The notes under the pieces: generated by a model
The model's database searches: none
What the model was told of the DNA's origin: nothing
Seen by the model: the letters and a program-made list of their open reading frames with translations, nothing else
Origin: Hydrolagus colliei
Taxonomy: Eukaryota
Assembly: GCA_035084275.1 (NCBI GenBank)
Contig: CM068756.1
Coordinates: forward strand, 14,570,001 to 14,634,000
Length of the DNA stretch: 64,000 bases
Reading direction: 5' to 3'
Shown here: positions 1 to 64,000 of the stretch, piece after piece
Layout of the letters: each line of letters begins with the position of its first letter
Position numbering within the stretch: position 1 is the stretch's first letter
Program-made: the position numbers and the translations under genes

Positions 1-231
1 ACAGAATATACTGTAAAGTAAATTTACTGTATAGATATGCGTGAAACGTGGCAGCCAATTGCACACAGTAGTGTCCCACAAACAGTCGTGGATTGAAATG
101 ATGATTTTTTCTCGAGGGATTATTATCAAATGTGTGTGGTAAGGAAACTAGTCCAAAGTTTTCCCCAGCCTGGAATCGAACCTAGGTCTCTCACTTGTAA
201 GGCGAGTGCTCTAACCACTGAGCTACAGGAC
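1..231 (-). mobile_element. tRNA-derived SINE (DeuSINE-like family, representative copy)
   Basis: Reverse complement starts gtcctgtagctcagtggttagagcactcgcc...ggttcgattcc (A/B-box tRNA-like head), followed by the body ctgtttgtgggacact..tgtgcaattggctgccacg found dozens of times in the window. Confidence 0.75.
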
Positions 232-687
232 AATTAATGCTCAGAGTTGTCAAATCATGAAGCATTATATTATCATAATAATAATTATTGTATTTGATAT
301 ACAACAACAATAACAAAATTACATTTGTATAACGCCTGTCACATTGGGAGGACATCCCAAGATGCTATATAGTTTTTTCACCTCTTGTGACAGTGTCCCA
401 CAAACAGTCGTGATTCTTTGACCAATTATTATCATATTTAATAAAATAATGAGAGTGAATTTAGGTGGCTGCCAGTTTGAATTGTGCACAATTCATTTTT
501 TTTAATTGGATTTTTCAGCGTAATTATATTTCTTTCCTGGGGAGCGCAACATTGCCATAAATTTACAGATAATGAAATTCAAGAACACAACTGTAAATGT
601 AACGAAAACTATAGAAGAGATTCGTAAAGAATTCTTGTGGGATATTCAAAGATAGGAACAGTTTCAATATCCGTATTAGTCACTTAC

Positions 688-1008
688 CGTACACGGTTAA
701 ACGCGATCCATTTCCATTCCCTGCTTTTTCCCCCAGTGACCTCACGGCGCAGTAATAGACTCCAGCATCCTGAATATTCACATCCAGGAGCTGGAAGAAG
801 CCACTTCCTTTGGTTTTAACCCCAAACTGCTTCCTGCTGTCCTCTTCTGTATGTAGGTAGACACTCTCCCCCTCCTTCCACCAGTACACATGGATTCGCA
901 AAGAGTGTAGAGAGAATGGATAGCTGCAGTAGAAGGTTATGTTTGTTCCTCTGTTTGCCGTCAAATGTTTGGGGAATTGACTTATTTCAACGGATTTATC
1001 GCCAGAAA
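688..1008 (-). CDS. Gene A, VJ-type Ig V-domain exon (NKp30-like V)
   Basis: 321-nt exon flanked by ttcttcatAG and GTaagt, phase 1/1. VSGDKSVEISQFPKHLTANRGTNITFYC...VYWWK...DVNIQDAGVYYCAVRSLGEKAGNGNGSRLTVY, with the canonical Cys, Trp, DxGxYxC and a J-like G strand. Confidence 0.9.
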
Positions 1009-1242
1009 CTATGAAGAATTAAATATTGATGCATGTTAATATTGATAATTGGTTAGGGAAGCAAATAAGTAAAAACAGATAACATACATACAGATGCATT
1101 GAGAGTAAGTCAGTAAATTGTGTTTATTCTGAAACTACTCGGTGATAATAATAATGCTTGGATTTGATATCACGCCTTATCACAGAAAAATATACTGTAA
1201 AGTTTAGTCACAATCTACTTTCACCACTAAATAAACACTTAC

Positions 1243-1291
1243 CCGTGGAAATAATAACCAGAACACACGTGTATAGCAAATAACATCTCAT
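1243..1291 (-). CDS. Gene A, leader (signal peptide) exon
   Basis: ATG..MRCYLLYTCVLVIIST+G followed by GTAAGT; 49 nt, phase 1, in frame with the V exon. Confidence 0.85.
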
Positions 1292-1374
1292 ATTTCTAAC
1301 CGCCTGGCGCGACTGATCTGAAGCTGTTGCTGGTCTATAATATGCATTTGCAGATTGATGTGAAATACATTTTG

Positions 1375-1392
1375 TGACGTTTGACTTCCTCT
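1375..1392 (-). promoter_or_regulatory. Putative ETS (AGAGGAAGT) + CRE half-site (ACGTCA) upstream of gene A
   Basis: Motifs lie about 85-100 bp upstream of the ATG and are copied at 7169-7186. Motif match only. Confidence 0.35.
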
Positions 1393-2667
1393 CTCTTCAG
1401 GAATGGTCAATTGGTTAATAGGCTGTAGCGATTTACACCGAAACAGTGGTTTAGGATTGCATCAGCAAAAGCTTGAGAGGCTCGTCGAAAAAAATATGAT
1501 ACGAACAAGATAAAATGTAATCGAAGTTGGGGGTTTAAAAATAACCTTCGCTTCTTGAATCTGAATGTTGGTTAAAGGAAGTCGTTCCCCACTATAATTT
1601 TTGGGATGAATTTTACGAGACACCTCTTTACCTTACAGTTGCGTCATATTTCTCTCTACTTTTAATACATACTAATTGTGAAACCTACTATAAATATGTT
1701 TCCATGTACATATTTCATCAGCGATTTTCTTTACAGGTTTCGTTTGATTGTTTGATTAAATAAGTATTTATTGATATCATGTTTGATTGAGGGTAAAGTG
1801 TAAGGCTAAAACTGCATCCATGTAAACTCTTTAAATACATTCAAACTGTTTTCTAACTTATGGAAAACAGCATATTATTGATTATTAATCCTCTCCTCAA
1901 TCATGGCCCGAACCTGCTTTCGGCCATGATTGAAGAGAAAAGCAGCAATAAATATATTGCAATATATTGTTCTTGATTTCATAATATTGCCACACAGCTT
2001 TCTGTATATCAGTTAGTACTGTGCACATTTATGAAGACGAGCACACCATGGCTGCTTGACATGTTTCATAATGTTATTTGGAAACCATCATTTATAGTAC
2101 CAAGGCAGTGTAGATGCAGTAATTAAGAGAATTTATTTGCTTCTGTCGTTTTTTTGTGGATGTATTCACCCAAAAATACTGTATATTTCCAGTTTGTCTG
2201 ACCTTGGACGGTACAGGCAGATTAACGATTAAGCAGAGTTAACAATTGACATACTGATTTTCATGGTATTATTTTATATTGAATTGCGAGGTTAATGTGG
2301 AGCATTTAAGTTTCGGTGATGTGGCCATGGCTATCTTTCTTTTAATCGATTTGTGCAGCTTGGAAGTAAGTCATTCAATTAGTCACCATACCTACTTATA
2401 TTTATAGTTAAACCAAATTGTGAATTTGAGTCCTATCAATCGTGGTAAAACAATTGTTTTTATTGACAACAAAGATACTGTATAAAGACGAATAAACCAA
2501 TTTGCAGAACAAAGAGTAATAGTGTAACAAACTTGGAGAGGCAAGATCCTGGGTTGTATCAGAAGAGTGTTTAAGATCCCAGATCTCTCTCTTTTGGAAA
2601 GTCTAACGCAAGGCCAAATGGCCTGTCTGGTAGTTTGGAGCAAGGGGAGTTGTTAAGGCGAACGCTG

Positions 2668-2772
2668 GTAAGAGTGGTTCGCTCTTTTCAAAGAGCCGGC
2701 ACAGACTAGATGGGCCGAATGGCCTCCTTTTGTGCCGTAAAATTCTATGATTCTATGATTCAATGATTCTAA
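2668..2772 (+). mobile_element. CR1 LINE 3' tail fragment
   Basis: cgctcttttcaaagagccggcacagactagatgggccgaatggcctcc...(ctatgatt)n, the same tail as the CR1 copies at 26.4 and 37.7 kb. Confidence 0.75.
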
Positions 2773-4949
2773 GATATGGTCTTGCCCTCCCATGCCCCAC
2801 CCCAGACAGCAAGCCGCCCCTCTTAGATTGTGTTCTGTAGACAACAACAAAATTGCATTTGTATGGCGCCTTTCAGGTCGGGAGGATATCCCAGGTGCTT
2901 GAAAGAATGTGGCCTAATGATGTTCGGCTGCTAAGTTTTTCCTTAAGTTTGAGTACAGCTGAAACCATACCCCTAGATACCAGACAGGACTTTGAATGGA
3001 GCTTCCAAACCAACCTATTCCACCTTTGGAATAGGTTAAAATAAATAGTGAGAAAGTATCATAATGCTCTATGATTAATCTGTCTGTTTTGGTTTTGGAT
3101 CAGAATTGAACTCTGACTCAGGCAACACTCAGCAATGATTATTGGACCAGAGAGTGGATAACTACAAGAAGGAACATGATTAAATTTGATTCTAACGACT
3201 TTCAACTTTACAGTTGCAGTAATGTCAACGTATTATGCATCACAACCACTATTTTACTTGGTAATAATTTCACATTAAACTTTTCTAATATACCAGGGAA
3301 ACCCTATGTCCTGTTCATGGTGAGCAATATACAGTATCAGTGTCACTTTGTCGACTCCTCAATTTGATTCGGGGGAACACATATAACACATATTAGTTTC
3401 AAGCTTTTCGAGATGCAGTCAGCCGTGAAGGGCACAAGTTGTTGTTGTTCTCAAATATTTGTGATGGTCAACCTATTATACAATAAGCAGCAATGCGGTA
3501 AAGAAGGGGAGCTTGGGGGAACTCAAAGGTGAAAATATAAGCCTATGATTGATCAAAGTACAGTTAATATGGAGCCATAATTTCCAATTATACTCAAACA
3601 AAGTGACCCAAGAATTGAATGCACATTTTTTCATTGACTCTTCCTACCCATAAACAGAGACAATTGTGGTGTGGGAAGGTGACCATAAGCATGGCTGAAG
3701 CCGTCTTTATCGAAGTCTTTAATTATGATCTAGAAGGCGGAGGGAAGCCTAGCTAGGACTGGTATGGTGAGGAAATCTATGACAATACTGGCGGTGCTGT
3801 TTTGGATCAGTTTAGTTTGTGGGTGGTGAAACTTGGGAGGACAACGAGGAGCGCATTATATTAGTCGAGGTAGGAGGTGGCTAAGCCATGGAGAGGGGTT
3901 TCGGCTGCTTTGGGTGGGAGGTATCGCCCAAAATGTTCAAATAATCCACAATACTGCCATTCCTATCCGAACCCGCATTCAACTATTGCATATCACCCCA
4001 ATCTTCAACAAGGTCCATAGACTCACTGTCTTCACACCGAATCGACTTGAAGGTCTAACAACAACAACAACTTTATATAGTGCCCTCCACGCCGGACGGC
4101 ATCTCAGATTGCTTAATGTATGAAATCTTTGAAAATGTGGAATTCATTCTTTGCTTTTCATGGTGCTATTTGAGCTGTCAGTTCACACTGGCAAATTTAC
4201 AAAATTCAGACGAGTGTTAATCCTTACGATTGAAAATATTACTGTTAATGCGGTTCCAGGAAGCAACTACATGTTATGGAGCTCTGCAAACCACATGCCA
4301 CAGATTTATTTAAAAGCATAACCTACAGCTCCACCTTATGGCATATTATATAGTAATTCTTGCTTTTCGTGCAGCAATGTTCCTTTCTGTGATAATAATA
4401 ATCATCCTTGCATTTGATACTGCACCTTATGATGTCTTCACGACGACTCAAAGCGATTTAAAATGCTTATCAGGTTTCTCTGTGAAATTTAGTAATTGTA
4501 TAATTTGTAGGCTAAGATAAAACAAACTATTATTCTTTTCAGTTAAAACCTTGTTATATGCGTATACTATCTTGTGAATAACTTTGTTGGGTCATTATAT
4601 ATATATACACCAATGTACTCACAATAGCACCATAATAATAATTAGTTAAATAATTTATACCGGTGACTTGGCTAACAAGCTCCCCAATAAAATTGGCCAA
4701 TCCATTGTTGTACGTGAGACATGGCACTGTACAAATTCATGATCGTGGTCACCTATAAAATATCCACAATAGCAATACTTTACAGTATATGATTTGAAAT
4801 GTGTGTGAGAGTGATGGCTTGAAGTTGGTCAGTTTGAACATTAAGCCAGCGGAGCTTGGTGAGGATTGGAATAGTGCATGTAAGGTTACGAGTGGTGGAA
4901 TTATGGATTAGTTGAAAACCTCGTGGATGATTAAACGGAGCAAATCTGA

Positions 4950-5900
4950 GAGGAATGCATTTGAGAAGTCCAAGAGGGAAGTATAAAAGCATGGACCAGA
5001 ATTTCGGTGACATTTTCTGTGTGAGGTAGAAGCCAATGGCGTTAATTCGGTGGAGATTAAGTGAAGCAGTCTTGATCAGAGACTGAATAGGAGATAGGAA
5101 GGACAGCTGAGAATGGAACCGGATGTCAAGGTTGAGAACACAGGGAGTTTCAGGTAAAGACTGGGGAGGTTAAGGCAGTAGAACCTGAGGGAGCTAACGA
5201 GGTTGGCTTCCATCTTGTCCATGTTGAGTTGCAGATGGTTGCTGCTCATCCAGCCCTTGATATCTAATCGGCAGACACACAGCACATCAGTGGGCCTGGG
5301 ATTGCTAATGGAAGTAGAAAATTAGATTTACATGTCATTTGCATAACTGTGGAAAATAACCTTATTTATGTGGATGGTGATTCCAATAGGAAGCACGTAT
5401 CCCAAGTTTCCAATGCAAGGGACAGCCTCAATCAAACTCTATAGATTTTGGACAACCTGTATCTATCTTGGGCATTAATGGTGATGCCCATCTGTCCATC
5501 TTCCCCCACAACTGGCCCCTAACCAAGAAAGCTTTCCTCCACTTCCGCCACAGTGCCTGCCTCTGACTGTACCTCACTGTCAAGTCATCTGAAACCCTCC
5601 TACGTGCCTTTGGCACCTCCCATCTAGACTACTGCAATACCATTTTCGCCACTCTTCTCACCTCCACTACCTACAAAATAAACTGATTCAAAACTCCACC
5701 ACCCATATTTACCCCAGACTAAACACTGTATACCAATCACATTAGTTCCAGCCAATTATCCATCCATCTTCCCTTTCTTCCCTTATTTCAAATCACAACT
5801 TAATAGCTTTCTATTCAACTGTACTTACGGCCATGTCCTCCCCCACCACCTCACATCTCACCACAATGAAATGTGAAATGCCATCTGATATAATATGTAA
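4950..5900. mobile_element. Degenerate L2 LINE RT fragments (both orientations)
   Basis: The minus-strand ORF contains DIKGWMSSNHLQLNMDKMEA, matching the L2 RT segment MSTNFLQLNVNKTEA at 28.9 kb; the plus-strand remnant follows it. Confidence 0.6.
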
Positions 5901-6577
5901 TCAATTCACATTACAACATATTCTGTGAAGCCCATTGAGAAGCCTCAAAGTTGTGATAAAGCACTGTATCGAACAAAATGACCAATAGTATAATTATCAA
6001 TAAATCCTTCTTTGATAAAAGAAAATATCTTAAAAATCGGCCGATTAAATAGCTATACAGTAACTAAAGGAAGTTTGGACATTTTGCTTTGTTGTGTGCA
6101 ATATAAGTAATAATAATAATCCTTGCATTTGAGATAGTGCTTTTTACCTTTTATCGACGTCTCAAAAAGCTTCACTGTAAAGTGAATTGATTGTATATTT
6201 GGGAGGTGACAAAGGCATGCAGGAGGGTTTGGGCTGATTTTCGAGTACAGCGAATTATGAAGAAAGAGCTGGAAGTAGATGTGGCACAAAATTCAAACCA
6301 CAATCTATATTGGGGAACAACTTCCTGCAGTGTATTAACCAACATGTTGGTTCAGGAAATGATGGTTATTTTTTAACCTCAACTTCGGATCCATTTATCT
6401 GCTTTCAACATTTTCTGTGCACTCCTCTCTTGCGATTGCCGATACAATTCTAAGCCACTGAGCCACAGTGTATTATGGCCATTCATAAAGAGGGAGTCAA
6501 ACATCACGTGAGATACTTCATATCAATCCGTATATGCTACAGACCAGCGACAGCTTCCGATCAATCCGATGACAAAT

Positions 6578-6626
6578 ATGTCAAGTCCTTCGCTATACAT
6601 GTGCATCCTAGCGATTATTTCCACGG
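6578..6626 (+). CDS. Gene X, native leader exon
   Basis: MSSPSLYMCILAIIST+G followed by GTATGT; 49 nt, phase 1, paralogous to the gene A leader. Confidence 0.75.
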
Positions 6627-7007
6627 GTATGTGAATACTCTATCACACAGTTTATTTAACATGGCAAGTAGACTGATCAGCTCCAGATTAAACACCCCAG
6701 TTTACAACAACAACATAATTTTAATTTGTATGGTGCCTTTCACAGCGGAATGGCGTGCCAAGGTGCTAGATAATCAATGTTTTTCAACCAAGCTGATAAT
6801 TAGGATGCGGTGGGTGGAGGGGAGGAGGGTGATCCAAAGTACGATCGAGGACGAGGGTCTTGGAGAAATTAACTGACGTGTCTGTATGTATCTTTTGTCT
6901 AATTTCACTTTTTGCTTCGCTACCCACTTGTCAATATTAACACGTATCATTGTTTCATTTTTTATAGTTTCAATTGTCACTATTAACATGCATTTAATTC
7001 TTCATAG

Positions 7008-7056
7008 TTTCTAGCGGTAAATCCGTTGAAATAACTCAATTCCCCGAATATTTGAC
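7008..7056 (+). pseudogene. Gene X, 5' fragment of the original V exon
   Basis: ttcttcatAG then VSSGKSVEITQFPEYLT, paralogous to A's VSGDKSVEISQFPKHLT; breaks off at ttgac|taaac. Confidence 0.8.
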
Positions 7057-7269
7057 TAAACTTTACAGTATATTCTGTGATAAGGCGTGATATCAAATCC
7101 AATATTGTAAATCCCTACCCAATTGTAAATCGCTACAGCCTATTAACTAATTGAGCATTCCTGAAGAGAGAGGAAGTCAAACGTCACAAGATGTATTTCA
7201 CATCAATCTGCAAATGCTTATTATAGACCAGCAACAGCTTCAGATCAGTCGCGCCAGGCGGTTAGAAAT

Positions 7270-7318
7270 ATGAGATGTTATTTGCTATACACGTGTGTTC
7301 TGGTTATTATTTCCACGG
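7270..7318 (+). CDS. Duplicated gene A-type leader exon (weakened donor)
   Basis: Encodes MRCYLLYTCVLVIIST+G, but the donor is GTGTTT instead of GTAAGT (4-nt deletion relative to gene A). Confidence 0.65.
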
Positions 7319-7549
7319 GTGTTTATTTAGTGGTGAAAGTAGATTGTGACTAAACTTTACAGTATATGTTTTTGTGATAAGGCGTGATATCAAATCCAAG
7401 CATCATTATTATCACCGAGTAGTTTCAGAATAAACACAATTTACTGACTTACTCTCAATGCATCTGTATGTATGTTTATCTGTTTTTTCTTATTTGCTTC
7501 CCTACCCAATTGTCAATATTAACATGCATCAATATTTAATTCTTCATAG

Positions 7550-7870
7550 TTCCTGGCGATAAATCCGTTGAAATAAGTCAATTCCCCAAACATTTGACGG
7601 CAAACAGAGGAACAAACATAACCTTCTACTGCAGCTATCCATTCTCTCTACACTCTTTGCGTATCCATGTGTACTGGTGGAAGGAGGGGGAGAGTGTCTA
7701 CCTACATACAGAAGAGGACAGCAGGAAGCAGTTTGGGATTAAAACCAAAGGAAGTGGCTTCTTCCAGCTCCTGGATGTGAATATTCAGGATGCTGGAGTC
7801 TATTACTGCGCCGTGAGGTCACTGGGGGAAAAAGCAGGGAATGGAAATGGATCGCGTTTAACCGTGTACG
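7550..7870 (+). CDS. Inserted A-type VJ V-domain exon, now upstream of gene X C1
   Basis: Intact 321-nt exon (AG/GTAAGT): VPGDKSVEISQ...GNGNGSRLTVY; 2 aa differences from gene A V. Confidence 0.88.
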
Positions 7871-8331
7871 GTAAGTGACTAATATGAAACTGTTCCTATC
7901 TTTGAATATCCCACAAAAATTCTTTACGAATCTCTTGTATAGTTTTCGTTACATTTACAGGTGTGTTCTTGAATTTCATTATCTGTAAATTTATGGCAAT
8001 GTTGCGCTCCCCAGGAAAGAAATACAATTACGCTGAAAAATCCAATTAAAAAACAACAACTAATTGTGCACAATTCAAACTGGCAGCCAGCTAAATTCAC
8101 TCTCATTATTTTGTTAAATATAATAATAATTGGTCAAAGAATCACGACTGTTTGTGGGACACTGTCACAAGACGTGAAAAAACTATATAGTACTATAGCA
8201 TCTTGGGACGTCCTCCCAATGTGACAGGCGTTATACAAATGTAATTTTGTTATTGTTGTTGTATATCAAATACAATAATTATTATTATGATAATATAATG
8301 CTTCATGATTTGACAACTCTGAGCATTAATT

Positions 8332-8507
8332 GTCCTGTAGCTCAGTGGTTAGAGCACTTGCCTTATAAGCAAGAGACCTAGGTTCGATTCCAGGCAGGGG
8401 AAAACTTTGGACCAGTTTCCTTACCACACACACTTGATAATAATCCCTCGAAAAAAAATCGTCATTTCAATCCACGACTGTTTGTGGGACACTGCTGTGC
8501 GCAATTG
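8332..8507 (+). mobile_element. tRNA-derived SINE, truncated at the insertion breakpoint
   Basis: Head gtcctgtagctcagtggttagagcac...ggttcgattcc; copy of 56-231. Confidence 0.75.
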
Positions 8508-8574
8508 ACTGGTATCGTGATATCACTGGGGGAAAAAGCCGGGAATGGAAATGGATCGTGTTTAATCATGTGCG
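8508..8574 (+). pseudogene. Gene X, 3' fragment of the original V exon (F-G strands / J-like end)
   Basis: Reads ...SLGEKAGNGNGSCLIMC+G then GTAAGT; the following intron is a diverged paralog of the A-type V-C1 intron. Confidence 0.8.
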
Positions 8575-9516
8575 GTAAGTAATTAATATGAGTCATGAAA
8601 CGCTCCTATATTTGAATATCCTACAAAAAAGTTTCTCAGAGCACGTTTTATCTTAAATACTATACACCATATACAGAACATATAATTAGAAATTATTTTA
8701 GAATTTTCTGGTGCTTTAAAGACTGTGATTCTCACTAGTCTGTTTATTCCACCAGTAACCATTCTGTATCTATCTACTGACTTGCAATCTCTAAAGATTG
8801 ATCCACAAGAAAAATGTCTCATATTTTTAAATATATAATTTGATTGCCTTCAATGAGTAGTTGACCCACTCTTGTGCAATTTATGGAAGGTATTGGCGCA
8901 TTTGTATTATTAATGATAACAGTAATAACATATTTGATATGTAGGTATTTCCATGCCTTTCAAATCGACATAAATCGTTGTAAAATCCTGTAACTTTTGT
9001 ACGTGAAGCCGGCACCCAATCTCCAAACAGCAATGTTCAAAAAACATTTTTGATGTAAATGACCAATTTTATCTGTGGAATTGTTGGCCAGGAGCTGGGG
9101 AGAAATCTCTTCTCTTTTCCCAAAACGCTGTGGCATCTTCAGCAGCTCCTGAAGAGGCAGAGGGGACCTCAATTTAATGGGTCCTCGGTGGTGATATCCC
9201 TGAATAAAGCCGCCTTCCCCCAGGGCTTCATTAGGTGTCAAATGGTAATAAAAATCAATGCATTTGATGTGGCGTTGAATCACATCCCAGATAGCTTCAA
9301 ACATTTCATAATCTATTTGTAGGTGAATACGGCCAATATGTGCACATAACCCCCTACCACCGTTAAAAAAAAGAAGTCGTAAAGATTTACAAAGATTTAC
9401 AATCCTTCGAGTCTTCTTGGTCGTCGTCAGTGGATTGGAACTAAATTAATGTGATAGAAATCAGACCAATTTACACCCCCAATTAATATGGTTCTGTCTC
9501 TTTATCTGTTCCCCAG

Positions 9517-9825
9517 TTCCACCAACTCCACTGGCGATTTCCCGCGGGCTTCCCGAAACAAATCAGTCTGTGTTTCTGACTCTTGTGTGTGAAACGGCTG
9601 AGTTTTACCCGGAGAATCTGAACTTTACTTGGTATAAAAATGGCACAGAAATGACAACAGTGACTAACACCATCAAGCAGCAGAATCTCGGGAAATTGTT
9701 TAAAGCTTACAGTTACACGAAGACACAGCGTGTCCAGAACGGGGACGTTTACATCTGTTTGGTGTCTCATATCAGTCTCCAGAATCCAGAAATTGCCAAC
9801 TACATGGTTCAGCTTCCTGACACAG
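9517..9825 (+). CDS. Gene X, Ig C1-set exon
   Basis: 309 nt, ccccAG/GTaggt, phase 1/1; LTLVCETAEFYPENLNFTWYKNG...YICLVSHISL (C1 motifs FYP, WxKNG, YxCxVxHxSL). Confidence 0.88.
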
Positions 9826-10901
9826 GTAGGTCACCAATAATCTTAATATTATTTTATGATATGGTAAATTGTGACGGGATTGTCTTCTTGTATTAAAGTA
9901 TCTCGGAAAATATAGATACACCGTTAGTGTCATGAAAATATGCTGTAATTGTAAAAGCATCCATATTTGAATATTAAAACTGTTGTATGCCCCCATGTTC
10001 CTCTCTAAAAATATTGACACATTTTAGAATCACATCACGAATGAGTCTATTGCAGAATTAAGATAAAATTACATTACTGTTTATTAGTGAAATATTTTTG
10101 TAAAGTATTGTGATAATGACAGCTTGCATTTATATAATGCTCTCTAAGCAGGTAGCATCTCAGAGCGCTTAACCATGACGGAGCCTGACTGCGCTCATGG
10201 TAGATGGGTTGGTGGGGGTGCCCGTAAGCGCAGTTGATGGGGAAAGTTTTGAGGTGGGGCGTGAAAAGGGGGAAATAGGAGGCAAGGTGGGGGAGAGTAT
10301 TCCAGAGTTTCGGGGCTAAAGTAACCCTCAGAATTAGATTTGTTTGCATCAACCCTAGTGTTTCATACACAGAAACTAATCACCATGATTCAGTTTAAGC
10401 AAACCAGAATAAACCTTCCACATATGCAAGCTACCTAGACGTAGTAATTTCCTCACGTTTGGAATCGAGTGCACACTCTCCGAAATGATATATTTTGTTA
10501 ACCTAATTCCACAAAGGAATCCAATTTTCTGTTTTCATTTCTGCATGTTTTATTCTGGATAGGTAACCTTAGGTGACGGAATTATAAAATGACCTTGCTA
10601 AGAAATAGAGCATAGATAAAGGCATATTTTCTCTGTTTTAACCGTCCTTTCAAAAGAGATGTTTTGTTTTGAATTTGATAATATTGGGGCACTGCACTGC
10701 GGGAGTCATAGAGGACTGCACTACTCGTTATGAATTCTAAACGAAGAATAGTGCTCCCAACTCACCTGAGGCACATTAGTGAAACAAATTACCTTTAGTG
10801 TTCAAAACCACATATGATACAGCAGAAATTATGTTATGTCTTTAAAAGTAAGACCTAACGGGAAAAAAAACGGTTGATCATATTGCTTTTCATTCCAACA
10901 G

Positions 10902-10915
10902 AGCAAATTGAATGA
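10902..10915 (+). CDS. Gene X, putative terminal exon (adds EQIE*)
   Basis: The acceptor cattccaacAG is homologous to the terminal-exon acceptors of B (30587) and C (43517); in phase 1 it gives GAG CAA ATT GAA TGA. Confidence 0.45.
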
Positions 10916-13374
10916 TGACAGACCATTAATTCTTTAGCGGGTGTCGCCTTAAAATCGGAAATACGAACAAACCTTGAAATCCATGTAAGATTTACCAACT
11001 GTGCATATTTTCAACGTGAACTTGAGAAGGATGTGCATGCACATAGAACAAGTACATAACATTTTAATTAGTTCACGTGTTTTAGCATGAAGAATCGTTC
11101 CCTTTAAAAAGTAGTTGTCATTTTTAAAGTGAACATTGCACGTTATTGCGACTATCTGAATACCAATGAAGAAGACGGATAGCAGGTGAAGTATGAGATT
11201 TTAGCAACAATTTTCAGGACTATTATCATATTGTGTGCAACATTGAACAACTTGTGCTTTTATTTGCTGGTCAGACATTTTTATTTACTGAAAGTTTTAA
11301 TGCTTTAGAATTTTTCATCTGCAGCAGCACATTAATTCATATACTCCACAAATTCCACCACAAATTCTTAACTAAAATCACCAATGAGCTGTACTGTATG
11401 CAATTTGGGCTCCATGTAAGTAAACCAAAAGCTTCCACCACGGGATGTGCAGATTGCATTTTTCCGAATGCAACTGAGAAACAAAGTGGAATAGAGAGTA
11501 TCAATGGGACCAAATATTGTACAATTTGAATGGTTATAATGCCTCAGTTAATCCGCAAACAAATGTGTTGTGTTTTACATATGGATAGACAAACACTATA
11601 CCTGTGGTCACTTCACCTGTACATTTAAATTAACAGCCACCTAATCGATTCCCGATGTTGATTTGTCAAATTCGAATGATCATCAGTCCCAATTTAGGTG
11701 AATAAAGAATCATATAATTCTGCAAATACCTGTGTAGCTTGTATTGTACATTGTAGATTTTAAAGATGCTTGCATAAAATTTATTGAATTGCATTGAACG
11801 AAGTATTGTGATCTTGATGTTAATGAATCATTTTGCAATGCTTAGGATTTTAAGCGAAATGTAATCAGGAGCTGACACTACTTTGCAAATTCATCGAATT
11901 AAAAATAACAACTACATGGTTGCGGACAGCAGATAATAGCTGAAGGGGACATTTTTAGAAAAACAAGATAGCCCACAAAACTTTTACCAGCATTTGCTTG
12001 CAAAACAAACGAGGTTCGAGTAAGAGCATTTTTCCTGGAAAATACATGGTCACCACTGCCTATTCTGTAAAGCCCTATGAGAATTCTTCTGACGTGAAAG
12101 ACCCTGCAATATAATTTACATTATACAGCGCTTTCAGATCGGGAGGATGTCTCACAGCGTTCCAGTGAGTTGGGTGGCCATTTGTGGCAGGGTGAAAGTC
12201 GTGGGGCCCCGAATGGAGGAAAAATATAGGTGGGAGTCAACAGGGTCAGTGAGAGAGAAACATGACCAAAAGCATGGTCAAAGAGATACTTTTGAAATGT
12301 GCCTTGAAGGAGAGAGGGGTTTTGGGGGATGGGAATTATTTTAATCGAACCAATCGTAGTTAGATTGCTATATAATTGCTAAAATGATTGGAAAGGCCAG
12401 AGTGCCATCAATTTCATTCCATAAAAAATACCACACAGGCGATATACTCCAATGTCATGGTGTTGGCGATTTGATCTTCCCTAGGAAGCGGAAAAGAAAC
12501 TAAAAAAAACTCCACAGAAAACAAAAGTAACGCTGGATCGGGCAAAGGTTCACCTGGACATTTCCTTCCCCATTCTAAAAGGACGAGAATATTTATCTGC
12601 ACTTATTGGGTGTAACTTAAAAAGAACGTTTGTCTTTCAGCTTTTTTTAAAATAAAGTGAATGTTATCCATATATATATCTATAGCTATATATGAAAGTG
12701 GCTTCCATCGGCAAGACATCTTAATGGGCTTGGCATGCTATACTGTACTGCAATGTGCAAGACTAATTTGCAGAGAAATACCATCCTTAGGGTTAAGATC
12801 AGTCAAATTGAATATAGTAATGTTCCTCAACATTTGTTGTTTTTGTGGTTTAATTTCCTTTGCAGGATTCTTGGACAAGAGACTGAGAGAAACCCCATCT
12901 CTTTTCCAGCCGTGACTTGGGGTTTCTAACATACATCTGAACAGAAAGAATGGACCAAATTCTACCACACCCAAATAACAATTGCATTCATATAGAAGTT
13001 AAGGTTATGGCATATAAGAAGGATATTCAGTCCAATGGCGCTGTAGCAGGGACCATTTGTTTATATTGTTTATATTTATAAGTTGTTGCAATAATAATAT
13101 AATAATCCTTGCTTTTGATATGGTGCTTTTCACATCTTCTAGATGTCTGAAAGAGTTTTTCAGAATATTTTATAAAGTAAATTGACTGCGTTATTTTGTG
13201 AGCAAATTGCAGCACCGAACCGTGCACAGCAGCGTCCCACAAACAGTCATGGATTGAGTTTCCATACATCTAAAAAATCTTATTATTCTTTTGGTCAAGA
13301 TCTGGGGATAAATTTCCAGTCTTCCCGAATAGTATATTTCCATGTTGATGTGGACAGGTAACATGAACCTAAAT

Positions 13375-13515
13375 ACCCCAAACTGACAAAGCATTGTGGA
13401 CCTGAAATGTTGACTCACTTTTACTTTCTCCATAAATGCTGCCTGACCTGCTGGTTGTTCCCAGCGATTTCTGTTTTTGTTTCAGATTTCCAGCATCTGC
13501 AGTATTTTGTGTTTT
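13375..13515 (+). mobile_element. Penelope-like / shark retroelement 3' terminal fragment
   Basis: atgctgcctgacctgctg...tcagatttccagcatctgcagtattttg, recognised from memory as a common shark retroelement end. Confidence 0.45.
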
Positions 13516-13624
13516 TGTTCGCTATACAGTATTTATCTTCCAGTATCTCTCCACTTATAGATTTTTCGCTTTGTTTCTCTCCACTTATATTTAGACAATC
13601 TCTGTTTGAATTTATCTTTGATAA

Positions 13625-13917
13625 TTATTGATAACACTTGGATCAGACTAACCCAACACACATCACCTTCTACCATATATTTTATGTTGCTTCAAACAAT
13701 ATACATATAAACTTGTACCAGTGGCAGATTAGGGAGAGTGGATACCTGCAAACAAAGGAGGACAAAATAAAAAATTTTGGTCTGAAACGTCAATGAAGTG
13801 GGAACTTCTTCCATCTGCTAGATGTTAGAGTCCAGGATTCTGGAGTCTACCATTGTGCAATGATAGGTGAGAGAATAATAGCAGGAAATGGAACTCAATC
13901 ACATCTAATTGTCTGTG
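13625..13917 (+). pseudogene. V-exon pseudogene (B/D subfamily)
   Basis: Acceptor AG>AA, first Cys>His, 5' deletion and in-frame TGA at 13794; the 3' part retains FHLLDVRVQDSGVYHCAMIGERIIAGNGTQSHLIVC and a GTAAGT donor. Confidence 0.88.
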
Positions 13918-14638
13918 GTAAGTGTGTTCGCAGTCCACAGCATGCTTTGGGTAAATACACCCTTTAAACTGAGGTGCTTCATTAATCGTCGAGATCTGAT
14001 GGAGGTCTCTAACCCGGAAATAATTCATTCGAAAGTAGAGTAATGACAATACCCATGTTTCATCCATATCTATAGTCAATTTACTTTACAGTATATTCTG
14101 TGAAGCGCTTTGAGACATCTAGAAGACATGAAAAGTGAAAATGCAAGGAGTAATAATATTATTATTAAGACGTGATAGTTTAAAGATTGAAAATGGTTGG
14201 TTTTAATAGGAAGAGACATTTATACATGATAAATAATCCCTGCTGATGAACTGCATTCTATCGACCTACAGAAATAACTTTAGCTGGGATTGCATATGAT
14301 GGCCATTAATGAAAAGTAAGCGAATAAGATTGGATGACATTTGCTTTCAATGTTGTCATTGTAGTACTAACAATTGTAAAGTATTAGACAGAGTAAATCG
14401 GTGCATTGAATTTGTGTCCTCTGTTATGCAAGATTAATTGTATTTTACTCAGGTGACAAAACATTAAAAACAATTACACATTTGTATTTCTCAAATATTA
14501 GATATTACACCAATCCAAAAAAGAATGCTGATTATGTATATTTGCTCCATCACTCACACCGTGGCTGATGCCACCAGCTATCCAAGAGCAGCCAACCTGA
14601 CTGCCCGCAGTCTCACCACAAGGTCCATCGGTCCCCAT

Positions 14639-15068
14639 TAGGGTCCGTCGATATGGAAATTTTCCGATATCGATATATCGGTTGGCTCATATCGATATAT
14701 ACCGATATATGAATATCGCCGGGTTTTTTTATACTGCGCATGTGCACGCATTCGGAGGTGCGCATGCATTCTGGTGTGTTCACACATTCAGATGTCTGCG
14801 CGCATTCCAATATGCGCTCGCATTCCATGCTCTAGGCCCAGGAGGTTTGCAATGCCGGCGACAAGGTAAGTTGAAAAAGTTTGCATTATACTGATATAAC
14901 CGATATATCGATATATCGCCAGACACGATATACTGATATTTGCGATATACCGATTTTTTTAATACAGAATTTTTTGATATACCGATATATTTAAATTTCC
15001 AATATCGGCATATTGATATGAAAAGTTATACCGATATAACCAATATATCGATATATCGCCGGACACTA
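14639..15068. mobile_element. hAT-type MITE
   Basis: TIRs TAGGGTCCGTCGATAT / rc TAGTGTCCGGCGATAT, perfect 8-bp TSD gtccccat (14631-14638, 15069-15076), many CGATAT subterminal motifs. Confidence 0.88.
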
Positions 15069-15069
15069 G

Positions 15070-16240
15070 TCCCCATCTATGGTGGTCAAACTCTCCTCCC
15101 TCATCCATATCTCCACCCTCCCTCTCCACCCACCCACTCTGCCTCATTACTTGCAATCCTCCACCACCAACTGTCTCCTCCACATTGGTATGCAAAATGT
15201 CTGCTCACTCTCGAAAAAGGCAATCGCACTCCACAACCTCACCATCGAAGTAGCATTGACATTCTCGCCCTCACTGAAACCTGAGTCATCTCAGCCAACA
15301 CCTTCCTTCTGATCGAAGCCACACCATCCGGCTGCACCTTCAATCAAATCCCATGGCCTAACTGCCATGGTGACACTGTGGCTCTCAACTCTGGGTCCCC
15401 TCTCAGCTTTTCCCTTTCCTCTTCCAGAACCTTTCCCACCTTTGAGCACCTTACTCTCTACCACCACTCCAGTCTCTCCCTCAACATCCTCCTTGTCTAT
15501 GATCACCTGCAAGGCCACCCCACCTTCCTCTCATATATCTCCACCCTCTTTGTTGCCTCTCCCTCTGCTCTGAATGCCTCCTCATCTTAGGTGATTTCAA
15601 CCTCCACTTCACCCCATCCTGCTCTACATCTGGTGACTTCACCTCTGTTATCTCCTCCATTAACATCTACCTCCAATTCCACCCCACCATCCACATCAAT
15701 GGCCATCCCCTTGACCTAGTGATCATCCAGGACCTCGCTGTCTCAGACATCGCCATCATCGATAAAGCCATTTTGGACCACAACTTCATCTCCCTTAACA
15801 TCTCTGTATCCATTCCCCTTACTCAATCCTGTAAAATGACCTGCCACTGGAACTAAAATATCCTCCCTCTCTGCTGCATAGGAGTCATCTGAACTCCTGC
15901 CCCTCTGGCCCTCACTAACTGACTTGCCCTCTTTGCTCTCTTTTTCCCAGAGCTAACTCTCCTCCATCCTTGATTCCCTTGCCCCCCTCACCTCCCAAAC
16001 TTCCACTCCAGCGCCTTGGGACATCCTCCCAATGTGAAATAAATGTAATTTTGTTGTTGTTGTTGCCTCTTTCTCCTGCAAATCCTCCTGTTATACTAGC
16101 CATCTCTGATCCCTCAAGGCACAAGTGTGAGCTGCTGAACCAAATCCAAACTAACGGTTCATTGGCAGATTTGGCTTGAACTTAGTAAGAACTACCACTC
16201 TGCCCTTGCCTCTGCCACATCTGCCTTCTACTCAAACGTA
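15070..16240 (+). mobile_element. Degenerate L2 LINE, endonuclease region
   Basis: C-rich sequence with remnants LGDFNLH (near 15590) and HINGHPLDLVII (near 15700), typical of the APE domain; an L2-type tail follows. Confidence 0.65.
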
Positions 16241-18138
16241 ATCCTGGAGAGACTCTATTCAGGATCAACACTGAGGGTAGGAATTCGTGACATTGGAGGG
16301 CAGATTAGGGGAAGGAGATTGACCAAAAGCATGCTCAAAGTGGAGGGCCTTGAGGTGGATCTTGAAAGTGGCAAGGGATGGGGCGAGGCAAAGGGGCTGC
16401 GAGATGGGAGGTAGATGGATTGAGAAATATTGTCCATCTGGCAACTTGCAATGCCCCACTGACATTTGGGTGCCCAGCTTCCACTGTAGCCTGATCAATC
16501 AAATATGAATCAGATGGGATTGGATTATACCAATGATATCTGTGTAAGATATACAGTGCTGTACATTGTCAGCTTGAGTCCTCAATTTTAGTTGATGTAT
16601 GAACAAGCACATAACTTTGGCTCTCCCAAGCAGAACTCCGATATCAGGTTCTGCAATTCAAGCCATTTGAAAGTACAAAATGCTCACTAACATTGGAAGA
16701 AAAAAGAATGGAGTTGCACGATAGAAAGGCATGGTTGAAAGAGATTCAATGCCCATGTTGGTTACCATTCCCAAATAACAGAAGTTCATCGGCTATCCTT
16801 GATCTCTAAGATTTTCACAAGATTTATATCTGAGCATAACATCATTCTATTTCGTATTAGGATAATCTTTATTGAATCAATGCAAAAGCTTGTGCCATAG
16901 TAAGCAAAATAAGCAAATTAACCATTAAGCATAAAATAGAAGTGACTTTGGTCCCTCTGGCATGGGATTCCCAAGTTTATATTTTGGCTTTCTGTATTTT
17001 CTAGATGTGTCTCTTGTCTTAGGCTTCAACAGAGTGCTGAAATCCACTGCTGGTCACAACTTCAAACCCAAGAACTGTCTGAAATAATAAAATATCTATG
17101 TGCACTACGTGACCCAAATGCACATCAGTGAAATATGTTGTTGCTTCTTGCGGTTTAAAGGCAAAGTAAGATCAAACAAGGTACACCGTTTAATGTATTG
17201 GGCAATGAATATAGTATTGGTTAAATGACAGAAATGTTATTGACTCCACAATGTTTTGGCAAGTGATTTCAGCAAATTAAAAGTTTGTCATTCATTAAAA
17301 TGTCGCAGGATTAATAATTCAGCGACTGTGTAAATTCAGAATTACATTTAGTTTTTGCTTGTTAGTACTGTAACGTTAATTCTGTGGTATAAGATTTATA
17401 TTCATTTAAATATTTTTGTGCAGTTGTGTTTACAAGGGAATGCATATGTTTGTAGAGTCATTATTGAAAATATCACTATTTTATAAATTTGCAACTAAGA
17501 GACATTAAAAACTGTATAATGCTTGAATTTTCATTAGGAAAACAATCTACTTGTTACTCTCAGCTCTGAGTCAACAGATTTAAGCCTCACCTTCCAGGCA
17601 GAGTTGATGTATTGTGTGCGGTGGTGTATTGCATTGGTAGATCATAAACCCATCTGCATGTTCAGGTTGATAGTAGAGTTCCCATGGTACTAATGCACGG
17701 GAAAATAGAAGCGAGTTACTTCACAACAATCACCAAAATGAAATTGGTCATTCATTTCATGGATGTTTGTGTCTTTGCTGTGCGTAATTGGTCTGCTCCA
17801 TTCACCTCCAATTACTCAGACACTTCATTTCATAGTAAATCAGATGAAGCACGTTGAGACGTTTCCCTGATGTGAAAGTGTTAGATTCAGAAGAAATGGG
17901 AGTTTTCTCAAAGAAACGATCTTCCGTCATCACAGAGTTTTATGATCTTTTTATTCAGTACTACATCCCAGTTATAGTACAGGCACTCCTCTTGTGATTC
18001 GAATAGTTACTTGTTAGTTCGAACCGTTGAATCTTGGAGGATTCAACACATATATATTCAGTTCGCTTTCTTTGTCCTACAGGACCCAATCAGTTAAGAT
18101 AGTATTGCCCAACCAACATGCCCATATTAGGAGCGTTA

Positions 18139-18288
18139 TCCAATGGTCACACACACTTGTTATCTTTCTACACTACAAAGTTATCTGATCCAATGGTCAC
18201 ACACACTTGTTATCTTTCTACACTACAAAGTTATCTGGTCCAATGGTCACACACACTTGTTATATTTCTACAATACATAGTTATCTGG
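18139..18288 (+). repeat. 50-bp tandem repeat, 3 copies
   Basis: tccaatggtcacacacacttgttatctttctacactacaaagttatctg(a/g) repeated with period 50. Confidence 0.9.
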
Positions 18289-19054
18289 TCTAAATCAGTC
18301 TAAACTGCCAGATAAACACAAATGTGTTGTTACAGAGTCACACACAAAACTGCTACATTCCAACAGAAAGGTACTATAGTGAATGTGAATGTTAATATTA
18401 TTATTGTTATAGAGAAGTTTAGGCAGAGAAAAATAAATTAAAAAATTATCTGATGTTCTTCAAAGCGTAAGGTGACTCAACAACAACAACAACAAAACTT
18501 ACATTTATATAGCGCCTTTCACGTCGAGAGGACATCCCAAGGCGCTGTACAGTCAGGTAGGACAAGAGCAGGGTGGGAAGGATCAGGGCAGGATAAAGCA
18601 TAGTAGGAAAAGTAATTGTATATTAGTGGGCGAAACGTGGCAGCCAAATTGCGCACAGCAGTGTCCCACAATCAGTCACGGAAGTGGGACTAGGGGCAAA
18701 AGGGGGTAAAGAAGCAAAAGGGGAGGGGTCGAGGCAGGGGGAAGAAAGGCAGGAAAGTCGACTGTATACTTGTGGACTCATCAGTTAATTGTCCAGGCCT
18801 ACACTCCAATGCAGTACTGTACTTGTCATGGCAAATGATACATTATGGCATTGTTATCTACAATACAAGATTAGTCCCATGTTCCCATGGCATTATTGGA
18901 AAAGAGAAGGGTAGTGTGGCTTGACGACTAGTGTGAAGTCCATAATGGACTATATGTTCAGGTAGCTCCTCACAGCACTCATTTAATATTGACTGTGTTT
19001 CACTTGAATCAATCCAGAAAGGAAGCCCAGCCTCATGCTCCCACCCATCTCAAG

Positions 19055-20090
19055 GACATTAGGGAAGGAAATGGCATTTGGTGTTCAGAAACACTTACTT
19101 GATTATGCAGAAATTTTGCTATTTCATTAAAACTATGATGTAACAGGTCAGCAAAGGTGAAACATTAAGCAAAAAAAACCTATTGATCATATTACTTTTC
19201 AGTACCATAGAGCACATTGACTGAAGCAGGACATTTCATTATTTAGCAGGTGTCGTCTCACAAACAGAAATGTCACCAAACATTGAAATCTATTTAAGAT
19301 GTATCAAATTGTGAAGATTTTCAACCTGAACTTGAGAAGGATATTTATGGGCATTGAGCAAATATATAACATTTTAATTAGTTCACATCCATGTCCAGTG
19401 TGGAGGGTGCTATATTAATCCAAGTTGTTGTTGTTATTTTCTAGCATGAAAAATCGCTCCCTTTAAAAAGTAGGTGTCATTTGTAAAATGCACATTGCAC
19501 ATGGTTGATGAGGCTTTCTGAATAACTATGAAGTTGGCGGATAACTGATGAAGTATGAGATTTTGACAACAGTTTTGAGGACCATTATTGTATTCTGTGT
19601 AACATAACATAATTAGAGGTTTTATGTCAGAGAATAGTCAGAGGATTTCTTATTCAAATGGCTTGAATGTTTTGGAATGGGTCACCTGCAGGAACACATT
19701 ACTTCATTTGCTGAATAAATTCCTCTACACTTTTTCCAAATGCAACTAAGAAATAAAGAAGCATACAGAGTTTTAATGGGACTAAATATTGTATAATGAG
19801 AATGATTATAATGTTTAGTCTCCAAACAGATGTGTCATGTTTTACATATGGATAGTCAAATACTAAGGCTCTGGTAATTTCTCCTGTACATGTAAGTTAA
19901 CAACCACTAAATCAGTTACTGATGAGGATTTGTCAAATGCGAAGAATAATAAGTACCATTATAGCTGTACAAAATTGCAGAATATTCTATTATCATTAGT
20001 TGAATTATATTATTATTATTATTGAATTTGCATTGAACAAAATTACTTTTGTTGTGTAATATTTGCTAATGGATACTAAATGAATAAAAA
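19055..20090 (+). pseudogene. Decayed TM-exon position and 3' UTR of the pseudogene unit
   Basis: The upstream intron matches the pre-TM intron of B/C, but phase-1 reading gives GGA CAT TAG; downstream sequence matches the B/C/X 3' UTRs, with AATAAA near 20083. Confidence 0.5.
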
Positions 20091-21731
20091 CACATCATTT
20101 TTAATTATCTGTGTGGCTTTTATAGTGTATTGTAAATTTTCAAAGATGCTTGCGTTAAATTAAATGAATCCCATTTAATAAAATATTGTGATTTTTATGC
20201 TAATTTGATGTTTTAGCGCCTTGGGACGTCCTCCCGACGTGAAAGGCGCTATATAAATGTAAATTGTTGTTGTTGTTGTTGTTGTTGTTGTTAATTAATT
20301 AACTCTACAACACTTAATATTTCATATCAGCCATGATTGAATGGCGGGGCAAGCTCAAAGGGACAAATGGCCTACTCCTGCTCCTACTTCTTATGTTCTT
20401 ATATGAAATGTAATCATGAGCAGACTCTTTTCATTGAATAACTAAAATGAACTGACAGTAAATAACAACTTTTGGGGAAAATGTTAGGAAAACAGATAGC
20501 CCACGAAACTCTTACTGTCATTTGCTTGTGATAGAAACAAGTCAAAGAGGTTTGAATAATCACCACTATCCTGGAAAGCCCTATGAAACATCCTTCCAAT
20601 TTGAAAGATGCGGCAGTAGAATATACATTTATATAGTGCTTTTCACATTGGGAGAAAGTCTCAAAGCATTTCATGGGTACTTGTGGAAGGGTGAAAGTCA
20701 TGGGGTTTAGGAAGGAGGAGAGATGTAGGTGGGAGTCAAGTTGGGCAAGTGAGGAAGAAATGTGACCAAAAGCATGGTCAAAGAGGTACTTTTGAAATGT
20801 GCCTCGAGGCAGAGAGGGGAGAGGATTATTTTAATCGAACCAATCTACAGTATATATATATTTTTTCCCCAAAGTACTGGAATAGGCAGAGTGCCATCAA
20901 TTTCATTCTAGAAAAAACATGATCACCATCAGTATAATATGATAATAATTGTTGCAGCTGATATGCAGACTAATCATATTGTTAAGCCATCTCAAAGTGC
21001 CTTACAGGATGTATTGGAAGGTGATGTGACTGATTATTTTGGTGCCAAATGCAGCCAATTTGTGAATAGTAATATCCCACTCACAGCCATGGATTGAACG
21101 AACATTTGTTTTTATTTGGCAAATTGTTATAATAATATAATAATCCTTGCATTTGATTTAGCGCTTTTTACATCTTTTAGATATCTCAAAGCGCTTCACA
21201 GAATATATTGCAAAGTGAATTGACCACGTTATTGGTGGGCAAAATGTGGCAGCCAATTGTGCACAATACTGACCCACAAACATTCTTGAATGGAGTGTCC
21301 AAATCGTTACTGTTTCAGCCAAGATCTGGGGATAAATTTCTGTCTTCTCGAATAGTACTATGGGATATTTTCAAGTCCACGTGGACATGTAACTGGGACA
21401 TTGGTTTAACCTCTAATCAGAACGACAACGCCTCCTACAATACACCACCACTGAGGCAACTGCACTGGAGTGCCAGCATACAGTAATGGTGTTTATGTGG
21501 CTCGAACCCCAAGCTTCTGACTCAGAGGCGAGACTGCTGTCAACTAATCAGGTAAATAGAATTGCAAATGAGACTCTATTCTTCAAGTGGTCAACTACCT
21601 TTACAAAATTCAACCAACTAAACCATGGCTTTTGAATCTGCAGAACCAGGATGTTAGTGCGGCAGATTTCATTTGAAACCATTGCAACCCTACATTAAGA
21701 CGTGCGATCGGTTTCAGTGTCAGTGATTGAA

Positions 21732-21786
21732 ATGATGGCAAGTGTTGTTTTCCAGCTTCTGTGTCTCATTGAGATACTTTCAACAG
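21732..21786 (+). CDS. Gene B, leader exon
   Basis: MMASVVFQLLCLIEILST+G followed by GTTTGT; 55 nt, phase 1. Confidence 0.82.
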
Positions 21787-21964
21787 GTTTGTGTTTAGCT
21801 TATATCCAAATGTGTTTAAAAATATGGATATATTACTTTCCATCAATTTCCAGTACAGAAATATCTATATTTATCTTCTTGTATCTCTCTCTCATAAAAA
21901 ATTTCACTTTGTTTAGCTCCAACTTTATGTTTAAGCAATCCGTGTTCAAATATATCTTTGACAG

Positions 21965-22279
21965 TTATTGGCAGCCCTTTGACCCAACATCCAGGGCTCC
22001 GGACTCCAATTCGTGGCGCAAACATCACCTTCTACTGCATCTTTTCTGAAGCTCCAAAAAGTATACGTATAAAGGTGTACTGGTGGAAGCGAGGAGAGAG
22101 TGAATACCTACAAACAAAAGAGGACAAAAGGAAAATTTTTGGTGTGGAACATGGAAGAGGCGGGGCCTACTTCCATCTCCTTGATGTGAGAATCCAGGAT
22201 TCAGGAGTCTATCACTGCGCATTGAGCCGTGAGGGTATAATAGTGGGCAATGGCACTGGATCACATCTAACTGTCTATG
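21965..22279 (+). CDS. Gene B, VJ-type V exon
   Basis: 315 nt, tttgacAG/GTAAGT; VIGSPLTQHPGLRTPIRGANITFYC...VYWWK...QDSGVYHC...GNGTGSHLTVY. Confidence 0.92.
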
Positions 22280-23050
22280 GTAAGTGTGTACACAGTCCAG
22301 ATCGTGGTTTGGGTACTTACATATAACAAACTAACTTAAACAAATCTTAATAATAATTCCTCAAAAACCCCCACGAAAATCATTTGGTCACTCAATCCAT
22401 GACTGTTTGTGGGAAACTGCTTCGCGCAATTAGCTGCCGCATTTTGCCCACAAATATACAGTCAATTCGCTTTACACTATATTATGTGAAGCATTTTGAG
22501 AAATCTAGAAGATGTGAAATGTGCTATATCAAATGCAATTAATATTATCCATATATTCTATTAAGTACTTTCAGACTCTAGAAGATGTGTAAAGTGCTAT
22601 ATCAAATGCAAGAATTGTTATTACAAATATAATATTGTGAGTCTTGAATAACACAACTTCAATGCGCCGATTTACTCTGTCTAACATTTTACAATGCGGC
22701 ATTGCTAATGTTACAATGAAAACATTGAAAACCAAATGTTATTAAAGCTTATCAATTTGTCCTTCATTAGTGCCATCATATGCAATCCCAACTGAAGTTG
22801 TTTTCATAGGGCGATAAAATGTAGTTTCTCAACAGTTGTCTATTCCATGTATAAGTGTCTATTCTGATTAAAATCGACTATTTTCAATGTTAAACCGATG
22901 AACGAATCAAGCGCATCAGTTGAAAATGTATGTTTACTGCTCCAAGGATTTTCATTGTCAACCAATTTCCATGTGACTGTCTGGGAGATATCTTTAGTCG
23001 CGTTAATTGCATTCAAGTAATGTGATTCTCCTTCTTTGTTTGTTCCACAG

Positions 23051-23359
23051 TTTCTCCAACTTCACCGAAGATTTCCCGCAGGGTTGTTGGAGATGAATCT
23101 GAAACTCTGGCTCTTGTGTGTGAAACAGCCGGGTTTTACCCCGAGAATCTCAACCTCACTTGGTATAAAAATGGCATTGAAATTACAACTGGAATAAATA
23201 CTACTAACAAGCAGAGTTTGGATGGATTGTATGAAGCTTCGAGCTCTGTGGTAGAGACACTGGCTGTTCGGAACGGTGTTGTTTATACCTGTCAGATATC
23301 ACATCTCAGTTTACAGACTCCAATCATTGCCAACTACACTGTTGTTCTTCCTGACATGG
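23051..23359 (+). CDS. Gene B, C1 exon
   Basis: 309 nt, ttccacAG/GTAGGT; LVCETAGFYPENLNLTWYKNG...DGLYEASSS...YTCQISHLSL. Confidence 0.92.
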
Positions 23360-23371
23360 GTAGGTTATCAA

Positions 23372-23668
23372 TAATAATAATCCTTGCATTTGACACAGCA
23401 CTTTTCACATCTTCTGGATGTCTCAATGTGCTTCACAGAATATACTGTAAAGTGAAGTGACTGTAAATTTGTGGGCGAAAAGCGGTAGCCAATTGCGCGA
23501 AGCAGTGTCCCACAAACAATGAATAAGCAATTTAAAAATATATATATTTTAGGGATTAATATTAGGTGTGTGGAGGCACTAAGGAAACATGCCCAAGGTT
23601 TTGCCTTGAATTGAACACAGGTTTCACACTTGTGAGGCGAGTGCTCTAACCACTGAGCTACAGCAGGA
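23372..23668 (-). mobile_element. tRNA-derived SINE, near full length
   Basis: Head, body and (att)n L2-like tail. Similar copies lie at about 24255-24562, 28090-28398, 39457-39810, 42045-42356 and 56365-56600. Confidence 0.7.
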
Positions 23669-26355
23669 GATGTGTCGGAATATATTACAATGCAATTCCA
23701 AAAAGGAAAATACACTTATATACCTGCTTTCACGTCGGGTTGACCACAGCCTTCAGCATTCAATGAATAGTCATTGTACAGTTTTATAGCTCATGAGAAA
23801 CTTGAAGGATTATGTACCTTCCGTATCTCTAGTATATATTTATATATACGTTTTAGAATCACTTTATGGAAGAGTCTATTGTAGAATAAAGCTAAATTTA
23901 TATTGTTTTTACTGAAACATTTCTGCAAACTATTGAAGAAATAAACATGGGCGAGGTTGTCTCCAGTTCAATGAAGACACAATATCAACAATATTATCAG
24001 TAAATTTAGAATCACTGGTTGTAGTATAGAAGCAGTGTGTGTGGAAACCAGTTCCTAAAATGGACAATGTTATCATGGAGATTGAATTAATGTACTGTAT
24101 TATTTCAGAATGATATTTAGATAGAATGTGAATTATTTGTGTTATATAAATTAGGTATACTACTTTTAAGCAATACCACTATGACTAGAAGTGAATTATT
24201 GTGTTGCTAGTTTAAGTATGATTAGTTTAAGCTAATTATGAAAGCTGTTTTAATACTGTAATAATAATTCTTGCATTTGGTATAGCACTTTACAACTGTT
24301 CTAGAGGCCGCAAAGTGCTTCACAGAATATACTAAAACTAATTGACCGTGTATTTGTGGGCAAAACACCGCAGCCAATTGTGAACAGCAGTGTCCCACAA
24401 ACAATCGGGAATTGTGATGACAAATTTATTATTGTTTAATTCTTGAGGGATTATTATCATGTGTGTGGAGTAAGGAAACTTGCCTACCGTTTCGCCCTAC
24501 CTGGAATTGTATCTGAGTCTCTTGCTTGCAAGGCGAGTGCTCTAATTACCGAGCTACAGGATTCTACGATTCCACGTTTCAATAATGATCAGATGAAAGT
24601 GTGTACTCCATAGCATATTTAGATGATTTGCAGATCATATTGTTTTAATTATCTTGTGCTGAGTTCCAGAAAATCTACGTAGGTACACGTGACAAGTGTT
24701 ACAGCGTGACTAGAAACATTTTAGATTAGAAAATCTCAGTATATTTGGCTTTGAATAGCTTAATTTGGCAAGAAGAAATAATTTTTTTGTAGCAAAAATT
24801 TGTTGTGCTACTTGTTGATTGATTGCTTCCCTCACTCTCTGGATCTCCATCCCACAGTTTATCTCTCTCCCCCCGCCCCCACCTTGCCTCCTTAAAGGCA
24901 CAAATCATGCTGCTACACTTTGACCATGCCTTCGATCGCCCTGCAACCTGCCTGATTCCTACGCTGAGATCGCGTCCAAAATCACAAAATTTGTTTAGCA
25001 CCTTTCACATTGGGAGGACCTCCCTAGGCACTGGACAGATAATATTCCAGACCCAACCTGAAGGTAGGAATTGGTGAGATCGGAGGGCAGATGGAGGGAA
25101 GGAGATCAATCAAAAGCACAGTCAAATTGGAGAGTCTTGAGGTTGGAGGCAAGGGATGGATCGAGGTGGAGGGATTGTGCGATATGCGGGACTTTGAAAT
25201 GCTGTCAGTCCGGCATATTGGGACCATCAGCTGATGTGAAATGCGCGATATAAATGTAATTTAGTTGTTGTTGACATACTGTCCGACATTGTTAGGCTAT
25301 ATCAAAATAAAATTCACAATTCAGATTGCACATCTACAGAACAACTGTATCTGAGTCAGCCCAAAGGTGTCCAGCTTCCCCGGTAGCCTAATCAATTAGA
25401 TATCATTTGGATGGGTGAGGACTTGCGGACCTTAACTGAATAAAACCAGGGAACCAGGATATAATGCACAACTAAGCTGTAACTTGTCAGCTCGAGTCCT
25501 CAATTTGAGTTGTTGTGGGAGCAAGCACATCTCTATGCTTCACCCAGGCCGAACTCCAACTTCAGGTCCTGCGACTCAAGCTATACGGATGTCCAAAATT
25601 ATCACTAACAACAGCAGAGAAAAGAAGAGTTGGATGATACAAGGACACAGCTGCAAGGTCACTGTTACCAAACAGCAGAAGTTCATCTGTTGCCCTTGAA
25701 CTCTAATATTTTCATCAGATTCAAATCTGAGCATAACATCATTCTATTACCTATTACGATCCTCCTTATTGAATCCATGCAAAAGCTTTTGCCACAGTAA
25801 GTAAAATAAGTAAATTAGCTAGGAACCATAAAATAGAAGAGATGCTGCTTTCTCTAGTTCCTACGGTTATATTTTGTCTTTCTATATTTTCTGGATGCAC
25901 CTTTTTTCTCAGGTTTCAATAGAGTGGTGAAAGCCACTGCTGGCTGCAGCTTCAAATCCAAAGTCTGAAATGATAAAAATAACTATGTGCACTATGTGAC
26001 CTAGGTGCACATCAGTAAGATATATTGTTGCATCTTGTGGTTTAAATGCAAACTAAGATCACTCAAGATGTGCCATTTAATGTGTTGCGCAATGATTAAA
26101 GCATTGGTTAAATTACAGAAATGGTATTGATTCCAAAATGTTTTAGCAACCGATTTCAGCAAATTGAAGTTTGTCATTCTTCTAAGTATCTCAGCGTTAA
26201 TAATTCAGCAACTGTGTAAATTCAGAAGTACATTTAGTTTTCAGTTGTTAGTACTGTAACATTAATACTATGGTAGAAGATTTATATTCATCTTAATAGT
26301 TACCAACGTTTGCATTTAGAAAGGAATAATTAAGTTTTTAGATTAATTGCTGAAT

Positions 26356-27153
26356 CATAGAATCATAGAATCATAGAATTTTACGGCACAAAAGGAGGCC
26401 ATTCGGCCCATCTAGTCTGTGCCGGCTCTTTGAAAAGAGCGATTCAATCCCACTGCCCTGCCCGCTCCCCATAGCCTAATAGACCCGTTCTCCCTAAATA
26501 AAGATCTAATTCCCTTTTAAAAGTTGTTATCGAATCAGCCTCCACCACCTTTTCAGGCAATGCATTCCAGATTCGAACAACTCGCTGAGTGAAACAATTT
26601 CTCCTCAGCTCCCCTCTACTGCGCCTTGAAACTATTTTAAATCTGTGACCACGAGTCACAGATTCACCCACGAGTGGAAATAGTTTTTCTCTATTTGCCC
26701 TGTCGAAACCCCTCATGATCTTATAAACCTCTATTAGGTCTCCCCTCAATCTTCTCTGCTCCAGAGAGAATAACCCTAGCCTATCTAGCCTCTCCTCATA
26801 GCTGAAGTCCCTCAATCCTGGCACCATCCTAGTAAATCTTCGTTGTACCCTTTCCAATGCCTTCACATCCTTTCTGTAGTGTGGTGACCAGAATTGAACA
26901 CAGTATTCCAGCTGAGGCCTCACCAAAGTCCTATAGAGGTTAGTCAGCACTTCCTGACTTTTGTACTCTATACCCCTATTTATAAAGCCTAGTATCCCAT
27001 ATGCCTTCTTAACAGCCTTGTCTACAGCCTTGTCTACCTGTCCTGCCACCTTCAACGAGTCACTAACACAAATCCCCAGGTCTCTCTGTTCCTTTACACC
27101 ATTTAAAATTGTACTATCTAGCCTATATTGCCTCCCTTCATTTCTTCTCCCAA
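26356..27153 (-). mobile_element. 5'-truncated CR1 LINE (RT C-terminus + (ctatgatt)n tail)
   Basis: ORF 26444-27055 contains LVRPQLEYCVQFWSPHY...LERVQRRFTRMVPGL; absent at the homologous site of gene C's intron (about 41545). Confidence 0.92.
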
Positions 27154-28537
27154 TATATATTTTAAAAGAATATATAATTCTTTTAAAAATGTGTAATTAA
27201 CGGACATTAAAAACTGTGATGACACTTGTGTTCTCACTAAGAAAATGATCCTCTTGCGACATCCTATCACAGCATGGTTCAATTGGTAGCACTCTCAGCT
27301 CTGAGTTAACAGGTTTAAGCCACACCATCCACGCAGAGCTGACAGTGTACTGCATTGTTGGAGGTGCTATTTGCAGACCTTCAACCAGGAACCCTTCTCC
27401 ATGTTGAGGTGGTCGATATGGATCCCATGGTATGCAAAGTACTGGAAAATCGAAGCGAATTTCTCCAAGTGTCACAGGCACCCAAAACAAAATAAACAGA
27501 CAAAATAAAACTGGTCATTCCTTTCATGTTGGTTTGTGACAATAACAATCCTTGTATTCATGGGACATGGATGTGTGTTATTGGCCTGCTGCATCTGCAA
27601 TTACACAGTCACTTAATTTCATAGTAAATTTCATGGAATGTGAAACACTTTGAGATGTTCCACGGACGTATAATAATAATAATACTAATAATCCTTGCAT
27701 TTGATAAATTGCTTTTCACATCTTCTAGACATCTCAAAGCACTTCACAGAATATACTGTACTGTGAAGTCAATTGACTGTATATATTTTGTTGGCGAAAC
27801 GTGGCAGCCAATTGTGCACAGCAGTGTCCGACAAACAGTGATGGATTGAAGTCATTGATTTTTTTTTGGTGAGGGATTATTATTCACAGGCACAGGCACC
27901 CAAAACAAAATAAACAGACAAAATAAAACTGGTCATTCCTTTCATGATGGTTTGTCATAATAACAATCCTTGTATTTATGGGACATGGATGTGCGTTATT
28001 GGACTGCTGCATTCGCCTCCAATTACACAGTCACTTCATTTCGTAGTAAATCATGTGAAGCATTTTAAGATGTTCCACTAAATTAACATAAATAATAACA
28101 ACAATAATGCTTGTATTTGATATAGTGCCTTTCACATCTTCTAGACATCTCAAAGCACTTCACGGAATATAGTGTGAAGTCAATTGACTCCATATATTTT
28201 ATGGGCGAAACACGGCAGCCAATTGCGCACAGCAGTGTCCCACAAACAGTGATGGATTAACTAATTCCTTCTTTTTTTTGGTGAGGGAATATTATTAGAG
28301 GTGTATAGAGTCAGGAAACTTGCCAAAGGTTTCACGCTGTCCGGAATTGAATCCAGGTCTCTCAATTGTGAGACAAGCGCTCTAACTGCCGAGCTACAAT
28401 ATAAATCATGCAGACTCCACAACGTAATGAAAGGAGTTCAGATAGATCCTCACTCTATCTATTAAATATTGACTGTGTTGCAGTTGAATGACTCCAGTTA
28501 CAAAGCACAGCCTCATGATTCTGTCCTCACTTCACAG

Positions 28538-28641
28538 AAATTGACTACAAATTTGTAATTTGCCGGTTCACATTATGCATGTGTCTTATACTGGTTTTGG
28601 TGATCATCACGGTGGACCATTTCAGAAATTTGCCCCTTTAA
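28538..28641 (+). CDS. Gene B, TM exon with stop
   Basis: ttcacAG, phase 1: EIDYKFVICRFTLCMCLILVLVIITVDHFRNLPL*; TAA AG|GTAAGG. Completes a 260-aa ORF. Confidence 0.82.
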
Positions 28642-28759
28642 AGGTAAGGAATTCCTTTCTTTTTAGCCACTTTTGTCTTAAATTGATTGTATTTCCAGTG
28701 CTTAGTATAACAACAATAACAGTATGTTATTGTATGTGAACAGTATTCCTCATCTATAC

Positions 28760-29743
28760 GCTTCCTCTTGGGGATGTGATCCGCAGACATGGGCACACTT
28801 CCACATGTAGGCGGATGACACCCAACTCTATCTCTCCACTTCACTTTGTGACCCCCAGTCCCCTGATGTTCTGTCAGCCTGCCTGTCAGACATCAGGGAC
28901 TGGATGAGCACAAATTTCTTGCAGCTGAATGTTAACAAGACGGAGGCGATACTCCTCGGCTCTCGTCAACGTCTCCATTCTCACGGCTCTCACCTCCTCC
29001 ACCTTCCCGGCCTGCCCCTAAACCTCTCCGAACTTGTGCGAAACCTTGGCATCAGGTTCGACCCCCAACTGTCCTTCCTCCCACACATCCGGTCCTTCAC
29101 CAGCACTGCCTTCTACCACCTCCGACGGATCGCCCGTCTCCAGCAATACCTCACTTTAAAAGCCACTGAAACCTTGGTCCACGCCTTCGTCACCTCTCGG
29201 CTGGAGTATTGCAATGCCCTCCTCGCCGGTCACCGCTCCACCACAATCCACAAAATCCACCTTATCCAAAACTCTGCCGCCCGCAAACTCACCTGCTCTA
29301 AGCTTCGCTCCCCCATTACCCCAGTCCTTGCCAGACTTCACTGGCTCCCTATCCCAGAGAGGATCGACTTCAAGATACTCACCCTTGTTTTCAAATCTCT
29401 CCACTCCTCTGCACCCCCCTATCTCTCTGATCTCCTCTCCCCCCAACCTAGCACCCGCTGCCTTCGTTCCTCTGGGTCTGGCCTCCTCCATGTCCCCAGA
29501 GTCCTCCGCTCCACCCTCGGCGGCCGTGCCTTTATCCACTATGCCCCGAGGCTCTGGAACTCCCTTCCTCACTCGCTTTGCCTCGCCCCCTCTCTTCCCA
29601 GTTTCAGGTCACAGTTGAAGACCTGAGTTTTTGGTCACCTTCCTGCCCCTGCCCCTGGCTCGGTCCCGTGATCTGCTACTTTGAAGCACTCTGAGACGTC
29701 GTCCGGCGTGGAGGGCGCTATATAAATAGAAGTTGTTGTTGTT
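28760..29743 (+). mobile_element. L2 LINE 3' portion (RT C-terminus + tail)
   Basis: *ADDTQLYLS (YADD mutated to TAG), ORF 28904-29626, tail gcgctatataaatagaagttgttgttg. Confidence 0.9.
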
Positions 29744-30586
29744 GTATGTACTTGTATAGCACCCTCTACGCCAGGTAGTATCTCAGAGCACTTAACATTG
29801 GCGTAGCCTGACTCTCCATGCATTGGTGTGGTGTGTGGGGGTAGCTTGGACATAAGCGCGGTCGGTGGGAAAAGTTTTCAGGTGGTACGTGAAAAAGGGG
29901 AAAGAGGTGGGCAATGCGTCACAAGCATGAGAACTATGTTCGAATCCAGGCAGATCAGGACAGAACCTTGGGCAAGTTTCCTTATTCCACATGCTTACGA
30001 AAAATACTTCAAAAAAAAACAAACAATAATAAAATTGGCCATTTCAATCCTGTGTGCAATTGGCTGCCACGTTTCACCCATAAATATATTGTCAATTCAC
30101 TTTATATTTCATTCTGTGAAGCGCTTTGAGGCGTCGATAAGATGTGAAAAGCACGATATCAAAAGCAAGGATTATTATTATATAATGCAGAGGTAGAGTC
30201 GAGGGAGAGAGGTAGAGTATTCCAGAGTATCAGGGCTAAAGTTACGTCCAGAATGAGATGTTTTGATCAATCCTGGTGTTTAATACTCAGAAACTCATCA
30301 CCATAATTCACACCTTTTACAAGAGAGATTTTGTTTTTGAGGTTCATAATTTGGTGCCAGTGGACTGGGGGAGTAATAATGTACTGCATTATAAATTATG
30401 AATTCAACACAAAAAAAGTGTTCCCACCTACTTCCCACCCATTTGAAGGACATTAATTACGAAAATGATGTCGACCTTGATATCGTAGAAATTATGTTAT
30501 TTCCTTAAATGGATAACCTAACAGGTCACCTGCTCTGAAAATTTAAGCAATAAACCTATTAATCACTTTGCCTTTCTGTTCCACAG

Positions 30587-31306
30587 GGATTATAAACCGA
30601 CGCTGGGTGTTTCATTGTTTAATGAATGTTGCCTTACAATCTGGAACGTCAACAAACCTTGAAACCCATTTAAATTGGACCATTATTATTTTGTGTGTTA
30701 CACAGCACAACCAGTGGTTTTATGTGCTGGCCAGATGTTTTTTTTTAGTCCAAAATATTTTAATGCTTCTGAATTGATCATGTGCAGTAATACATTACTT
30801 CAGTTATCACATTAATTCAGCCACACTTCTTAATTAACAATAGCAATGAGCTGTATGAAATTTGGGCCCCATGTAAGGAAACCAGAAGATTCCATGGGAT
30901 CTATAGATTGCAGTTTTTCATAATGCAACTGAAAAATAAAGTGGAATAGAACATGAATGGAACCAAGTATTGTATGATGAGAATGGTTATTATGCTGCAG
31001 TTTATCTCCAAACAAATGTGTCACGTTTCACATAAGGATAGATAAATATTGTACCCATGATAACTTCACCTGTACAGGTAAGTTAACAACCGTTGAATAA
31101 GTTACACCTGATGGATTTGTCAAATGTGAACAATAATGTACCAATACAGCTTTACAAACATTGCAACTTTTTTATTAGCACGTGTTGAATTTACATTGCA
31201 TGTTTACACTTTTACGTTGTCTCTGCAAATTTCTATTTAGCCTTGCATAATCTATTGTAGATTTTAAAGATGCTTTGATTAAATTTCTTCAATTGCATTT
31301 AATAAA
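30587..31306 (+). other. Gene B, putative non-coding terminal exon / 3' UTR
   Basis: Acceptor tttctgttccacAG conserved in C and X; AATAAA at 31301-31306. Confidence 0.5.
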
Positions 31307-32027
31307 ATATTGTGATCTTGACATGTATGAATCTTCTTGGAATACTTAGGATTTCATATGAAATGTAATCATGAGCAGACTTTTTTATGACAATTCCATT
31401 GTGATAACTAAAAAGAACTAATGCATGGTTATCAACAGCTATAGGGAAAACAGCTATAGGGCCACCCACATCGGCAGGACGCCTCACAGCGTTTCTCGGT
31501 GTTGGATGGGGACCGGTGGCAGGGTGACCATCGAGAGGTTCTGGAAGGAGGAAAGTTCTGGGTGACAGTCGAGAGGTGTAAGGAGGAAGAAACTTGACAA
31601 AAAGCGTGGGAAAGAGAAATATTTCAATTGAAACAATGGTAATTAGATCGCTGCAGTTTTTTGGGAGCGAAGTCAGGACAGCGGGGGGCAAAGCCAAGGT
31701 TTACCAGCACGATATAAAGCCGAGGCCAGGTCAGTCAGGTCGCAGATTCTCAAAAAATTACGTAGGCTACTCTCACTGAAACTCCCTTCCTCACTCCCTT
31801 CGCTTCGCCCCCTCTCTTCTTAGTTTCAGGTCTCAGCTGAAGACCTTTCTTTTTGACCGCACCTTCGGTCACCTTTTTCCCCCTCCCCCGGGCTTGGGCC
31901 TGGGATCCGTTATTGTGAAGCACTCTGAGATGCCGTCGTGGAGTGCGCTATATAAATTGAAGTTGTTGTTCTTGTGCACCTTGTTGTTGTGCACCTGATG
32001 TGCATGTTAACAGACAGGTTGGTCCAC

Positions 32028-33215
32028 TAGGGTCCGGCGATATATCGATATATCACTAAAATCCGATATAATTTTCATATCGATACGCCGATATAGGCAT
32101 TTCAAAAATATCGATATGTTGAAAAATCGATATGTCGAGGAAAAAATCGGCATGCGCGCACACTGAACAACAAGACCCAGAATGCTCATCTCTATCCACA
32201 ATGTACAGACCGAGGTGCAAGGCCGCCATATTGTATTCACAGTCCTCGAATACAATATACAGGTATACAAGGGGTGGGGGTGAGAGAGACGGCGGGGTGG
32301 GGGGGGGGGGGGTGAGGGGGAGAGAGACGGCTGGGGTGGGTGAGGGGGAGAGATATGGCTGGGGGGGGGGGGTGGGGGTGAGAGAGACAGCTGGGGGGGA
32401 GTGAGGGGGAGAGAGACGGCGGGGGGGCGGGGGAGGGGGAGAGAGATGGCTGGGGGGAGAGAGACGGCTGGGGGGAGAGGGGGAGGGGGAGAGAGATGGA
32501 TGGGGGGGGCGGTGGAGGGGGAGTGAGACGGATGGGGGGGGTGGGGGAGGGGGAGAGAGATGGCTGGGGCGGGAGGGGGAGAGAGACGGCTGGGGGTGGA
32601 GGGGGAGAGAGACAGCTGGGGGGGTGGGGGGGATGGGGGGGGCGGAGAGACGGCTGTGGGCGCGTGAGGGGGATAGAGACGGCTGGGGGGGTTGTGGGGG
32701 GAGAGACGGCTGTGGGGTGGGAGGGTGAGAGAGATGGCTGTGGGGGTGTTGGGGGGGGAGAGAGACGGCTGGGGGGGTGTTGTGGGGGGAGAGAGACGGC
32801 TGGGGGGGAGGGGAAAGAGACGGCTGAGGGGGTGGTGGGGGAGGGAGACGGCTCGGGGGGGGGGGTGTGGGGGGAGAGAGATGGTGGGGGGGGGGGAGAG
32901 ACGGGGTGGATGTCATAATATACAGATAGAGATGTGGGTGATGTGAGAGAGACACACAGACAGAAAAACACAGAGATGGAGAGAGTGAGAGACACAGAGA
33001 GAGAAAGATATTTACCTCCTCAGGACATAGGCCCCGAATGCACGCGCATCCCGAATGCGCACACACCCGGAACGCGCACGCACTCCGAATGCGCGCGCAC
33101 TTGGTATGCGCGCATGCGCAGTACGAAAAACCTGAAAATATTGATATTTCGGTATATCTCGATATGAGCCCATCGATATATCTAAATCGGAAAATTTCCA
33201 TATCGACGGACCCTA
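32028..33215. mobile_element. hAT-type MITE (same family as 14639-15068, opposite orientation) with an internal G-rich array
   Basis: TIRs TAGGGTCCGGCGATAT / ATATCGACGGACCCTA; degenerate TSD (tggtccac vs acctccac). Confidence 0.8.
32271..32909 (+). repeat. G-rich minisatellite (gagagagacggctgggggg-type units)
   Basis: About 640 bp of roughly 20-25-nt units with G-runs of 5-10. Confidence 0.9.
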
Positions 33216-33792
33216 ACCTCCACAAACATTCATGAACAATAAATATATTTGATTACCTCCATTCATAGACCCGCAGGATGTTATGGCATATAAGAAGGCC
33301 ATTCGGCCCAACTGCCACACATTGGACACGATTTCAATATTATTAAGAGTTTTTCTTACAAATTCCAACCAATCTGGATCTTGAAATTAGCATTCTTAAG
33401 AATGGTTAATGTCATTGTGAAATAAATTATTGCAACCCTTTGTTGCGGCCAATAATGCAAGATAGTGTTTCACAAATTTCACCATCGTTATCATATTATA
33501 ATAATGCTTGCAGCCGATATGCCCCGCCCATTCACAACCACCCAATTATATTTCCTCCAATTTACTGTCATCTGTCATCTGCAAATCAACACTTTCATCT
33601 TTGCTACAAGACAAGAGATTGTCAATTGTTCAGTGGGCAAATGCCTTTGCAAACTACATCCAATTAAATTGTGTCTGTTGAGTTCACAGATTTAAAGTCA
33701 AATATCACTGCCACATCTCTCATTTCCAGCATCTGCAACCCAGTGCTACTATCCAGCCACAGGATTATAGTTTGTCTCAGCCAGTGATTAAT

Positions 33793-33841
33793 ATGGGTGT
33801 TATTTTTCATTCTCTGTTTCTCATGGCAATACATTCTACAG
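33793..33841 (+). CDS. Gene C, leader exon
   Basis: MGVIFHSLFLMAIHST+G followed by GTGTGT; 49 nt, phase 1. Confidence 0.78.
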
Positions 33842-34042
33842 GTGTGTTTAGATTATATCTGCAATCTTCTGAATAATAATGTAAATATGATATGATAAAT
33901 TGTCAAACTGTAATTTTCTCCGTAATCACTTCCATTAATGTTTGATGAGTGAACAATGTCTTGTTATATGTTTTGCTCTACGTTTTTTCTTTGTATTCAT
34001 TTTACCATCTGTATAATCCTAGTTTGAAATTATTTCTGACAG

Positions 34043-34363
34043 TAACTGATGATACGTTGATCGAGGTAGTACAACAGCCCAAACATGGAATTTCAGTGGC
34101 AGGTGCAAACATCACCTTCAAATGCATTTTTGCTGTCCACCTCAATAACACACGCATAAAAGTGTATTGGTCAAAGCAGGGAGAGCATGGATGTCTGCAA
34201 GCAAAGGCAGATAACAGGAAAATATTTGGAGTTGAAGATGAAGGAATTTACTTCTTCCAGCTATTGGATGTGAACTTACAAGACTCTGGAGTATATTACT
34301 GTGAAGTGATCCGTGAGGGGAGAATCGCGGGAAATGGATCTGGGTCACGGTTAACTGTATGTG
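34043..34363 (+). CDS. Gene C, VJ-type V exon
   Basis: 321 nt, tctgacAG/GTATGT; VTDDTLIEVVQQPKHGISVAGANITFKC...VYWSK...QDSGVYYC...GNGSGSRLTVC. Confidence 0.9.
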
Positions 34364-34833
34364 GTATGTATGATTATATGGCAACTATTCCAATATTTAA
34401 ATATGACACTGATATTTCAGTGGAACAGAATTGTGATTTTATTTATTGTGATTTAATGCAACATAATTATGGCGTAACTAATTGTTGTAATTCCCTACCA
34501 TGAGTCTTTAAAATAGTTATCCCACACACATCATATCTTATTTCCCAGTTTAATGGTAATTACCAAATAGAATCGTCGTTGACTTCATTACTGTTTGCAG
34601 GAAATTTCTGTGTGTCAATTGGCTGCTTCATTTGCCTTCAAAATACAAACAGAGCATGTGTCACTAAAATCCCGTGAAGTGCTTTGAAACAATCCCCTAA
34701 AGTGAATGAACTTCTATGAAATGCAGGTATTCTTATTATTAGTATTATAGATTGCCACATATGTCAACCATCAAAAGGCATTTGACAAAGTGCCACATGA
34801 GAGACTTATTAGCAAATTAAAGGCCCATGGCAT

Positions 34834-35423
34834 TGTGAAGTTGTAATTTTTTACTCGTTCCCAGAACCGTTGTCTAACAAAAAGACCATACACCGTGGAT
34901 AAGGAAATGTAAAGTTTATTTGCAATAGCAAGAGCTGATTCTCAGAAGTCAACAGTCTCCAAGTAGAGTACCTGACAGTCAAAAGAATGAGCTGCCGGTG
35001 GTCAGTTAATGCAGCCTTTTTATACCCAAAAAGGCAGGGGTTTGCAGTACACACAAAGACAGTTACAAAAGTATTACCAATCACAGGGTTCCAACAACTA
35101 TTCGAATGGTGACATCACTCAATCCATGTCTCTCTAACAAAGTGAAATGTTAAAAACAAGCTTATCTCCAGATAGTGTCTAGTTTAGACAATGTCAAGGT
35201 TTGCTGGAGTTACTGTTTTCTGCCCCGTGAAATACTCAGATAAGGATGCGAGTGGCATTGTGCCAATCTGCATTTCCCAGGACCTGTCTTTTTCATTTTG
35301 TTAGTGGGCCAAAAGCACAGAAATTACATCTAGGCATAAAATGGCTAATTTCATATTTTGTTAGTGGGTTAAAAGTATAGAAGTTACATCTAGGTATAAA
35401 TGGCTAAATTTTACAATTTCACA
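34834..35423 (-). mobile_element. 3' LTR of an LTR retroelement
   Basis: Inverted termini TGTGAA(A/G)TTGTAA; PPT AAAAGGAGGGAA (rc 35424-35435) directly before it; TATAAAA (rc 35018-35024) and AATAAA (rc 34915-34920). Confidence 0.82.
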
Positions 35424-36622
35424 TTCCCTCCTTTTATCATATCCCATATGATAACAACAATTATTCATTTTTAATAATTATTTCATTTATCCCTTGCATT
35501 TCATTTTCCTCTTCCCAATATTTCCTGTCCTTTCTTACTTTTCGTTCTGCTAACTCTCTTTTTATTGTTTACTAGACCTTCTTTGAATACCAAGATACTG
35601 AGAGTTCTTTTAGTTCATTTATCACAATATTAGTTCTAATTAAATCATGAATTTGCATACAGCTTTGAATTCCAATAACCTTACACACTCCACCATAACT
35701 AACTCAGCCAGTTGATCACTTGGACATTGTCCAGAAGCAATGTCAAAACCAGACTATCTAAAGGCCAGAGTTGTAGGGAGTTGTTCGCCTCCCTTCTTTT
35801 CCCAGACCTTGAGATGGCTCTCCTGCTATTCACTTGGCAATTTCCCAAATGGGTACAATCCTTTGTGCCTTTGTTAATTGTTTCTCTCCCTTTTGCTCAA
35901 GGTTGCTGACTGTGCCTGTGTTGTGGATAGATTGTTTTAATTGGTGCCCGATTGGAACTAACTATAATTTTTAGTACAGTACCTCCATAACCCAACTTTA
36001 GTACAGTACCTCCATAACCCAACAGACCCCACCTTGAGAGTGAGAAAATACAATTTTTGATCTCTCACAACCGAACTACGCCTGTATTAATTTAGCAAGT
36101 TGTAAATCCCTTTTGTATCATTCATGCGCAGCCCTTGGCGTAAATAGCATGTTAGCAGAAAAGTATAAAATACCATAAGACATTGTAAAATCACAAAAAC
36201 ATAAGACATGAGAAGTACAGTTCAGAGCAAGACATGTGTAGTACAGTTCAGTACAATTAATTAAGCAGATTGATACAGTGGCTGTGATTAGGAATCGACT
36301 TTTTTTAAAAAAAACATAATACAGTTTGTGTTGATTGTAGAATATCTTCCTTTTTCCAAGAACGATTAGACTTGTCTTCTTTGTTCTCAAACTCAGACCT
36401 TTTTGGTCACACATCCAAATCTGTAGTGAGAAATTCAACAGCTCGTTTTGACCATTCACTGGTAAAATGTCCTTGAAAGTCCATAGAGTCCGTTTTGTTT
36501 CAGCAAACAAGTCCATGAGTCTTTAGAATTTCCTTTTTGGTCAATGTAAGACAAGACCAGAATGTCCAGTTCCCACCTCGAGTGGGTCAAACTGATTACC
36601 ATCATCATTATCAAAATCTTCA
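35424..36622 (-). mobile_element. Truncated internal region of the LTR element
   Basis: Contiguous with the PPT/LTR and foreign to the flanking CR1; no intact gag/pol/env ORF recognised. Confidence 0.55.
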
Positions 36623-38566
36623 AAAAGGGAAAGTGGCAGAGTGGATCCACAACTGGCTGCGAGACAGAAAGCAGAGAGTTGTAGTGAGCGGCTGTTTTTC
36701 AGACTGGAGGGAAGTGAGCAGTGGTGTGCCACAGGGATCGGTTTTGGGACCATTGCTCTTTGTAATCTACATCAATGATCTGGACTTGGGTGTAGGGAGT
36801 ACAGTTTCCAAGTTTGCAGATGACACTAAGTTAGGGAGAATAGTAAATAGTGAGGAGGATAGTAGCCATCTGCAAGAGGATATAGACAAATTGGTAAAGT
36901 GGGCAGTCACTTGGCAGATGAAGTTTAATGCAGAGAAGTGTGAGGTGATGCATTTTGGGAGAAGAAATGAAGGGAGGCAATATAGGCTAGATAGTACAAT
37001 TTTAAATGGTGTGAAGGAACAGAGAGACCTGGGGATTTGTGTTAATGACTCGTTGAAGGTGGCAGGACAGGTAGACAAGGCTGTTAAGAAGGCATATGGG
37101 ATACTAGGCTTTATAAATAGGGGTATAGAGTACAAAAGTCAGGAAGTGCTGACTAACCTCTATAAAACTTTGGTGAGGCCTCAGCTGGAATACTGTGTTC
37201 AATTCTGGTCACCACACTACAGAAAGGATGTGAAGACATTGGAAAGGGTACAAAGAAGATTTACAAGGATGGTGCCAGGATTGAGGGACTTCAGCTATGA
37301 GGAGAGTCTAGATAAGCTAGGGTTATTCACTCTGGAGCAGAGAAGATTGAGGAGAGACCTAATAGAGGTTTATAAGATCATGAGGGGTTTCGACAGGGCA
37401 AATAGAGAAAAACTATTTCCACTCGTGGGCGAATCTGTGACTCGTGGTCACAGATTTAAAATAGTTTCAAGGCGAAGTAGAGGAGAGCTGAGGAGAAATT
37501 TGTTCACTCAGCGAGTTGTTCGAATCTGGAATGCATTGCCTGAAAAGGTGGTGGAGGCTGATTCGATAACAACTTTTAAAAGGGAATTAGATCTTTATTT
37601 AGGGAGAACAGGTCTATTAGGCTATGGGGAGCGGGCAGGGCAGTGGGATTGAATCGCTCTTTTCAAAGAGCCGGCACAGACTAGATTGGCCGAATGGCCT
37701 CCTTTTGTGCCATAAAATTCTATGAATCTATGAATCTGACCAAAATAATCATTACAGTTGGTGGATTGTATTGCAATGCTGTTAAAAAAAGTTAAGGACA
37801 GTTTGAAACAGATCTTATTGACACTTAAACAACCTAAACCTTCATTTGCCCCCATTAGCTAGATTAACAGCCACAAACTCCACTTAGCAAGGCTTGAAAT
37901 TTCTGTATGTCACCCAGCCATTCTCGACTTCAGTCTCACTATCCTCACTCTTTAGAACATCCATCCTATATCCATCCTATATCCATCCTTCTATTCGCTC
38001 CCTCTCTCGCCTCCTTCAAAGCATGTCTCAAGATGCTCCTTTTCAACCATGCTTTTGGTCAGCCTCCTATCCTCCCTGCCCTCCAACCCTCCTCAACACA
38101 ACTCACTGCACACCGGTCCAAATCCCTGACTGTTCAGTTCCTTGGGGCTTTCTCCCAAAATGAAAGGTACTATACAAATGTAATTTATTGTTGCTTGTTT
38201 TCTTTTATGGTATTAGAAACCATTATTATCATTCGGTGTTGGATGCACAATAAGCGCCAGCTTTTTAATCGGTATTTGTTTTTTTTACTTCTTTATGAAT
38301 TATAATAGAAATACTATAATTAGTATAATAATTAATATGCAACAATAATTGTAATATATTATAATAAATTTTATGAACTTGTTTAGTAACTAGTCAACTC
38401 TCTATGAGTCCAAATTTTCATTTTTAAAGTGATTTGTAATTCAAAGCTATATTGCTAACATAAATACAAAATCAAAGTATTGCAAGAGATATTAATTAGC
38501 TACCATCAGAATAGTTCGTTCCCCAATCAAGTCTTATATGATTCTGTTGCATTATATGTTCTACAG

Positions 38567-38884
38567 TTCTTCCAACTCCGCTACGGATAATCCATATAAT
38601 TTCCGAAAAATATTCATCTGCTTCGCTGCTTGTGTGTAAAACAGCCGTATTTTACCCCAGGGGTCTCATCTTTAATTGGTATAAGAATGGGACCACAATT
38701 TCAACTGGGATAAATACTACTGAACAACAGAATCCAGATGGCCTGTACGAAGCATCAAGTTCTGTCGAGTTGGCACAGAGTATCCAGAGAGGGACTGTTT
38801 ATACTTGCATGGTATCTCATCTCTATGGTATCAGCCTCCGGACTGAAGGAATTGCGAACTACACGATTTCTCTTCCTGACAGAG
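38567..38884 (+). CDS. Gene C, C1 exon
   Basis: 318 nt, tctacAG/GTAACA; LVCKTAVFYPRGLIFNWYKNG...DGLYEASSS...YTCMVSHL. Confidence 0.88.
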
Positions 38885-41800
38885 GTAACAATCCAACAAT
38901 CGTAACTTCAATTAATTTGAACTAAATTCTTACTTGGATATATAATGATTATAATCATTGCATTGGATGCAACGACTTATCATATCATTGAGAGGTCTCA
39001 AGTGCTTCATGGTGTACATTGCAAAGCAGATTAACTGAATTTTGTGGGCAAAACAAGGCAGCCAATTGTGCACAGCAGTGTCCCATAAACAGTCATGGAT
39101 TGAGCGACCGGGAATCAAAGCCAGGTCCTGTCGCTTGCCACTGAGCTTTAGGATTCACAAACTGGAAATTTAGAGGATCATGCACAAGAGATTTTGTTTG
39201 TTGGTTTTCATTAAGAAAAGTACAAATTGTAGTCATACTCCTGCTAAACTCAACTGATGAATAATGTTAGCAACACACCAGTGCACTGCTAAATGAGGTC
39301 TGCAGTCTGACAGTGCAATGATTGGGTTGAGACATTAAACCAAGGTTTGTCTGTTTAGAAGATCCCATTGGACTATTAGAGAAAAATAAGTTTCTCCCAA
39401 TGTCCTTTCCCCACATAGAAATTGGTCTGAACCTATAAATACGAGGCTGTGATGAGTCCTGTAGCTTAGTAATTGGATCACTCGCCTCACAAGCGAGAAG
39501 AGCTGGGTTCGATTCCCAGGTAGGGTGAAATGTTGGGTAAGTTTGCTTATTCCACAAGCCTTTGTTTATCAAGCAGTAAGTAGGAAGCTGTTTGATAGTT
39601 GATTCATGGATCAGTTTTCTGATTGTAAACAACGCTTAAAAAATAATACCTTCATTAAATTTATTGATTGTGGGACACTGCTGTGCACAAATGGTTGACC
39701 GGTTACAGCCATAAAATATACAGTCAATTTGGCTTTACAGTATATTTCATGAAGCATGATTGAGGCATCTAGAAGATGTGATGAGTTGCTACATCAAATG
39801 CAAGAATTAATACTTGTAAGAAAGTAAAAATTAATATTCCAATTTTATTGGAAAAAAATATTTTTACGCTCCATACCATTATTGAAATGACTTTTTTTGT
39901 TTTAATTACCTTGAGCTGAGTTTCAGAAATCTATGTACGTACACATGACAAGTGTTACAGTGTGACTACAATCATTTTAGATCAGTAAATCTGGGTACAT
40001 TGGGCTTTGAATAGCTTAACTGAGCAAGAAGAAAGAAGTTTCTTGAAGCAGGATTGTGATTTGTTGTGTTAATTGCTGATTGATTGTTTCTCCCACTCTC
40101 TGTAAATCCATCCTACAATCACTCTGCCTACCCCTCTCTTGCCTCCTTAAATACACAACCTAACATGCCCCACTTCGACTGTGCCTTTGATGAACCTCTA
40201 CCCCTGCTCCCCCCAACATGCCCTCCAATCCGCCGAATCCTTCGCTGAGCTTGCGTCCAAAATAACACCCAAAACAAAATCACATTGTTGAAAAAGGTTG
40301 ATCAAAAGCATGGTTGAATATGAGAGCCTTGATGTGAGACATGAAGAAGGCAAGGGATGGGTCGAGCTGGAGAAGCTGCGGGATGTGAGGTGGAGGGACT
40401 TTGAAATACTGTCAGTCCGGCATATTAGGACCATCAGGTGAGGTAAAATGCACCATATAAATGTAATTTTGTTGTTGTTGACGTATGGTCTGGCATTGTT
40501 AGGCTACATCAAAATAACATTAGTAATCCAGATTGCAAATCTACAGATCACCTTGATTTGAGTCAACCCAAAAATATCCAGCTTCCTCGGTAGGCTAATT
40601 AATTAGATATCAATCAGATCCATGAGGACTTGCGGACATGCACTCATGTAAAACCAGGGAACCATGACACAAAGTACAGCTAAGCTGCAATTTGACAGTT
40701 CGAGTCCTTAATTTTAGTTGCTTTGAGAGCAAGCACTATATGCTTCTCCCAGGCAGAACTCCAACTTCGTTGAAGTTGAATGTCCAAAATTTTCACTAAC
40801 ATCACAAGAGAAAAGAACAGAAAAGGACACTACAAGAGCACAGCTGCAAGAGATTCAACATTGGTTTGGTCACTGCTCCCAGACAAGAGAAGTTCACCTG
40901 CTGCCTTCAATTCTAATATTTTCACCAGATTCAAATCTGAGCATAACATCATTCTATTGCCTATTACGATCCCCCTTATTGAATCAACGCAAACACTTTT
41001 GCCATAGTAAGTAAAATAAGTAAATTAGCTAAAATAGAAGGGATGCTGGTTGCTCTGGTTCCTGCATTTATATTTTTATATTTTCTGGCTACACCGTTTT
41101 TGTTATGTTTCGATAGAGTGGTGAAATCCACTGCTGGCCGCAGCTTCAAACACAAGAACAATCTGAAATAATAAAATAACTATGTGCACGACGTGACCTA
41201 CATCAGTAAGATATATTGTTGCATCTTGTGGTTTAAATGCAAACTAAGATCAAGCAAGATATGTCTTTTAATGTGTTGCGCAATGAATAAAGCATTGATT
41301 AAATAGAAATGGTGTTGATTCCAAAATGTTTTAGCAATCGTTTTCAGCAAACTGAAAGTTTGTCATTCTTCTAAGTATCTCAGCATTAATAATTCAGCAA
41401 CTGTGTAAATTCAGAAGTACATTTAGTTTTCAGTTGTTACTACAGTACTTTAATGTTAATTCTATGGTATAAGATTTATATTCATCTTAATACTTACATA
41501 TGTTTCCGTTTAAAAGGAAATAATTAAGTTTTTAGATTAATTGCTGAATATATAATTACTGTATTTTTAAAATGTGCAATTAACGGACATTAAAAACTGT
41601 GATAACACTTGTGTTCTCACTAAGAAAATGATCCTCTTGTGACAGCCTGGTTTAGTTGGTAGCACTCTCAGCTCTGAGACAACAGGTTTAAGCCACACCA
41701 TCCACGCAGAGCTGACAGTGTACTGCATTGTTGGAGGTGCTATTTGCAGACCTTCAACCAGGAACCCTTCTCCATGTTGAGGTGGTCGATATGGATCCCA

Positions 41801-42495
41801 TGGTATGCAAAGTACTGGAAAATAGAAGCGAATTTCTCCAAGCGTCACAGGCACCCAAAACAAAATAAACAGACAAAATAAAACTGGTCATTCCTTTCAT
41901 GTTGGTTTGTGACAATAACAATCCTTGTATTCATGGGACATGGATGTGTGTTATTGGCCTGCTGCATCTGCAATTACACAGTCACTTCATTTCATAGTAA
42001 ACTTCATGGAATGTGAAACACTTTGAGATGTTCCACGGATGTATAATAATAATAATACTAATAATCCTTGCATTTGATAAAGTGCTTTTCACATCTTCTA
42101 GACATCTCAAAGCACTTCACAGAATATACTGTACTGTGAAGTCAATTGACTGTGTGTATTTTGTGGCCGAAACGTGGCAGCCAATTGTGCACAGCAGTGT
42201 CTCACAAACAGTGATGGATTGAAGTGATTGATTTTTTTTTGGTGAGGGATTATTATTAGGCATGTAGAGTAAGGAAACTTGCCCAAGGTTTCACACTGTC
42301 TGGAATCAAGTCAGGTCTCTGGGTTGTGAGGCAAGTGCTCTAACTGCCGAGCTACAAAATAAAACATGCAGACTTCACAACACAATGGAAGGCGTTCAGG
42401 CAGCTCCTCACTCTATCTATTAAATATGGCCTGTGTTTCAGTTCAATGACTCTAGATGCAAAGTACAGCCTCATGCCTCTGTCCTTACTTCACAG

Positions 42496-42608
42496 AATTT
42501 GGCTACGATTCGCATTATGTGAACAGACTACGGTTCGCAACATGCGTGTTTGCTATAGTGTTTTTGGTGATCATCACTGTGGACCATTTCAGAATTTTGC
42601 CTCTTTGA
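42496..42608 (+). CDS. Gene C, TM exon with stop
   Basis: ttcacAG, phase 1: EFGYDSHYVNRLRFATCVFAIVFLVIITVDHFRILPL*; TGA AG|GTAAGG. Completes a 266-aa ORF. Confidence 0.82.
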
Positions 42609-43516
42609 AGGTAAGGAATTCCTTTCTTTTTAGCCACTTTTGCTTTGAATTGTATGTATTTCCAGTTCCTATAATAACAACAACAACAGAATGTACTTGC
42701 ATAGCGCCCTCTACATAGGGTAGCGTCTCACAGAAATTATCATTGGCGGAGCCTGACTCTGGACGCGGTGGTTAGTGGGTGTGGGTGGCTTGGCCATTAG
42801 CGTGGTCAATGGGAAACGTTTTCAGGTGGGATGTGAAAAAGGGGAGAGAGGGGGCAATGTGGAGGTAAAGTACAGAGAGAGAGGTGGGGAGAGTATTCCA
42901 GAGTTTCAGGGCTAAATTAACACCCAGAATGAGATTTTTTTGATGAAACCTGGTGTTTAACACACAGAAACTCATCACCATAATTCACACTATCCAAACT
43001 AGACGAAGCCTTCCACATAGGCAATCTACTCAGATATAGTGATTTCCTCATGTCTGGAATCAAGTGCACACTCTCCGACATGATGAATTTTCTTAACCTA
43101 ATTCTGCAGGTATCCCATTTTCTGTTTTAATTAAATTTTGGGGAGTTTAATTTTGGCTAAGCGACAATTTAAGTGATGGAATTATACAATGACTTTGCTA
43201 ATAGGTCACAAATGAAGGCATGTTTTCTCTATTGCAACGATTCTGTCATTTTACTAGAGTATTTGTTTTCGAGGTTGATAATTTGGTGCCAGTGGACTGG
43301 GAGAGTAATAATGTACTGCACTATTAGTTATGAATTAAAAACCAAAAAAAGTGTCCCAACCTATTTGAATTACGAAATTAATTACAAAAATGACCTTCTG
43401 TGTTCAAAAACACTTGATGTCGTACAAATTGTGTTATTTCCTTAAATGGATAACCTAACAGGTCAGCTGCTCTGAAAATATAAGCCTATTAATCACTTTG
43501 CTTTTCTGTCCCACAG

Positions 43517-44330
43517 GGATTATAGACCGAATAGAGTGGAATAGAGCATGAATGGGACTAAGTATTGTATGATGAGAATGGTTATTATGCTGCAGTTTAT
43601 CTCCAAACAAATGTGTCATGTTTCACATATGGATAGATAAATATTGTACCCATGATAACTTCACCTGTACATGTAAGTTAACAACCGTTGAATAAGTTAC
43701 ACCTGATGGATTTGTCAAATGTGAACAATAATATGTACCAATACAGCTTTACAAACATTGCAGAATTTTCTATTAGCACGAGTTGAATTTACATTGCATG
43801 TTTACACTTTTAAGTAGTCTCTGCAAATTTCTGTTTAGCTTGCGTAATCTAATATAGATCTTAAAGAGGCTTTAAAGATCCTCGTCCTGACTTTCAAGGC
43901 TATTCACGGCCTTGCCCCGGCTTATCTCTCTGACCTGCTGTCTTCCTATCAGCCTGCCTGCACCAGGCTGCAGATTCAGCAGTTCAGCAGACTCAGGCCT
44001 GCTCCGCGTCCACCGCCCTAACTGCCCAACCATCAGCGGCCGAGCTTTCAGCCTTTCTGCTCCCACACTGTGGAACTCCATCCCACAGTCCCTTCGCCTT
44101 GCTTCCTCCCTTTCCTCCTTCAAGCCTGGTCTCAAGACCTTCCTCTTTGACCATGCCTTCGGCTGCCCCACTAACTCTTTCCCCTCTCCTTCCCCCTACC
44201 CCAACCCTCCCCCCCCAGCTCAGGTCTCAACCTGACTGTTCAGTGTTTTGGGACGTCCTCCCGACGTGAAAGGTGCTGTATAAGTTTGTTGTTGTTGTTT
44301 GATTAAATTTCTTCAATTGCATTTAATAAA
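43517..44330 (+). other. Gene C, putative terminal exon / 3' UTR (contains an L2 3' fragment at about 43875-44298)
   Basis: Conserved acceptor; highly similar to the B 3' UTR; AATAAA at 44325-44330; the L2 tail is inserted relative to B. Confidence 0.5.
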
Positions 44331-45699
44331 ATATTGTGATCTTGACATGTATGAATCTTCTTAGAAAACTTAGGATTTCATATGAAATATAGTCATGAGC
44401 AGACTCTTTTATGACAATTCCATTGCATAACCAAAAAGAACTAATGCATGGTTGCCAACAGCAGATTACATCTATAGGGAAAACTTACGACAATGGATAG
44501 CCCACTAAGAGACTGGAATAAGAGCATTTTCCCAGGAAAATACACAATCACCACTGTCTATTATATAAAGCCATGTGCGACCTTGCTCTAACTTGAAAGA
44601 CATTGCATAAAATTTACATTTAGATAGCGCTTCCCTCATCGGCAGGATGCCTCACAGCGTTTCTCGGTGTTGGTTGAGGACTGGTGGCATGGTGACAGTC
44701 CAGAGGTTCTAGAAGAGGAAAGTTCTGGGTGACAGTCGAGAGTGGCAATGAGGGAGAAACTTGACCCAAAGCGTGGGAAGGAGGAATATTTTAATTGAAA
44801 CAATGGTACTTAGATCGCTGCATTTTTTTCGGCAGCGAAGTCAGGACAGCGGGTTGGGGGGGTTTGGGGGGGAGCTGAGGCACAGTATAAAGCCGAGGCC
44901 AGGTCAGTCGGGGAATCGCAGATTGTCAAAATGTGACGTCGTCTACTCTCACTCTGTCCTTCTCTTCCCCCTCCCCCACCCTCTCCATCACCACTTCCCT
45001 CTATCCCAATCTGGGGATTCTCCGTCAGGTCCATTTTGCATGATAATAAATTGACAGAGCCAGCAGAGGGAATTCAAGTGATACTTGGATTATTTAGGGA
45101 TTAGGTTAATTGGTTACATCTCACTTTCAACAGTATCTGAATCCTGGCATGTCTCCCTCCACCCTGGCTTGTTAAATGCTAGGATAGAATTCTCTATTGG
45201 TTTCAGAACCTCACACCAATGTATCTTTGCACTACTCGCTTCCCCAGAAACCATGTCATCCAGATTGTGTGCAATCATTAATGACTATACACATCTCTGA
45301 CAGTCTTCAAACCAATTTATTTTCAGTAACCACAAGACTTAAGATGGCATATACAGCAACGACAAAGTTTGATGCACATTAGTTATGATACAGCATACAT
45401 TCAGCCATGATAAATAATTATATAGTAATAATATGATTAACCAAAAGCAAGATACATTCAGCACAATTTATCTGGGTATTCTTTGCCTGCATGTTCCCGG
45501 AATGATTTTCTTCAGTCCTTTGTAGATAGTTCCTGCTTACATAGAGAAGTAATCTTTCGTATTCCAGCATCACTCCGCCATCAGTGTATTAGGCTCCCTT
45601 CGTCAATGAAGTGACCTACTTTATGTATCCTCTCCACCCCATCATTGGCACCCAAGCTTAAAGCCAGTCTCCCTCAATCTCTGGAAATTGAGACACACA

Positions 45700-47290
45700 A
45701 TCCCTGACACACAATGACTCTCAGCAGCCACACCTCAATCAGCCCTGGCACACACTGACTCGGAAACTGCACTGACACAGCGCTGTCAGCCACTGACTCT
45801 GTGCAGCTACACTGAACCAGTATTGTCAGACACTAATTGTGCAGCCAAACTAAACCAGCCCTGGTACACACTCATCGCAATAGCTACAGTGAACCAGCCC
45901 TGGCAAACAGGGCTGGATTCTCAGCAACAACATGGCAGACAATCTTGATGCGAAGACACTGAATTAGCCCCGACACACTGACTCTCCAACTGCACTGAAC
46001 CAGCCCTGGCAGATCCTGACTCTCTTCAGCTCCTCTGAACCAGCGCTGTCAGACACTGATTCTGGGCAACTAAAGTGAAACAGGCCTGACCAGACACTAA
46101 TTCTGCAGCTAAACTGAACTAGACCTGATGCACACTCCTCTCAGCAGCCTCACTAAACCAGCCCTGAAAACACTGACAGCACCTACACTGAACAACACCC
46201 AACAGACATAATTGTGCAAGTGCACTAGCAAAGCCCAGGCACACACTGACTCTCAACAATGTACTGAACCAGCCTTGGCAGATACTGATTATGTAGCTAC
46301 AGGGGGCACTCGATAGTCCGAAGGTTCGATAGTCCAAACGTTCAATAGTCCGAACACACAAATTTCCTATACCCGGTGCGGTTACCGAGGTTACCGCTCG
46401 ATAGTCCGAAAATAAGGTTTGTTAATCCGAACATTTCCATCCTTAGGGTTAGGTTTAGGGTTAGAGTTAGCATTATGGTTAGGGTTAGGGGAAGCTTCGG
46501 ACTACGAATCTTCAGACTAATGAACTTTATGGACTAACGAATCTTCGGACTAACGAATCTTCGGACTAACGAGCTGTAACCGTAGCTACACTGAGCCAGT
46601 CCTGTCAGACACTGACTCTTGGCTGAAGCACATAACCAGCTCTGGCAGAATCCAAATCATAATTTTCATGAACAAGCACTGGCACATGACTGACTCATAT
46701 CAACACTAAACCAGTCTGGTGGAAACTGAAGCAGCCCCTAAAGTACATTGATCCTCAGCAACTACACTGAAACAGTCATGGCAAATACCACTGACAACAA
46801 TAAAACCTCTCTGGCACACACTCATCTTGGCAGCTAAGCTAAACTACCCCTGGCACACACTGACTCTCCAACTGCACTGAACCAGCCCTGGCAGATCCTG
46901 ACTCTCTTCAGCTCCCCTGACCCAGCACTGTCAGACACTGACTCCGGGCAACTAAAGTGAAACAGGCCTGAGCAGACACTAATTCTGCAGCTAAACTAAA
47001 CTAGCCTTGACGCACACTCCTCTCAGCAGCCACACTAAACCAGCCCTGGAAAACACTGACAGCACCTACACTGAACAGACAATGATTGTGCTAACACACA
47101 AGCGAAGCCCAGACACACTGCACTGGTAGATCCTGACTCTCTTCAGCTACTCTGAACCGGTGCTGTCAGACACTGACTCTGGGCAGCTGAATGGAATCAG
47201 GCCTGACAGACAGATTGTGCAGCTACACTGACTCTTGACAGCTACATTAAACCACCCACAGAGACACTAACTCTCAGCATCTGCACTCAG
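45700..47290 (+). repeat. Satellite A (about 40-bp unit), first array
   Basis: Unit ctacactgaaccagcgctgacagacactgactctgggcag; internal duplication, about 45960-46260 repeated at about 46850-47100. Confidence 0.85.
46300..46582. mobile_element. MITE with internal TTAGGG-like repeats inserted in satellite A
   Basis: Imperfect TIRs (CTCGATAGTCCGAAG / rc CTCGTTAGTCCGAAG), repeated tcggactaacga motifs, flanked by duplicated tagcta. Confidence 0.75.
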
Positions 47291-48199
47291 GGATGTTGAC
47301 GATCTTTTATCCTGTTTCTTCTCATCTTAAAAGTCAACTTCATACAGTGTTATACCTCGATGTGCCCTCTGATCTATCAGCAAACCTGCCTCCACCCCTT
47401 GTAACTCCATTGTGGAGTCCTGTAGGGTAGTGGTTAAAGAGTGGTTAAAGAGGTTTGGTTGCCAGATAGTGCAAACGGGCAAATTTCCTTACTTCACACG
47501 CATCTGTTTACGTAGCAGTCCCAATAAAGCAGTAGAATCCTGGATGTTAGTTGATTGGTGGTGATAATCCCTTCAGATGGTAATAATCACTTCAAAGAAA
47601 AAGAAAATAGATTATGTTAAAAAATATAATAAGTTTGGTAACCTCAATTCACGACTATTTGTGAGATAGAGCCGTGCACTCTACTGTTTGTGACTGTTTG
47701 TGAGGTAGAGGCTGCCGCGTTTCACCCACACAATCCAGTCAATTCACTGTACAGTGTATTCTGTGAAGCGCTTTGAGACGTCTCAAAGATCTGATGAGGC
47801 ACTACAACAAATGCAAGGATTTTTATTATTATTATTCAGTCATGTGCATATTATTCCAAATGTGCAACTCCATCCCAGAGTCCCTCCGACTCCCTCCCTC
47901 CCCACGTCTCAAAGCCGGGTTTTCTGTCGTCTTTCCGACAACTGACACCCAGGCTGCTCCCATCCTTCAGTGAACACTGTCCGACCTCGATGTCCCCTCA
48001 ATGTACTCACCTCACTATTGGCAGTTGAGCTTCCTGGCATTCTGTCCGTGTGTTTTGCAACTCCATTTAATCCGACTCCGGAACAGCATCTCTGGGTCCC
48101 TCTGAAATCCATCCTCCGGTATCTCAGTGTCTCGCTGAGTATCCGTTCAGGTAGCCCTTCCCTTCTGGTACTCCATTCCGGTATTCCTCCGACTGTAAC

Positions 48200-49920
48200 T
48201 AATTCCAGGATGATATCCATCCAAACAAGCAGCTACGTCCCCGAGTTGGGTCCCAGTGCAGAACTACAGCCCGGAGTCCCTTCCCACAACATAACTGCAT
48301 CCCGGAGATACTTTGGGCATTACAACTCTATCCTGGAGTTCCCTCCAACTGCAAACTCCATCCTGAAATCTATTCTAACAATCAGAATCCATCCCGGAGT
48401 CCTCTCCCACTTGGAAACTCCATCCCAGAGTCCCTTCCCTCAACTTAACTCCATCCCAGAGGCCCTTCCAACAATCAACCTCCATCCCAGAGTCCTTTCC
48501 CACTGCGCAAATGCATCCCAAAGTACCTTCCCTCAACTTATCTCCATCCCGGAGTCCTTTATAACAATCAAACTCCATTCCGGAGTCCACTCACACTGCA
48601 AAACTCCATCACTAAGCCCATTCTCACCGTGCTACTCCATCCCAGAGTCACTTCCCTCAAATTAACTCCATCCCAGAGTCGCTTCTTATAATCAAACTCC
48701 ATCCCGGAGTCTACTCTAACAAACAAACTCCATCCCAGAGTCCTCTCCCACTGAACACTCCATCCGGAGTCTACTCTAACAAACAAAGTCCATCCCGGAG
48801 TCGCTTCTTACAATCAAACTCCATCCCGGAGTAGTCTCCCACTGAAAACTCTCCAGGATTCCTGTCCCACTGCGCATCTCCATCCCAGAGTCCTTTCCCT
48901 CAAATTAACTCCATCTCGGAATCCCTTCTAACAATAAAACTCCATCCCAGAGTTTATTCTAACAATCTCCATCCCGGAGTGCTTTCCCACTGCGCAATTG
49001 CATCCTGGAGTACTTTCCCTCAACTCACCTCCATCCCAGAGTCCTTTTTAACAATCAAACTCCATCCCGGAGTCTTCTCCGACTGTGCAACTCCATCCCA
49101 GAGTCCCTTCTCTCGAATCAACTCCATCCCAGAGTCCCTTCTCTCAACTCAACTCCATCCGAGTCCCTTCTCTCAACTTAACTCCATCCCAGAGTCCCTT
49201 CTCTCAACTTAACTCCATCCCAGAGTCCCTTCTCTCAACTTAACTCCATCCCAGAGTCCCTTCCCCTTGCAGATGCCATCCCGGAGTCCTTTCCCACTGC
49301 AAACTCCATCTAAGAGTCCCTTCTCTTAACTTAACTCCATCTCGGAGTTCCTTCTAACAATCAAAATCCCAGAGTCCCTCCTGACTGTGTAACTCCACCC
49401 CGGAGTTCTTTCCCACTGCACAACTCCATCACAGAGTCCATTCCCATCATGCAACTCCATCCCAGAGTCCCTTCCCTCAAATTAACTCCATCCCAGAGTC
49501 CCTTCTAACAATCAAAGTCCATCCCGGAGTCTAACAATCAAACTCTATCCCCGAGTCTATTCTAACAAACAAACTCCATCCCGGAGTATTCTCCCACTGA
49601 AAACTCCAGACCGGAGTCCTCTCCCACTAACAAACAAAGTCCATGCCAGAGTCGCTTCTTACAATTAAACTCCATCCCGGAGTAGTCTCCCACTGAAAGC
49701 TCCATCCAGGATTCCTGTGCCACTGCACATCTCCATCCCAGAGTCCCTTCCCTCAACTTAATTCCATCCGAGACCCTTCTAACAATAAAACTCCATCCCG
49801 GAGACCTTTATAACAATCAAACTCCATCCCGGACTCCTTTCCCACTGCGCAACTCCATCACGGAGTCCATTCAGACTCTGCAACTCCATCTCAGAGTCCC
49901 TTCCCTCAACTTAACTCCAA
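48200..49920 (+). repeat. Satellite B (about 31-bp unit)
   Basis: Unit aactccatcccagagtcccttctctcaactt, with perfect 31-bp copies near 49170-49260; a higher-order repeat at about 48700-48990 recurs at about 49540-49830; a short second array at 51570-51652. Confidence 0.9.
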
Positions 49921-49959
49921 TTTATGGCCTACTCCTGTTCCTAATTCTTAGTTCTATTA

Positions 49960-51010
49960 TCAACCCAGGCAGAAACTGATTTTCTGCAGCTTCACTGAAC
50001 CAGTGCTGACAGATACTGATTGTGCAGCCAAACTGACCTAGCCTTGGAACACACTGATACAATATCAAAACTAAACCTGCGCTTGCAGAATCTGAACCAG
50101 CCCTGAAGTACCTGTACTCTGACTCTCAGCATCTACACTGAACCAATGCTGACAGACACTGATTTGTGCAAGATACTGTACACTGAACTACTTCTAGCAG
50201 TCAACAACAGCAAATACACTGAACAAACCATGGTGCACAATGATTGAGCAAGAATTCTAGGCATAGTCATCTCAGAAGCTAGACAAAATCACCACTGGCA
50301 CACACTCCTGCCCTGTCATACATTAACTCTGGGAAGCTACATTGAACCAGGCCTGGCAAACATGACTTATTCATCCGAACTGAACCAGCGTTGACACTCA
50401 CTGATCTCAGCAGCTACACTGAACCAGCTCTGTCAGACAATGATTCTGGGCAGCTACACTGAACCAGCGCTGAGACACTGATTTGGGGCAGCTACACTGA
50501 ATCAGGCATAATAGACATCTAGACTGAACCAACCCTGGGAAACAATGATTGTGGAAGCACACTGTACCAGCCCTAGCACACACTAAACCAGCTGTGCAGA
50601 CACCAATTCTCTGGAGCTACACTGAACCAGCGCTGACAGACACTGACTCTGGGCAGCTACACTGAACCAGCGCTGGCACAAACACAACACGGCAGCTACA
50701 CTAAACCTTACTCAGCACACTGACTTTCTGAAGCTACACTGAACTAACCCTGGCACACACTGATTCTGGGCAGCTACACTGAACCAGCGCTGACAGACAC
50801 TGACTCAGAGCACCTACACAGTACCAATGCTGACAGACTCTATTCGTGAAGCAAAACTAGCTCAGGGGCGCGCTGACTCAGGACTGGCCGACACTGACTT
50901 TCAGCAACAACATTGCCCTGACAGACACAATTACGCAGCTGCACTGACTCTTGACAACTACATTAAACCACCTACAGGAGACACTAACTCTCAGCAACTG
51001 TACTAAAACA
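49960..51010 (+). repeat. Satellite A, second array
   Basis: Same 40-bp unit; its end (about 50935-51080) matches about 47230-47350. Confidence 0.85.
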
Positions 51011-51652
51011 CTGTACTATAAGACATTGAGTATCTTTTATCCTGTGACGTAGACTATCCTTTTATCTTCTCATAAATCTTAACATGAACTTTCTACAAGA
51101 TTATAGTTCTTTGTGGCCTACGCTATTCACCACACCATTACAAGTTGTTCTGTCAACCCCCACTCCCTGACTCTCTCCTTCCCTCCCTTAGTTCAAAGCC
51201 TGTCTCAAAGGCATGGTTTCTGTCATCTTTCCCACAACCCATCCTTCAGTGATCACTACAATAATAATCCCTCCTAAAAAAACAAATAATAATAAAAATT
51301 GGTCATTTCAATCTCCGACTGTTTGTGGGACACTGCTGTGCGCAATTGGCTGCCGCGTTTCACCCACAAATATACAGCATATTCTGTGAAGCACTTTGAG
51401 ACGTTGAGAAGATGTGAAAAGTGCTATTCCAAATGCAAGGATTATTATTATTATCCTGCTTTATGTCACCCCCCCCCCCCCCCCCCCATCCTACCCACCT
51501 CACCATTGGCACCCAAGCTTTCCACAATTCTTTACTCAGCTTTTCGAAACGCAGTAGGACTGCTCCACTCCATTCCGGAGCCCGTTCCCATTGCAGAACT
51601 CCATCCCGGAGCCCATTCCCATTGCGCCACTCCATCCCGGAGTCCCACCCCA

Positions 51653-52355
51653 TGACATAGTTCCTTACCCCACTCCGGTTGTCGCTGGAGATTCTCGCTT
51701 TTCCTTTTCGGTTTTCTCTTCGTCTCCGAACAGAAACAACACTGATATGTATTTACACAGCACCCGTCACACCCCACCCACCACCTGCTTTGTGCTCGTT
51801 TACCATTCACCGCCTGCCATTGTAGATTCTTCTCGTCTTACCAGGTTATAGCTCTTTTACCTTTGCCCCCATCCTCATTACCAACCCCACCACCACCCCA
51901 CCAAGGTGAATGCTCTTTATTTCATTCTCTTCTTCTCATCCTCTCGTCTTGACAGAAAACAGCCGTTGGGTTATATAGCATTTTGGACAAACTCTCCCCT
52001 TGGGTATGTAGCTCTCCTCCTCCTTATCTTCTCTTTTTCCTCTTGGATGGGCGTCGCTCCTGCAGCTTTAACTGGATGAGACGACGCCCATGTATTTATA
52101 CCTCTCTGAGGGGGGAGGGGGGGGTGATCTATGGAGCCTTCAGCCGATTGGCTGGGATTGTAACTGTGCCACAACCGATTGGTCGGCACCACGGCTCACC
52201 TGCTGATTGGTCGTTGACTGGAGGTATTTGATTGGACAATAGCATGGCCCGTTCCCAATTGGCTGACTGGCTTTGAGCGGGAAAGTGGTGAGAAAGGCTT
52301 CCACGGTTTCTCCTCATGGACGAGATGAGGGCCGTCCAATGGCCGCTCTATGTCA
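51653..52355 (-). mobile_element. Solo LTR
   Basis: Inverted termini TGACATAG...CTATGTCA; on the minus strand five CCAAT boxes (52147-52262), TATAAAT (52094-52100) and AATAAA (51916-51921). Confidence 0.65.
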
Positions 52356-53875
52356 ATAATAGCAATAATAAAAGCCTCACATCCAATGCAGCACCTTATC
52401 ACCTCGTCAAGACGTCTCAAAGCGCTTCACAGAATACAAGGCCGTACGCAGTGGGGGTGCGACGGGTGCGTACGCACCCCCCCAAATTATAAAAGGTCCA
52501 CATTTTCCGGGGTAGAGAATTGCATTTTTTTAATCAAATTTAAATACCAAGTAAATTTATTGAACATTTGTGCAACAATCAGTTCTTCAAAACTATGTAT
52601 AAATTATAAACACACATCTTTGAATGGTTTAGTATTAATATAAAATTATCGAGTCGCACACCAGAATCGGCGTCTCCCCAAAACATACCGCGTCGATAGA
52701 CCAGTCCATGACGCGGCGAGTCTGTGACTCGTGATTGGATAAACATAGGCGCCAAGACTCAAATCCTCGTTTGGAAATCATCCCGTAAACAGCCACAAGG
52801 GGCAGCACCAATTCTGGAGTTAAAATCATCTTTTCATCTGATCACCGTAAGTAAAAATGACTCAAGTTTTGAGAGGTGTGACTGTAATGCTAGCAAACAA
52901 TTACAACATATTTACAAGCTTCTGAGAAATTAAAGCTTTTGAGAACCCAACAAAAAAGTTATATGTGTCTGGACGGGAATGCCTATCTTTAAAAAAAATA
53001 CTCATGGACGTAGGCCTAATGCTTTAGCGCCTATTCCACGTGGTGTGTCAATCGGAAATCATCCCGTATACAGTCACTACATAAAAAGGTAGCACCACTT
53101 TGTGGAAGCTGAAATCGTATTTTAATCTGATAATGTTAGCAATTGATAATAGTGCCTTAGTACACTGTCGAGACAGCTCAGAGCGCTTCACAGAACGTAC
53201 TGTAAAGTGGCCAGTTTTTGCCCAGGATTGTCCCACAAACACCGATGGAGTGAGTCACCGATTTTATTTGGGGGCGTTTGTTGGCCAGGACAACAGGAGA
53301 GAGACTTCCCTCCGCTTTTCGAGTAGTGTCAGAGGATCTTTTCACATCCATCTAAACAGACGGATCAGACCTCGGTTCAGCATCTCAACCAAAAGAACAG
53401 CCTCTAACCCCCCCCCCCCCCCCCACAGCACCACATTGAAGTGTCAGCTTCCTCTGTGTGATACCGAGTGCCGACGTGGGGTTTGAACCCACAACTTTCT
53501 GACTCAGAGGCCAGAGTGCTATTCACTGTGCCAGGCGACTCGCCAGGTGATGCTGCTGTCTTCTATCACCTGTGGGAAACTTTCTTTCCCTCCTACTCAG
53601 TGCCTCTGAATCTGAAGACATTCCCAAGGTCGAGGTTGCATATCTGACTGATTGACAACTGAGATTTCTTTTCAGGGTTTGTGGGCAGTGTCACGTAATT
53701 GGCTATAACGTAAAGGATTGTTAACCTGCACCTGTTAGAGTTGAGGTCCCCAGAACTGCTGCCTCACACCAGCGGGATATAAAGGACAGGTGCAGTCGAG
53801 TCTGCAAAGCAACAGCTCTTCCTACACAAATCTCTTCAACGTGACTTCTCTGAAAGTCACTCTTTCTCTCTTTGA

Positions 53876-54151
53876 ATAATAATATAATCCGTGCATTTCA
53901 TGTAGCGAGGTAGGTTAGGGTCGGTCTACCTCGTGTTCTGTGACCGTGCAATGGTTCCCATAGGATAGTAGCACTATGGACAGTTTCCTCCCGGCTTCTC
54001 CAGCTATGTCCGCTAAACCTAAGACGCCTCTGCGGTAATGTCTGTGATACCAGTGTGGTGGTGTACCATATAGCTCACTATTTGTCAGATTCTGTCGCCA
54101 GTAAACGTTCAGGGCGTCTCTTAGAAACCTGGTATATACCTCACGAGTCAC
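53876..54151 (-). mobile_element. RTE-like LINE 3' fragment
   Basis: LRDALNVYWRQNLTNSELYG and, in a shifted frame, RRLRFSGHSWR...RGRP, typical of RTE-clade ORF C-termini. Confidence 0.6.
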
Positions 54152-54203
54152 CTAATCTCCTGGTCGAGGTTTGCCTAAGTGTCCAGCATTCTGCTCCGTA
54201 TAG

Positions 54204-54332
54204 GAGCGACTTTCAGCCCTCGCGTTAATGCACATTCATTATAATATGGAAATCGATATTGGTAGAGCGGTTGACGTATTGGCTTCAAAGCGACCGAGGC
54301 GTCTCGAATACGGAACGCTATTAAAGAATTAA
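54204..54332 (+). pseudogene. hAT transposase C-terminal dimerisation-domain remnant
   Basis: ERLSALALMHIHYNMEIDIGRAVDVLASKRPRRLEYGTLLKN*. Confidence 0.75.
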
Positions 54333-57169
54333 TTTCCCCTCCCTTATTTTTTCAAGTATTCTTTCGTCAGATCAGTATTGCTTGATGCCTTTAATTTTGA
54401 TTCTAAATAAATAAATAAAAACTAACTACACTATTGCTCACAGTTCAACGATATTTTCAGGATAATGCTGATAACAGGCTTGTAACACGTGTGAATTAAC
54501 TGTTTGACACTGATTTTCAGTTTCTGTATATTTTCTTGTCTTTTATAAAATTTGCTTTGCTGGAATATCTGAGCACATCATTCATACTTTACTCTTACAT
54601 TATTGTTCATTACAGTCCGAAAGAAATTTAGTCTTAGGATAACAATGCAGAACAACTTATTAAGTACCGTCAATCTGTAGTTTATGATCATTTTCTCTAT
54701 ACGCATACATTTATCAAGCATTCGTCATTGTACTGTGTTAATTGGATTGTAATTTACTTTATCGTTCGCATTCCTTACATCATCGAGTCAACAATCGTGT
54801 TTGCTTTTATCGGCGAACACATTCGACCTTCCCAATTAGACACGGACTACCGGGGAAAATATAAACACTGAATAAATAATGATGCTCTTAAACACCAAGG
54901 GCATGAAACATTTACCGTTCATATTAGATCTTCTGAACCGATTAAATAAGACCTCAAACTGTGTAAAACGTCGGTGCCTCGAGGGGGCTTCGGGGGCAGC
55001 CCGCAAACCCCTGGCCATTATTGGTCCCATCACTAGCAATTCGCACCCCCCCAAAAAAAATCCTGCGTACGGCCCTGGAATATGTTGTGAAATGGATTTA
55101 TCAACAATAATAATATACTGTGAAGTGAATTTATCAACATTAAGAATGCACTGTGAAGTGAATTTAAAATAAAAATTTTCTGTTAAGATTTCACCTCACT
55201 TTTATTATTCACCTGTATGTGGGAATGACAGTAAAATTTAGATTGGTCTTTTTCTTTTTATAAATCGTATTACAATTGCCCAAGTGCCACTTGATTTTTT
55301 TTATTCAATCATTTTGTTTACCATGAAAAATACAAAGTCTGTCTTTTGTTGCTTTGCTTATCTTTAATTTGTTGCTACGGTGTTAAAGATGATTTTCTTT
55401 TCACTACACGCTCACATTTGGCTGTGAATTTCCAAGATAAACAAAGGAAAAACCCCGACTTCTTTAAACCCTTTCTCAATTGAAAAACTGATGACTATCC
55501 TCCCTGGGGGGATGTGGAGTGAGGTCTCCTTGGCAACGATGTCAAAATCATGCCAAACCTCTGGCAGTCTTGGAAGTTTAGTGACTGGAGTGCAAGGTTT
55601 GCCTAGATTGCTTCAGTACACACTGACATTGTGACAACTTGCTTTTAGACATGGCCCGTTTCTGATTGTCCCACTGACTGGGAGGGAAAGTTGCCACTTG
55701 CCAGAAAGTCTTCCTCGTGCGTTTCTCCTCAAGTACACGCTGAAGGCTTTCTTAAGTCCGCTAAATTTTAATAATAATAATCCTTGCATTTGATATACGC
55801 CTTATTGTGTTGTTGAGGCGTCTCAAAGTGCTTTGCAGGATATACTGTGAAGTGAATTTTTTTTAATGAAATAATTTTTGAAAGATTGTACCTGACTTTT
55901 GTTGTTCACCTGTATGTGGAATTACAGTAAAATCTGCAGACGTTTTTATCTTCATAAGTCATATAATTGCCTAAGTGGAACTTTGTTTTTTATTTTTTTA
56001 TTTTGTGCTGCATTCGGTTGAGATTTTGTCCCCAACAAGGCTCTCTGTTTACATACAAAGGATACACAATACCTCAGCCTTAGCCTTTTAAAAGAAACAG
56101 CTCTCCCATTTGTGTGTTTTATATACAATATGTAAATTGTGGCAGCTGTTGTTTTTAAACAGGATTGTCCCACTAGTGGGAAAGCTGTCAGAAAGGCTTC
56201 CATGTACTTTTCTCTTCACATTCTGTGGGCTCTCGCAATTTTGTGCCACATTCTCCTAGAGATAAATAATTTCATACCTGATAAATTTGAAATACTCAAT
56301 TTTATCTCCTTACAGGATAGCTTTTCTATATAAAGATAAATTTTCTTATCTAAATATAACATTTTACATAATAATAATAATCCTTTTATTTGATACAGCA
56401 CATTTCACATCTGCTAGCTGCCTCAAAGCGCTTCTCAGAATATACCTCAAAGTGAACTGTATATATTTGTGGGCGAAATGTGGCATCCGATTGAGCTCAG
56501 CAAACAATTGTAGATTGAAAATTTAACAATTCATTATTCTTTTTTTTGAGGGATTATTATCAAGCGTGTGGAGTAAGGAAACTTGCCCAAGGTTTCACTC
56601 TGGTTGGGAAAACTTGGGCAAGTATCAAACGGAGCAGAGCTCCCATTTGTGTGTTTAATTTAAAATATGCGAACGTGGCTCCAATCTCAATATTTTGTAT
56701 TAAATGAGTGAAGCTATACATAATATTAAATATATATATGTAAGTGAATAGGCTTTACAGTATATTCTGTGAAGCGCTTTGAAGCATCTCGATGATGTGA
56801 TAAAGCGCTTTATCAAGTTAAGGGACTGGTATTATCATTTTTATTTTATAATATCAGAATAATTATCCTTGCGTTCGATGTGGCGTCTTATCACGTCCTT
56901 GAGATGCCTCAAGGCACTTCACAGGATATGCACTGCGCAGTGTAGTGACTGTTTATTTGTGCCCCCGAGCCGTGGTTCAGTTTGTCAGCAAACAGCTCAG
57001 ACATACAGGCGCCGGCACAAGGTGGTGGAGCGGACCTGGGAGGAACCACCCACCCTTCCCAACAGGTGAGCAAAGTGACAAGCGGACCGTGTAGAACCAA
57101 CCACGTCAGTCTCTGGCCCCGCCCCCTATCAGCTGTTTACCTGATGTCCCCGAGGGCGATGCAAGTGGG

Positions 57170-57690
57170 GAATGGGTCTGTGTGTGAGTCCGTGGGTGAG
57201 TGTGTCTGTGTCTGTCTCCATGAGTAAGTGTCTATGGGTGTGTTTGAGTGAGTGTGTCTTTGGGTGTGCGACCATGAGTGAATGTGTCTATGGGTATGTG
57301 TCTCCCCATGAGTGAGGCTGTCTATGTGTGTGTCTCCATGTGTGAGTCTCTGAGTGTCTGTGAGTGAATGAGTGAATCTGTGAGTGAGTGTGTGTCTCCC
57401 TGTGTGAGTGAGTGTCTACGTGTGTCTGAGTGAATGTCTCTATGTGTGTGTCAGTGTCTCTGAGTGAGTGTCTATGTGTAAGTTGTGTGAGTATCTGTAT
57501 GAGTATCTGTGTGTGTCTCAGTATGTGTCTCCTATATGTGTGTGTCTGTCTCTGTGTGTGTGTGTCTCACTGTCTGTGTGAGCTTATGTTTGTGTGTGTG
57601 CGTGTATCTCTGAGAATGCCTATGGTCTGTGAATATGTGTGTGTGTGTGTCTCTCTCTCTGTGTGTCGGGGTCTCTGTGTCAGTTTGCAG
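57170..57690 (+). repeat. Degenerate TG-rich simple repeat
   Basis: (tg)n interspersed with gagt/gtct. Confidence 0.9.
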
Positions 57691-59519
57691 TATAGTTGGT
57701 GATGAACCTACTTTAGCCCTGCAATTTGGATACTGGTCCTGAGTGTCAGTTTCTGTTAAAGAAGAAATTAATTAAAATGCTTTGCAGCAATCTATTATTT
57801 CCTTGTGTTGTTTCATCCTGTTTAGTTTTTAATCAATAAAGTATAAAAAAATAGGTTAGCAATAAAATATACCTCAATAGCACAAATCAAACCCCCTGCA
57901 ATTTTCCGCAAAGACCCATAAAATATGAAGTTATCATCAATTCCTAAATGGTAACATACTAAACAGATGGGAAGAATAAAAAGAAACACATACAATATAA
58001 ATCTCTTTTACTCCATTCCATTTATTGGAGATCATCAGCTCAATATCAAAAACACAGAGTCCTGCAGAATGCACTTGCAATGCACTTTCACCTCCGTATA
58101 GTCAAAACACAGAATGTTAGTCATCTTATATCACTTATGACTTATTCAGTTCAGTTGTAAAGAAATGTACATAACATTTTCATGCAGTCTTTAATTTCTA
58201 TGATAGATGTTGTAAAGCATCCGGTAAAAAAAATCATATGTTTCGGTAAAGAATTCAGAAAATGCAGCATATTTAAAAACGTTCATTTGGAAGCAGCATA
58301 ATGCAGACGAGGTTGACGGGTCTGTCACTAGCATGTGTATCTTGCATTTAACCGGCACTTTCATTTATTCAGCAAGTGGCAAATACAAATGTACAGGGTA
58401 TTTAAAATCCTATACTACAGAAAGAGGCCATTTGGCCCATCCTGTCTGTGCCAGCTATTTGAAAGAACTACCAGACTAGTCCCACTCCACCACTCTTACT
58501 GCATAACCCTGCACATTTATATATCAAATCATTTTTTTAAATCTCTCTGCATAAACATTTTTGAATTTTTTTGTCAAATTTGGTAGGAATCACATTTGTT
58601 AGGACCTGAGGCACCAGTCTCTTCAACCTCCTCCCTCCTCCCTCCCGCTAATCATTCCTAAGCAGCCGATACATTCATTCTAGGTTTGGAGCATTCTGCC
58701 TACTTCTTTTATATATCAAGTTTGTTGTTCTGCTAATAAATTATCCCAAACCACAAAATAATACAAATTTACAGCAAAGAACAGAAGAAGGGCATTCAGC
58801 GTATCGTGTCCGTGCCAGCTCTTTTGTAGAGCAATTATTTTCAGTCTCATTTAGCCCCAAACCCTGTATTTTATTCCTTTTCGCCTATCTGTCTAGCTCC
58901 CTCTTGAAAGCTAAAATGAAATCTGCTGTTCCCGGCAGGGCAGGTCACTCAGACCTAACCAGTCTGAGTGAAAAAAGATTCCTAATCTAATCAATTCAGA
59001 TCTTTATAGTTGCCCACCACTCGGAAAACTTAAAATTCCACCGGGTCTCATCCTGTAAAGCTGATTTGATCGATTAGGAGGAATAAGTAATGTTTCACAT
59101 TAAGACAAATTTGAAGAATTTTCAATGAATCAGAGAAGCTCTCTGACAAAATGATCATATCAGTGCCCCACAAACAGTCGTCAATTGAAGTGACCCAATT
59201 AAAAAACAATTACAAGAAATTATTACCACCGGAAAAACAATTGCCAAATGACCAACAACCAGGTTCCTACTTACTGCTAGGTAAACAGAGGTATATGGAG
59301 TAAGCGAACTTTCCCAATATTTTGCCCTATTGGGAATCGAACCCAGGTCTCCCCTTAGGCAAAGGGTTCAAATCACTGAGCTCTCACGAGGCAAGTGCTC
59401 AAGACTCCACAGAGATTACTGTCCATTTCATTACTATGTACTTTCCTCAAGTGAAACTGTTCATTTCTATGCATTGCCTAACCTGCGTTGGAATTCTGAC
59501 AAATATATATGGTATTGAC

Positions 59520-60005
59520 AATTTAAAGCATTGGAAAGGGTGCAGAGGAGATTTACCAGGATGGTACCAGGAATGATGGAGTTCAGTTATGAGGAAAAGC
59601 TAGAGAGGCTAGGTTTAGTCTCATCAGAGCAGAGAAGATTATGAGGAGACCTATAGAGGTTTTCAAGATCATGAGATGATTCGATAGGGTAAACAGGGAA
59701 AAACTGTTTCCACTGATGGGTGTGTCAGTGACCCGAGGTCACAGATTTAAAATAGTTTCTAAAAGAAGCATAGGAAAGGTGAGGAGAATTTTTTTTCGCT
59801 CAGCAAATTGTTCAAATCTTTGCCTGAAAAGGTGGTGAAGGCTGATTTGATAACAACTTTGAAAACAGAGATAGATTTATTATTTGGAGAGGATGGGTAT
59901 GCGCAGTTATGGGGAGAGAGCTGGGGAGTAGGATTGAGTTGCTCTTTCAAAGAGCTGGCACAAACTTGATGGGCCGAATGGCCTCCTTGTGTGCCATAAT
60001 ATTCT
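59520..60005 (+). mobile_element. Degenerate CR1 3' fragment
   Basis: KALERVQRRFTRMVPG remnant with frameshifts/stops and a CR1 tail. Confidence 0.8.
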
Positions 60006-61047
60006 ACAAGAAGATCATTCAGCCCAACTGCTATGTGGCAGGATGCCAAAACATTGGACATGATTTAAAAATCGTAAAGATTTTTTCTTACATATTCCAA
60101 CCAATTTGGAACTTGAATTTAGCATTCTGAAGAATGGTTAATGTAATTGTGAAATAATTTATTGCAACCTTTTATTACCGCCCATCATGTGTCTCACACA
60201 TTTCACCATTATTATCTTCCAATAATAATTCTTGCAGCTGATATGCAGCTAATCATGACATGCAACTAATCATGTGATTGAGACATTTCAAAGCTCGTCA
60301 CAGATGTATTAGAAGGTGATGTGACTGAGCATTTTGTAGGAGGCCCAGTGTAGCCAAGGTGTGTGCAGCAATGTTCCACTCACAGCCGTGGATCGATGGA
60401 CCAGCTGTTTTTATTTGAGTGCTTGTTGGCTAAGATCCGTGGATAAACGTCATATATCTCAAATAGGAAAATTGTATATTTTCACATTCACGTGGGCTGG
60501 TAACTGGTGTAATGTTTTTTTAATTCACAAAACACCATGTAGATTGAATCAATACTTTAATTCAAAATCTTACAAGTTGACTTCTATCAGATCAACCTCT
60601 TTCCGCTCTACCCCCCAAATTACCCCAGTCACTGTTCCAATGATCCTTTTAGACTTATCTCAGTCAATTGCCACTTATCTCGTTAAGGCATTATGCAACA
60701 GCTGGTAAATTGGTTTATCTTCTAATCAGAAGGACAATACCTACACTGCACTGCCAGCTACAACACACCACCCATTGGAGCTTTGCACTGGATGCCAGGA
60801 TAGAGTGTTTTAGTGTCTTGAACCCCAACCTTCTGACTCAGAGCGGAGACTGCTGTCAACTAATCAGTTAAATCGACTTGCTGATAACAATCTATTCAAG
60901 TGAGCAACCACATTTACAAATTCCAACCAATGAAACCATGGCTTTTACATCTTCAGAACCAGGATGTTTACTGTTATTGGGCAGATATCATTTGAATACA
61001 ATTGCAATATTACAGACGAGCAAGCGGTTTCAGAGTCAGTGATCAGA

Positions 61048-61102
61048 ATGATGGCAAGTGCTGTTTTTCAGTTTCTGTCTCTCATTGAGATACTTTCCAC
61101 AG
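61048..61102 (+). CDS. Gene D, leader exon
   Basis: MMASAVFQFLSLIEILST+G followed by GTTTGC; 55 nt, phase 1. Confidence 0.8.
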
Positions 61103-61283
61103 GTTTGCGTTTAGCTTCTACCTAAATGTTTTTAAGAATATGGGTACATATGTTCAATTAATGTACAGCAAAGAAGTCACTATATTTATCTTCTTGTATC
61201 TCTCTCTCTCGTTAGTTTCTGTTTACTTTGTTTATCTCCATCTTTATGTTTAAGCAATCCATGTTCAAATATATCTTTGACAG

Positions 61284-61598
61284 TTATTGGCAGCCCTTTG
61301 ACCCAACATCCAAAGCTCCGGACTCCAATTCGTGGCGCAAACATCACCTTCTACTGCATCTTTTCTGAAGCTCCAAAAAGTATACGTATAAAGGTGTACT
61401 GGTGGAAGCGAGGAGAGAGTGAATACCTACAAACAAAAGAGGACAAAAGGAAAATTTTTGGTGTGGAACATGGAAGAGGCGGGGCCTACTTCCATCTCCT
61501 AGATGTGAGAATCCAGGATTCTGGAGTCTATCACTGCGCATTGAGCCGTGAGGGTATAATAGTGGGCAATGGCACTGGATCACATCTAACAGTCTATG
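61284..61598 (+). CDS. Gene D, VJ-type V exon
   Basis: 315 nt, AG/GTAAGT; identical to gene B V except G>K (5 nt differences). Confidence 0.92.
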
Positions 61599-61956
61599 GT
61601 AAGTGTGTACACAGTCCAGGTCGTGATTTGGGGTACCTACATACAACGTAAAAAAATGCAGAATATTTATACGTACTTTTTAAGTAATTCATAAATTTTG
61701 TTACCTATGTACAGTAAAATACAATGAGACTTGCATAACAGAGGACACGAGTTCAACGCATCAATTTACTCTGTCTAATATTTCACAATGCGGCATTGTT
61801 TATCTTACCAATGACAACATTGAAAGCCAATTGTTACTAAAATATGTAAAACTCGTTAGCAATCCCAGCTGATGGTGTTTCTGAGGGGCGATAAGATGTA
61901 GTTCTCAGCGGTGGTTGTGTAAATGTGTGAATGTTTCTTGCGATTAAAACCAAATA

Positions 61957-62331
61957 CAGTAGAAGCCCGTTTATCTGTGACCCGATTAACCAGATTGCTC
62001 GACCCTCTCCCAGGGCAATTCCCCATTCCCCATTCCAGCAATCGCAAGTATGCTCAAATTAACTTATTAAACTTACAAACTTTGAGGGTTTTTTTACCGA
62101 TTTTTTACCATGCGTGCTGAAATCTTTATTGGTAAGTAGCTATACAATATTCTGTTACTATTTAGTATATTATTAATATAGTATGTTTTAAAATAAGTAA
62201 TTTTTTTGTGTTGGGTTTTCATTAACTTGACCCCTGATTATCTGGCACAGTTAATTGGTTGACACCCCCATCCCTCTCCCCCACCCCGCCCCACTCCCCA
62301 CTGAGAGTGCCGGATAAACGGGCTTCTACTG
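61957..62331. mobile_element. pogo/Tigger-like MITE
   Basis: Perfect 19-bp TIR CAGTAGAAGCCCGTTTATC; TA on the left, TG on the right; absent from gene B's homologous intron. Confidence 0.85.
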
Positions 62332-62564
62332 TGTTTTCAACTTTAAACTTTCATTCCTTAAGTATTGTCATCAAGTTTCCAATTAACACGTGTTGGAGGG
62401 CTCCGGCAGGTCTCCATCGATGAATGAAACAGATCAGTTTAAAATGTGCATTTACTGTGGATTTGTATTATTAATTAATTTCCATATGATTATCTGGGAG
62501 GCGTCTTATCGCTATTTTAACTTCTGTTATTTGCATTGAAGGAATCCTTTGTTTTTTTCCACAG

Positions 62565-62873
62565 TTTCTCCAACTTCACCGAAGATTTCCCGCAGGGTCG
62601 TTGGAGATGAATCTGAAACTCTGGCTCTTGTGTGTGAAACAGCCGGGTTTTACCCCGAGAATCTCAACCTCACTTGGTATAAAAATGGCACTGAAATTAC
62701 AACTGGAATAAATACTACTAACAAGCAGAGTTTGGATGGATTGTATGAAGCTTCCAGCTCTATGGTAGAGACACAGGCTGTTCAGAACGGTGTTGTTTAT
62801 ACCTGTCAGATATCACATCTCAGTTTACAGACTCCAATCATTGCCAACTACACGGTTGTCCTTCCTGACACGG
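62565..62873 (+). CDS. Gene D, C1 exon
   Basis: 309 nt, AG/GTAGGT; 9 nt / 5 aa differences from gene B C1. Confidence 0.92.
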
Positions 62874-63821
62874 GTAGGTTATCAATAATATACTCTCAAT
62901 TAGATTTAATTACATTCCTACAGGAATATTTCATTGCACCCATTCATACCACAAAGTATCATCAAATAATTTGCGAGAAGTATTTTTGAAATCTATTTAA
63001 TGTAAGAAGTTTTAAATTGTCATTATACGAGCTACGTCAGAATATATTACTATGCAAGTAAAAAAAAGTTTATATACCTGCTATCACCTCTGGTTGATGA
63101 CCATCTCAACAAAACACCCAATATTCAAATTACAGATTACAAGGTGCTAAGATTACATGAGTAATTTGAAGAATAAATATTATGGACTATCCATAGAATC
63201 ATTTTTTCTGTTTGTTTGCGAATAAAGATGAGTATTTTAATAGTATCTTACCACTTGATTTCCTTGTGACAATTTTTTAATGCGGATATTGTTGTCATAC
63301 TTTCCAGGTCTCTGTTAGTTGTGTGCTTTTTCTGATGTTGACAGTTAATTTCACTCTGGTCAGGGCTAGTATCAGGATCTCAGCCTCTGCAAAGAAGTGC
63401 TGAAGGTTTCAGCGTTTTACTGTACTGGGTAGTGAAGGAAAATATGATTCAAAAGAGTTTGCATACACGAGGATGGAAGCTATTACAGTAGCTACAAATA
63501 TCTGCCCCTCTGAAAAATAATTAACTGCAGTACTTCAATAATTACATATTAATCTCCATTCATGTTCAGCTATATTGTTATTGCTATGAAAGGGAGGACT
63601 AATTTAATTTATTATTTGAGGCCGGAAAGCCGCATTCCATAGATAAGGTCACAGGAAAAGAATGATGATTTCCAATAGAATAAATTGTCACGCTTACATA
63701 AAAACATTCATTCTGCATTGTTCAGCTCCTGAAACGAAAGATGATTACAGTGCTTGGAAAATAAGTGAATTACATGCTCAATATGGTGCAACTTCATTGC
63801 TTGGTTTTATCATTCGTTTAG

Positions 63822-63935
63822 ATCTCATTGCTCTGTTCCATTATTTAAAAATCGCTGGATATGCAGGAGGTGCGTTTGCATTTCTGCTGCTTCTCATTCT
63901 CATTGCAAAGCGAAGCCACCTAAGGAAAAAGACTG
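63822..63935 (+). CDS. Gene D, TM exon (open into downstream cytoplasmic exons)
   Basis: cgtttAG, phase 1/1, GTAAGT donor: DLIALFHYLKIAGYAGGAFAFLLLLILIAKRSHLRKKT; no stop. Confidence 0.82.
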
Positions 63936-64000
63936 GTAAGTAATATTCTCTTTGTATTCAGATAAATTAAAACTTTGATTAAGGTCAATATCTCCTTGAG

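Follow-up and report, generated by a model that had tools for sequence, protein, structure and literature searches.

In the SIRP proteins a V domain that includes a J-like G strand stands at the N terminus, ahead of C1-set domains, of which SIRP has two. These proteins come as paired forms, the ITIM-bearing inhibitory SIRP-alpha and the short-tailed activating SIRP-beta with a basic transmembrane (TM) residue (Lys), whose ectodomains are kept similar. NKp30 is composed of a V domain, a stalk and a TM segment without a constant domain; it is located in MHC class III and binds B7-H6. NITRs likewise are not known to have a C1 domain. Ig light chains and TCR share a V(J)-C1 ectodomain behind a split leader, with V and J segments that are separate and flanked by RSS. 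In lower vertebrates, a non-rearranging VJ exon followed by C1 domains is found in UrIg, UrIg2 and PRARP. UrIg, a homodimer-forming gene of elasmobranchs, has at least three C1 domains behind its VJ exon; UrIg2 carries 9-11 C domains (PMC12227049; Flajnik et al. 2023, 2025) and has been shown to form disulfide-linked homodimers (Flajnik et al. 2023, 2025). PRARP is a non-rearranging VJ gene (Fu et al. 2019), and we liken it by description to the family reported here.

The window, i.e. the whole 64,000-nt stretch of Hydrolagus colliei DNA analyzed here (GCA_035084275.1, contig CM068756.1, positions 14,570,001-14,634,000, forward strand), contains a tandem cluster of five intact V exons, four C1-set exons and three TM exons, plus one pseudo-V exon and two V fragments (Table 1); no non-family gene was found within it. 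Pfam detects V-set and C1-set domains, and every modelled exon is in phase 1 with canonical AG/GT sites. A J-like G strand, GNG[NTS]GS[RH]LTV, is fused to the end of each intact V exon (5/5), one variant being shared by A and B, another by C and E, with GNGSGSRLTV in D; a GT donor directly follows each V exon, and no RSS (heptamer-spacer-nonamer) occurs anywhere in the window. These results bear out the fused G-x-G-x-G-(S/T)-x-L-x-V strand and the lack of RSS claimed in an earlier note on this DNA. That note had also counted at least five leader/V/C1/TM units, each intact V being followed by one C1 domain: the five intact V exons and their phase stand, the C1 exons number four and the TM exons three, and one C1 exon follows the V exon in units B, C, D and E, that of unit A falling, if anywhere, off the window. 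The outer coordinates of the note are exact, with the first V exon ending at 688 and the last TM exon at 63935. The pseudo-V exon and the two V fragments are absent from the note.

Table 1. Features of the VJ-C1 cluster, in window coordinates.
Feature	Position	Strand	Remarks
Unit A VJ exon, intact	688..1008	-	GNGNGSRLTV
Unit A leader exon	1243..1291	-	MRCYLLYTCVLVIIST, phase 1 donor; inverted duplicate of unit B leader
Remnant of further unit	6578..7057	+	tblastn with C. milii P0010
Unit B leader exon	7270..7318	+	
Unit B VJ exon, intact	7550..7870	+	GNGNGSRLTV
V 3' fragment	8484..8573	+	..GEKAGNGNGSCLIM..; within V-C1 intron of unit B
Unit B C1-set exon	9517..9825	+	
Pseudo-V exon, 5'-truncated	13650..13916	+	in-frame stop
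Unit C leader exon	21732..21786	+	
Unit C VJ exon	21965..22279	+	GNGTGSHLTV
Unit C C1-set exon	23051..23359	+	
Unit C TM + short-tail exon	28538..28641	+	EIDYKFVICRFTLCMCLILVLVIITVDHFRNLPL, then stop; Arg in TM
Unit D leader exon	33793..33841	+	
Unit D VJ exon	34043..34363	+	GNGSGSRLTVC
Unit D C1-set exon	38567..38884	+	
Unit D TM + short-tail exon	42496..42608	+	..RLRFATCVFAIVFLVIITVDHFRILPL, then stop; Arg in TM
Unit E leader exon	61048..61102	+	
Unit E VJ exon	61284..61598	+	GNGTGSHLTV
Unit E C1-set exon	62565..62873	+	
Unit E TM exon	63726..63935	+	..KIAGYAGGAFAFLLLLILIAKRSHLRKKT, phase 1 donor; uncharged, long-tail type

Unit A is cut by the left window edge and its remaining exons, including a C1 exon if one exists, would lie beyond; positions 52-1437 are an inverted copy of 7124-8511 with 95.7% identity. 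The remnant upstream of unit B combines a leader-like stretch (6578-6625) with the initial 12 codons of a V exon (7022-7057). No TM exon is detectable downstream of the unit B C1 exon, and the product of this unit would therefore be truncated or soluble. In the pseudo-V exon the canonical Cys is replaced by His and the Trp by Gln; the block holding it (10863-13937) is paralogous to 19171-22300. A LINE reverse-transcriptase ORF (36519-37649) sits in the V-C1 intron of unit D, and repeats common to the window and the C. milii loci have a median identity of 78%. The inverted duplicate, the pseudo-V, the V fragments, exon-limited homogenization and the LINE insertions support birth-and-death evolution, and the view of the earlier note that this is an expanded, non-rearranging V-C1-TM family evolving in that way holds.

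The cluster's most informative feature, which the earlier note does not mention, is its pairing of activating-type and inhibitory-type members. In units C and D an Arg lies near the outer end of the TM segment, whose inner end shows a conserved (D/E)H and leads into an 8-residue tail, and the ORFs of the four-exon models close at 260 and 266 aa, respectively; the TM exon lies 5.2 kb (C) and 3.6 kb (D) downstream of the C1 exon, long introns that are predicted by homology to annotated relatives. The TM exon of unit C is of a type shared with C. milii P0006, Heterodontus P0015 and white shark P0121. Exact copies of the C and D products are absent from the protein collection searched. The closest relative of unit E is C. 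milii P0001, in whose tail of about 150 residues VSYATL is an ITIM and TEYAQL is ITSM-like. For the unit E TM exon, a second in-frame acceptor, at 63822, matches P0001 better than that at 63726, and the cytoplasmic exons of unit E, which by analogy with the P0001 tail would carry ITIMs, would lie past the right window edge. Units C and E are 98.4% identical in the V exon and 97.1% in the C1 exon (synonymous divergence about 0.05), whereas their flanks are less alike (80.9% upstream, 83.1% in intron 1); near-identical ectodomain exons within flanks of 81-83% identity indicate a paired-receptor pattern.

The V domain, which the earlier note had described as NKp30-like, turned out not to be NKp30-specific by sequence, profile or fold, being about as near to IgNAR V, to TCR V-alpha and to PD-L1 V as to NKp30. 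In phmmer searches against PDB, NKp30 (22.1 bits) ranked below both TCR V-alpha and shark IgNAR V, the latter with 27.7 bits; the family V profile scored PD-L1 V at 34.7 bits, VNAR at 29.9, NKp30 at 25.9, SIRP-alpha D1 at 19.3 and B7-H6 V at 6.5. With hhalign, TCR V-alpha and PD-L1 V were again ranked above NKp30, which had the highest percent identity (31%) among the panel V domains, and the verified human B7-H6 V reached a probability of 8%. Foldseek placed IgNAR V domains first for the V model and TCR V-alpha next, with NKp30 absent from the top 50 matches. The V domain is compact (105-107 residues), and in the model just a one-residue bridge and a short helix separate the C and D strands. 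The AF2 model (pLDDT 85) contains two Ig domains and a TM helix, and the best Foldseek matches of the whole ectodomain are Fab light chains (E ~2e-16).

Separate phylogenies of the two domains, as proposed in the earlier note, place the V domains in a clade of their own (98/96) and the C1 domains weakly with SIRP and B7 C domains, outside those of Ig/TCR. In the V tree, which was built without shark or frog NKp30, the nearest outgroup is B7-H6/PD-L1 V (91/82) and the next NKp30+MOG (89/81), both with moderate support; in the C1 tree the family is a weak sister to SIRP-alpha D2/D3 (86/85). The C1 profile scored SIRP-alpha D3 at 48.5 bits, on par with Ig lambda C and DR beta2, the B7-H6 C domain was best with hhalign (73), and the best whole-chain C1 match in PDB was UrIg2 (5.7e-20, summed over three domains). 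Judged from these sequence comparisons, the C1 domain is generic and appears nearest to SIRP and B7-H6 C domains. Human NKp30 does end in a triple-Gly G strand, as the earlier note stated (...GVGTGNGTRLVV; PDB chain 9fww_A). On these results, the link that the note drew from NKp30 to antigen receptors is one of domain layout and G-strand motif and not of phylogeny; the special NKp30 link proposed for the family is weak.

At E<=1e-10, 66 homologues were retrieved, the top one from C. milii with 63% identity; all are chondrichthyan save one weak turtle match, apart from which no family-level homologue was seen beyond cartilaginous fishes. Both TM/tail classes are kept in chimaera, sharks and rays, the long tails with 1-3 ITIMs and the short ones with R..(D/E)H (P0006, P0015, P0121). 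The gene models comprise V-only, V-C1, V-V-C1 and V-C1-C1 forms as well as TM-less isoforms, and V-only members (P0075, P0131, P0166) and C1-skipped isoforms (P0156 versus P0161) nest within the family. The automatic names of family members are misleading: the commonest NCBI label is 'SIRP-like', others are tapasin-related, Ig lambda-like, CD276, MHC class II beta-like and B7-H6-like, and P0145, a V-only isoform, is called 'natural cytotoxicity triggering receptor 3-like'. A sawfish member adjoins an OGFOD1-like gene.

The locus compares with each of the described systems in part. Like SIRP, the family has a V domain with a J-like strand ahead of C1 and includes paired members, namely the Arg-TM short-tailed C and D, the long-tail class of E and relatives with ITIMs. 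Unlike SIRP, it has one C1 exon per unit (B-E) and an Arg with the conserved (D/E)H in place of Lys; its V domain shows low similarity to SIRP-alpha D1 and forms its own clade, and its family-level homologues are seen in cartilaginous fishes only. Features in common with NKp30 are a germline VJ-type domain whose G strand is rich in Gly and closes with ..G-x-G-(S/T)-x-L-x-V, a TM Arg in activating-type forms and the existence of V-only relatives or isoforms; the family differs by the C1-set exon of units B-E, V-only forms being found just among relatives and isoforms, and by its ITIM-bearing versions. In its split leader and V(J)-C1 ectodomain the family recalls Ig light chains and TCR, and in its compact V it recalls IgNAR V (VNAR), which is among its best structural and phmmer matches; in contrast to Ig/TCR, V and J lie in one exon, the C1 domain falls outside the Ig/TCR C grouping, and the TM segments and tails resemble those of innate paired receptors. 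UrIg and UrIg2 differ in their number of C domains, the single C1 exon here being followed by a TM exon (C-E), and paired versions distinguish the present family.

Taken as a whole, the locus is best explained, in our judgment probably correctly, as part of a tandem multigene set in this holocephalan (chimaera-group) fish that encodes a paired VJ-C1 receptor family with two signalling versions. The main competing reading, which we regard as possible though doubtful, is that these genes are holocephalan members of the shark NCR3 (NKp30) family, reportedly published by Flajnik and colleagues in 2012 and Kinlein and colleagues in 2021. The eight highly divergent shark subtypes reported in the latter account, the common G strand, the NKp30 percent identity in hhalign, the NKp30-like architecture of V-only members and C1-skipped isoforms and the NCBI label of P0145 all favor it, but overall the V domain resembles VNAR, TCR V-alpha and PD-L1 V at least as closely as it does NKp30. 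The genomic positions also argue against it: the NCR3-labelled loci of white shark are at chr19 101.9-102.3 Mb (Verissimo et al. 2023), whereas the white shark members P0121 and P0197 are on a 193.5 Mb record at coordinates that no gene of the chr19 list covers; that list stops at 115.6 Mb, and the assignment of accessions to chromosomes is tentative. Under the same tentative assignment, none of the entries that Verissimo et al. (2023) list for the MHC chromosomes covers the white shark or catshark members. These authors set UrIg, as a novel VJ-C1 gene, beside NKp30 and PRARP, which they name as MHC VJ genes. An unlikely further reading is that an undescribed chondrichthyan-wide VJ-C1 lineage keeps the pre-RAG V-C1-TM form, with compact V domains that would be the nearest living non-rearranging kin of the IgNAR/NAR-TCR-type V and with V-only NKp30-like receptors derived repeatedly wherever the phase-1 C1 exon is lost or skipped without a change of frame.

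That the genes encode B7-H6-like ligands of the B7 family instead of receptors is very improbable. The V plus C1-like layout is that of B7, the automatic names of P0150, P0187, P0189, P0121 and P0206 point the same way (several are 'NCR3 ligand 1-like'), and so do the hhalign result for the C1 domain and the nearest V-tree outgroup; yet B7 membership was rejected, the profile and hhalign scores against B7-H6 V being low and B7-H6/PD-L1 V being an outgroup to the family clade and not within it. Unlike all five window V exons, neither B7-H6 V nor PD-L1 V in the panel closes with a G-x-G-x-G-(S/T) strand. The combination of Arg-TM and multi-ITIM forms with a homogenized ectodomain is also a receptor signature. 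We give still less credence to a cluster of decaying, functionless pseudogenes: against one clear pseudo-V, two fragments, the missing TM exon of unit B and introns rich in LINE and SINE elements stand five V and four C1 exons that are intact with all splice sites present, the closed ORFs of C and D, and the Cys, Trp, YxC motif and C1 hallmarks kept across 24 family members. Purifying selection acts on the intact exons: dN/dS is 0.17-0.55 for V and 0.38-0.56 for C1 (0.17-0.56 overall), well below 1 in every pair. We judge this to be a real family of paired VJ-C1 receptors that is SIRP-like and looks functional.

For this paired receptor family, we propose that the products are type I membrane receptors in which a split leader precedes a germline-joined VJ domain, a single C1-set domain and a TM segment, and that two signalling versions are built on one shared ectodomain type. 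If C and D act like NKp30, SIRP-beta and activating KIR, their Arg would recruit an ITAM adaptor whose TM segment carries an acidic residue, while receptors of the unit E type, given the ITIM/ITSM-like tail of P0001, should recruit an SHP-type phosphatase and thereby mediate inhibition. Exon-limited sequence exchange keeps units C and E almost the same in their ligand-binding exons. Since no rearrangement takes place, diversity would come from gene number, divergence and alternative splicing; expression is presumably in leukocytes.

Non-rearranging VJ-C1 genes are candidates for the form of the antigen receptor before the RAG transposon split the V exon, and this family is a many-copy example that the oldest jawed vertebrates have conserved for more than 400 million years. 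It offers activating-type and inhibitory-type versions with frame-preserving exon modularity, and its V domain, as modelled, resembles IgNAR V in structure. A proper name and placement are needed for the family, as the current automatic labels mislead, and it provides a concrete receptor set for NK-type and myeloid-type recognition in cartilaginous fishes.

Two kinds of TM exon occur among units A-E, the five tandem VJ-C1-type receptor gene units of the window, and this is the key feature overlooked by the earlier note. In units C and D the TM segment finishes ..IITVDHF and is followed by six further residues and a stop, closing ORFs of 260 and 266 aa, respectively; this is the short Arg-TM form, of activating type. 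Unit E has an uncharged TM (..IAGYAGGAFAFLLLLILIAKRSHLRKK), whose exon closes at the edge of the window with a phase-1 donor, and the unit is assigned to the long-tailed, inhibitory-type class. Both TM/tail classes are also found among chimaera, shark and ray relatives. The short R..(D/E)H class includes the protein relatives P0006 of C. milii, P0015 of Heterodontus and P0121 of white shark; long-class relatives have tails of 70-150 residues with 1-3 ITIMs (e.g. VSYATL, LTYATL and VAYVAL), and these tails often bear TEYAQL-type motifs as well.

Units C and E are 98.4% identical in the V exon and 97.1% identical in the C1 exon, with a dS of about 0.05, and over the compared blocks their upstream regions and intron 1 are only 81-83% identical and the remaining introns unalignable. 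Because this synonymous divergence is far below that of the flanks, we attribute the likeness to gene conversion, confined to the exons, between a gene of the Arg-TM form and one of the long-tail form. When exons alone are homogenised in this way between genes of activating and inhibitory type, the pattern is the classic signature of paired immune receptors. The dN/dS ratio is below 1 in all pairs (V, 0.17-0.55; C1, 0.38-0.56), which shows that the intact exons are constrained.

Features of the window, in order of position (window coordinates)
Feature	Position	Strand	Remarks
Inverted duplication, unit A vs unit B	52-1437 vs 8511-7124		1.4 kb; 95.7% identity
Unit A V exon	688-1008	minus	GNGNGSRLTV
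Leader-like piece and V 5' fragment	6578-7057		tblastn
Unit B V exon	7550-7870	plus	GNGNGSRLTV
V 3' fragment	8484-8573		tblastn
Unit B C1-set exon	9517-9825		
Pseudo-V	13650-13916		in-frame stop; canonical Cys and Trp lost
Tandem repeat	18139-18290		near-perfect 3 x 50 bp
Compared blocks, unit C vs unit E	21435-23376 vs 60758-62890		
Unit C V exon	21965-22279	plus	GNGTGSHLTV
Unit C C1-set exon	23051-23359		
LINE RT, inverted copy	26359-27156	minus	95.7% identical; downstream of unit C
Unit C TM exon	28538-28641		5.2 kb 3' of C1 exon; Arg near outer face, ..ICRFTLCM..
G-rich repeat	32301-32900		28-60 bp units; minus strand reads as long Pro/Ser-rich false ORF
Unit D V exon	34043-34363	plus	GNGSGSRLTV
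LINE RT ORF (Pfam RVT_1)	36519-37649	plus	within unit D V-C1 intron
Unit D C1-set exon	38567-38884		
Unit D TM exon	42496-42608		3.6 kb 3' of C1 exon; Arg near outer face, ..RLRFATCV..
Minisatellite	48262-49919		1.6 kb; 31/124 bp period; strongly C-rich stretch, GC skew -0.40
LINE RT, further copy	59525-60006		79-80% identity
Unit E V exon	61284-61598	plus	GNGTGSHLTV
Unit E C1-set exon	62565-62873		

The gene models were made by tblastn with relatives, with splice sites read manually, in a sequence free of N runs and with a G+C content of about 40%. All five intact V exons have a J-like G strand as their last strand, as the earlier note had described, and its reading of phase 1 and of missing RSS likewise holds: every modelled junction is AG/GT and phase 1, and the whole window is devoid of heptamer-spacer-nonamer patterns resembling an RSS. 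Each V exon abuts its GT donor directly, and the window genes therefore cannot rearrange. The leader exon of each unit is short, ends one base into a codon and lies 180-230 bp from the V exon. Pfam recognizes both domains in unit E (C1-set, E 2.3e-13; V-set, E 2.7e-6). The earlier count of at least five leader/V/C1/TM units has to be narrowed, since, within the window, leader and V exons are present in all five units, C1 exons in B-E only and TM exons in C-E only. The edge of the window cuts through unit A, which duplicates unit B in inverted orientation; the search downstream of unit B detected no TM exon, and homology between units B and D restarts only 3' of the expected position of that exon. 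The inverted duplication gives units A and B a head-to-head arrangement, and the spacer of about 5.7 kb between them holds the leader-plus-V-fragment remnant. Unit D, like many C. milii members, has a V domain with the terminus ..LTVC, which puts a Cys (34361-34363 in unit D) at the V/C1 junction, and the junction residue is Tyr in units A, B, C and E; the Cys could serve as an interchain disulfide site.

The earlier note had taken the V domains to be of NKp30 type. Our comparisons by phmmer, HMM, hhalign, tree and Foldseek indicate that the NKp30 link lies in the G-strand motif and not in overall relatedness, and that the family is distinct, with a fold like that of antigen receptors. Against the whole PDB, phmmer with the V domain gave shark IgNAR V 27.7 bits, TCR V-alpha 24.0, NKp30 22.1 and PD-L1 about 22; a profile search of PDB was swamped by multi-domain chains. 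In a reference panel, the family V HMM ranked PD-L1 V (34.7 bits) before VNAR (29.9), NKp30 (25.9), TCR V-alpha (24.0), SIRP D1 (19.3) and B7-H6 V (6.5), and hhalign scored TCR V-alpha 53, PD-L1 V 52.6, SIRP D1 42 and NKp30 41, the last with the highest identity (31%), but these rankings are leads only, because PDB chains verified just three of the panel sequences, those of human NKp30, B7-H6 and SIRP-alpha. In the V maximum-likelihood tree the family is monophyletic (98/96), with B7-H6/PD-L1 V (91/82), NKp30 plus MOG (89/81) and SIRP as neighbours in that order, and the V domains of Ig, TCR, VNAR, CD8, CD28/CTLA-4, PD-1, NKp44 and TIGIT lie beyond the midpoint root (86/69). The C1 domain is a generic C1-set, a weak sister of SIRP-alpha D2/D3 and next of the B7-H6 C domain; its best hhalign scores are with the B7-H6 C domain and DR beta2.

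The AF2 model of the unit E V domain (105 residues, pLDDT 89) found shark IgNAR V (VNAR) as all of its best 32 Foldseek matches in PDB, with TM scores of 0.7-0.8, followed by TCR V-alpha; NKp30 is absent from the top 50. In this model the C and D strands are separated by no more than a one-residue bridge and a short helix. The modelled likeness to VNAR may reflect either ancestry or convergence. For the ectodomain model (pLDDT 85), the best structural matches are Fab light chains.

The domains of the family are modular. V-only genes or isoforms with an NKp30-like architecture (P0075, P0131 and P0166) nest within the family clade, the Heterodontus isoforms P0156 and P0161 differ solely in the C1 exon (one form being V-TM, NKp30-like), and the Chiloscyllium isoforms P0025 and P0026 differ solely in the TM exon (one form being soluble). 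The V-V-C1 model P0007 (S. torazame) and the V-C1-C1 model P0130 (Amblyraja) result either from the duplication of exons in the family or from the merging of tandem genes by automatic annotation. Since all exons are phase 1, the reading frame survives every such exon change, and identical exon skipping in the window genes, judged from their exon phases, would preserve the frame. A divergent subgroup (P0150, P0155, P0176-P0178 and P0213; locus L008), which has close relatives among rays and carpet sharks, combines a V-C1-TM architecture with a Lys/Arg-rich tail that lacks ITIMs.

The best database match is XP_007902824 of C. milii (63% identity). The top C. milii counterpart differs from unit to unit, at roughly 65-75% identity, and the repeats common to the window and to C. 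milii loci show an identity of about 78%; the exact products of units C and D are absent from the protein collection searched. The window probably derives from a holocephalan other than C. milii. In C. milii the cluster extends over at least 15.22-15.61 Mb of one scaffold (MU249845.1). At E<=1e-10 a profile search returned 66 proteins, and all of these are chondrichthyan apart from a weak match in a turtle. In an exhaustive search with the V profile, giant multi-Ig proteins and family members crowded the results; the single-domain matches checked by name were all chondrichthyan, bar one Logan contig, and no distant named relative, frog NKp30 for example, ranked among the best 150 matches. Automatic names are contradictory (SIRP-like, tapasin-related, Ig lambda-like, CD276, class II beta-like, NCR3 ligand-like and, once, NCR3-like).

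The window contains family members and repeats only, the latter including SINE-like copies and minisatellites; the identity of the inverted LINE copy suggests that this element was active recently. A search of 10 kb on either side of the relatives likewise gave only further family members, except for an OGFOD1-like gene about 8.5 kb upstream of the divergent sawfish member, and the divergent subgroup may lie at the ancestral border of the cluster or at a locus of its own. Attempts to show linkage to the MHC, for which the earlier note had proposed a check of flanking synteny, failed when the coordinates of white shark P0197 and P0121 and catshark P0016 and P0199 were compared with the supplementary gene lists of Verissimo et al. 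2023, whose MHC-chromosome lists hold no entries covering these members. An apparent placement of the white shark members in class III, between NELFE/ATF6B and CYP21A2/TNXB, was rejected because no listed gene covers P0197, because the listed gene ends failed a check for poly(A) signals, and because the chr19 list stops at 115.6 Mb and the record with the genes is 193.5 Mb long.

Non-rearranging VJ-C1 genes (SIRP, PRARP, UrIg and UrIg2) are familiar, as are families of paired receptors, and the groups of Flajnik and Ohta have reportedly published a divergent shark 'NCR3 family'. No account of the present family emerged from literature searches on PRARP, VJ-C1 and shark NCR3; we give a minority chance to its being, as a V-C1 paired family, both undescribed and informative on antigen-receptor origins. 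We propose that the V-C1 ectodomain binds a putative ligand, that the Arg-TM forms would signal via an acidic-TM ITAM adaptor and the long-tail forms would bring in SHP phosphatases through their ITIMs, and that variation may be supplied by gene duplication, gene conversion, pseudogenisation and exon skipping.

Follow-up and report, generated by a model that had tools for sequence, protein, structure and literature searches.

The locus described here raises two questions, namely how one immune-receptor gene came to carry the leader and V exon of its neighbour in the middle of its own V exon, and whether the resulting composite gene is likely to be of any use. It lies in a 64,000-nt stretch of the Hydrolagus colliei genome (GCA_035084275.1, contig CM068756.1, positions 14,570,001 to 14,634,000 of the forward strand), which is referred to throughout as the window and is numbered from its first letter. 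A first-pass annotation, made from the letters of the window, had proposed that the V exon of one gene (X) was split and replaced by an inverted copy of the leader and V cassette of a second gene (A).

The gene cluster and the remnants of the X V exon

The V exon matches the Pfam V-set (E = 1.7e-7; 31.9 bits, cutoff 26) and the exon following it the Pfam C1-set (E = 2e-14), and the top PDB match, SIRP-alpha (2wng, E = 7.7e-16), extends across both V and C1. The J-like strand G-x-G-x-x-L-x-V is joined in the germline, with the V exon ending GNGNGSRLTVY at 7870. The nearest database proteins are those of Callorhinchus milii named 'tyrosine-protein phosphatase non-receptor type substrate 1-like' (74% identity, the closest being P0001), and the elasmobranch relatives show 45-51% identity. 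This ranking points most likely to a holocephalan, and as no near-identical database protein was found the window probably lies outside the annotated C. milii gene set. Relatives are laid out as leader-V-C1-TM, and have either an ITIM-like tail or a short tail combined with a charged TM. Taken together the Pfam V-set and C1-set, SIRP-alpha and Callorhinchus matches point to a SIRP-like family of the IgSF. Each gene in the window, like its Callorhinchus relatives, has a single C1 exon and not a V-C1-C1 ectodomain, and a TM exon (charged, or carrying an ITIM tail) is present in genes B, C and D, with none found for X in 9826-21900. The C. milii P0004 locus was considered as an ortholog and set aside as a different paralog whose only resemblance to the window is in SINEs and in C1 (about 72% similarity). 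In the literature we found no description of the genomics of the SIRP-like family in chimaeras; the UrIg paper describes another gene, of V-C1-C2-C3 layout (PMC12227049).

The window contains a cluster of SIRP-like genes consisting of A, X, a pseudo-V, B, C and D (Table 1), and no C1 exon was found after the pseudo-V. The V exons of B and D (21956-22330 and 61275-61650) are 98-100% identical and their C1 exons (23056-23361 and 62564-62875) 96-99% identical, whereas the flanking introns are only about 50-80% identical and the genes lie 39 kb apart. B and D, which form an apparent activating/inhibitory pair, may thus reflect exon-restricted homogenisation or very strong constraint. Given such homogenisation of B and D, exchange of V sequence between paralogs would be unexceptional in this cluster, and it is only the messy, out-of-register route seen in X that stands out. 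Intron blocks of B and C are also closely similar (26359-27156 and 36952-37737, inverted, 95.7%; 27168-27884 and 41546-42257, 94.9%) and represent further recent duplications, part of which overlaps an interspersed repeat also found at 2679-2769. Other repeats in the window include a 1.6-kb satellite (48262-49919, 31/124-nt unit) and a 0.6-kb G-rich minisatellite (32301-32900, unit of about 28-32 nt).

Table 1 Features of the donor gene, the composite gene and the rest of the cluster. Coordinates are those of the window; a slash marks an exon-intron border
Feature	Coordinates or length	Strand	Details
Donor segment, gene A	52..1437	-	Self-BLAST, repeat search, global alignment
Gene A, stretch 5' of the ATG within donor segment	146 nt		
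Gene A leader exon	1243-1291	-	
Gene A V exon	688-1008	-	Intron 1 lies between leader and V
Gene A intron 2 in donor segment	first 636 nt (~640)		Includes tRNA-derived SINE
X leader exon MSSPSLYMCILAIIST	6578..6626	+	Donor intact, G/GTATGT; old paralog of A's leader
5' remnant of X V exon VSSGKSVEITQFPEYLT	7008..7056	+	Acceptor ttcttcatag intact
Junction filler	7057..7123 (67 nt)	+	Built of A-type intron 1 patches; contains a 10-nt duplication
Colinear copy of A 1437-52	7124..8511	+	Orientation is that of X's transcription
Copied promoter-proximal region	7124-7269	+	
Copied leader exon MRCYLLYTCVLVIIST	7270..7318	+	Donor damaged
Copied A-type V exon	7550..7870	+	Intact; acceptor cttcatag, donor G/GTAAGT
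Copied intron 2	641 nt	+	SINE included; intron 1 copied too
tRNA-like head of SINE in copied intron 2	8331..8402	+	
Right junction GTAT	8512..8515	+	X's own V sequence or added bases; possible CTG microhomology before it
3' remnant of X V exon SLGEKAGNGNGSCLIMC	8516..8574	+	Own donor G/GTAAGT at 8575
X C1-set exon	9517..9825	+	Intact; acceptor ccccag, donor G/GTAGGT
Lone V-like pseudo-exon	13635-13964	+	Internal stop and frameshift; about 78% identical to B's V
Gene B	V 21979, C1 23056		Short charged TM 28546-28638
Gene C	V 34030, C1 38566		TM 42531
Gene D	V 61298, C1 62564		Long-tail-type TM 63839-63937

Two remnants of the original V exon of X flank the insert exactly, and are complementary parts of one exon. 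In the repeat search the 5' piece is 91% identical to the copied V (6992-7056 against 7534-7598) from the last part of the intron through the acceptor to V position 49. The 3' piece is 88% identical (8516-8591 against 7812-7887) from V position ~267 to 321 and on through the donor into the intron, and its flank remains homologous to A's intron 2 to about 8636. Both pieces had been reported in the first-pass annotation; the 3' one, however, had been started at 8508, and it is secure from 8516, with 8512 as its earliest start. Nor does this piece begin at the second Cys, as had been stated, as the Cys codon is lost and the V frame reads TGIVISLGEKAGNGNGSCLIMC. According to the remnant alignments ~217 nt are missing from the middle of the exon, in line with an earlier estimate of roughly 200 nt, and the insert between the remnants (7057-8515) measures 1459 nt, in agreement with the earlier figure of about 1.45 kb. 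Within the remnants the old and new V exons share 88-91% nucleotide and roughly 70-75% amino acid identity. Besides its own leader X also keeps its own promoter region 5' of the remnant.

The insert, its donor and its junctions

Self-BLAST of the window aligns 52-1437 with 8511-7124 at 95.7% identity (1399 columns, 2230 bits, E = 0), and the repeat search gives six contiguous inverted arms of 94-99%. By global alignment 7124-8511 is the reverse complement of 52-1437, with 36 substitutions (2.62%; 24 transitions and 12 transversions) among 1375 aligned bases and five indels of 1-8 nt. At 2230 bits and 2.6% substitutions an inverted match of this kind is far beyond chance. The source of the copy had earlier been given as 56-1437; its reverse complement is indeed present, with true limits of 52-1437. 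The earlier description of the replacement as mostly such a copy holds for 7124-8511, which is colinear with A; 7057-7123 is a separate patchwork filler.

The reverse complement of A 1660-960 is homologous to X 6244-7056, comprising the promoter, leader, intron 1 and 5' end of the V exon of X, and the colinearity of A and X runs unbroken past the copy boundary at 1437, up to 1660. On the other side X 8516-8636 is homologous (82%) to the 3' end of A's V exon and the start of its intron 2. As A is colinear with the old promoter, leader and intron 1 of X across the copy boundary, it is A that has the native arrangement, and X is an old head-to-head paralog of A whose V exon was broken later. The donor is A itself or a closer A-like gene beyond the window, for example an unseen paralog to its left. 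With A intact and still colinear with X's older paralogous flank, the donor was kept, indicating copying and not cut-and-paste, and the earlier proposal of a templated insertion between head-to-head paralogs is borne out.

The tRNA-like heads of the SINEs in donor and copy, at 161-232 (-) and 8331-8402 (+), both pass the Rfam tRNA gathering score, with 48 and 56 bits respectively. They are assigned different anticodons by ARAGORN (TAC and TAT), and differ by four clustered substitutions in the anticodon arm, three of which keep stem pairing (C-G to T-A, G-T to G-C).

At the left junction the X V exon ends ...TTTGAC, and four of these nucleotides (TGAC) overlap with a patch of A-type intron 1 (7053-7102, reverse complement of 1210-1158) which matches in exact runs of 22 and 30 nt, set apart by a 3-nt deletion in a T run. 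Further along, 7112-7126 is an exact 15-mer of intron 1 (7499-7513), and the 10-mer ATTGTAAATC is present twice, at 7104-7113 and 7122-7131. The filler meets the long copy, which begins at TGTAAATCGC, with the microhomology TGT/ATTGT. The right end of the copy falls within the SINE body (...CAATTGACTG), with GTAT between it and the V remnant. The first filler patch has CTGTGATAAGGCGTGATATC, which is the idiosyncratic, internally deleted SINE tail of A's intron 1; at this position other SINE copies in the window have CTGTGAAGCGC or CATGAAGCATG. The same SINE-tail patch is also the reverse complement of positions 1-19 of the window, exact over 19 nt (7060-7078), and a source in the SINE of A's intron 2, just beyond the window, would be an alternative.

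Two other readings of the junctions were tried and rejected. Taking 7106-7123 as continued homology with A 5' of 1437 gives approximately 9/13 scattered matches and a 7-nt gap, and as the exact 15-mer stands against these scattered upstream matches we assigned the stretch to intron 1. Insertion of a SINE into the V exon of X as the first event would not give the order observed, with a tail fragment on the left and head and body on the right, which is the reverse of an inserted SINE.

No RSS-like heptamer-spacer-nonamer was found at the junctions or the donor ends, the window background being 0.23 per kb, and no target-site duplication was found at the insert, which has a 217-nt deletion instead. 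As the copy includes intron 1, part of intron 2 and the upstream region with the promoter, the insert is not a retrocopy.

Origin and age of the insert

The structure of the locus, the direction of copying and the type of junction are seen directly, and we consider that they probably reflect a real templated, microhomology-mediated insertion, a reading which applies to structure and mechanism and not to function. Such a germline deletion-insertion would be the product of templated, non-homologous repair. X's V exon would have lost ~217 nt at a break or a collapsed replication fork, and synthesis from the free end would have been primed on A, the head-to-head paralog at a distance of 5.7 kb, or on a closer A-like gene beyond the window. 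Two short abortive copies of 50 nt and 15 nt would have been made first in A's intron 1, each entered via microhomology of up to 4 nt. A processive copy of 1.39 kb would have followed, beginning 146 nt 5' of A's ATG, taking in the leader, intron 1 and the V exon, and ending after 640 nt of intron 2; the end would then have been rejoined to X's V exon where its CDR3/J-like part starts. This signature fits replicative template switching (FoSTeS/MMBIR) or polymerase-theta end joining with templated inserts. On account of the junction features, the lack of a target-site duplication and the copied introns and upstream sequence, in-register gene conversion, RAG and retroposition are excluded from the proposed mechanism. 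The earlier suggestion that the event was independent of RAG is reasonable given junctions free of RSS-like signal.

As long-read assemblies are known for false inverted duplications, and both ends of the insert touch an interspersed SINE family with at least 10 copies in the window, a chimeric join or false inverted duplication could have placed the 5' region of A inside X. Such an artefact is very unlikely: assemblers join at long exact repeats, and here the junction overlaps are of 4 nt or less, far under any assembler k-mer, and are accompanied by a multi-patch filler. The arms, moreover, are 5.7 kb apart and not adjoining, the two copies are separated by all 36 substitutions and 5 indels, and the flanks of the insert are the complementary halves of a single V exon. 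An identical structure would also arise in two steps, if the A cassette had entered X's V exon by fragment capture/NHEJ and a separate, adjacent deletion of 217 nt had followed, or if a circular or tandem A intermediate had been involved. The SINE tail in the left filler and the truncated SINE body on the right can be read as a circular permutation of the SINE of A's intron 2, and the reverse complement of window positions 1-19 is exactly 7060-7078. We nevertheless regard two steps as unlikely, as a deletion stopping exactly at the insert border would be an extra coincidence and the filler carries the idiosyncratic deletion form of the intron 1 SINE tail together with a TGACTAAAC start, in a 22-nt exact match; the permutation form further requires the SINE tail of A's intron 2 to read GATAAGGCGTGATATCAAATCCAA.

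Ordinary homologous interlocus gene conversion or NAHR, leading to in-register replacement of the V exon, might be expected between A and X, which are old inverted paralogs, in a cluster where exon-restricted homogenisation appears to be at work (98-100% identity in the V exons of B and D against 50-80% in the introns). It is nonetheless highly improbable as the origin of this insert, which is out of register and duplicates A's promoter, leader and intron 1 3' of X's own, places 640 nt of A's intron 2 ahead of the 3' end of X's V exon and lengthens the locus by a net 1.24 kb; neither junction lies within continuous homology, and one of them carries filler. Mobilisation of the cassette by a transposon or by RAG is brought to mind by the 3' breakpoint, which adjoins the Cys codon, the V/J split point in antigen receptors and the region where cryptic heptamers act in VH replacement, and by a CACAGTA in A at 64-70. 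This heptamer sits 12 nt inside the copy and not at its end, however, and the junctions are all without a heptamer-spacer-nonamer, a target-site duplication or terminal inverted repeats; with the donor kept and a 217-nt deletion in the recipient, we give such mobilisation hardly any credence.

Non-coding divergence between donor and copy is 3.3%, or 3.4% after Jukes-Cantor correction. Slow substitution rates are reported for holocephalans, and on this basis the event probably dates back many millions of years, so that the insertion should occur in related individuals or species too. If the inverted arms underwent gene conversion this age would be a minimum.

Coding potential of the composite gene and comparison with known systems

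The intact copied V exon and the open leader-V-C1 frame are seen directly in the window. The first-pass annotation had placed an intact A-type V exon upstream of X's C1; its coordinates for both exons are correct, and the V exon has good splice sites, lies 1.65 kb from C1 and, once spliced to it, would give an open frame. The X leader, copied V and X C1 together give 226 open codons, as do the copied leader, V and C1. In comparison with A the copied V exon has three differences, an S>P change, a synonymous change and a V>I change, and judged by the X remnant and Callorhinchus P0001 both amino acid changes are on the copy's side. The donor of the copied leader has suffered a 4-nt deletion (GTAA), which turns CGG/GTAAGT in A into CGG/GTGTTT in the copy. 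The acceptor of the 5' remnant of X, which is the first that X's own leader meets, is a decoy which leads to a TGA stop at 7088, with cryptic GTAAAT donors after it at 7107 and 7125. With the donor of the copied leader gone we infer that expression of X would depend on splicing from its own leader directly to the copied V, past the remnant acceptor.

No TM or cytoplasmic exon for X was found in 9826-21900, the ~12 kb from C1 to gene B, where tblastn searches with five Callorhinchus and Heptranchias tails, and protein and DNA searches with the TM exons of genes B, C and D, returned noise only. In the C. milii P0004 gene the TM exon follows C1 after 350 bp, and in gene D after about 1 kb. Read-through of the X C1 donor adds GRSPIILILFYDMVNCDGIVFLY, followed by a stop. 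X may equally be a 3'-truncated pseudogene or a gene for a secreted V-C1 protein. That it is expressed, its own leader being spliced to the copied V and on to its C1, as a working and possibly secreted chimeric V-C1 receptor is conceivable but rather doubtful.

Divergence between donor and copy is lower in exons (3/371) than in non-coding sequence (33/1004; Fisher p = 0.0075). With constraint on A alone, approximately 6.1 exon differences would be expected where 3 are seen (P = 0.14), and the low exon divergence is compatible with constraint on A alone or on both copies, or with later exon conversion of the B/D type. The earlier claim of a new V/C1 combination appears overstated, as the pairing would be new only if A's C1, which is beyond the window, differs, and the V that was replaced was a close paralog, approximately 90% alike.

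An ETS/PU.1-like core, GAGGAAGT, is present in the copy of A's promoter-proximal region (7160-7185), and X's own homologous position (6478-6500) reads GAGGGAGT. Donor and copy together form a 1.39-kb inverted repeat, 97% identical, around a 5.7-kb spacer (1438-7123) in which lie the promoter, leader and 5' V remnant that belong to X itself. If the arms recombine, this spacer could be inverted and the arms would be homogenised as well; if the composite gene works, such a flip could give X's extra promoter and leader to either gene.

We would regard the locus as a clear further case of rearrangement of an established class, in a known type of gene family, and as a worked example, not a new principle. 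It offers a nucleotide-level example of a whole binding-domain exon moved between immune-receptor paralogs by what appears to be error-prone templated repair and not homologous conversion. The lineage is one that stands close to where antigen receptors arose, and the cluster also has classical activating/inhibitory exon homogenisation. If the chimera is expressed, such accidents can make usable V/C1 combinations. A complete VJ-type exon with its splice signals would then have moved between germline-joined V-C1 genes in a holocephalan, and replicative template switching would represent a RAG-independent cassette route to new receptor combinations. If it is not expressed, the locus is a well-dated example of how members of such families die.

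The genes of the cluster share with SIRP-alpha, beta and gamma a V-set domain that ends in a J-like strand and precedes a C1-set domain, and SIRP-alpha is the top structure match; like the SIRP paired receptors, they include short charged-TM and long-tail TM forms with near-identical ectodomains. Unlike the mammalian SIRPs (V-C1-C1) they have one C1 exon per gene, and X is without a recognisable TM exon; the likeness is one of sequence. KIR, LILR and SIRP paired receptors undergo interlocus gene conversion and domain shuffling. The outcome in X is similar, with the ligand-binding exon of one paralog placed in another, and B and D show the in-register form of this process; the transfer from A to X, in contrast, is non-homologous and out of register, and has left promoter and leader in duplicate and pieces of the old exon in place.

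In chicken and rabbit, V genes are diversified by somatic gene conversion from pseudo-V donors, and VH replacement is mediated by RAG. As in these systems, the V of X has been replaced by that of a neighbour, and the 3' breakpoint adjoins the conserved Cys. The event in X, however, is a germline one, without a homologous tract, an RSS or a cryptic RSS, and as a single, fixed event it does not amount to a diversification system.

The templated insertions of FoSTeS/MMBIR and of polymerase-theta (TMEJ) are known classes of rearrangement. As in these, a deletion in X is replaced by nearby sequence, inverted in genome coordinates, with the donor kept, and the junctions have microhomology and short templated patches before a long processive copy. 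Unlike the usual examples, the event in X is an old germline change within the V exon of an immune receptor, and has delivered a complete and spliceable paralogous exon.

What the first reader, a model, noticed from the sequence alone, without database searches (positions are those of the whole stretch)
21732..63935. Genes B and D look like a paired receptor: same ectodomain, unrelated signalling ends
Seen: V differs by 1 aa and C1 by 5 aa. B's TM exon has a conserved Arg and stops after a tail of about 8 residues, whereas D's TM exon is non-homologous and continues in frame past KRSHLRKK into exons outside the window. Established: shared ectodomains with short charged-TM versus long-tail partners define activating/inhibitory pairs (KIR, Ly49, SIRP, PILR, NITR). 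Inference: B activates via an ITAM adaptor and D may be the inhibitory partner.
Basis: partly seen in the sequence, partly recalled or inferred. Interest (0 to 1): 0.8.

Follow-up and report, generated by a model that had tools for sequence, protein, structure and literature searches.

The report
Paired SIRP-like receptor genes in a chimaera
Two linked immune-receptor genes of a cartilaginous fish have almost identical outer (ligand-binding) parts, kept alike by gene conversion, but opposite membrane and tail modules, which is the classic design of an activating/inhibitory receptor pair, here in a SIRP-like family.

Summary
Genes B (21732-28643) and D (61048-63935 and beyond) encode leader-V-C1 ectodomains that differ by 1 aa in V and 5 aa in C1.

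B ends in a separate exon, EIDYKFVICRFTLCMCLILVLVIITVDHFRNLPL*. It has an Arg in the membrane span and an 8-residue tail. D's transmembrane (TM) exon is unrelated, uncharged, followed by KRSHLRKK, and ends in a phase-1 donor 65 bases before the window ends.

The genes belong to a chondrichthyan V-C1 family that RefSeq names "SIRP-alpha-like" or "tapasin-related-like". D is the collinear orthologue of Callorhinchus milii XP_007902824, whose 149-residue tail carries ITIM-type tyrosine motifs arranged as in human SIRP-alpha. B's R-(17 residues)-D-H membrane module is conserved in chimaeras and sharks.

B and D are old duplicates. Their introns are as diverged as those between the two species (about 27%). 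The V and C1 exons, plus 8-22 bases on each side, are 97-98% identical, also at synonymous sites. This is exon-limited gene conversion. B's 3' half is shared with gene C, not D.

Not shown: D's own tail, expression, adaptor binding and ligand. This is a well-supported new member of a known kind.

The parts
21732..21786 (+). Gene B, exon 1: ATG and signal peptide (MMASVVFQLLCLIEILST), phase-1 donor
   Evidence: The exon is 90.7% identical to D's leader, with 3 aa differences.
21965..22279 (+). Gene B, V exon (V-set Ig domain with J-like GNGTGSHLTV motif)
   Evidence: Pfam V-set/Ig_3. AG acceptor and GT donor. 310/315 nt identical to D.
23051..23359 (+). Gene B, C1 exon (C1-set Ig domain)
   Evidence: Pfam C1-set E=2e-12. 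300/309 nt identical to D.
28538..28643 (+). Gene B, last coding exon: transmembrane helix with Arg, then DHFRNLPL and stop (TAA 28639-28641). A GT donor follows, so a 3'-UTR exon is expected downstream.
   Evidence: In phase with C1. 64.5% identical to the C-terminus of Callorhinchus P0004. 74% identical to an R-TM exon in Callorhinchus locus L002 346-426. AlphaFold helix at residues 212-239 of the mature protein.
61048..61102 (+). Gene D, exon 1: ATG and signal peptide (MMASAVFQFLSLIEILST)
61284..61598 (+). Gene D, V exon
62565..62873 (+). Gene D, C1 exon (has an NGT sequon where B has NGI)
63822..63935 (+). Gene D, TM exon: (D)LIALFHYLKIAGYAGGAFAFLLLLILIAKRSHLRKKT + G of a split codon, with a gtaagt donor. 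The cytoplasmic exons lie beyond base 64000. An upstream in-frame acceptor at 63726 is possible but is not conserved.
   Evidence: The acceptor TTTAG| aligns with the one used by the Callorhinchus XP_007902824 model, whereas the upstream AG is absent there. tblastn to the TM exons of ITIM-tailed relatives gives E=5e-4 to 8e-5.
21943..22300 (+). High-identity tract B~D around the V exon (partner 61262-61619): 5 differences in 358 bases, bounded on both sides by 20-30% divergence
   Evidence: Difference map; synonymous-site test.
23043..23375 (+). High-identity tract B~D around the C1 exon (partner 62557-62889): 9 differences, with sharp boundaries 8 bases before and 16 bases after the exon
24606..31798 (+). 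Gene B's 3' half (pre-TM intron, R-TM exon, conserved 3' module). It is collinear with gene C's 39869-44975 at 76-95% identity and unrelated to D.
   Evidence: The same module lies upstream of the D orthologue in Callorhinchus (L002 217-3273).
33793..42610 (+). Gene C, lying between B and D: leader 33793-33841, V 34043-34363, C1 38567-38884, R-TM exon 42496-42610 (EFGYDSHYVNRLRFATCVFAIVFLVIITVDHFRILPL*). This is a second activating-type gene. Its ectodomain is only about 55% identical to that of B and D.

Best explanation
B and D are an activating/inhibitory receptor pair of a chondrichthyan SIRP-like V-C1 family.

Shown:
- The two linked, same-strand genes encode ectodomains that are 97% identical.
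- B joins this ectodomain to an ancient, conserved membrane module. It has Arg near the outer end of the helix, Asp-His exactly 17 residues later at the inner end, and a tail of a few residues.
- D joins the same ectodomain to an uncharged helix with a basic stop-transfer stretch and a phase-1 donor. This is the module that, in its Callorhinchus orthologue and in most relatives, leads into a long tail with several ITIM-type tyrosines arranged as in SIRP-alpha.
- B and D are old duplicates. Their V and C1 exons alone have been re-homogenised by gene conversion.
- B is a mosaic, with a D-like 5' half and a C-like 3' half.

Inferred:
- On binding the same ligand, D recruits SH2 phosphatases through its phosphorylated tail and dampens the cell.
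- B pairs through its Arg with an Asp-bearing ITAM adaptor and activates the cell. From the depth of the Arg, the adaptor is more likely of the FcR-gamma/CD3-zeta type than DAP12.
- Conversion keeps the activating copy's binding face in step with the inhibitory one. This is expected if the pair balances a self ligand or counters a pathogen that exploits the inhibitory receptor.
For: Ectodomain identity and intact gene structure:
- 310/315 nt (V) and 300/309 nt (C1) are identical, with 1 and 5 aa changes. All splice sites are canonical and in phase.

Family:
- 28 chondrichthyan proteins hit at E<=1e-28; 74 hits at E<=1e-30 among 1.84 billion representatives.
- Pfam finds V-set plus C1-set. The best solved relative by sequence is SIRP-alpha 2wng, E=2e-20.
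- The AlphaFold model has pLDDT 88 and an antibody-light-chain-like V-C1 fold plus a TM helix.

Orthology of D:
- P0029/P0168 (Callorhinchus XP_007902824) is 67% identical, with TM SPYLLIAGYAGGGLAFLVLIIIIAKGSQLRKMRG and an ITIM-rich tail.
- Locus L002 11368-12750 aligns with window 62547-64000 at 75.8%, and the acceptor is conserved.
- After C1, D is 80-84% identical to Callorhinchus, while B is 50-64%.
- In the tree, (B,D)+P0168 has support 100/99.

Conservation of the R-TM module:
- It is found in B, C, Callorhinchus P0004 and L002 346-438. It is also found in Heterodontus, Heptranchias, Carcharodon, Chiloscyllium (two species) and Scyliorhinus. The R-to-D/E spacing is always 17.

Gene conversion:
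- Synonymous divergence between B and D is 0.048, against 0.23-0.25 to Callorhinchus.
- Intron 2 divergence between B and D is about 0.28, equal to the between-species value.
- The tracts are bounded within 8-22 bases of the exons.

Family-wide reshuffling:
- Tail type changes at least 8 times for 9 R-TM genes on the ectodomain tree.
- 37 or more relatives carry TM plus ITIM.
Against: - D's cytoplasmic exons are not in the window. A minority of TM-bearing relatives, including Callorhinchus P0002, show no canonical ITIM, although several of those are truncated models.
- There is no transcript evidence for either gene. B's C1-to-TM intron is 5.2 kb and full of SINE/LINE insertions.
- No adaptor was examined. 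Whether holocephalans have FcR-gamma or DAP12 was not tested here, and one 2014 survey placed the origin of FcR-gamma in bony fish (PMC4016189).
- The conserved Asp-His at the inner end of B's helix has no counterpart that I know of in mammalian activating receptors, so the partner could be something else.
Confidence: 0.75

Rival explanations
1. B and D are simply very recent tandem duplicates. B's 3' end was replaced once, and the near-identity of the ectodomains reflects youth, not gene conversion or selection for a pair.
For: The proximal upstream region and intron 1 are also fairly similar (83-85%). B and D are sister sequences in the tree.
Against: Intron 2 is as diverged between B and D (72% identity) as either copy is from Callorhinchus (72-79%). 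Identity jumps from about 75% to 98% within 8-22 bases of the exon borders. Synonymous divergence is five times lower than between the species. A young duplication would leave the introns alike as well.
Confidence: 0.07
2. B is a decaying or non-signalling copy. The R-TM exon is not used, or it yields only a membrane-anchored or soluble decoy with no adaptor, so there is no activating arm.
For: Neighbouring genes show that decay occurs in this array. Gene A has lost the R-TM exon. A pseudo-V (13635-13961) and a degenerate TM flank (18960-19089) remain. There are no expression data, and the intron is loaded with transposable elements.
Against: B's reading frame, four exons and all splice sites are intact. 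The Arg and the Asp-His, 17 residues apart, are kept from chimaeras to sharks, which argues for constraint on exactly these charged residues. Gene conversion keeps the exons in step with D.
Confidence: 0.12
3. D is not inhibitory. Its unseen tail is short, or it carries other motifs (for example activating or endocytic ones), so B and D differ in anchoring but not in the sign of their signal.
For: 24 TM-bearing relatives in the sample lack a canonical ITIM, among them Callorhinchus P0002 with a D-like TM. The tail is outside the window.
Against: The collinear orthologue has five tyrosine motifs, including VSYATL and MTYATL. 37 or more relatives with this TM type have ITIMs. The donor and the first 65 intron bases after D's TM exon are about 88% conserved with Callorhinchus, which suggests the downstream exons are still in use.
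Confidence: 0.06

Closest known systems
Callorhinchus milii XP_007902824 (RefSeq 'tyrosine-protein phosphatase non-receptor type substrate 1-like', 406 aa; P0029/P0168)
   Same: It is the orthologue of D and the co-orthologue of B's 5' half. Protein identity is 67%. The DNA is collinear through C1, intron 3 and the TM exon. The four-exon leader-V-C1-TM layout and the acceptor are the same.
   Different: It comes from a different species, with synonymous divergence about 0.24. Its full ITIM tail is visible, whereas D's is not. Whether it has a B-like partner is unknown. The gene just upstream of it ends in an R-TM exon 74% identical to B's, but its ectodomain could not be fetched.
Mammalian SIRP-alpha / SIRP-beta pair
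   Same: - A membrane-distal V domain with a J-like motif is followed by C1-set domain(s). SIRP-alpha is the best solved sequence match.
- The family's long tails align with the four-tyrosine SIRP-alpha tail.
- An inhibitory member and a short-tailed member with a basic TM residue share nearly identical ectodomains.
   Different: - There are two Ig domains here, not three.
- B's basic residue is Arg near the outer end plus a conserved Asp-His. SIRP-beta, as I recall it, has a mid-membrane Lys that binds DAP12, so the activating module probably arose independently.
- Orthology to the tetrapod SIRP locus and CD47 binding were not tested.
KIR, LILR/PIR, Ly49, PILR, CEACAM1/3 and teleost NITR paired receptors
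   Same: The logic is the same: linked multigene cluster, shared ectodomain, charged-TM short tail versus ITIM tail, gene conversion or recombination between partners, and inhibitory forms outnumbering activating ones.
   Different: These are unrelated or only distantly related Ig (or lectin) families. NITRs have V plus I-type domains and are confined to bony fish, whereas these genes have a C1-set domain.
Short-tailed R-TM members of the same chondrichthyan family. Examples: Callorhinchus XP_007902896.1, Scyliorhinus XP_038662025, Heterodontus XP_067905015, Carcharodon XP_041048274.
   Same: They share the terminal module: R, 17 residues, D/E-H, and a short tail.
   Different: Their ectodomains are 36-57% identical to B's. 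Each groups with ITIM-tailed genes of its own lineage.
Non-rearranging VJ-C1 genes such as shark UrIg/UrIg2 and antibody light chains
   Same: They share the V(J)-C1 fold. UrIg2 (9dmx) is among the sequence hits, and light chains top the fold search.
   Different: UrIg is a secreted, multi-C-domain, antibody-like molecule (PMC12227049). B and D are two-domain membrane receptors with signalling modules.

Membership tests
Paired activating/inhibitory Ig-superfamily receptors (functional class) | Two separate, linked genes with nearly identical ectodomains | tested here: met
   The ectodomains are 97% identical at the protein level. The genes lie 39 kb apart on the same strand.
Paired activating/inhibitory Ig-superfamily receptors (functional class) | The activating member has a basic residue in the TM helix and a very short cytoplasmic tail | tested here: met
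   B: FVICRFTLCMCLILVLVIITV, then DHFRNLPL and stop. A helix is predicted there.
Paired activating/inhibitory Ig-superfamily receptors (functional class) | The inhibitory member has a long tail with ITIM/ITSM | tested here: inconclusive
   D's tail lies beyond base 64000. D has the TM type of ITIM-bearing relatives, and its collinear orthologue has VSYATL, MTYATL, TEYAQL and others.
Paired activating/inhibitory Ig-superfamily receptors (functional class) | The activating member associates with an ITAM adaptor; the inhibitory member recruits SHP-1/2 | not testable with these tools
   This needs co-expression and co-precipitation experiments.
Paired activating/inhibitory Ig-superfamily receptors (functional class) | Both members are expressed and share a ligand | not testable with these tools
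   No transcript or binding data were available.
SIRP family (SIRP-alpha/beta/gamma) | N-terminal V-set domain with a J-like G-x-G motif, followed by a C1-set domain | tested here: met
   Pfam finds V-set and C1-set. The GNGTGSHLTV motif is present. SIRP-alpha is the top PDB sequence hit.
SIRP family (SIRP-alpha/beta/gamma) | Three extracellular Ig domains (V-C1-C1) | tested here: not met
   Each gene has only one C1 exon. D's C1-to-TM intron is 948 bases with no Ig exon, and the Callorhinchus orthologue is the same.
SIRP family (SIRP-alpha/beta/gamma) | SIRP-alpha-type tail with four tyrosines (two xTYAxLxL plus xEYAxxQ pairs) | tested here: inconclusive
D's own tail was not seen.
SIRP family (SIRP-alpha/beta/gamma) | The activating member has a mid-membrane Lys (the DAP12 type, as in SIRP-beta1; recalled from memory) | tested here: not met
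   B has Arg at about position 5 of the helix and Asp-His at its inner end.
SIRP family (SIRP-alpha/beta/gamma) | Orthology or synteny with the tetrapod SIRP locus; CD47 binding | not tested
Chondrichthyan SIRP-like V-C1 receptor family (RefSeq 'PTPNS1-like' / 'tapasin-related-like') | Significant full-length similarity over V and C1 to family members | tested here: met
   E=5e-65 to 1e-28 with 40-54% identity. E=1e-101 with 67% identity to XP_007902824.
Chondrichthyan SIRP-like V-C1 receptor family (RefSeq 'PTPNS1-like' / 'tapasin-related-like') | One of the family's two alternative terminal modules: R-17-D/E-H with a short tail, or an uncharged TM with a basic stretch and an ITIM tail | tested here: met
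   B and C carry the first module. D carries the start of the second.
Teleost NITR | V domain (with or without an I-type domain), no C1-set domain, bony fish only | tested here: not met
   The second domain is C1-set. The relatives are chondrichthyan.

The most novel reading that the evidence does not exclude
The SIRP-type inhibitory tail and a dedicated activating membrane module (Arg, 17 residues, Asp-His) already formed interchangeable cassettes in the common ancestor of chimaeras and sharks. In that case a SIRP-like paired-receptor system is as old as jawed vertebrates, not a tetrapod invention as a 2026 survey of IgSF families lists it (PMC13262535). The R...DH module would signal through a partner that is not one of the adaptor pairings known from mammals. 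Exon-precise gene conversion would be the mechanism that keeps each activating copy matched to its inhibitory partner.
Probability: 0.4. Interest if true: 0.65.

Novelty: new member of a known kind. Interest (0 to 1): 0.5.

Why it matters
Paired receptors are central to the control of innate immunity. How they arise and stay paired is mostly inferred from mammals and teleosts. This window gives a clean example from a chimaera, in one of the deepest-branching lineages of jawed vertebrates. Here the steps can be read directly from the DNA:
- an old duplication;
- a swap of the 3' signalling cassette (B shares it with C, not D);
- later gene conversion confined to the two ectodomain exons.

It also shows that a SIRP-alpha-like four-tyrosine tail and a conserved Arg/Asp-His activating module exist across cartilaginous fish. 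I found no paper describing this in the library searched, although RefSeq's automatic names hint at it. If confirmed at the bench, it would date the SIRP-like inhibitory/activating design to the base of gnathostomes and point to an adaptor pairing worth identifying.

Tried and rejected
- Word-index searches restricted to B's TM region, and to the Callorhinchus R-TM peptide, found nothing. Short hydrophobic regions give too few shared words. The exhaustive phmmer search found the R-TM relatives instead.
- I looked for ITIM or inhibitory-type TM exons belonging to genes A, B or C within the window, using PAM30 tblastn with seven relatives' tails, and found none. The only notable hit, IIYSQLDL at 62885-62908, is intron read-through next to D's C1 exon and is judged to be chance.
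- The long version of D's TM exon (acceptor 63726, 71 codons, with an odd hydrophobic SLLGFIIRL stretch) was rejected. Callorhinchus has no AG there, and its gene model uses the acceptor equivalent to 63822.
- I tried to identify the Callorhinchus gene just upstream of XP_007902824, which has a 302-aa product and ends in a B-like R-TM exon. P0004 is not on record. P0173 and P0174 map 150-230 kb away. Its ectodomain stays unknown.
- An assembly or haplotype artefact as the cause of the B~D identity was rejected. The copies have diverged introns and different 3' halves.
- Literature searches for SIRP-like or paired receptors in cartilaginous fish, and for shark ITAM adaptors, returned nothing specific. 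The UrIg papers concern a different VJ-C1 gene. PMC10530332 is not held.
- The fold search against PDB only returned antibody light chains, that is, the generic V-C1 fold. It does not discriminate between families.

Full report
WHAT THE WINDOW IS

The window is 64 kb of eukaryotic DNA (about 40% G+C, no N) that is rich in SINE/LINE debris. Translated searches show a tandem array of Ig-superfamily genes on the + strand:
- Gene A: V 7550-7870, C1 9517-9825. An inverted extra copy of its V lies at 683-1018.
- A pseudo-V at 13635-13961.
- Gene B.
- Gene C: V 34043-34363, C1 38567-38884.
- Gene D.

The closest proteins are all chondrichthyan. Non-coding DNA aligns over kilobases at 69-84% identity with Callorhinchus milii scaffold MU249845.1. 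Orthologous proteins are 67-74% identical. The source is therefore, by inference, a chimaera other than C. milii.

CHECKING THE OBSERVATION

Gene B has these exons:
- ATG and leader 21732-21786
- V 21965-22279
- C1 23051-23359

Gene D has these exons:
- leader 61048-61102
- V 61284-61598
- C1 62565-62873

All introns are GT..AG and phase 1.

The V exons differ at 5 of 315 bases, giving one amino-acid change (G->K, codon 11). The C1 exons differ at 9 of 309 bases, giving five changes. One of them, I43T, gives D an NGT sequon that B lacks.

B's last coding exon was located at 28538-28643 through its similarity to the C-terminus of Callorhinchus XP_007902896.1. It is in phase with C1. It reads EIDYKFVICRFTLCMCLILVLVIITVDHFRNLPL-stop.

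D's TM exon ends ...IAGYAGGAFAFLLLLILIAKRSHLRKKT plus one base of a split codon, followed by gtaagt, at 63935. The two TM exons are unrelated.

The only refinement concerns the start of D's TM exon. Two in-frame acceptors exist, at 63726 and 63822. Only the second aligns with the acceptor used in the Callorhinchus gene model, where the upstream AG is absent.

WHAT THE GENES ARE

Pfam finds a V-set and a C1-set domain. The V exon ends in a J-like GNGTGSHLTV. The best solved relative by sequence is SIRP-alpha (2wng, E=2e-20). An AlphaFold model (pLDDT 88) has an antibody-light-chain-like V-C1 ectodomain plus a membrane helix.

Relatives are RefSeq models named [quoted passage not shown], "tapasin-related protein-like" or "signal-regulatory protein beta-1-like". 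They come from elephant shark, sharks and rays.

The exhaustive search gave a much closer protein, Callorhinchus XP_007902824 (E=1e-101, 67% identity, 406 aa). Its TM, SPYLLIAGYAGGGLAFLVLIIIIAKGSQLRKMRG, matches D's. Its 149-residue tail carries VSYATL, MTYATL, TEYAQL, LTYVAP and AEYAEV.

At the DNA level, D is collinear with that gene from upstream through C1, intron 3 and the TM exon to the last base of the window (L002 11368-12750 versus 62547-64000, 75.8% identity). After C1, D is 80-84% identical to Callorhinchus, whereas B is 50-64%. D is therefore the orthologue of an ITIM-tailed, SIRP-alpha-like gene. In Callorhinchus the tail exons lie 1.7-5 kb past the TM exon, so in this species they lie just outside the window.

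THE ACTIVATING MODULE

B's terminal exon is not an oddity. Gene C has a copy at 42496-42610 (EFGYDSHYVNRLRFATCVFAIVFLVIITVDHFRILPL-stop). Callorhinchus has at least two:
- P0004.
- An exon 9.6 kb upstream of XP_007902824 that reads ...EFAICRFALCICVILLLVIVTVDHFRITSL-stop. It is 74% identical to B's exon.

Sharks also have it, in Heterodontus, Heptranchias, Carcharodon, two Chiloscyllium species and Scyliorhinus. In all of these genes the Arg is followed, exactly 17 residues later, by Asp or Glu and then His. One Heptranchias copy has Gln in place of Arg. This conservation of two charged positions in a membrane helix, across the depth of cartilaginous fish, argues for function.

In the sample of relatives, ITIM-tailed genes outnumber R-TM genes by roughly 37 to 8. 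On a tree of ectodomains the R-TM genes are scattered, each next to ITIM-tailed genes of its own lineage. Tail type changes at least 8 times for 9 R-TM genes. This is the signature of a paired-receptor family in which ectodomains and signalling cassettes are repeatedly recombined.

HOW THE PAIR AROSE AND IS MAINTAINED

The similarity between B and D is a mosaic:
- V exon: 98.4% identical.
- C1 exon: 97.1% identical.
- Proximal upstream region and intron 1: about 84%.
- Intron 2: about 72%.
- The first kilobase after C1: 56-64%, in patches.

A difference map shows two high-identity tracts, 21943-22300 and 23043-23375. They overshoot the exons by only 8-22 bases and are bounded by 20-30% divergence.

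Synonymous divergence in V plus C1 is 0.048 between B and D, against 0.23-0.25 between either copy and Callorhinchus. In intron 2, B, D and Callorhinchus are about equally distant from one another. Between the species, synonymous sites diverge about as fast as introns, so the low value between B and D is not due to constraint on synonymous sites. The duplication is thus roughly as old as the split from Callorhinchus, and the two ectodomain exons were homogenised much later by gene conversion.

From 24606 to 31798, B is collinear with gene C's 39869-44975 at 76-95% identity, including the R-TM exon. Their V and C1 regions are only 63% identical. B is therefore a hybrid, with a D-type 5' half and a C-type 3' half.

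MECHANISM (INFERRED)

D, like SIRP-alpha and its Callorhinchus orthologue, would be phosphorylated on its tail tyrosines and recruit SH2-domain phosphatases. B, with the same binding face, would pair through its Arg with an Asp-bearing ITAM adaptor.

The Arg lies about five residues into the helix from the outside. In mammals this depth is typical of partners of FcR-gamma/CD3-zeta rather than DAP12. This rests on my knowledge of those systems, not on a test. The role of the Asp-His is unknown.

Gene conversion keeps the activating copy's specificity locked to that of the inhibitory one.

COMPARISON WITH KNOWN FAMILIES

In function, the design is that of SIRP-alpha/beta, KIR, LILR, PILR, CEACAM1/3 and NITR pairs.

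As to membership, the genes belong to the chondrichthyan SIRP-like V-C1 family. They share the V-C1 start and, through the orthologue, the tail with mammalian SIRPs. They fail two SIRP features: they have two Ig domains instead of three, and the activating TM is of a different type. They are not NITRs, because the second domain is C1-set.

I found no paper on this family in the library searched. One 2026 survey lists the SIRP family as arising in tetrapods (PMC13262535).

WHAT REMAINS OPEN

- D's tail
- expression of both genes
- the adaptor and the ligand
- whether Callorhinchus has a B orthologue

On the last point, the gene upstream of XP_007902824 ends in a B-like R-TM exon, but I could not retrieve its ectodomain.

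VERDICT

This is a new member of a known kind, of moderate interest. Its value lies in how clearly the conversion and cassette-swap history can be read, and in the age of the two signalling modules.

Noticed in passing
window 52-1437 (-) and 7124-8511 (+): A 1.4-kb inverted duplication (95.7% identity) carries a second, minus-strand copy of gene A's V exon (683-1018). Its ORF is intact, but no C1 exon lies near it.
   Followed up: partly
window 7270-12889: Gene A (leader 7270-7318, V 7550-7870, C1 9517-9825) is the orthologue of the ITIM-tailed Callorhinchus P0007 (73% identity). It has no TM exon in the window. The conserved '3' module' that follows the R-TM exon elsewhere begins about 350 bases after its C1 (10171-12889 versus L002 515-3273). 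The gene is possibly secreted or decaying.
   Followed up: partly
window 13635-13961, 18960-19089, 19036-20917: These are remains of a further gene. There is a V exon related to that of B and D (78% identity), with an in-frame TGA and a missing first half. There is also the upstream flank of an R-TM exon without the exon itself, and the 3' module.
   Followed up: partly
window 33793-42610: Gene C's ectodomain is orthologous to Callorhinchus P0010/P0013 (72-74% identity), which have an inhibitory TM and ITIM tail 1 kb after C1 (locus L001). Here C carries an R-TM exon instead, and no ITIM exons were found. Orthologues in the two species therefore have opposite tail types.
   Followed up: partly
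L002 1-441 (Callorhinchus MU249845.1, about 15.63 Mb): The gene immediately upstream of the D orthologue ends in an R-TM exon 74% identical to B's. Gene order also differs between the species. In Callorhinchus the D orthologue lies upstream of the C orthologue, whereas in the window C lies upstream of D.
   Followed up: partly
window 62885-62908: Reading through D's C1 donor gives IIYSQLDL, which is 7/8 identical to an ITIM of Callorhinchus P0010. It is intronic and would be extracellular, so it is probably chance.
   Followed up: no
window 63936-64000: The first 65 intron bases after D's TM exon are about 88% identical to Callorhinchus. This is more than the neighbouring exon and far more than typical intron (about 73%). 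It may be a splicing element.
   Followed up: no
window 32301-32900; 48262-49919; 50580-50838; 18139-18290: Tandem arrays are present: a G-rich 28-30-bp unit; a 31/124-bp unit spanning 1.6 kb; a 40-bp unit; and a 50-bp unit repeated three times. They account for the strong GC-skew swings at 32-34 kb and 48-52 kb.
   Followed up: no
window 26447-27196 (-), 28811-29623 (+), 36519-37649 (+); more than 25 sites such as 22404-22548 and 23374-23518: LINE fragments are present (Pfam RVT_1 E=2e-15 for 36519-37649), along with an abundant SINE-like element of about 150-300 bases. One copy abuts B's C1 donor exactly where the homology between B and D ends. The same element family is present in Callorhinchus.
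   Followed up: partly
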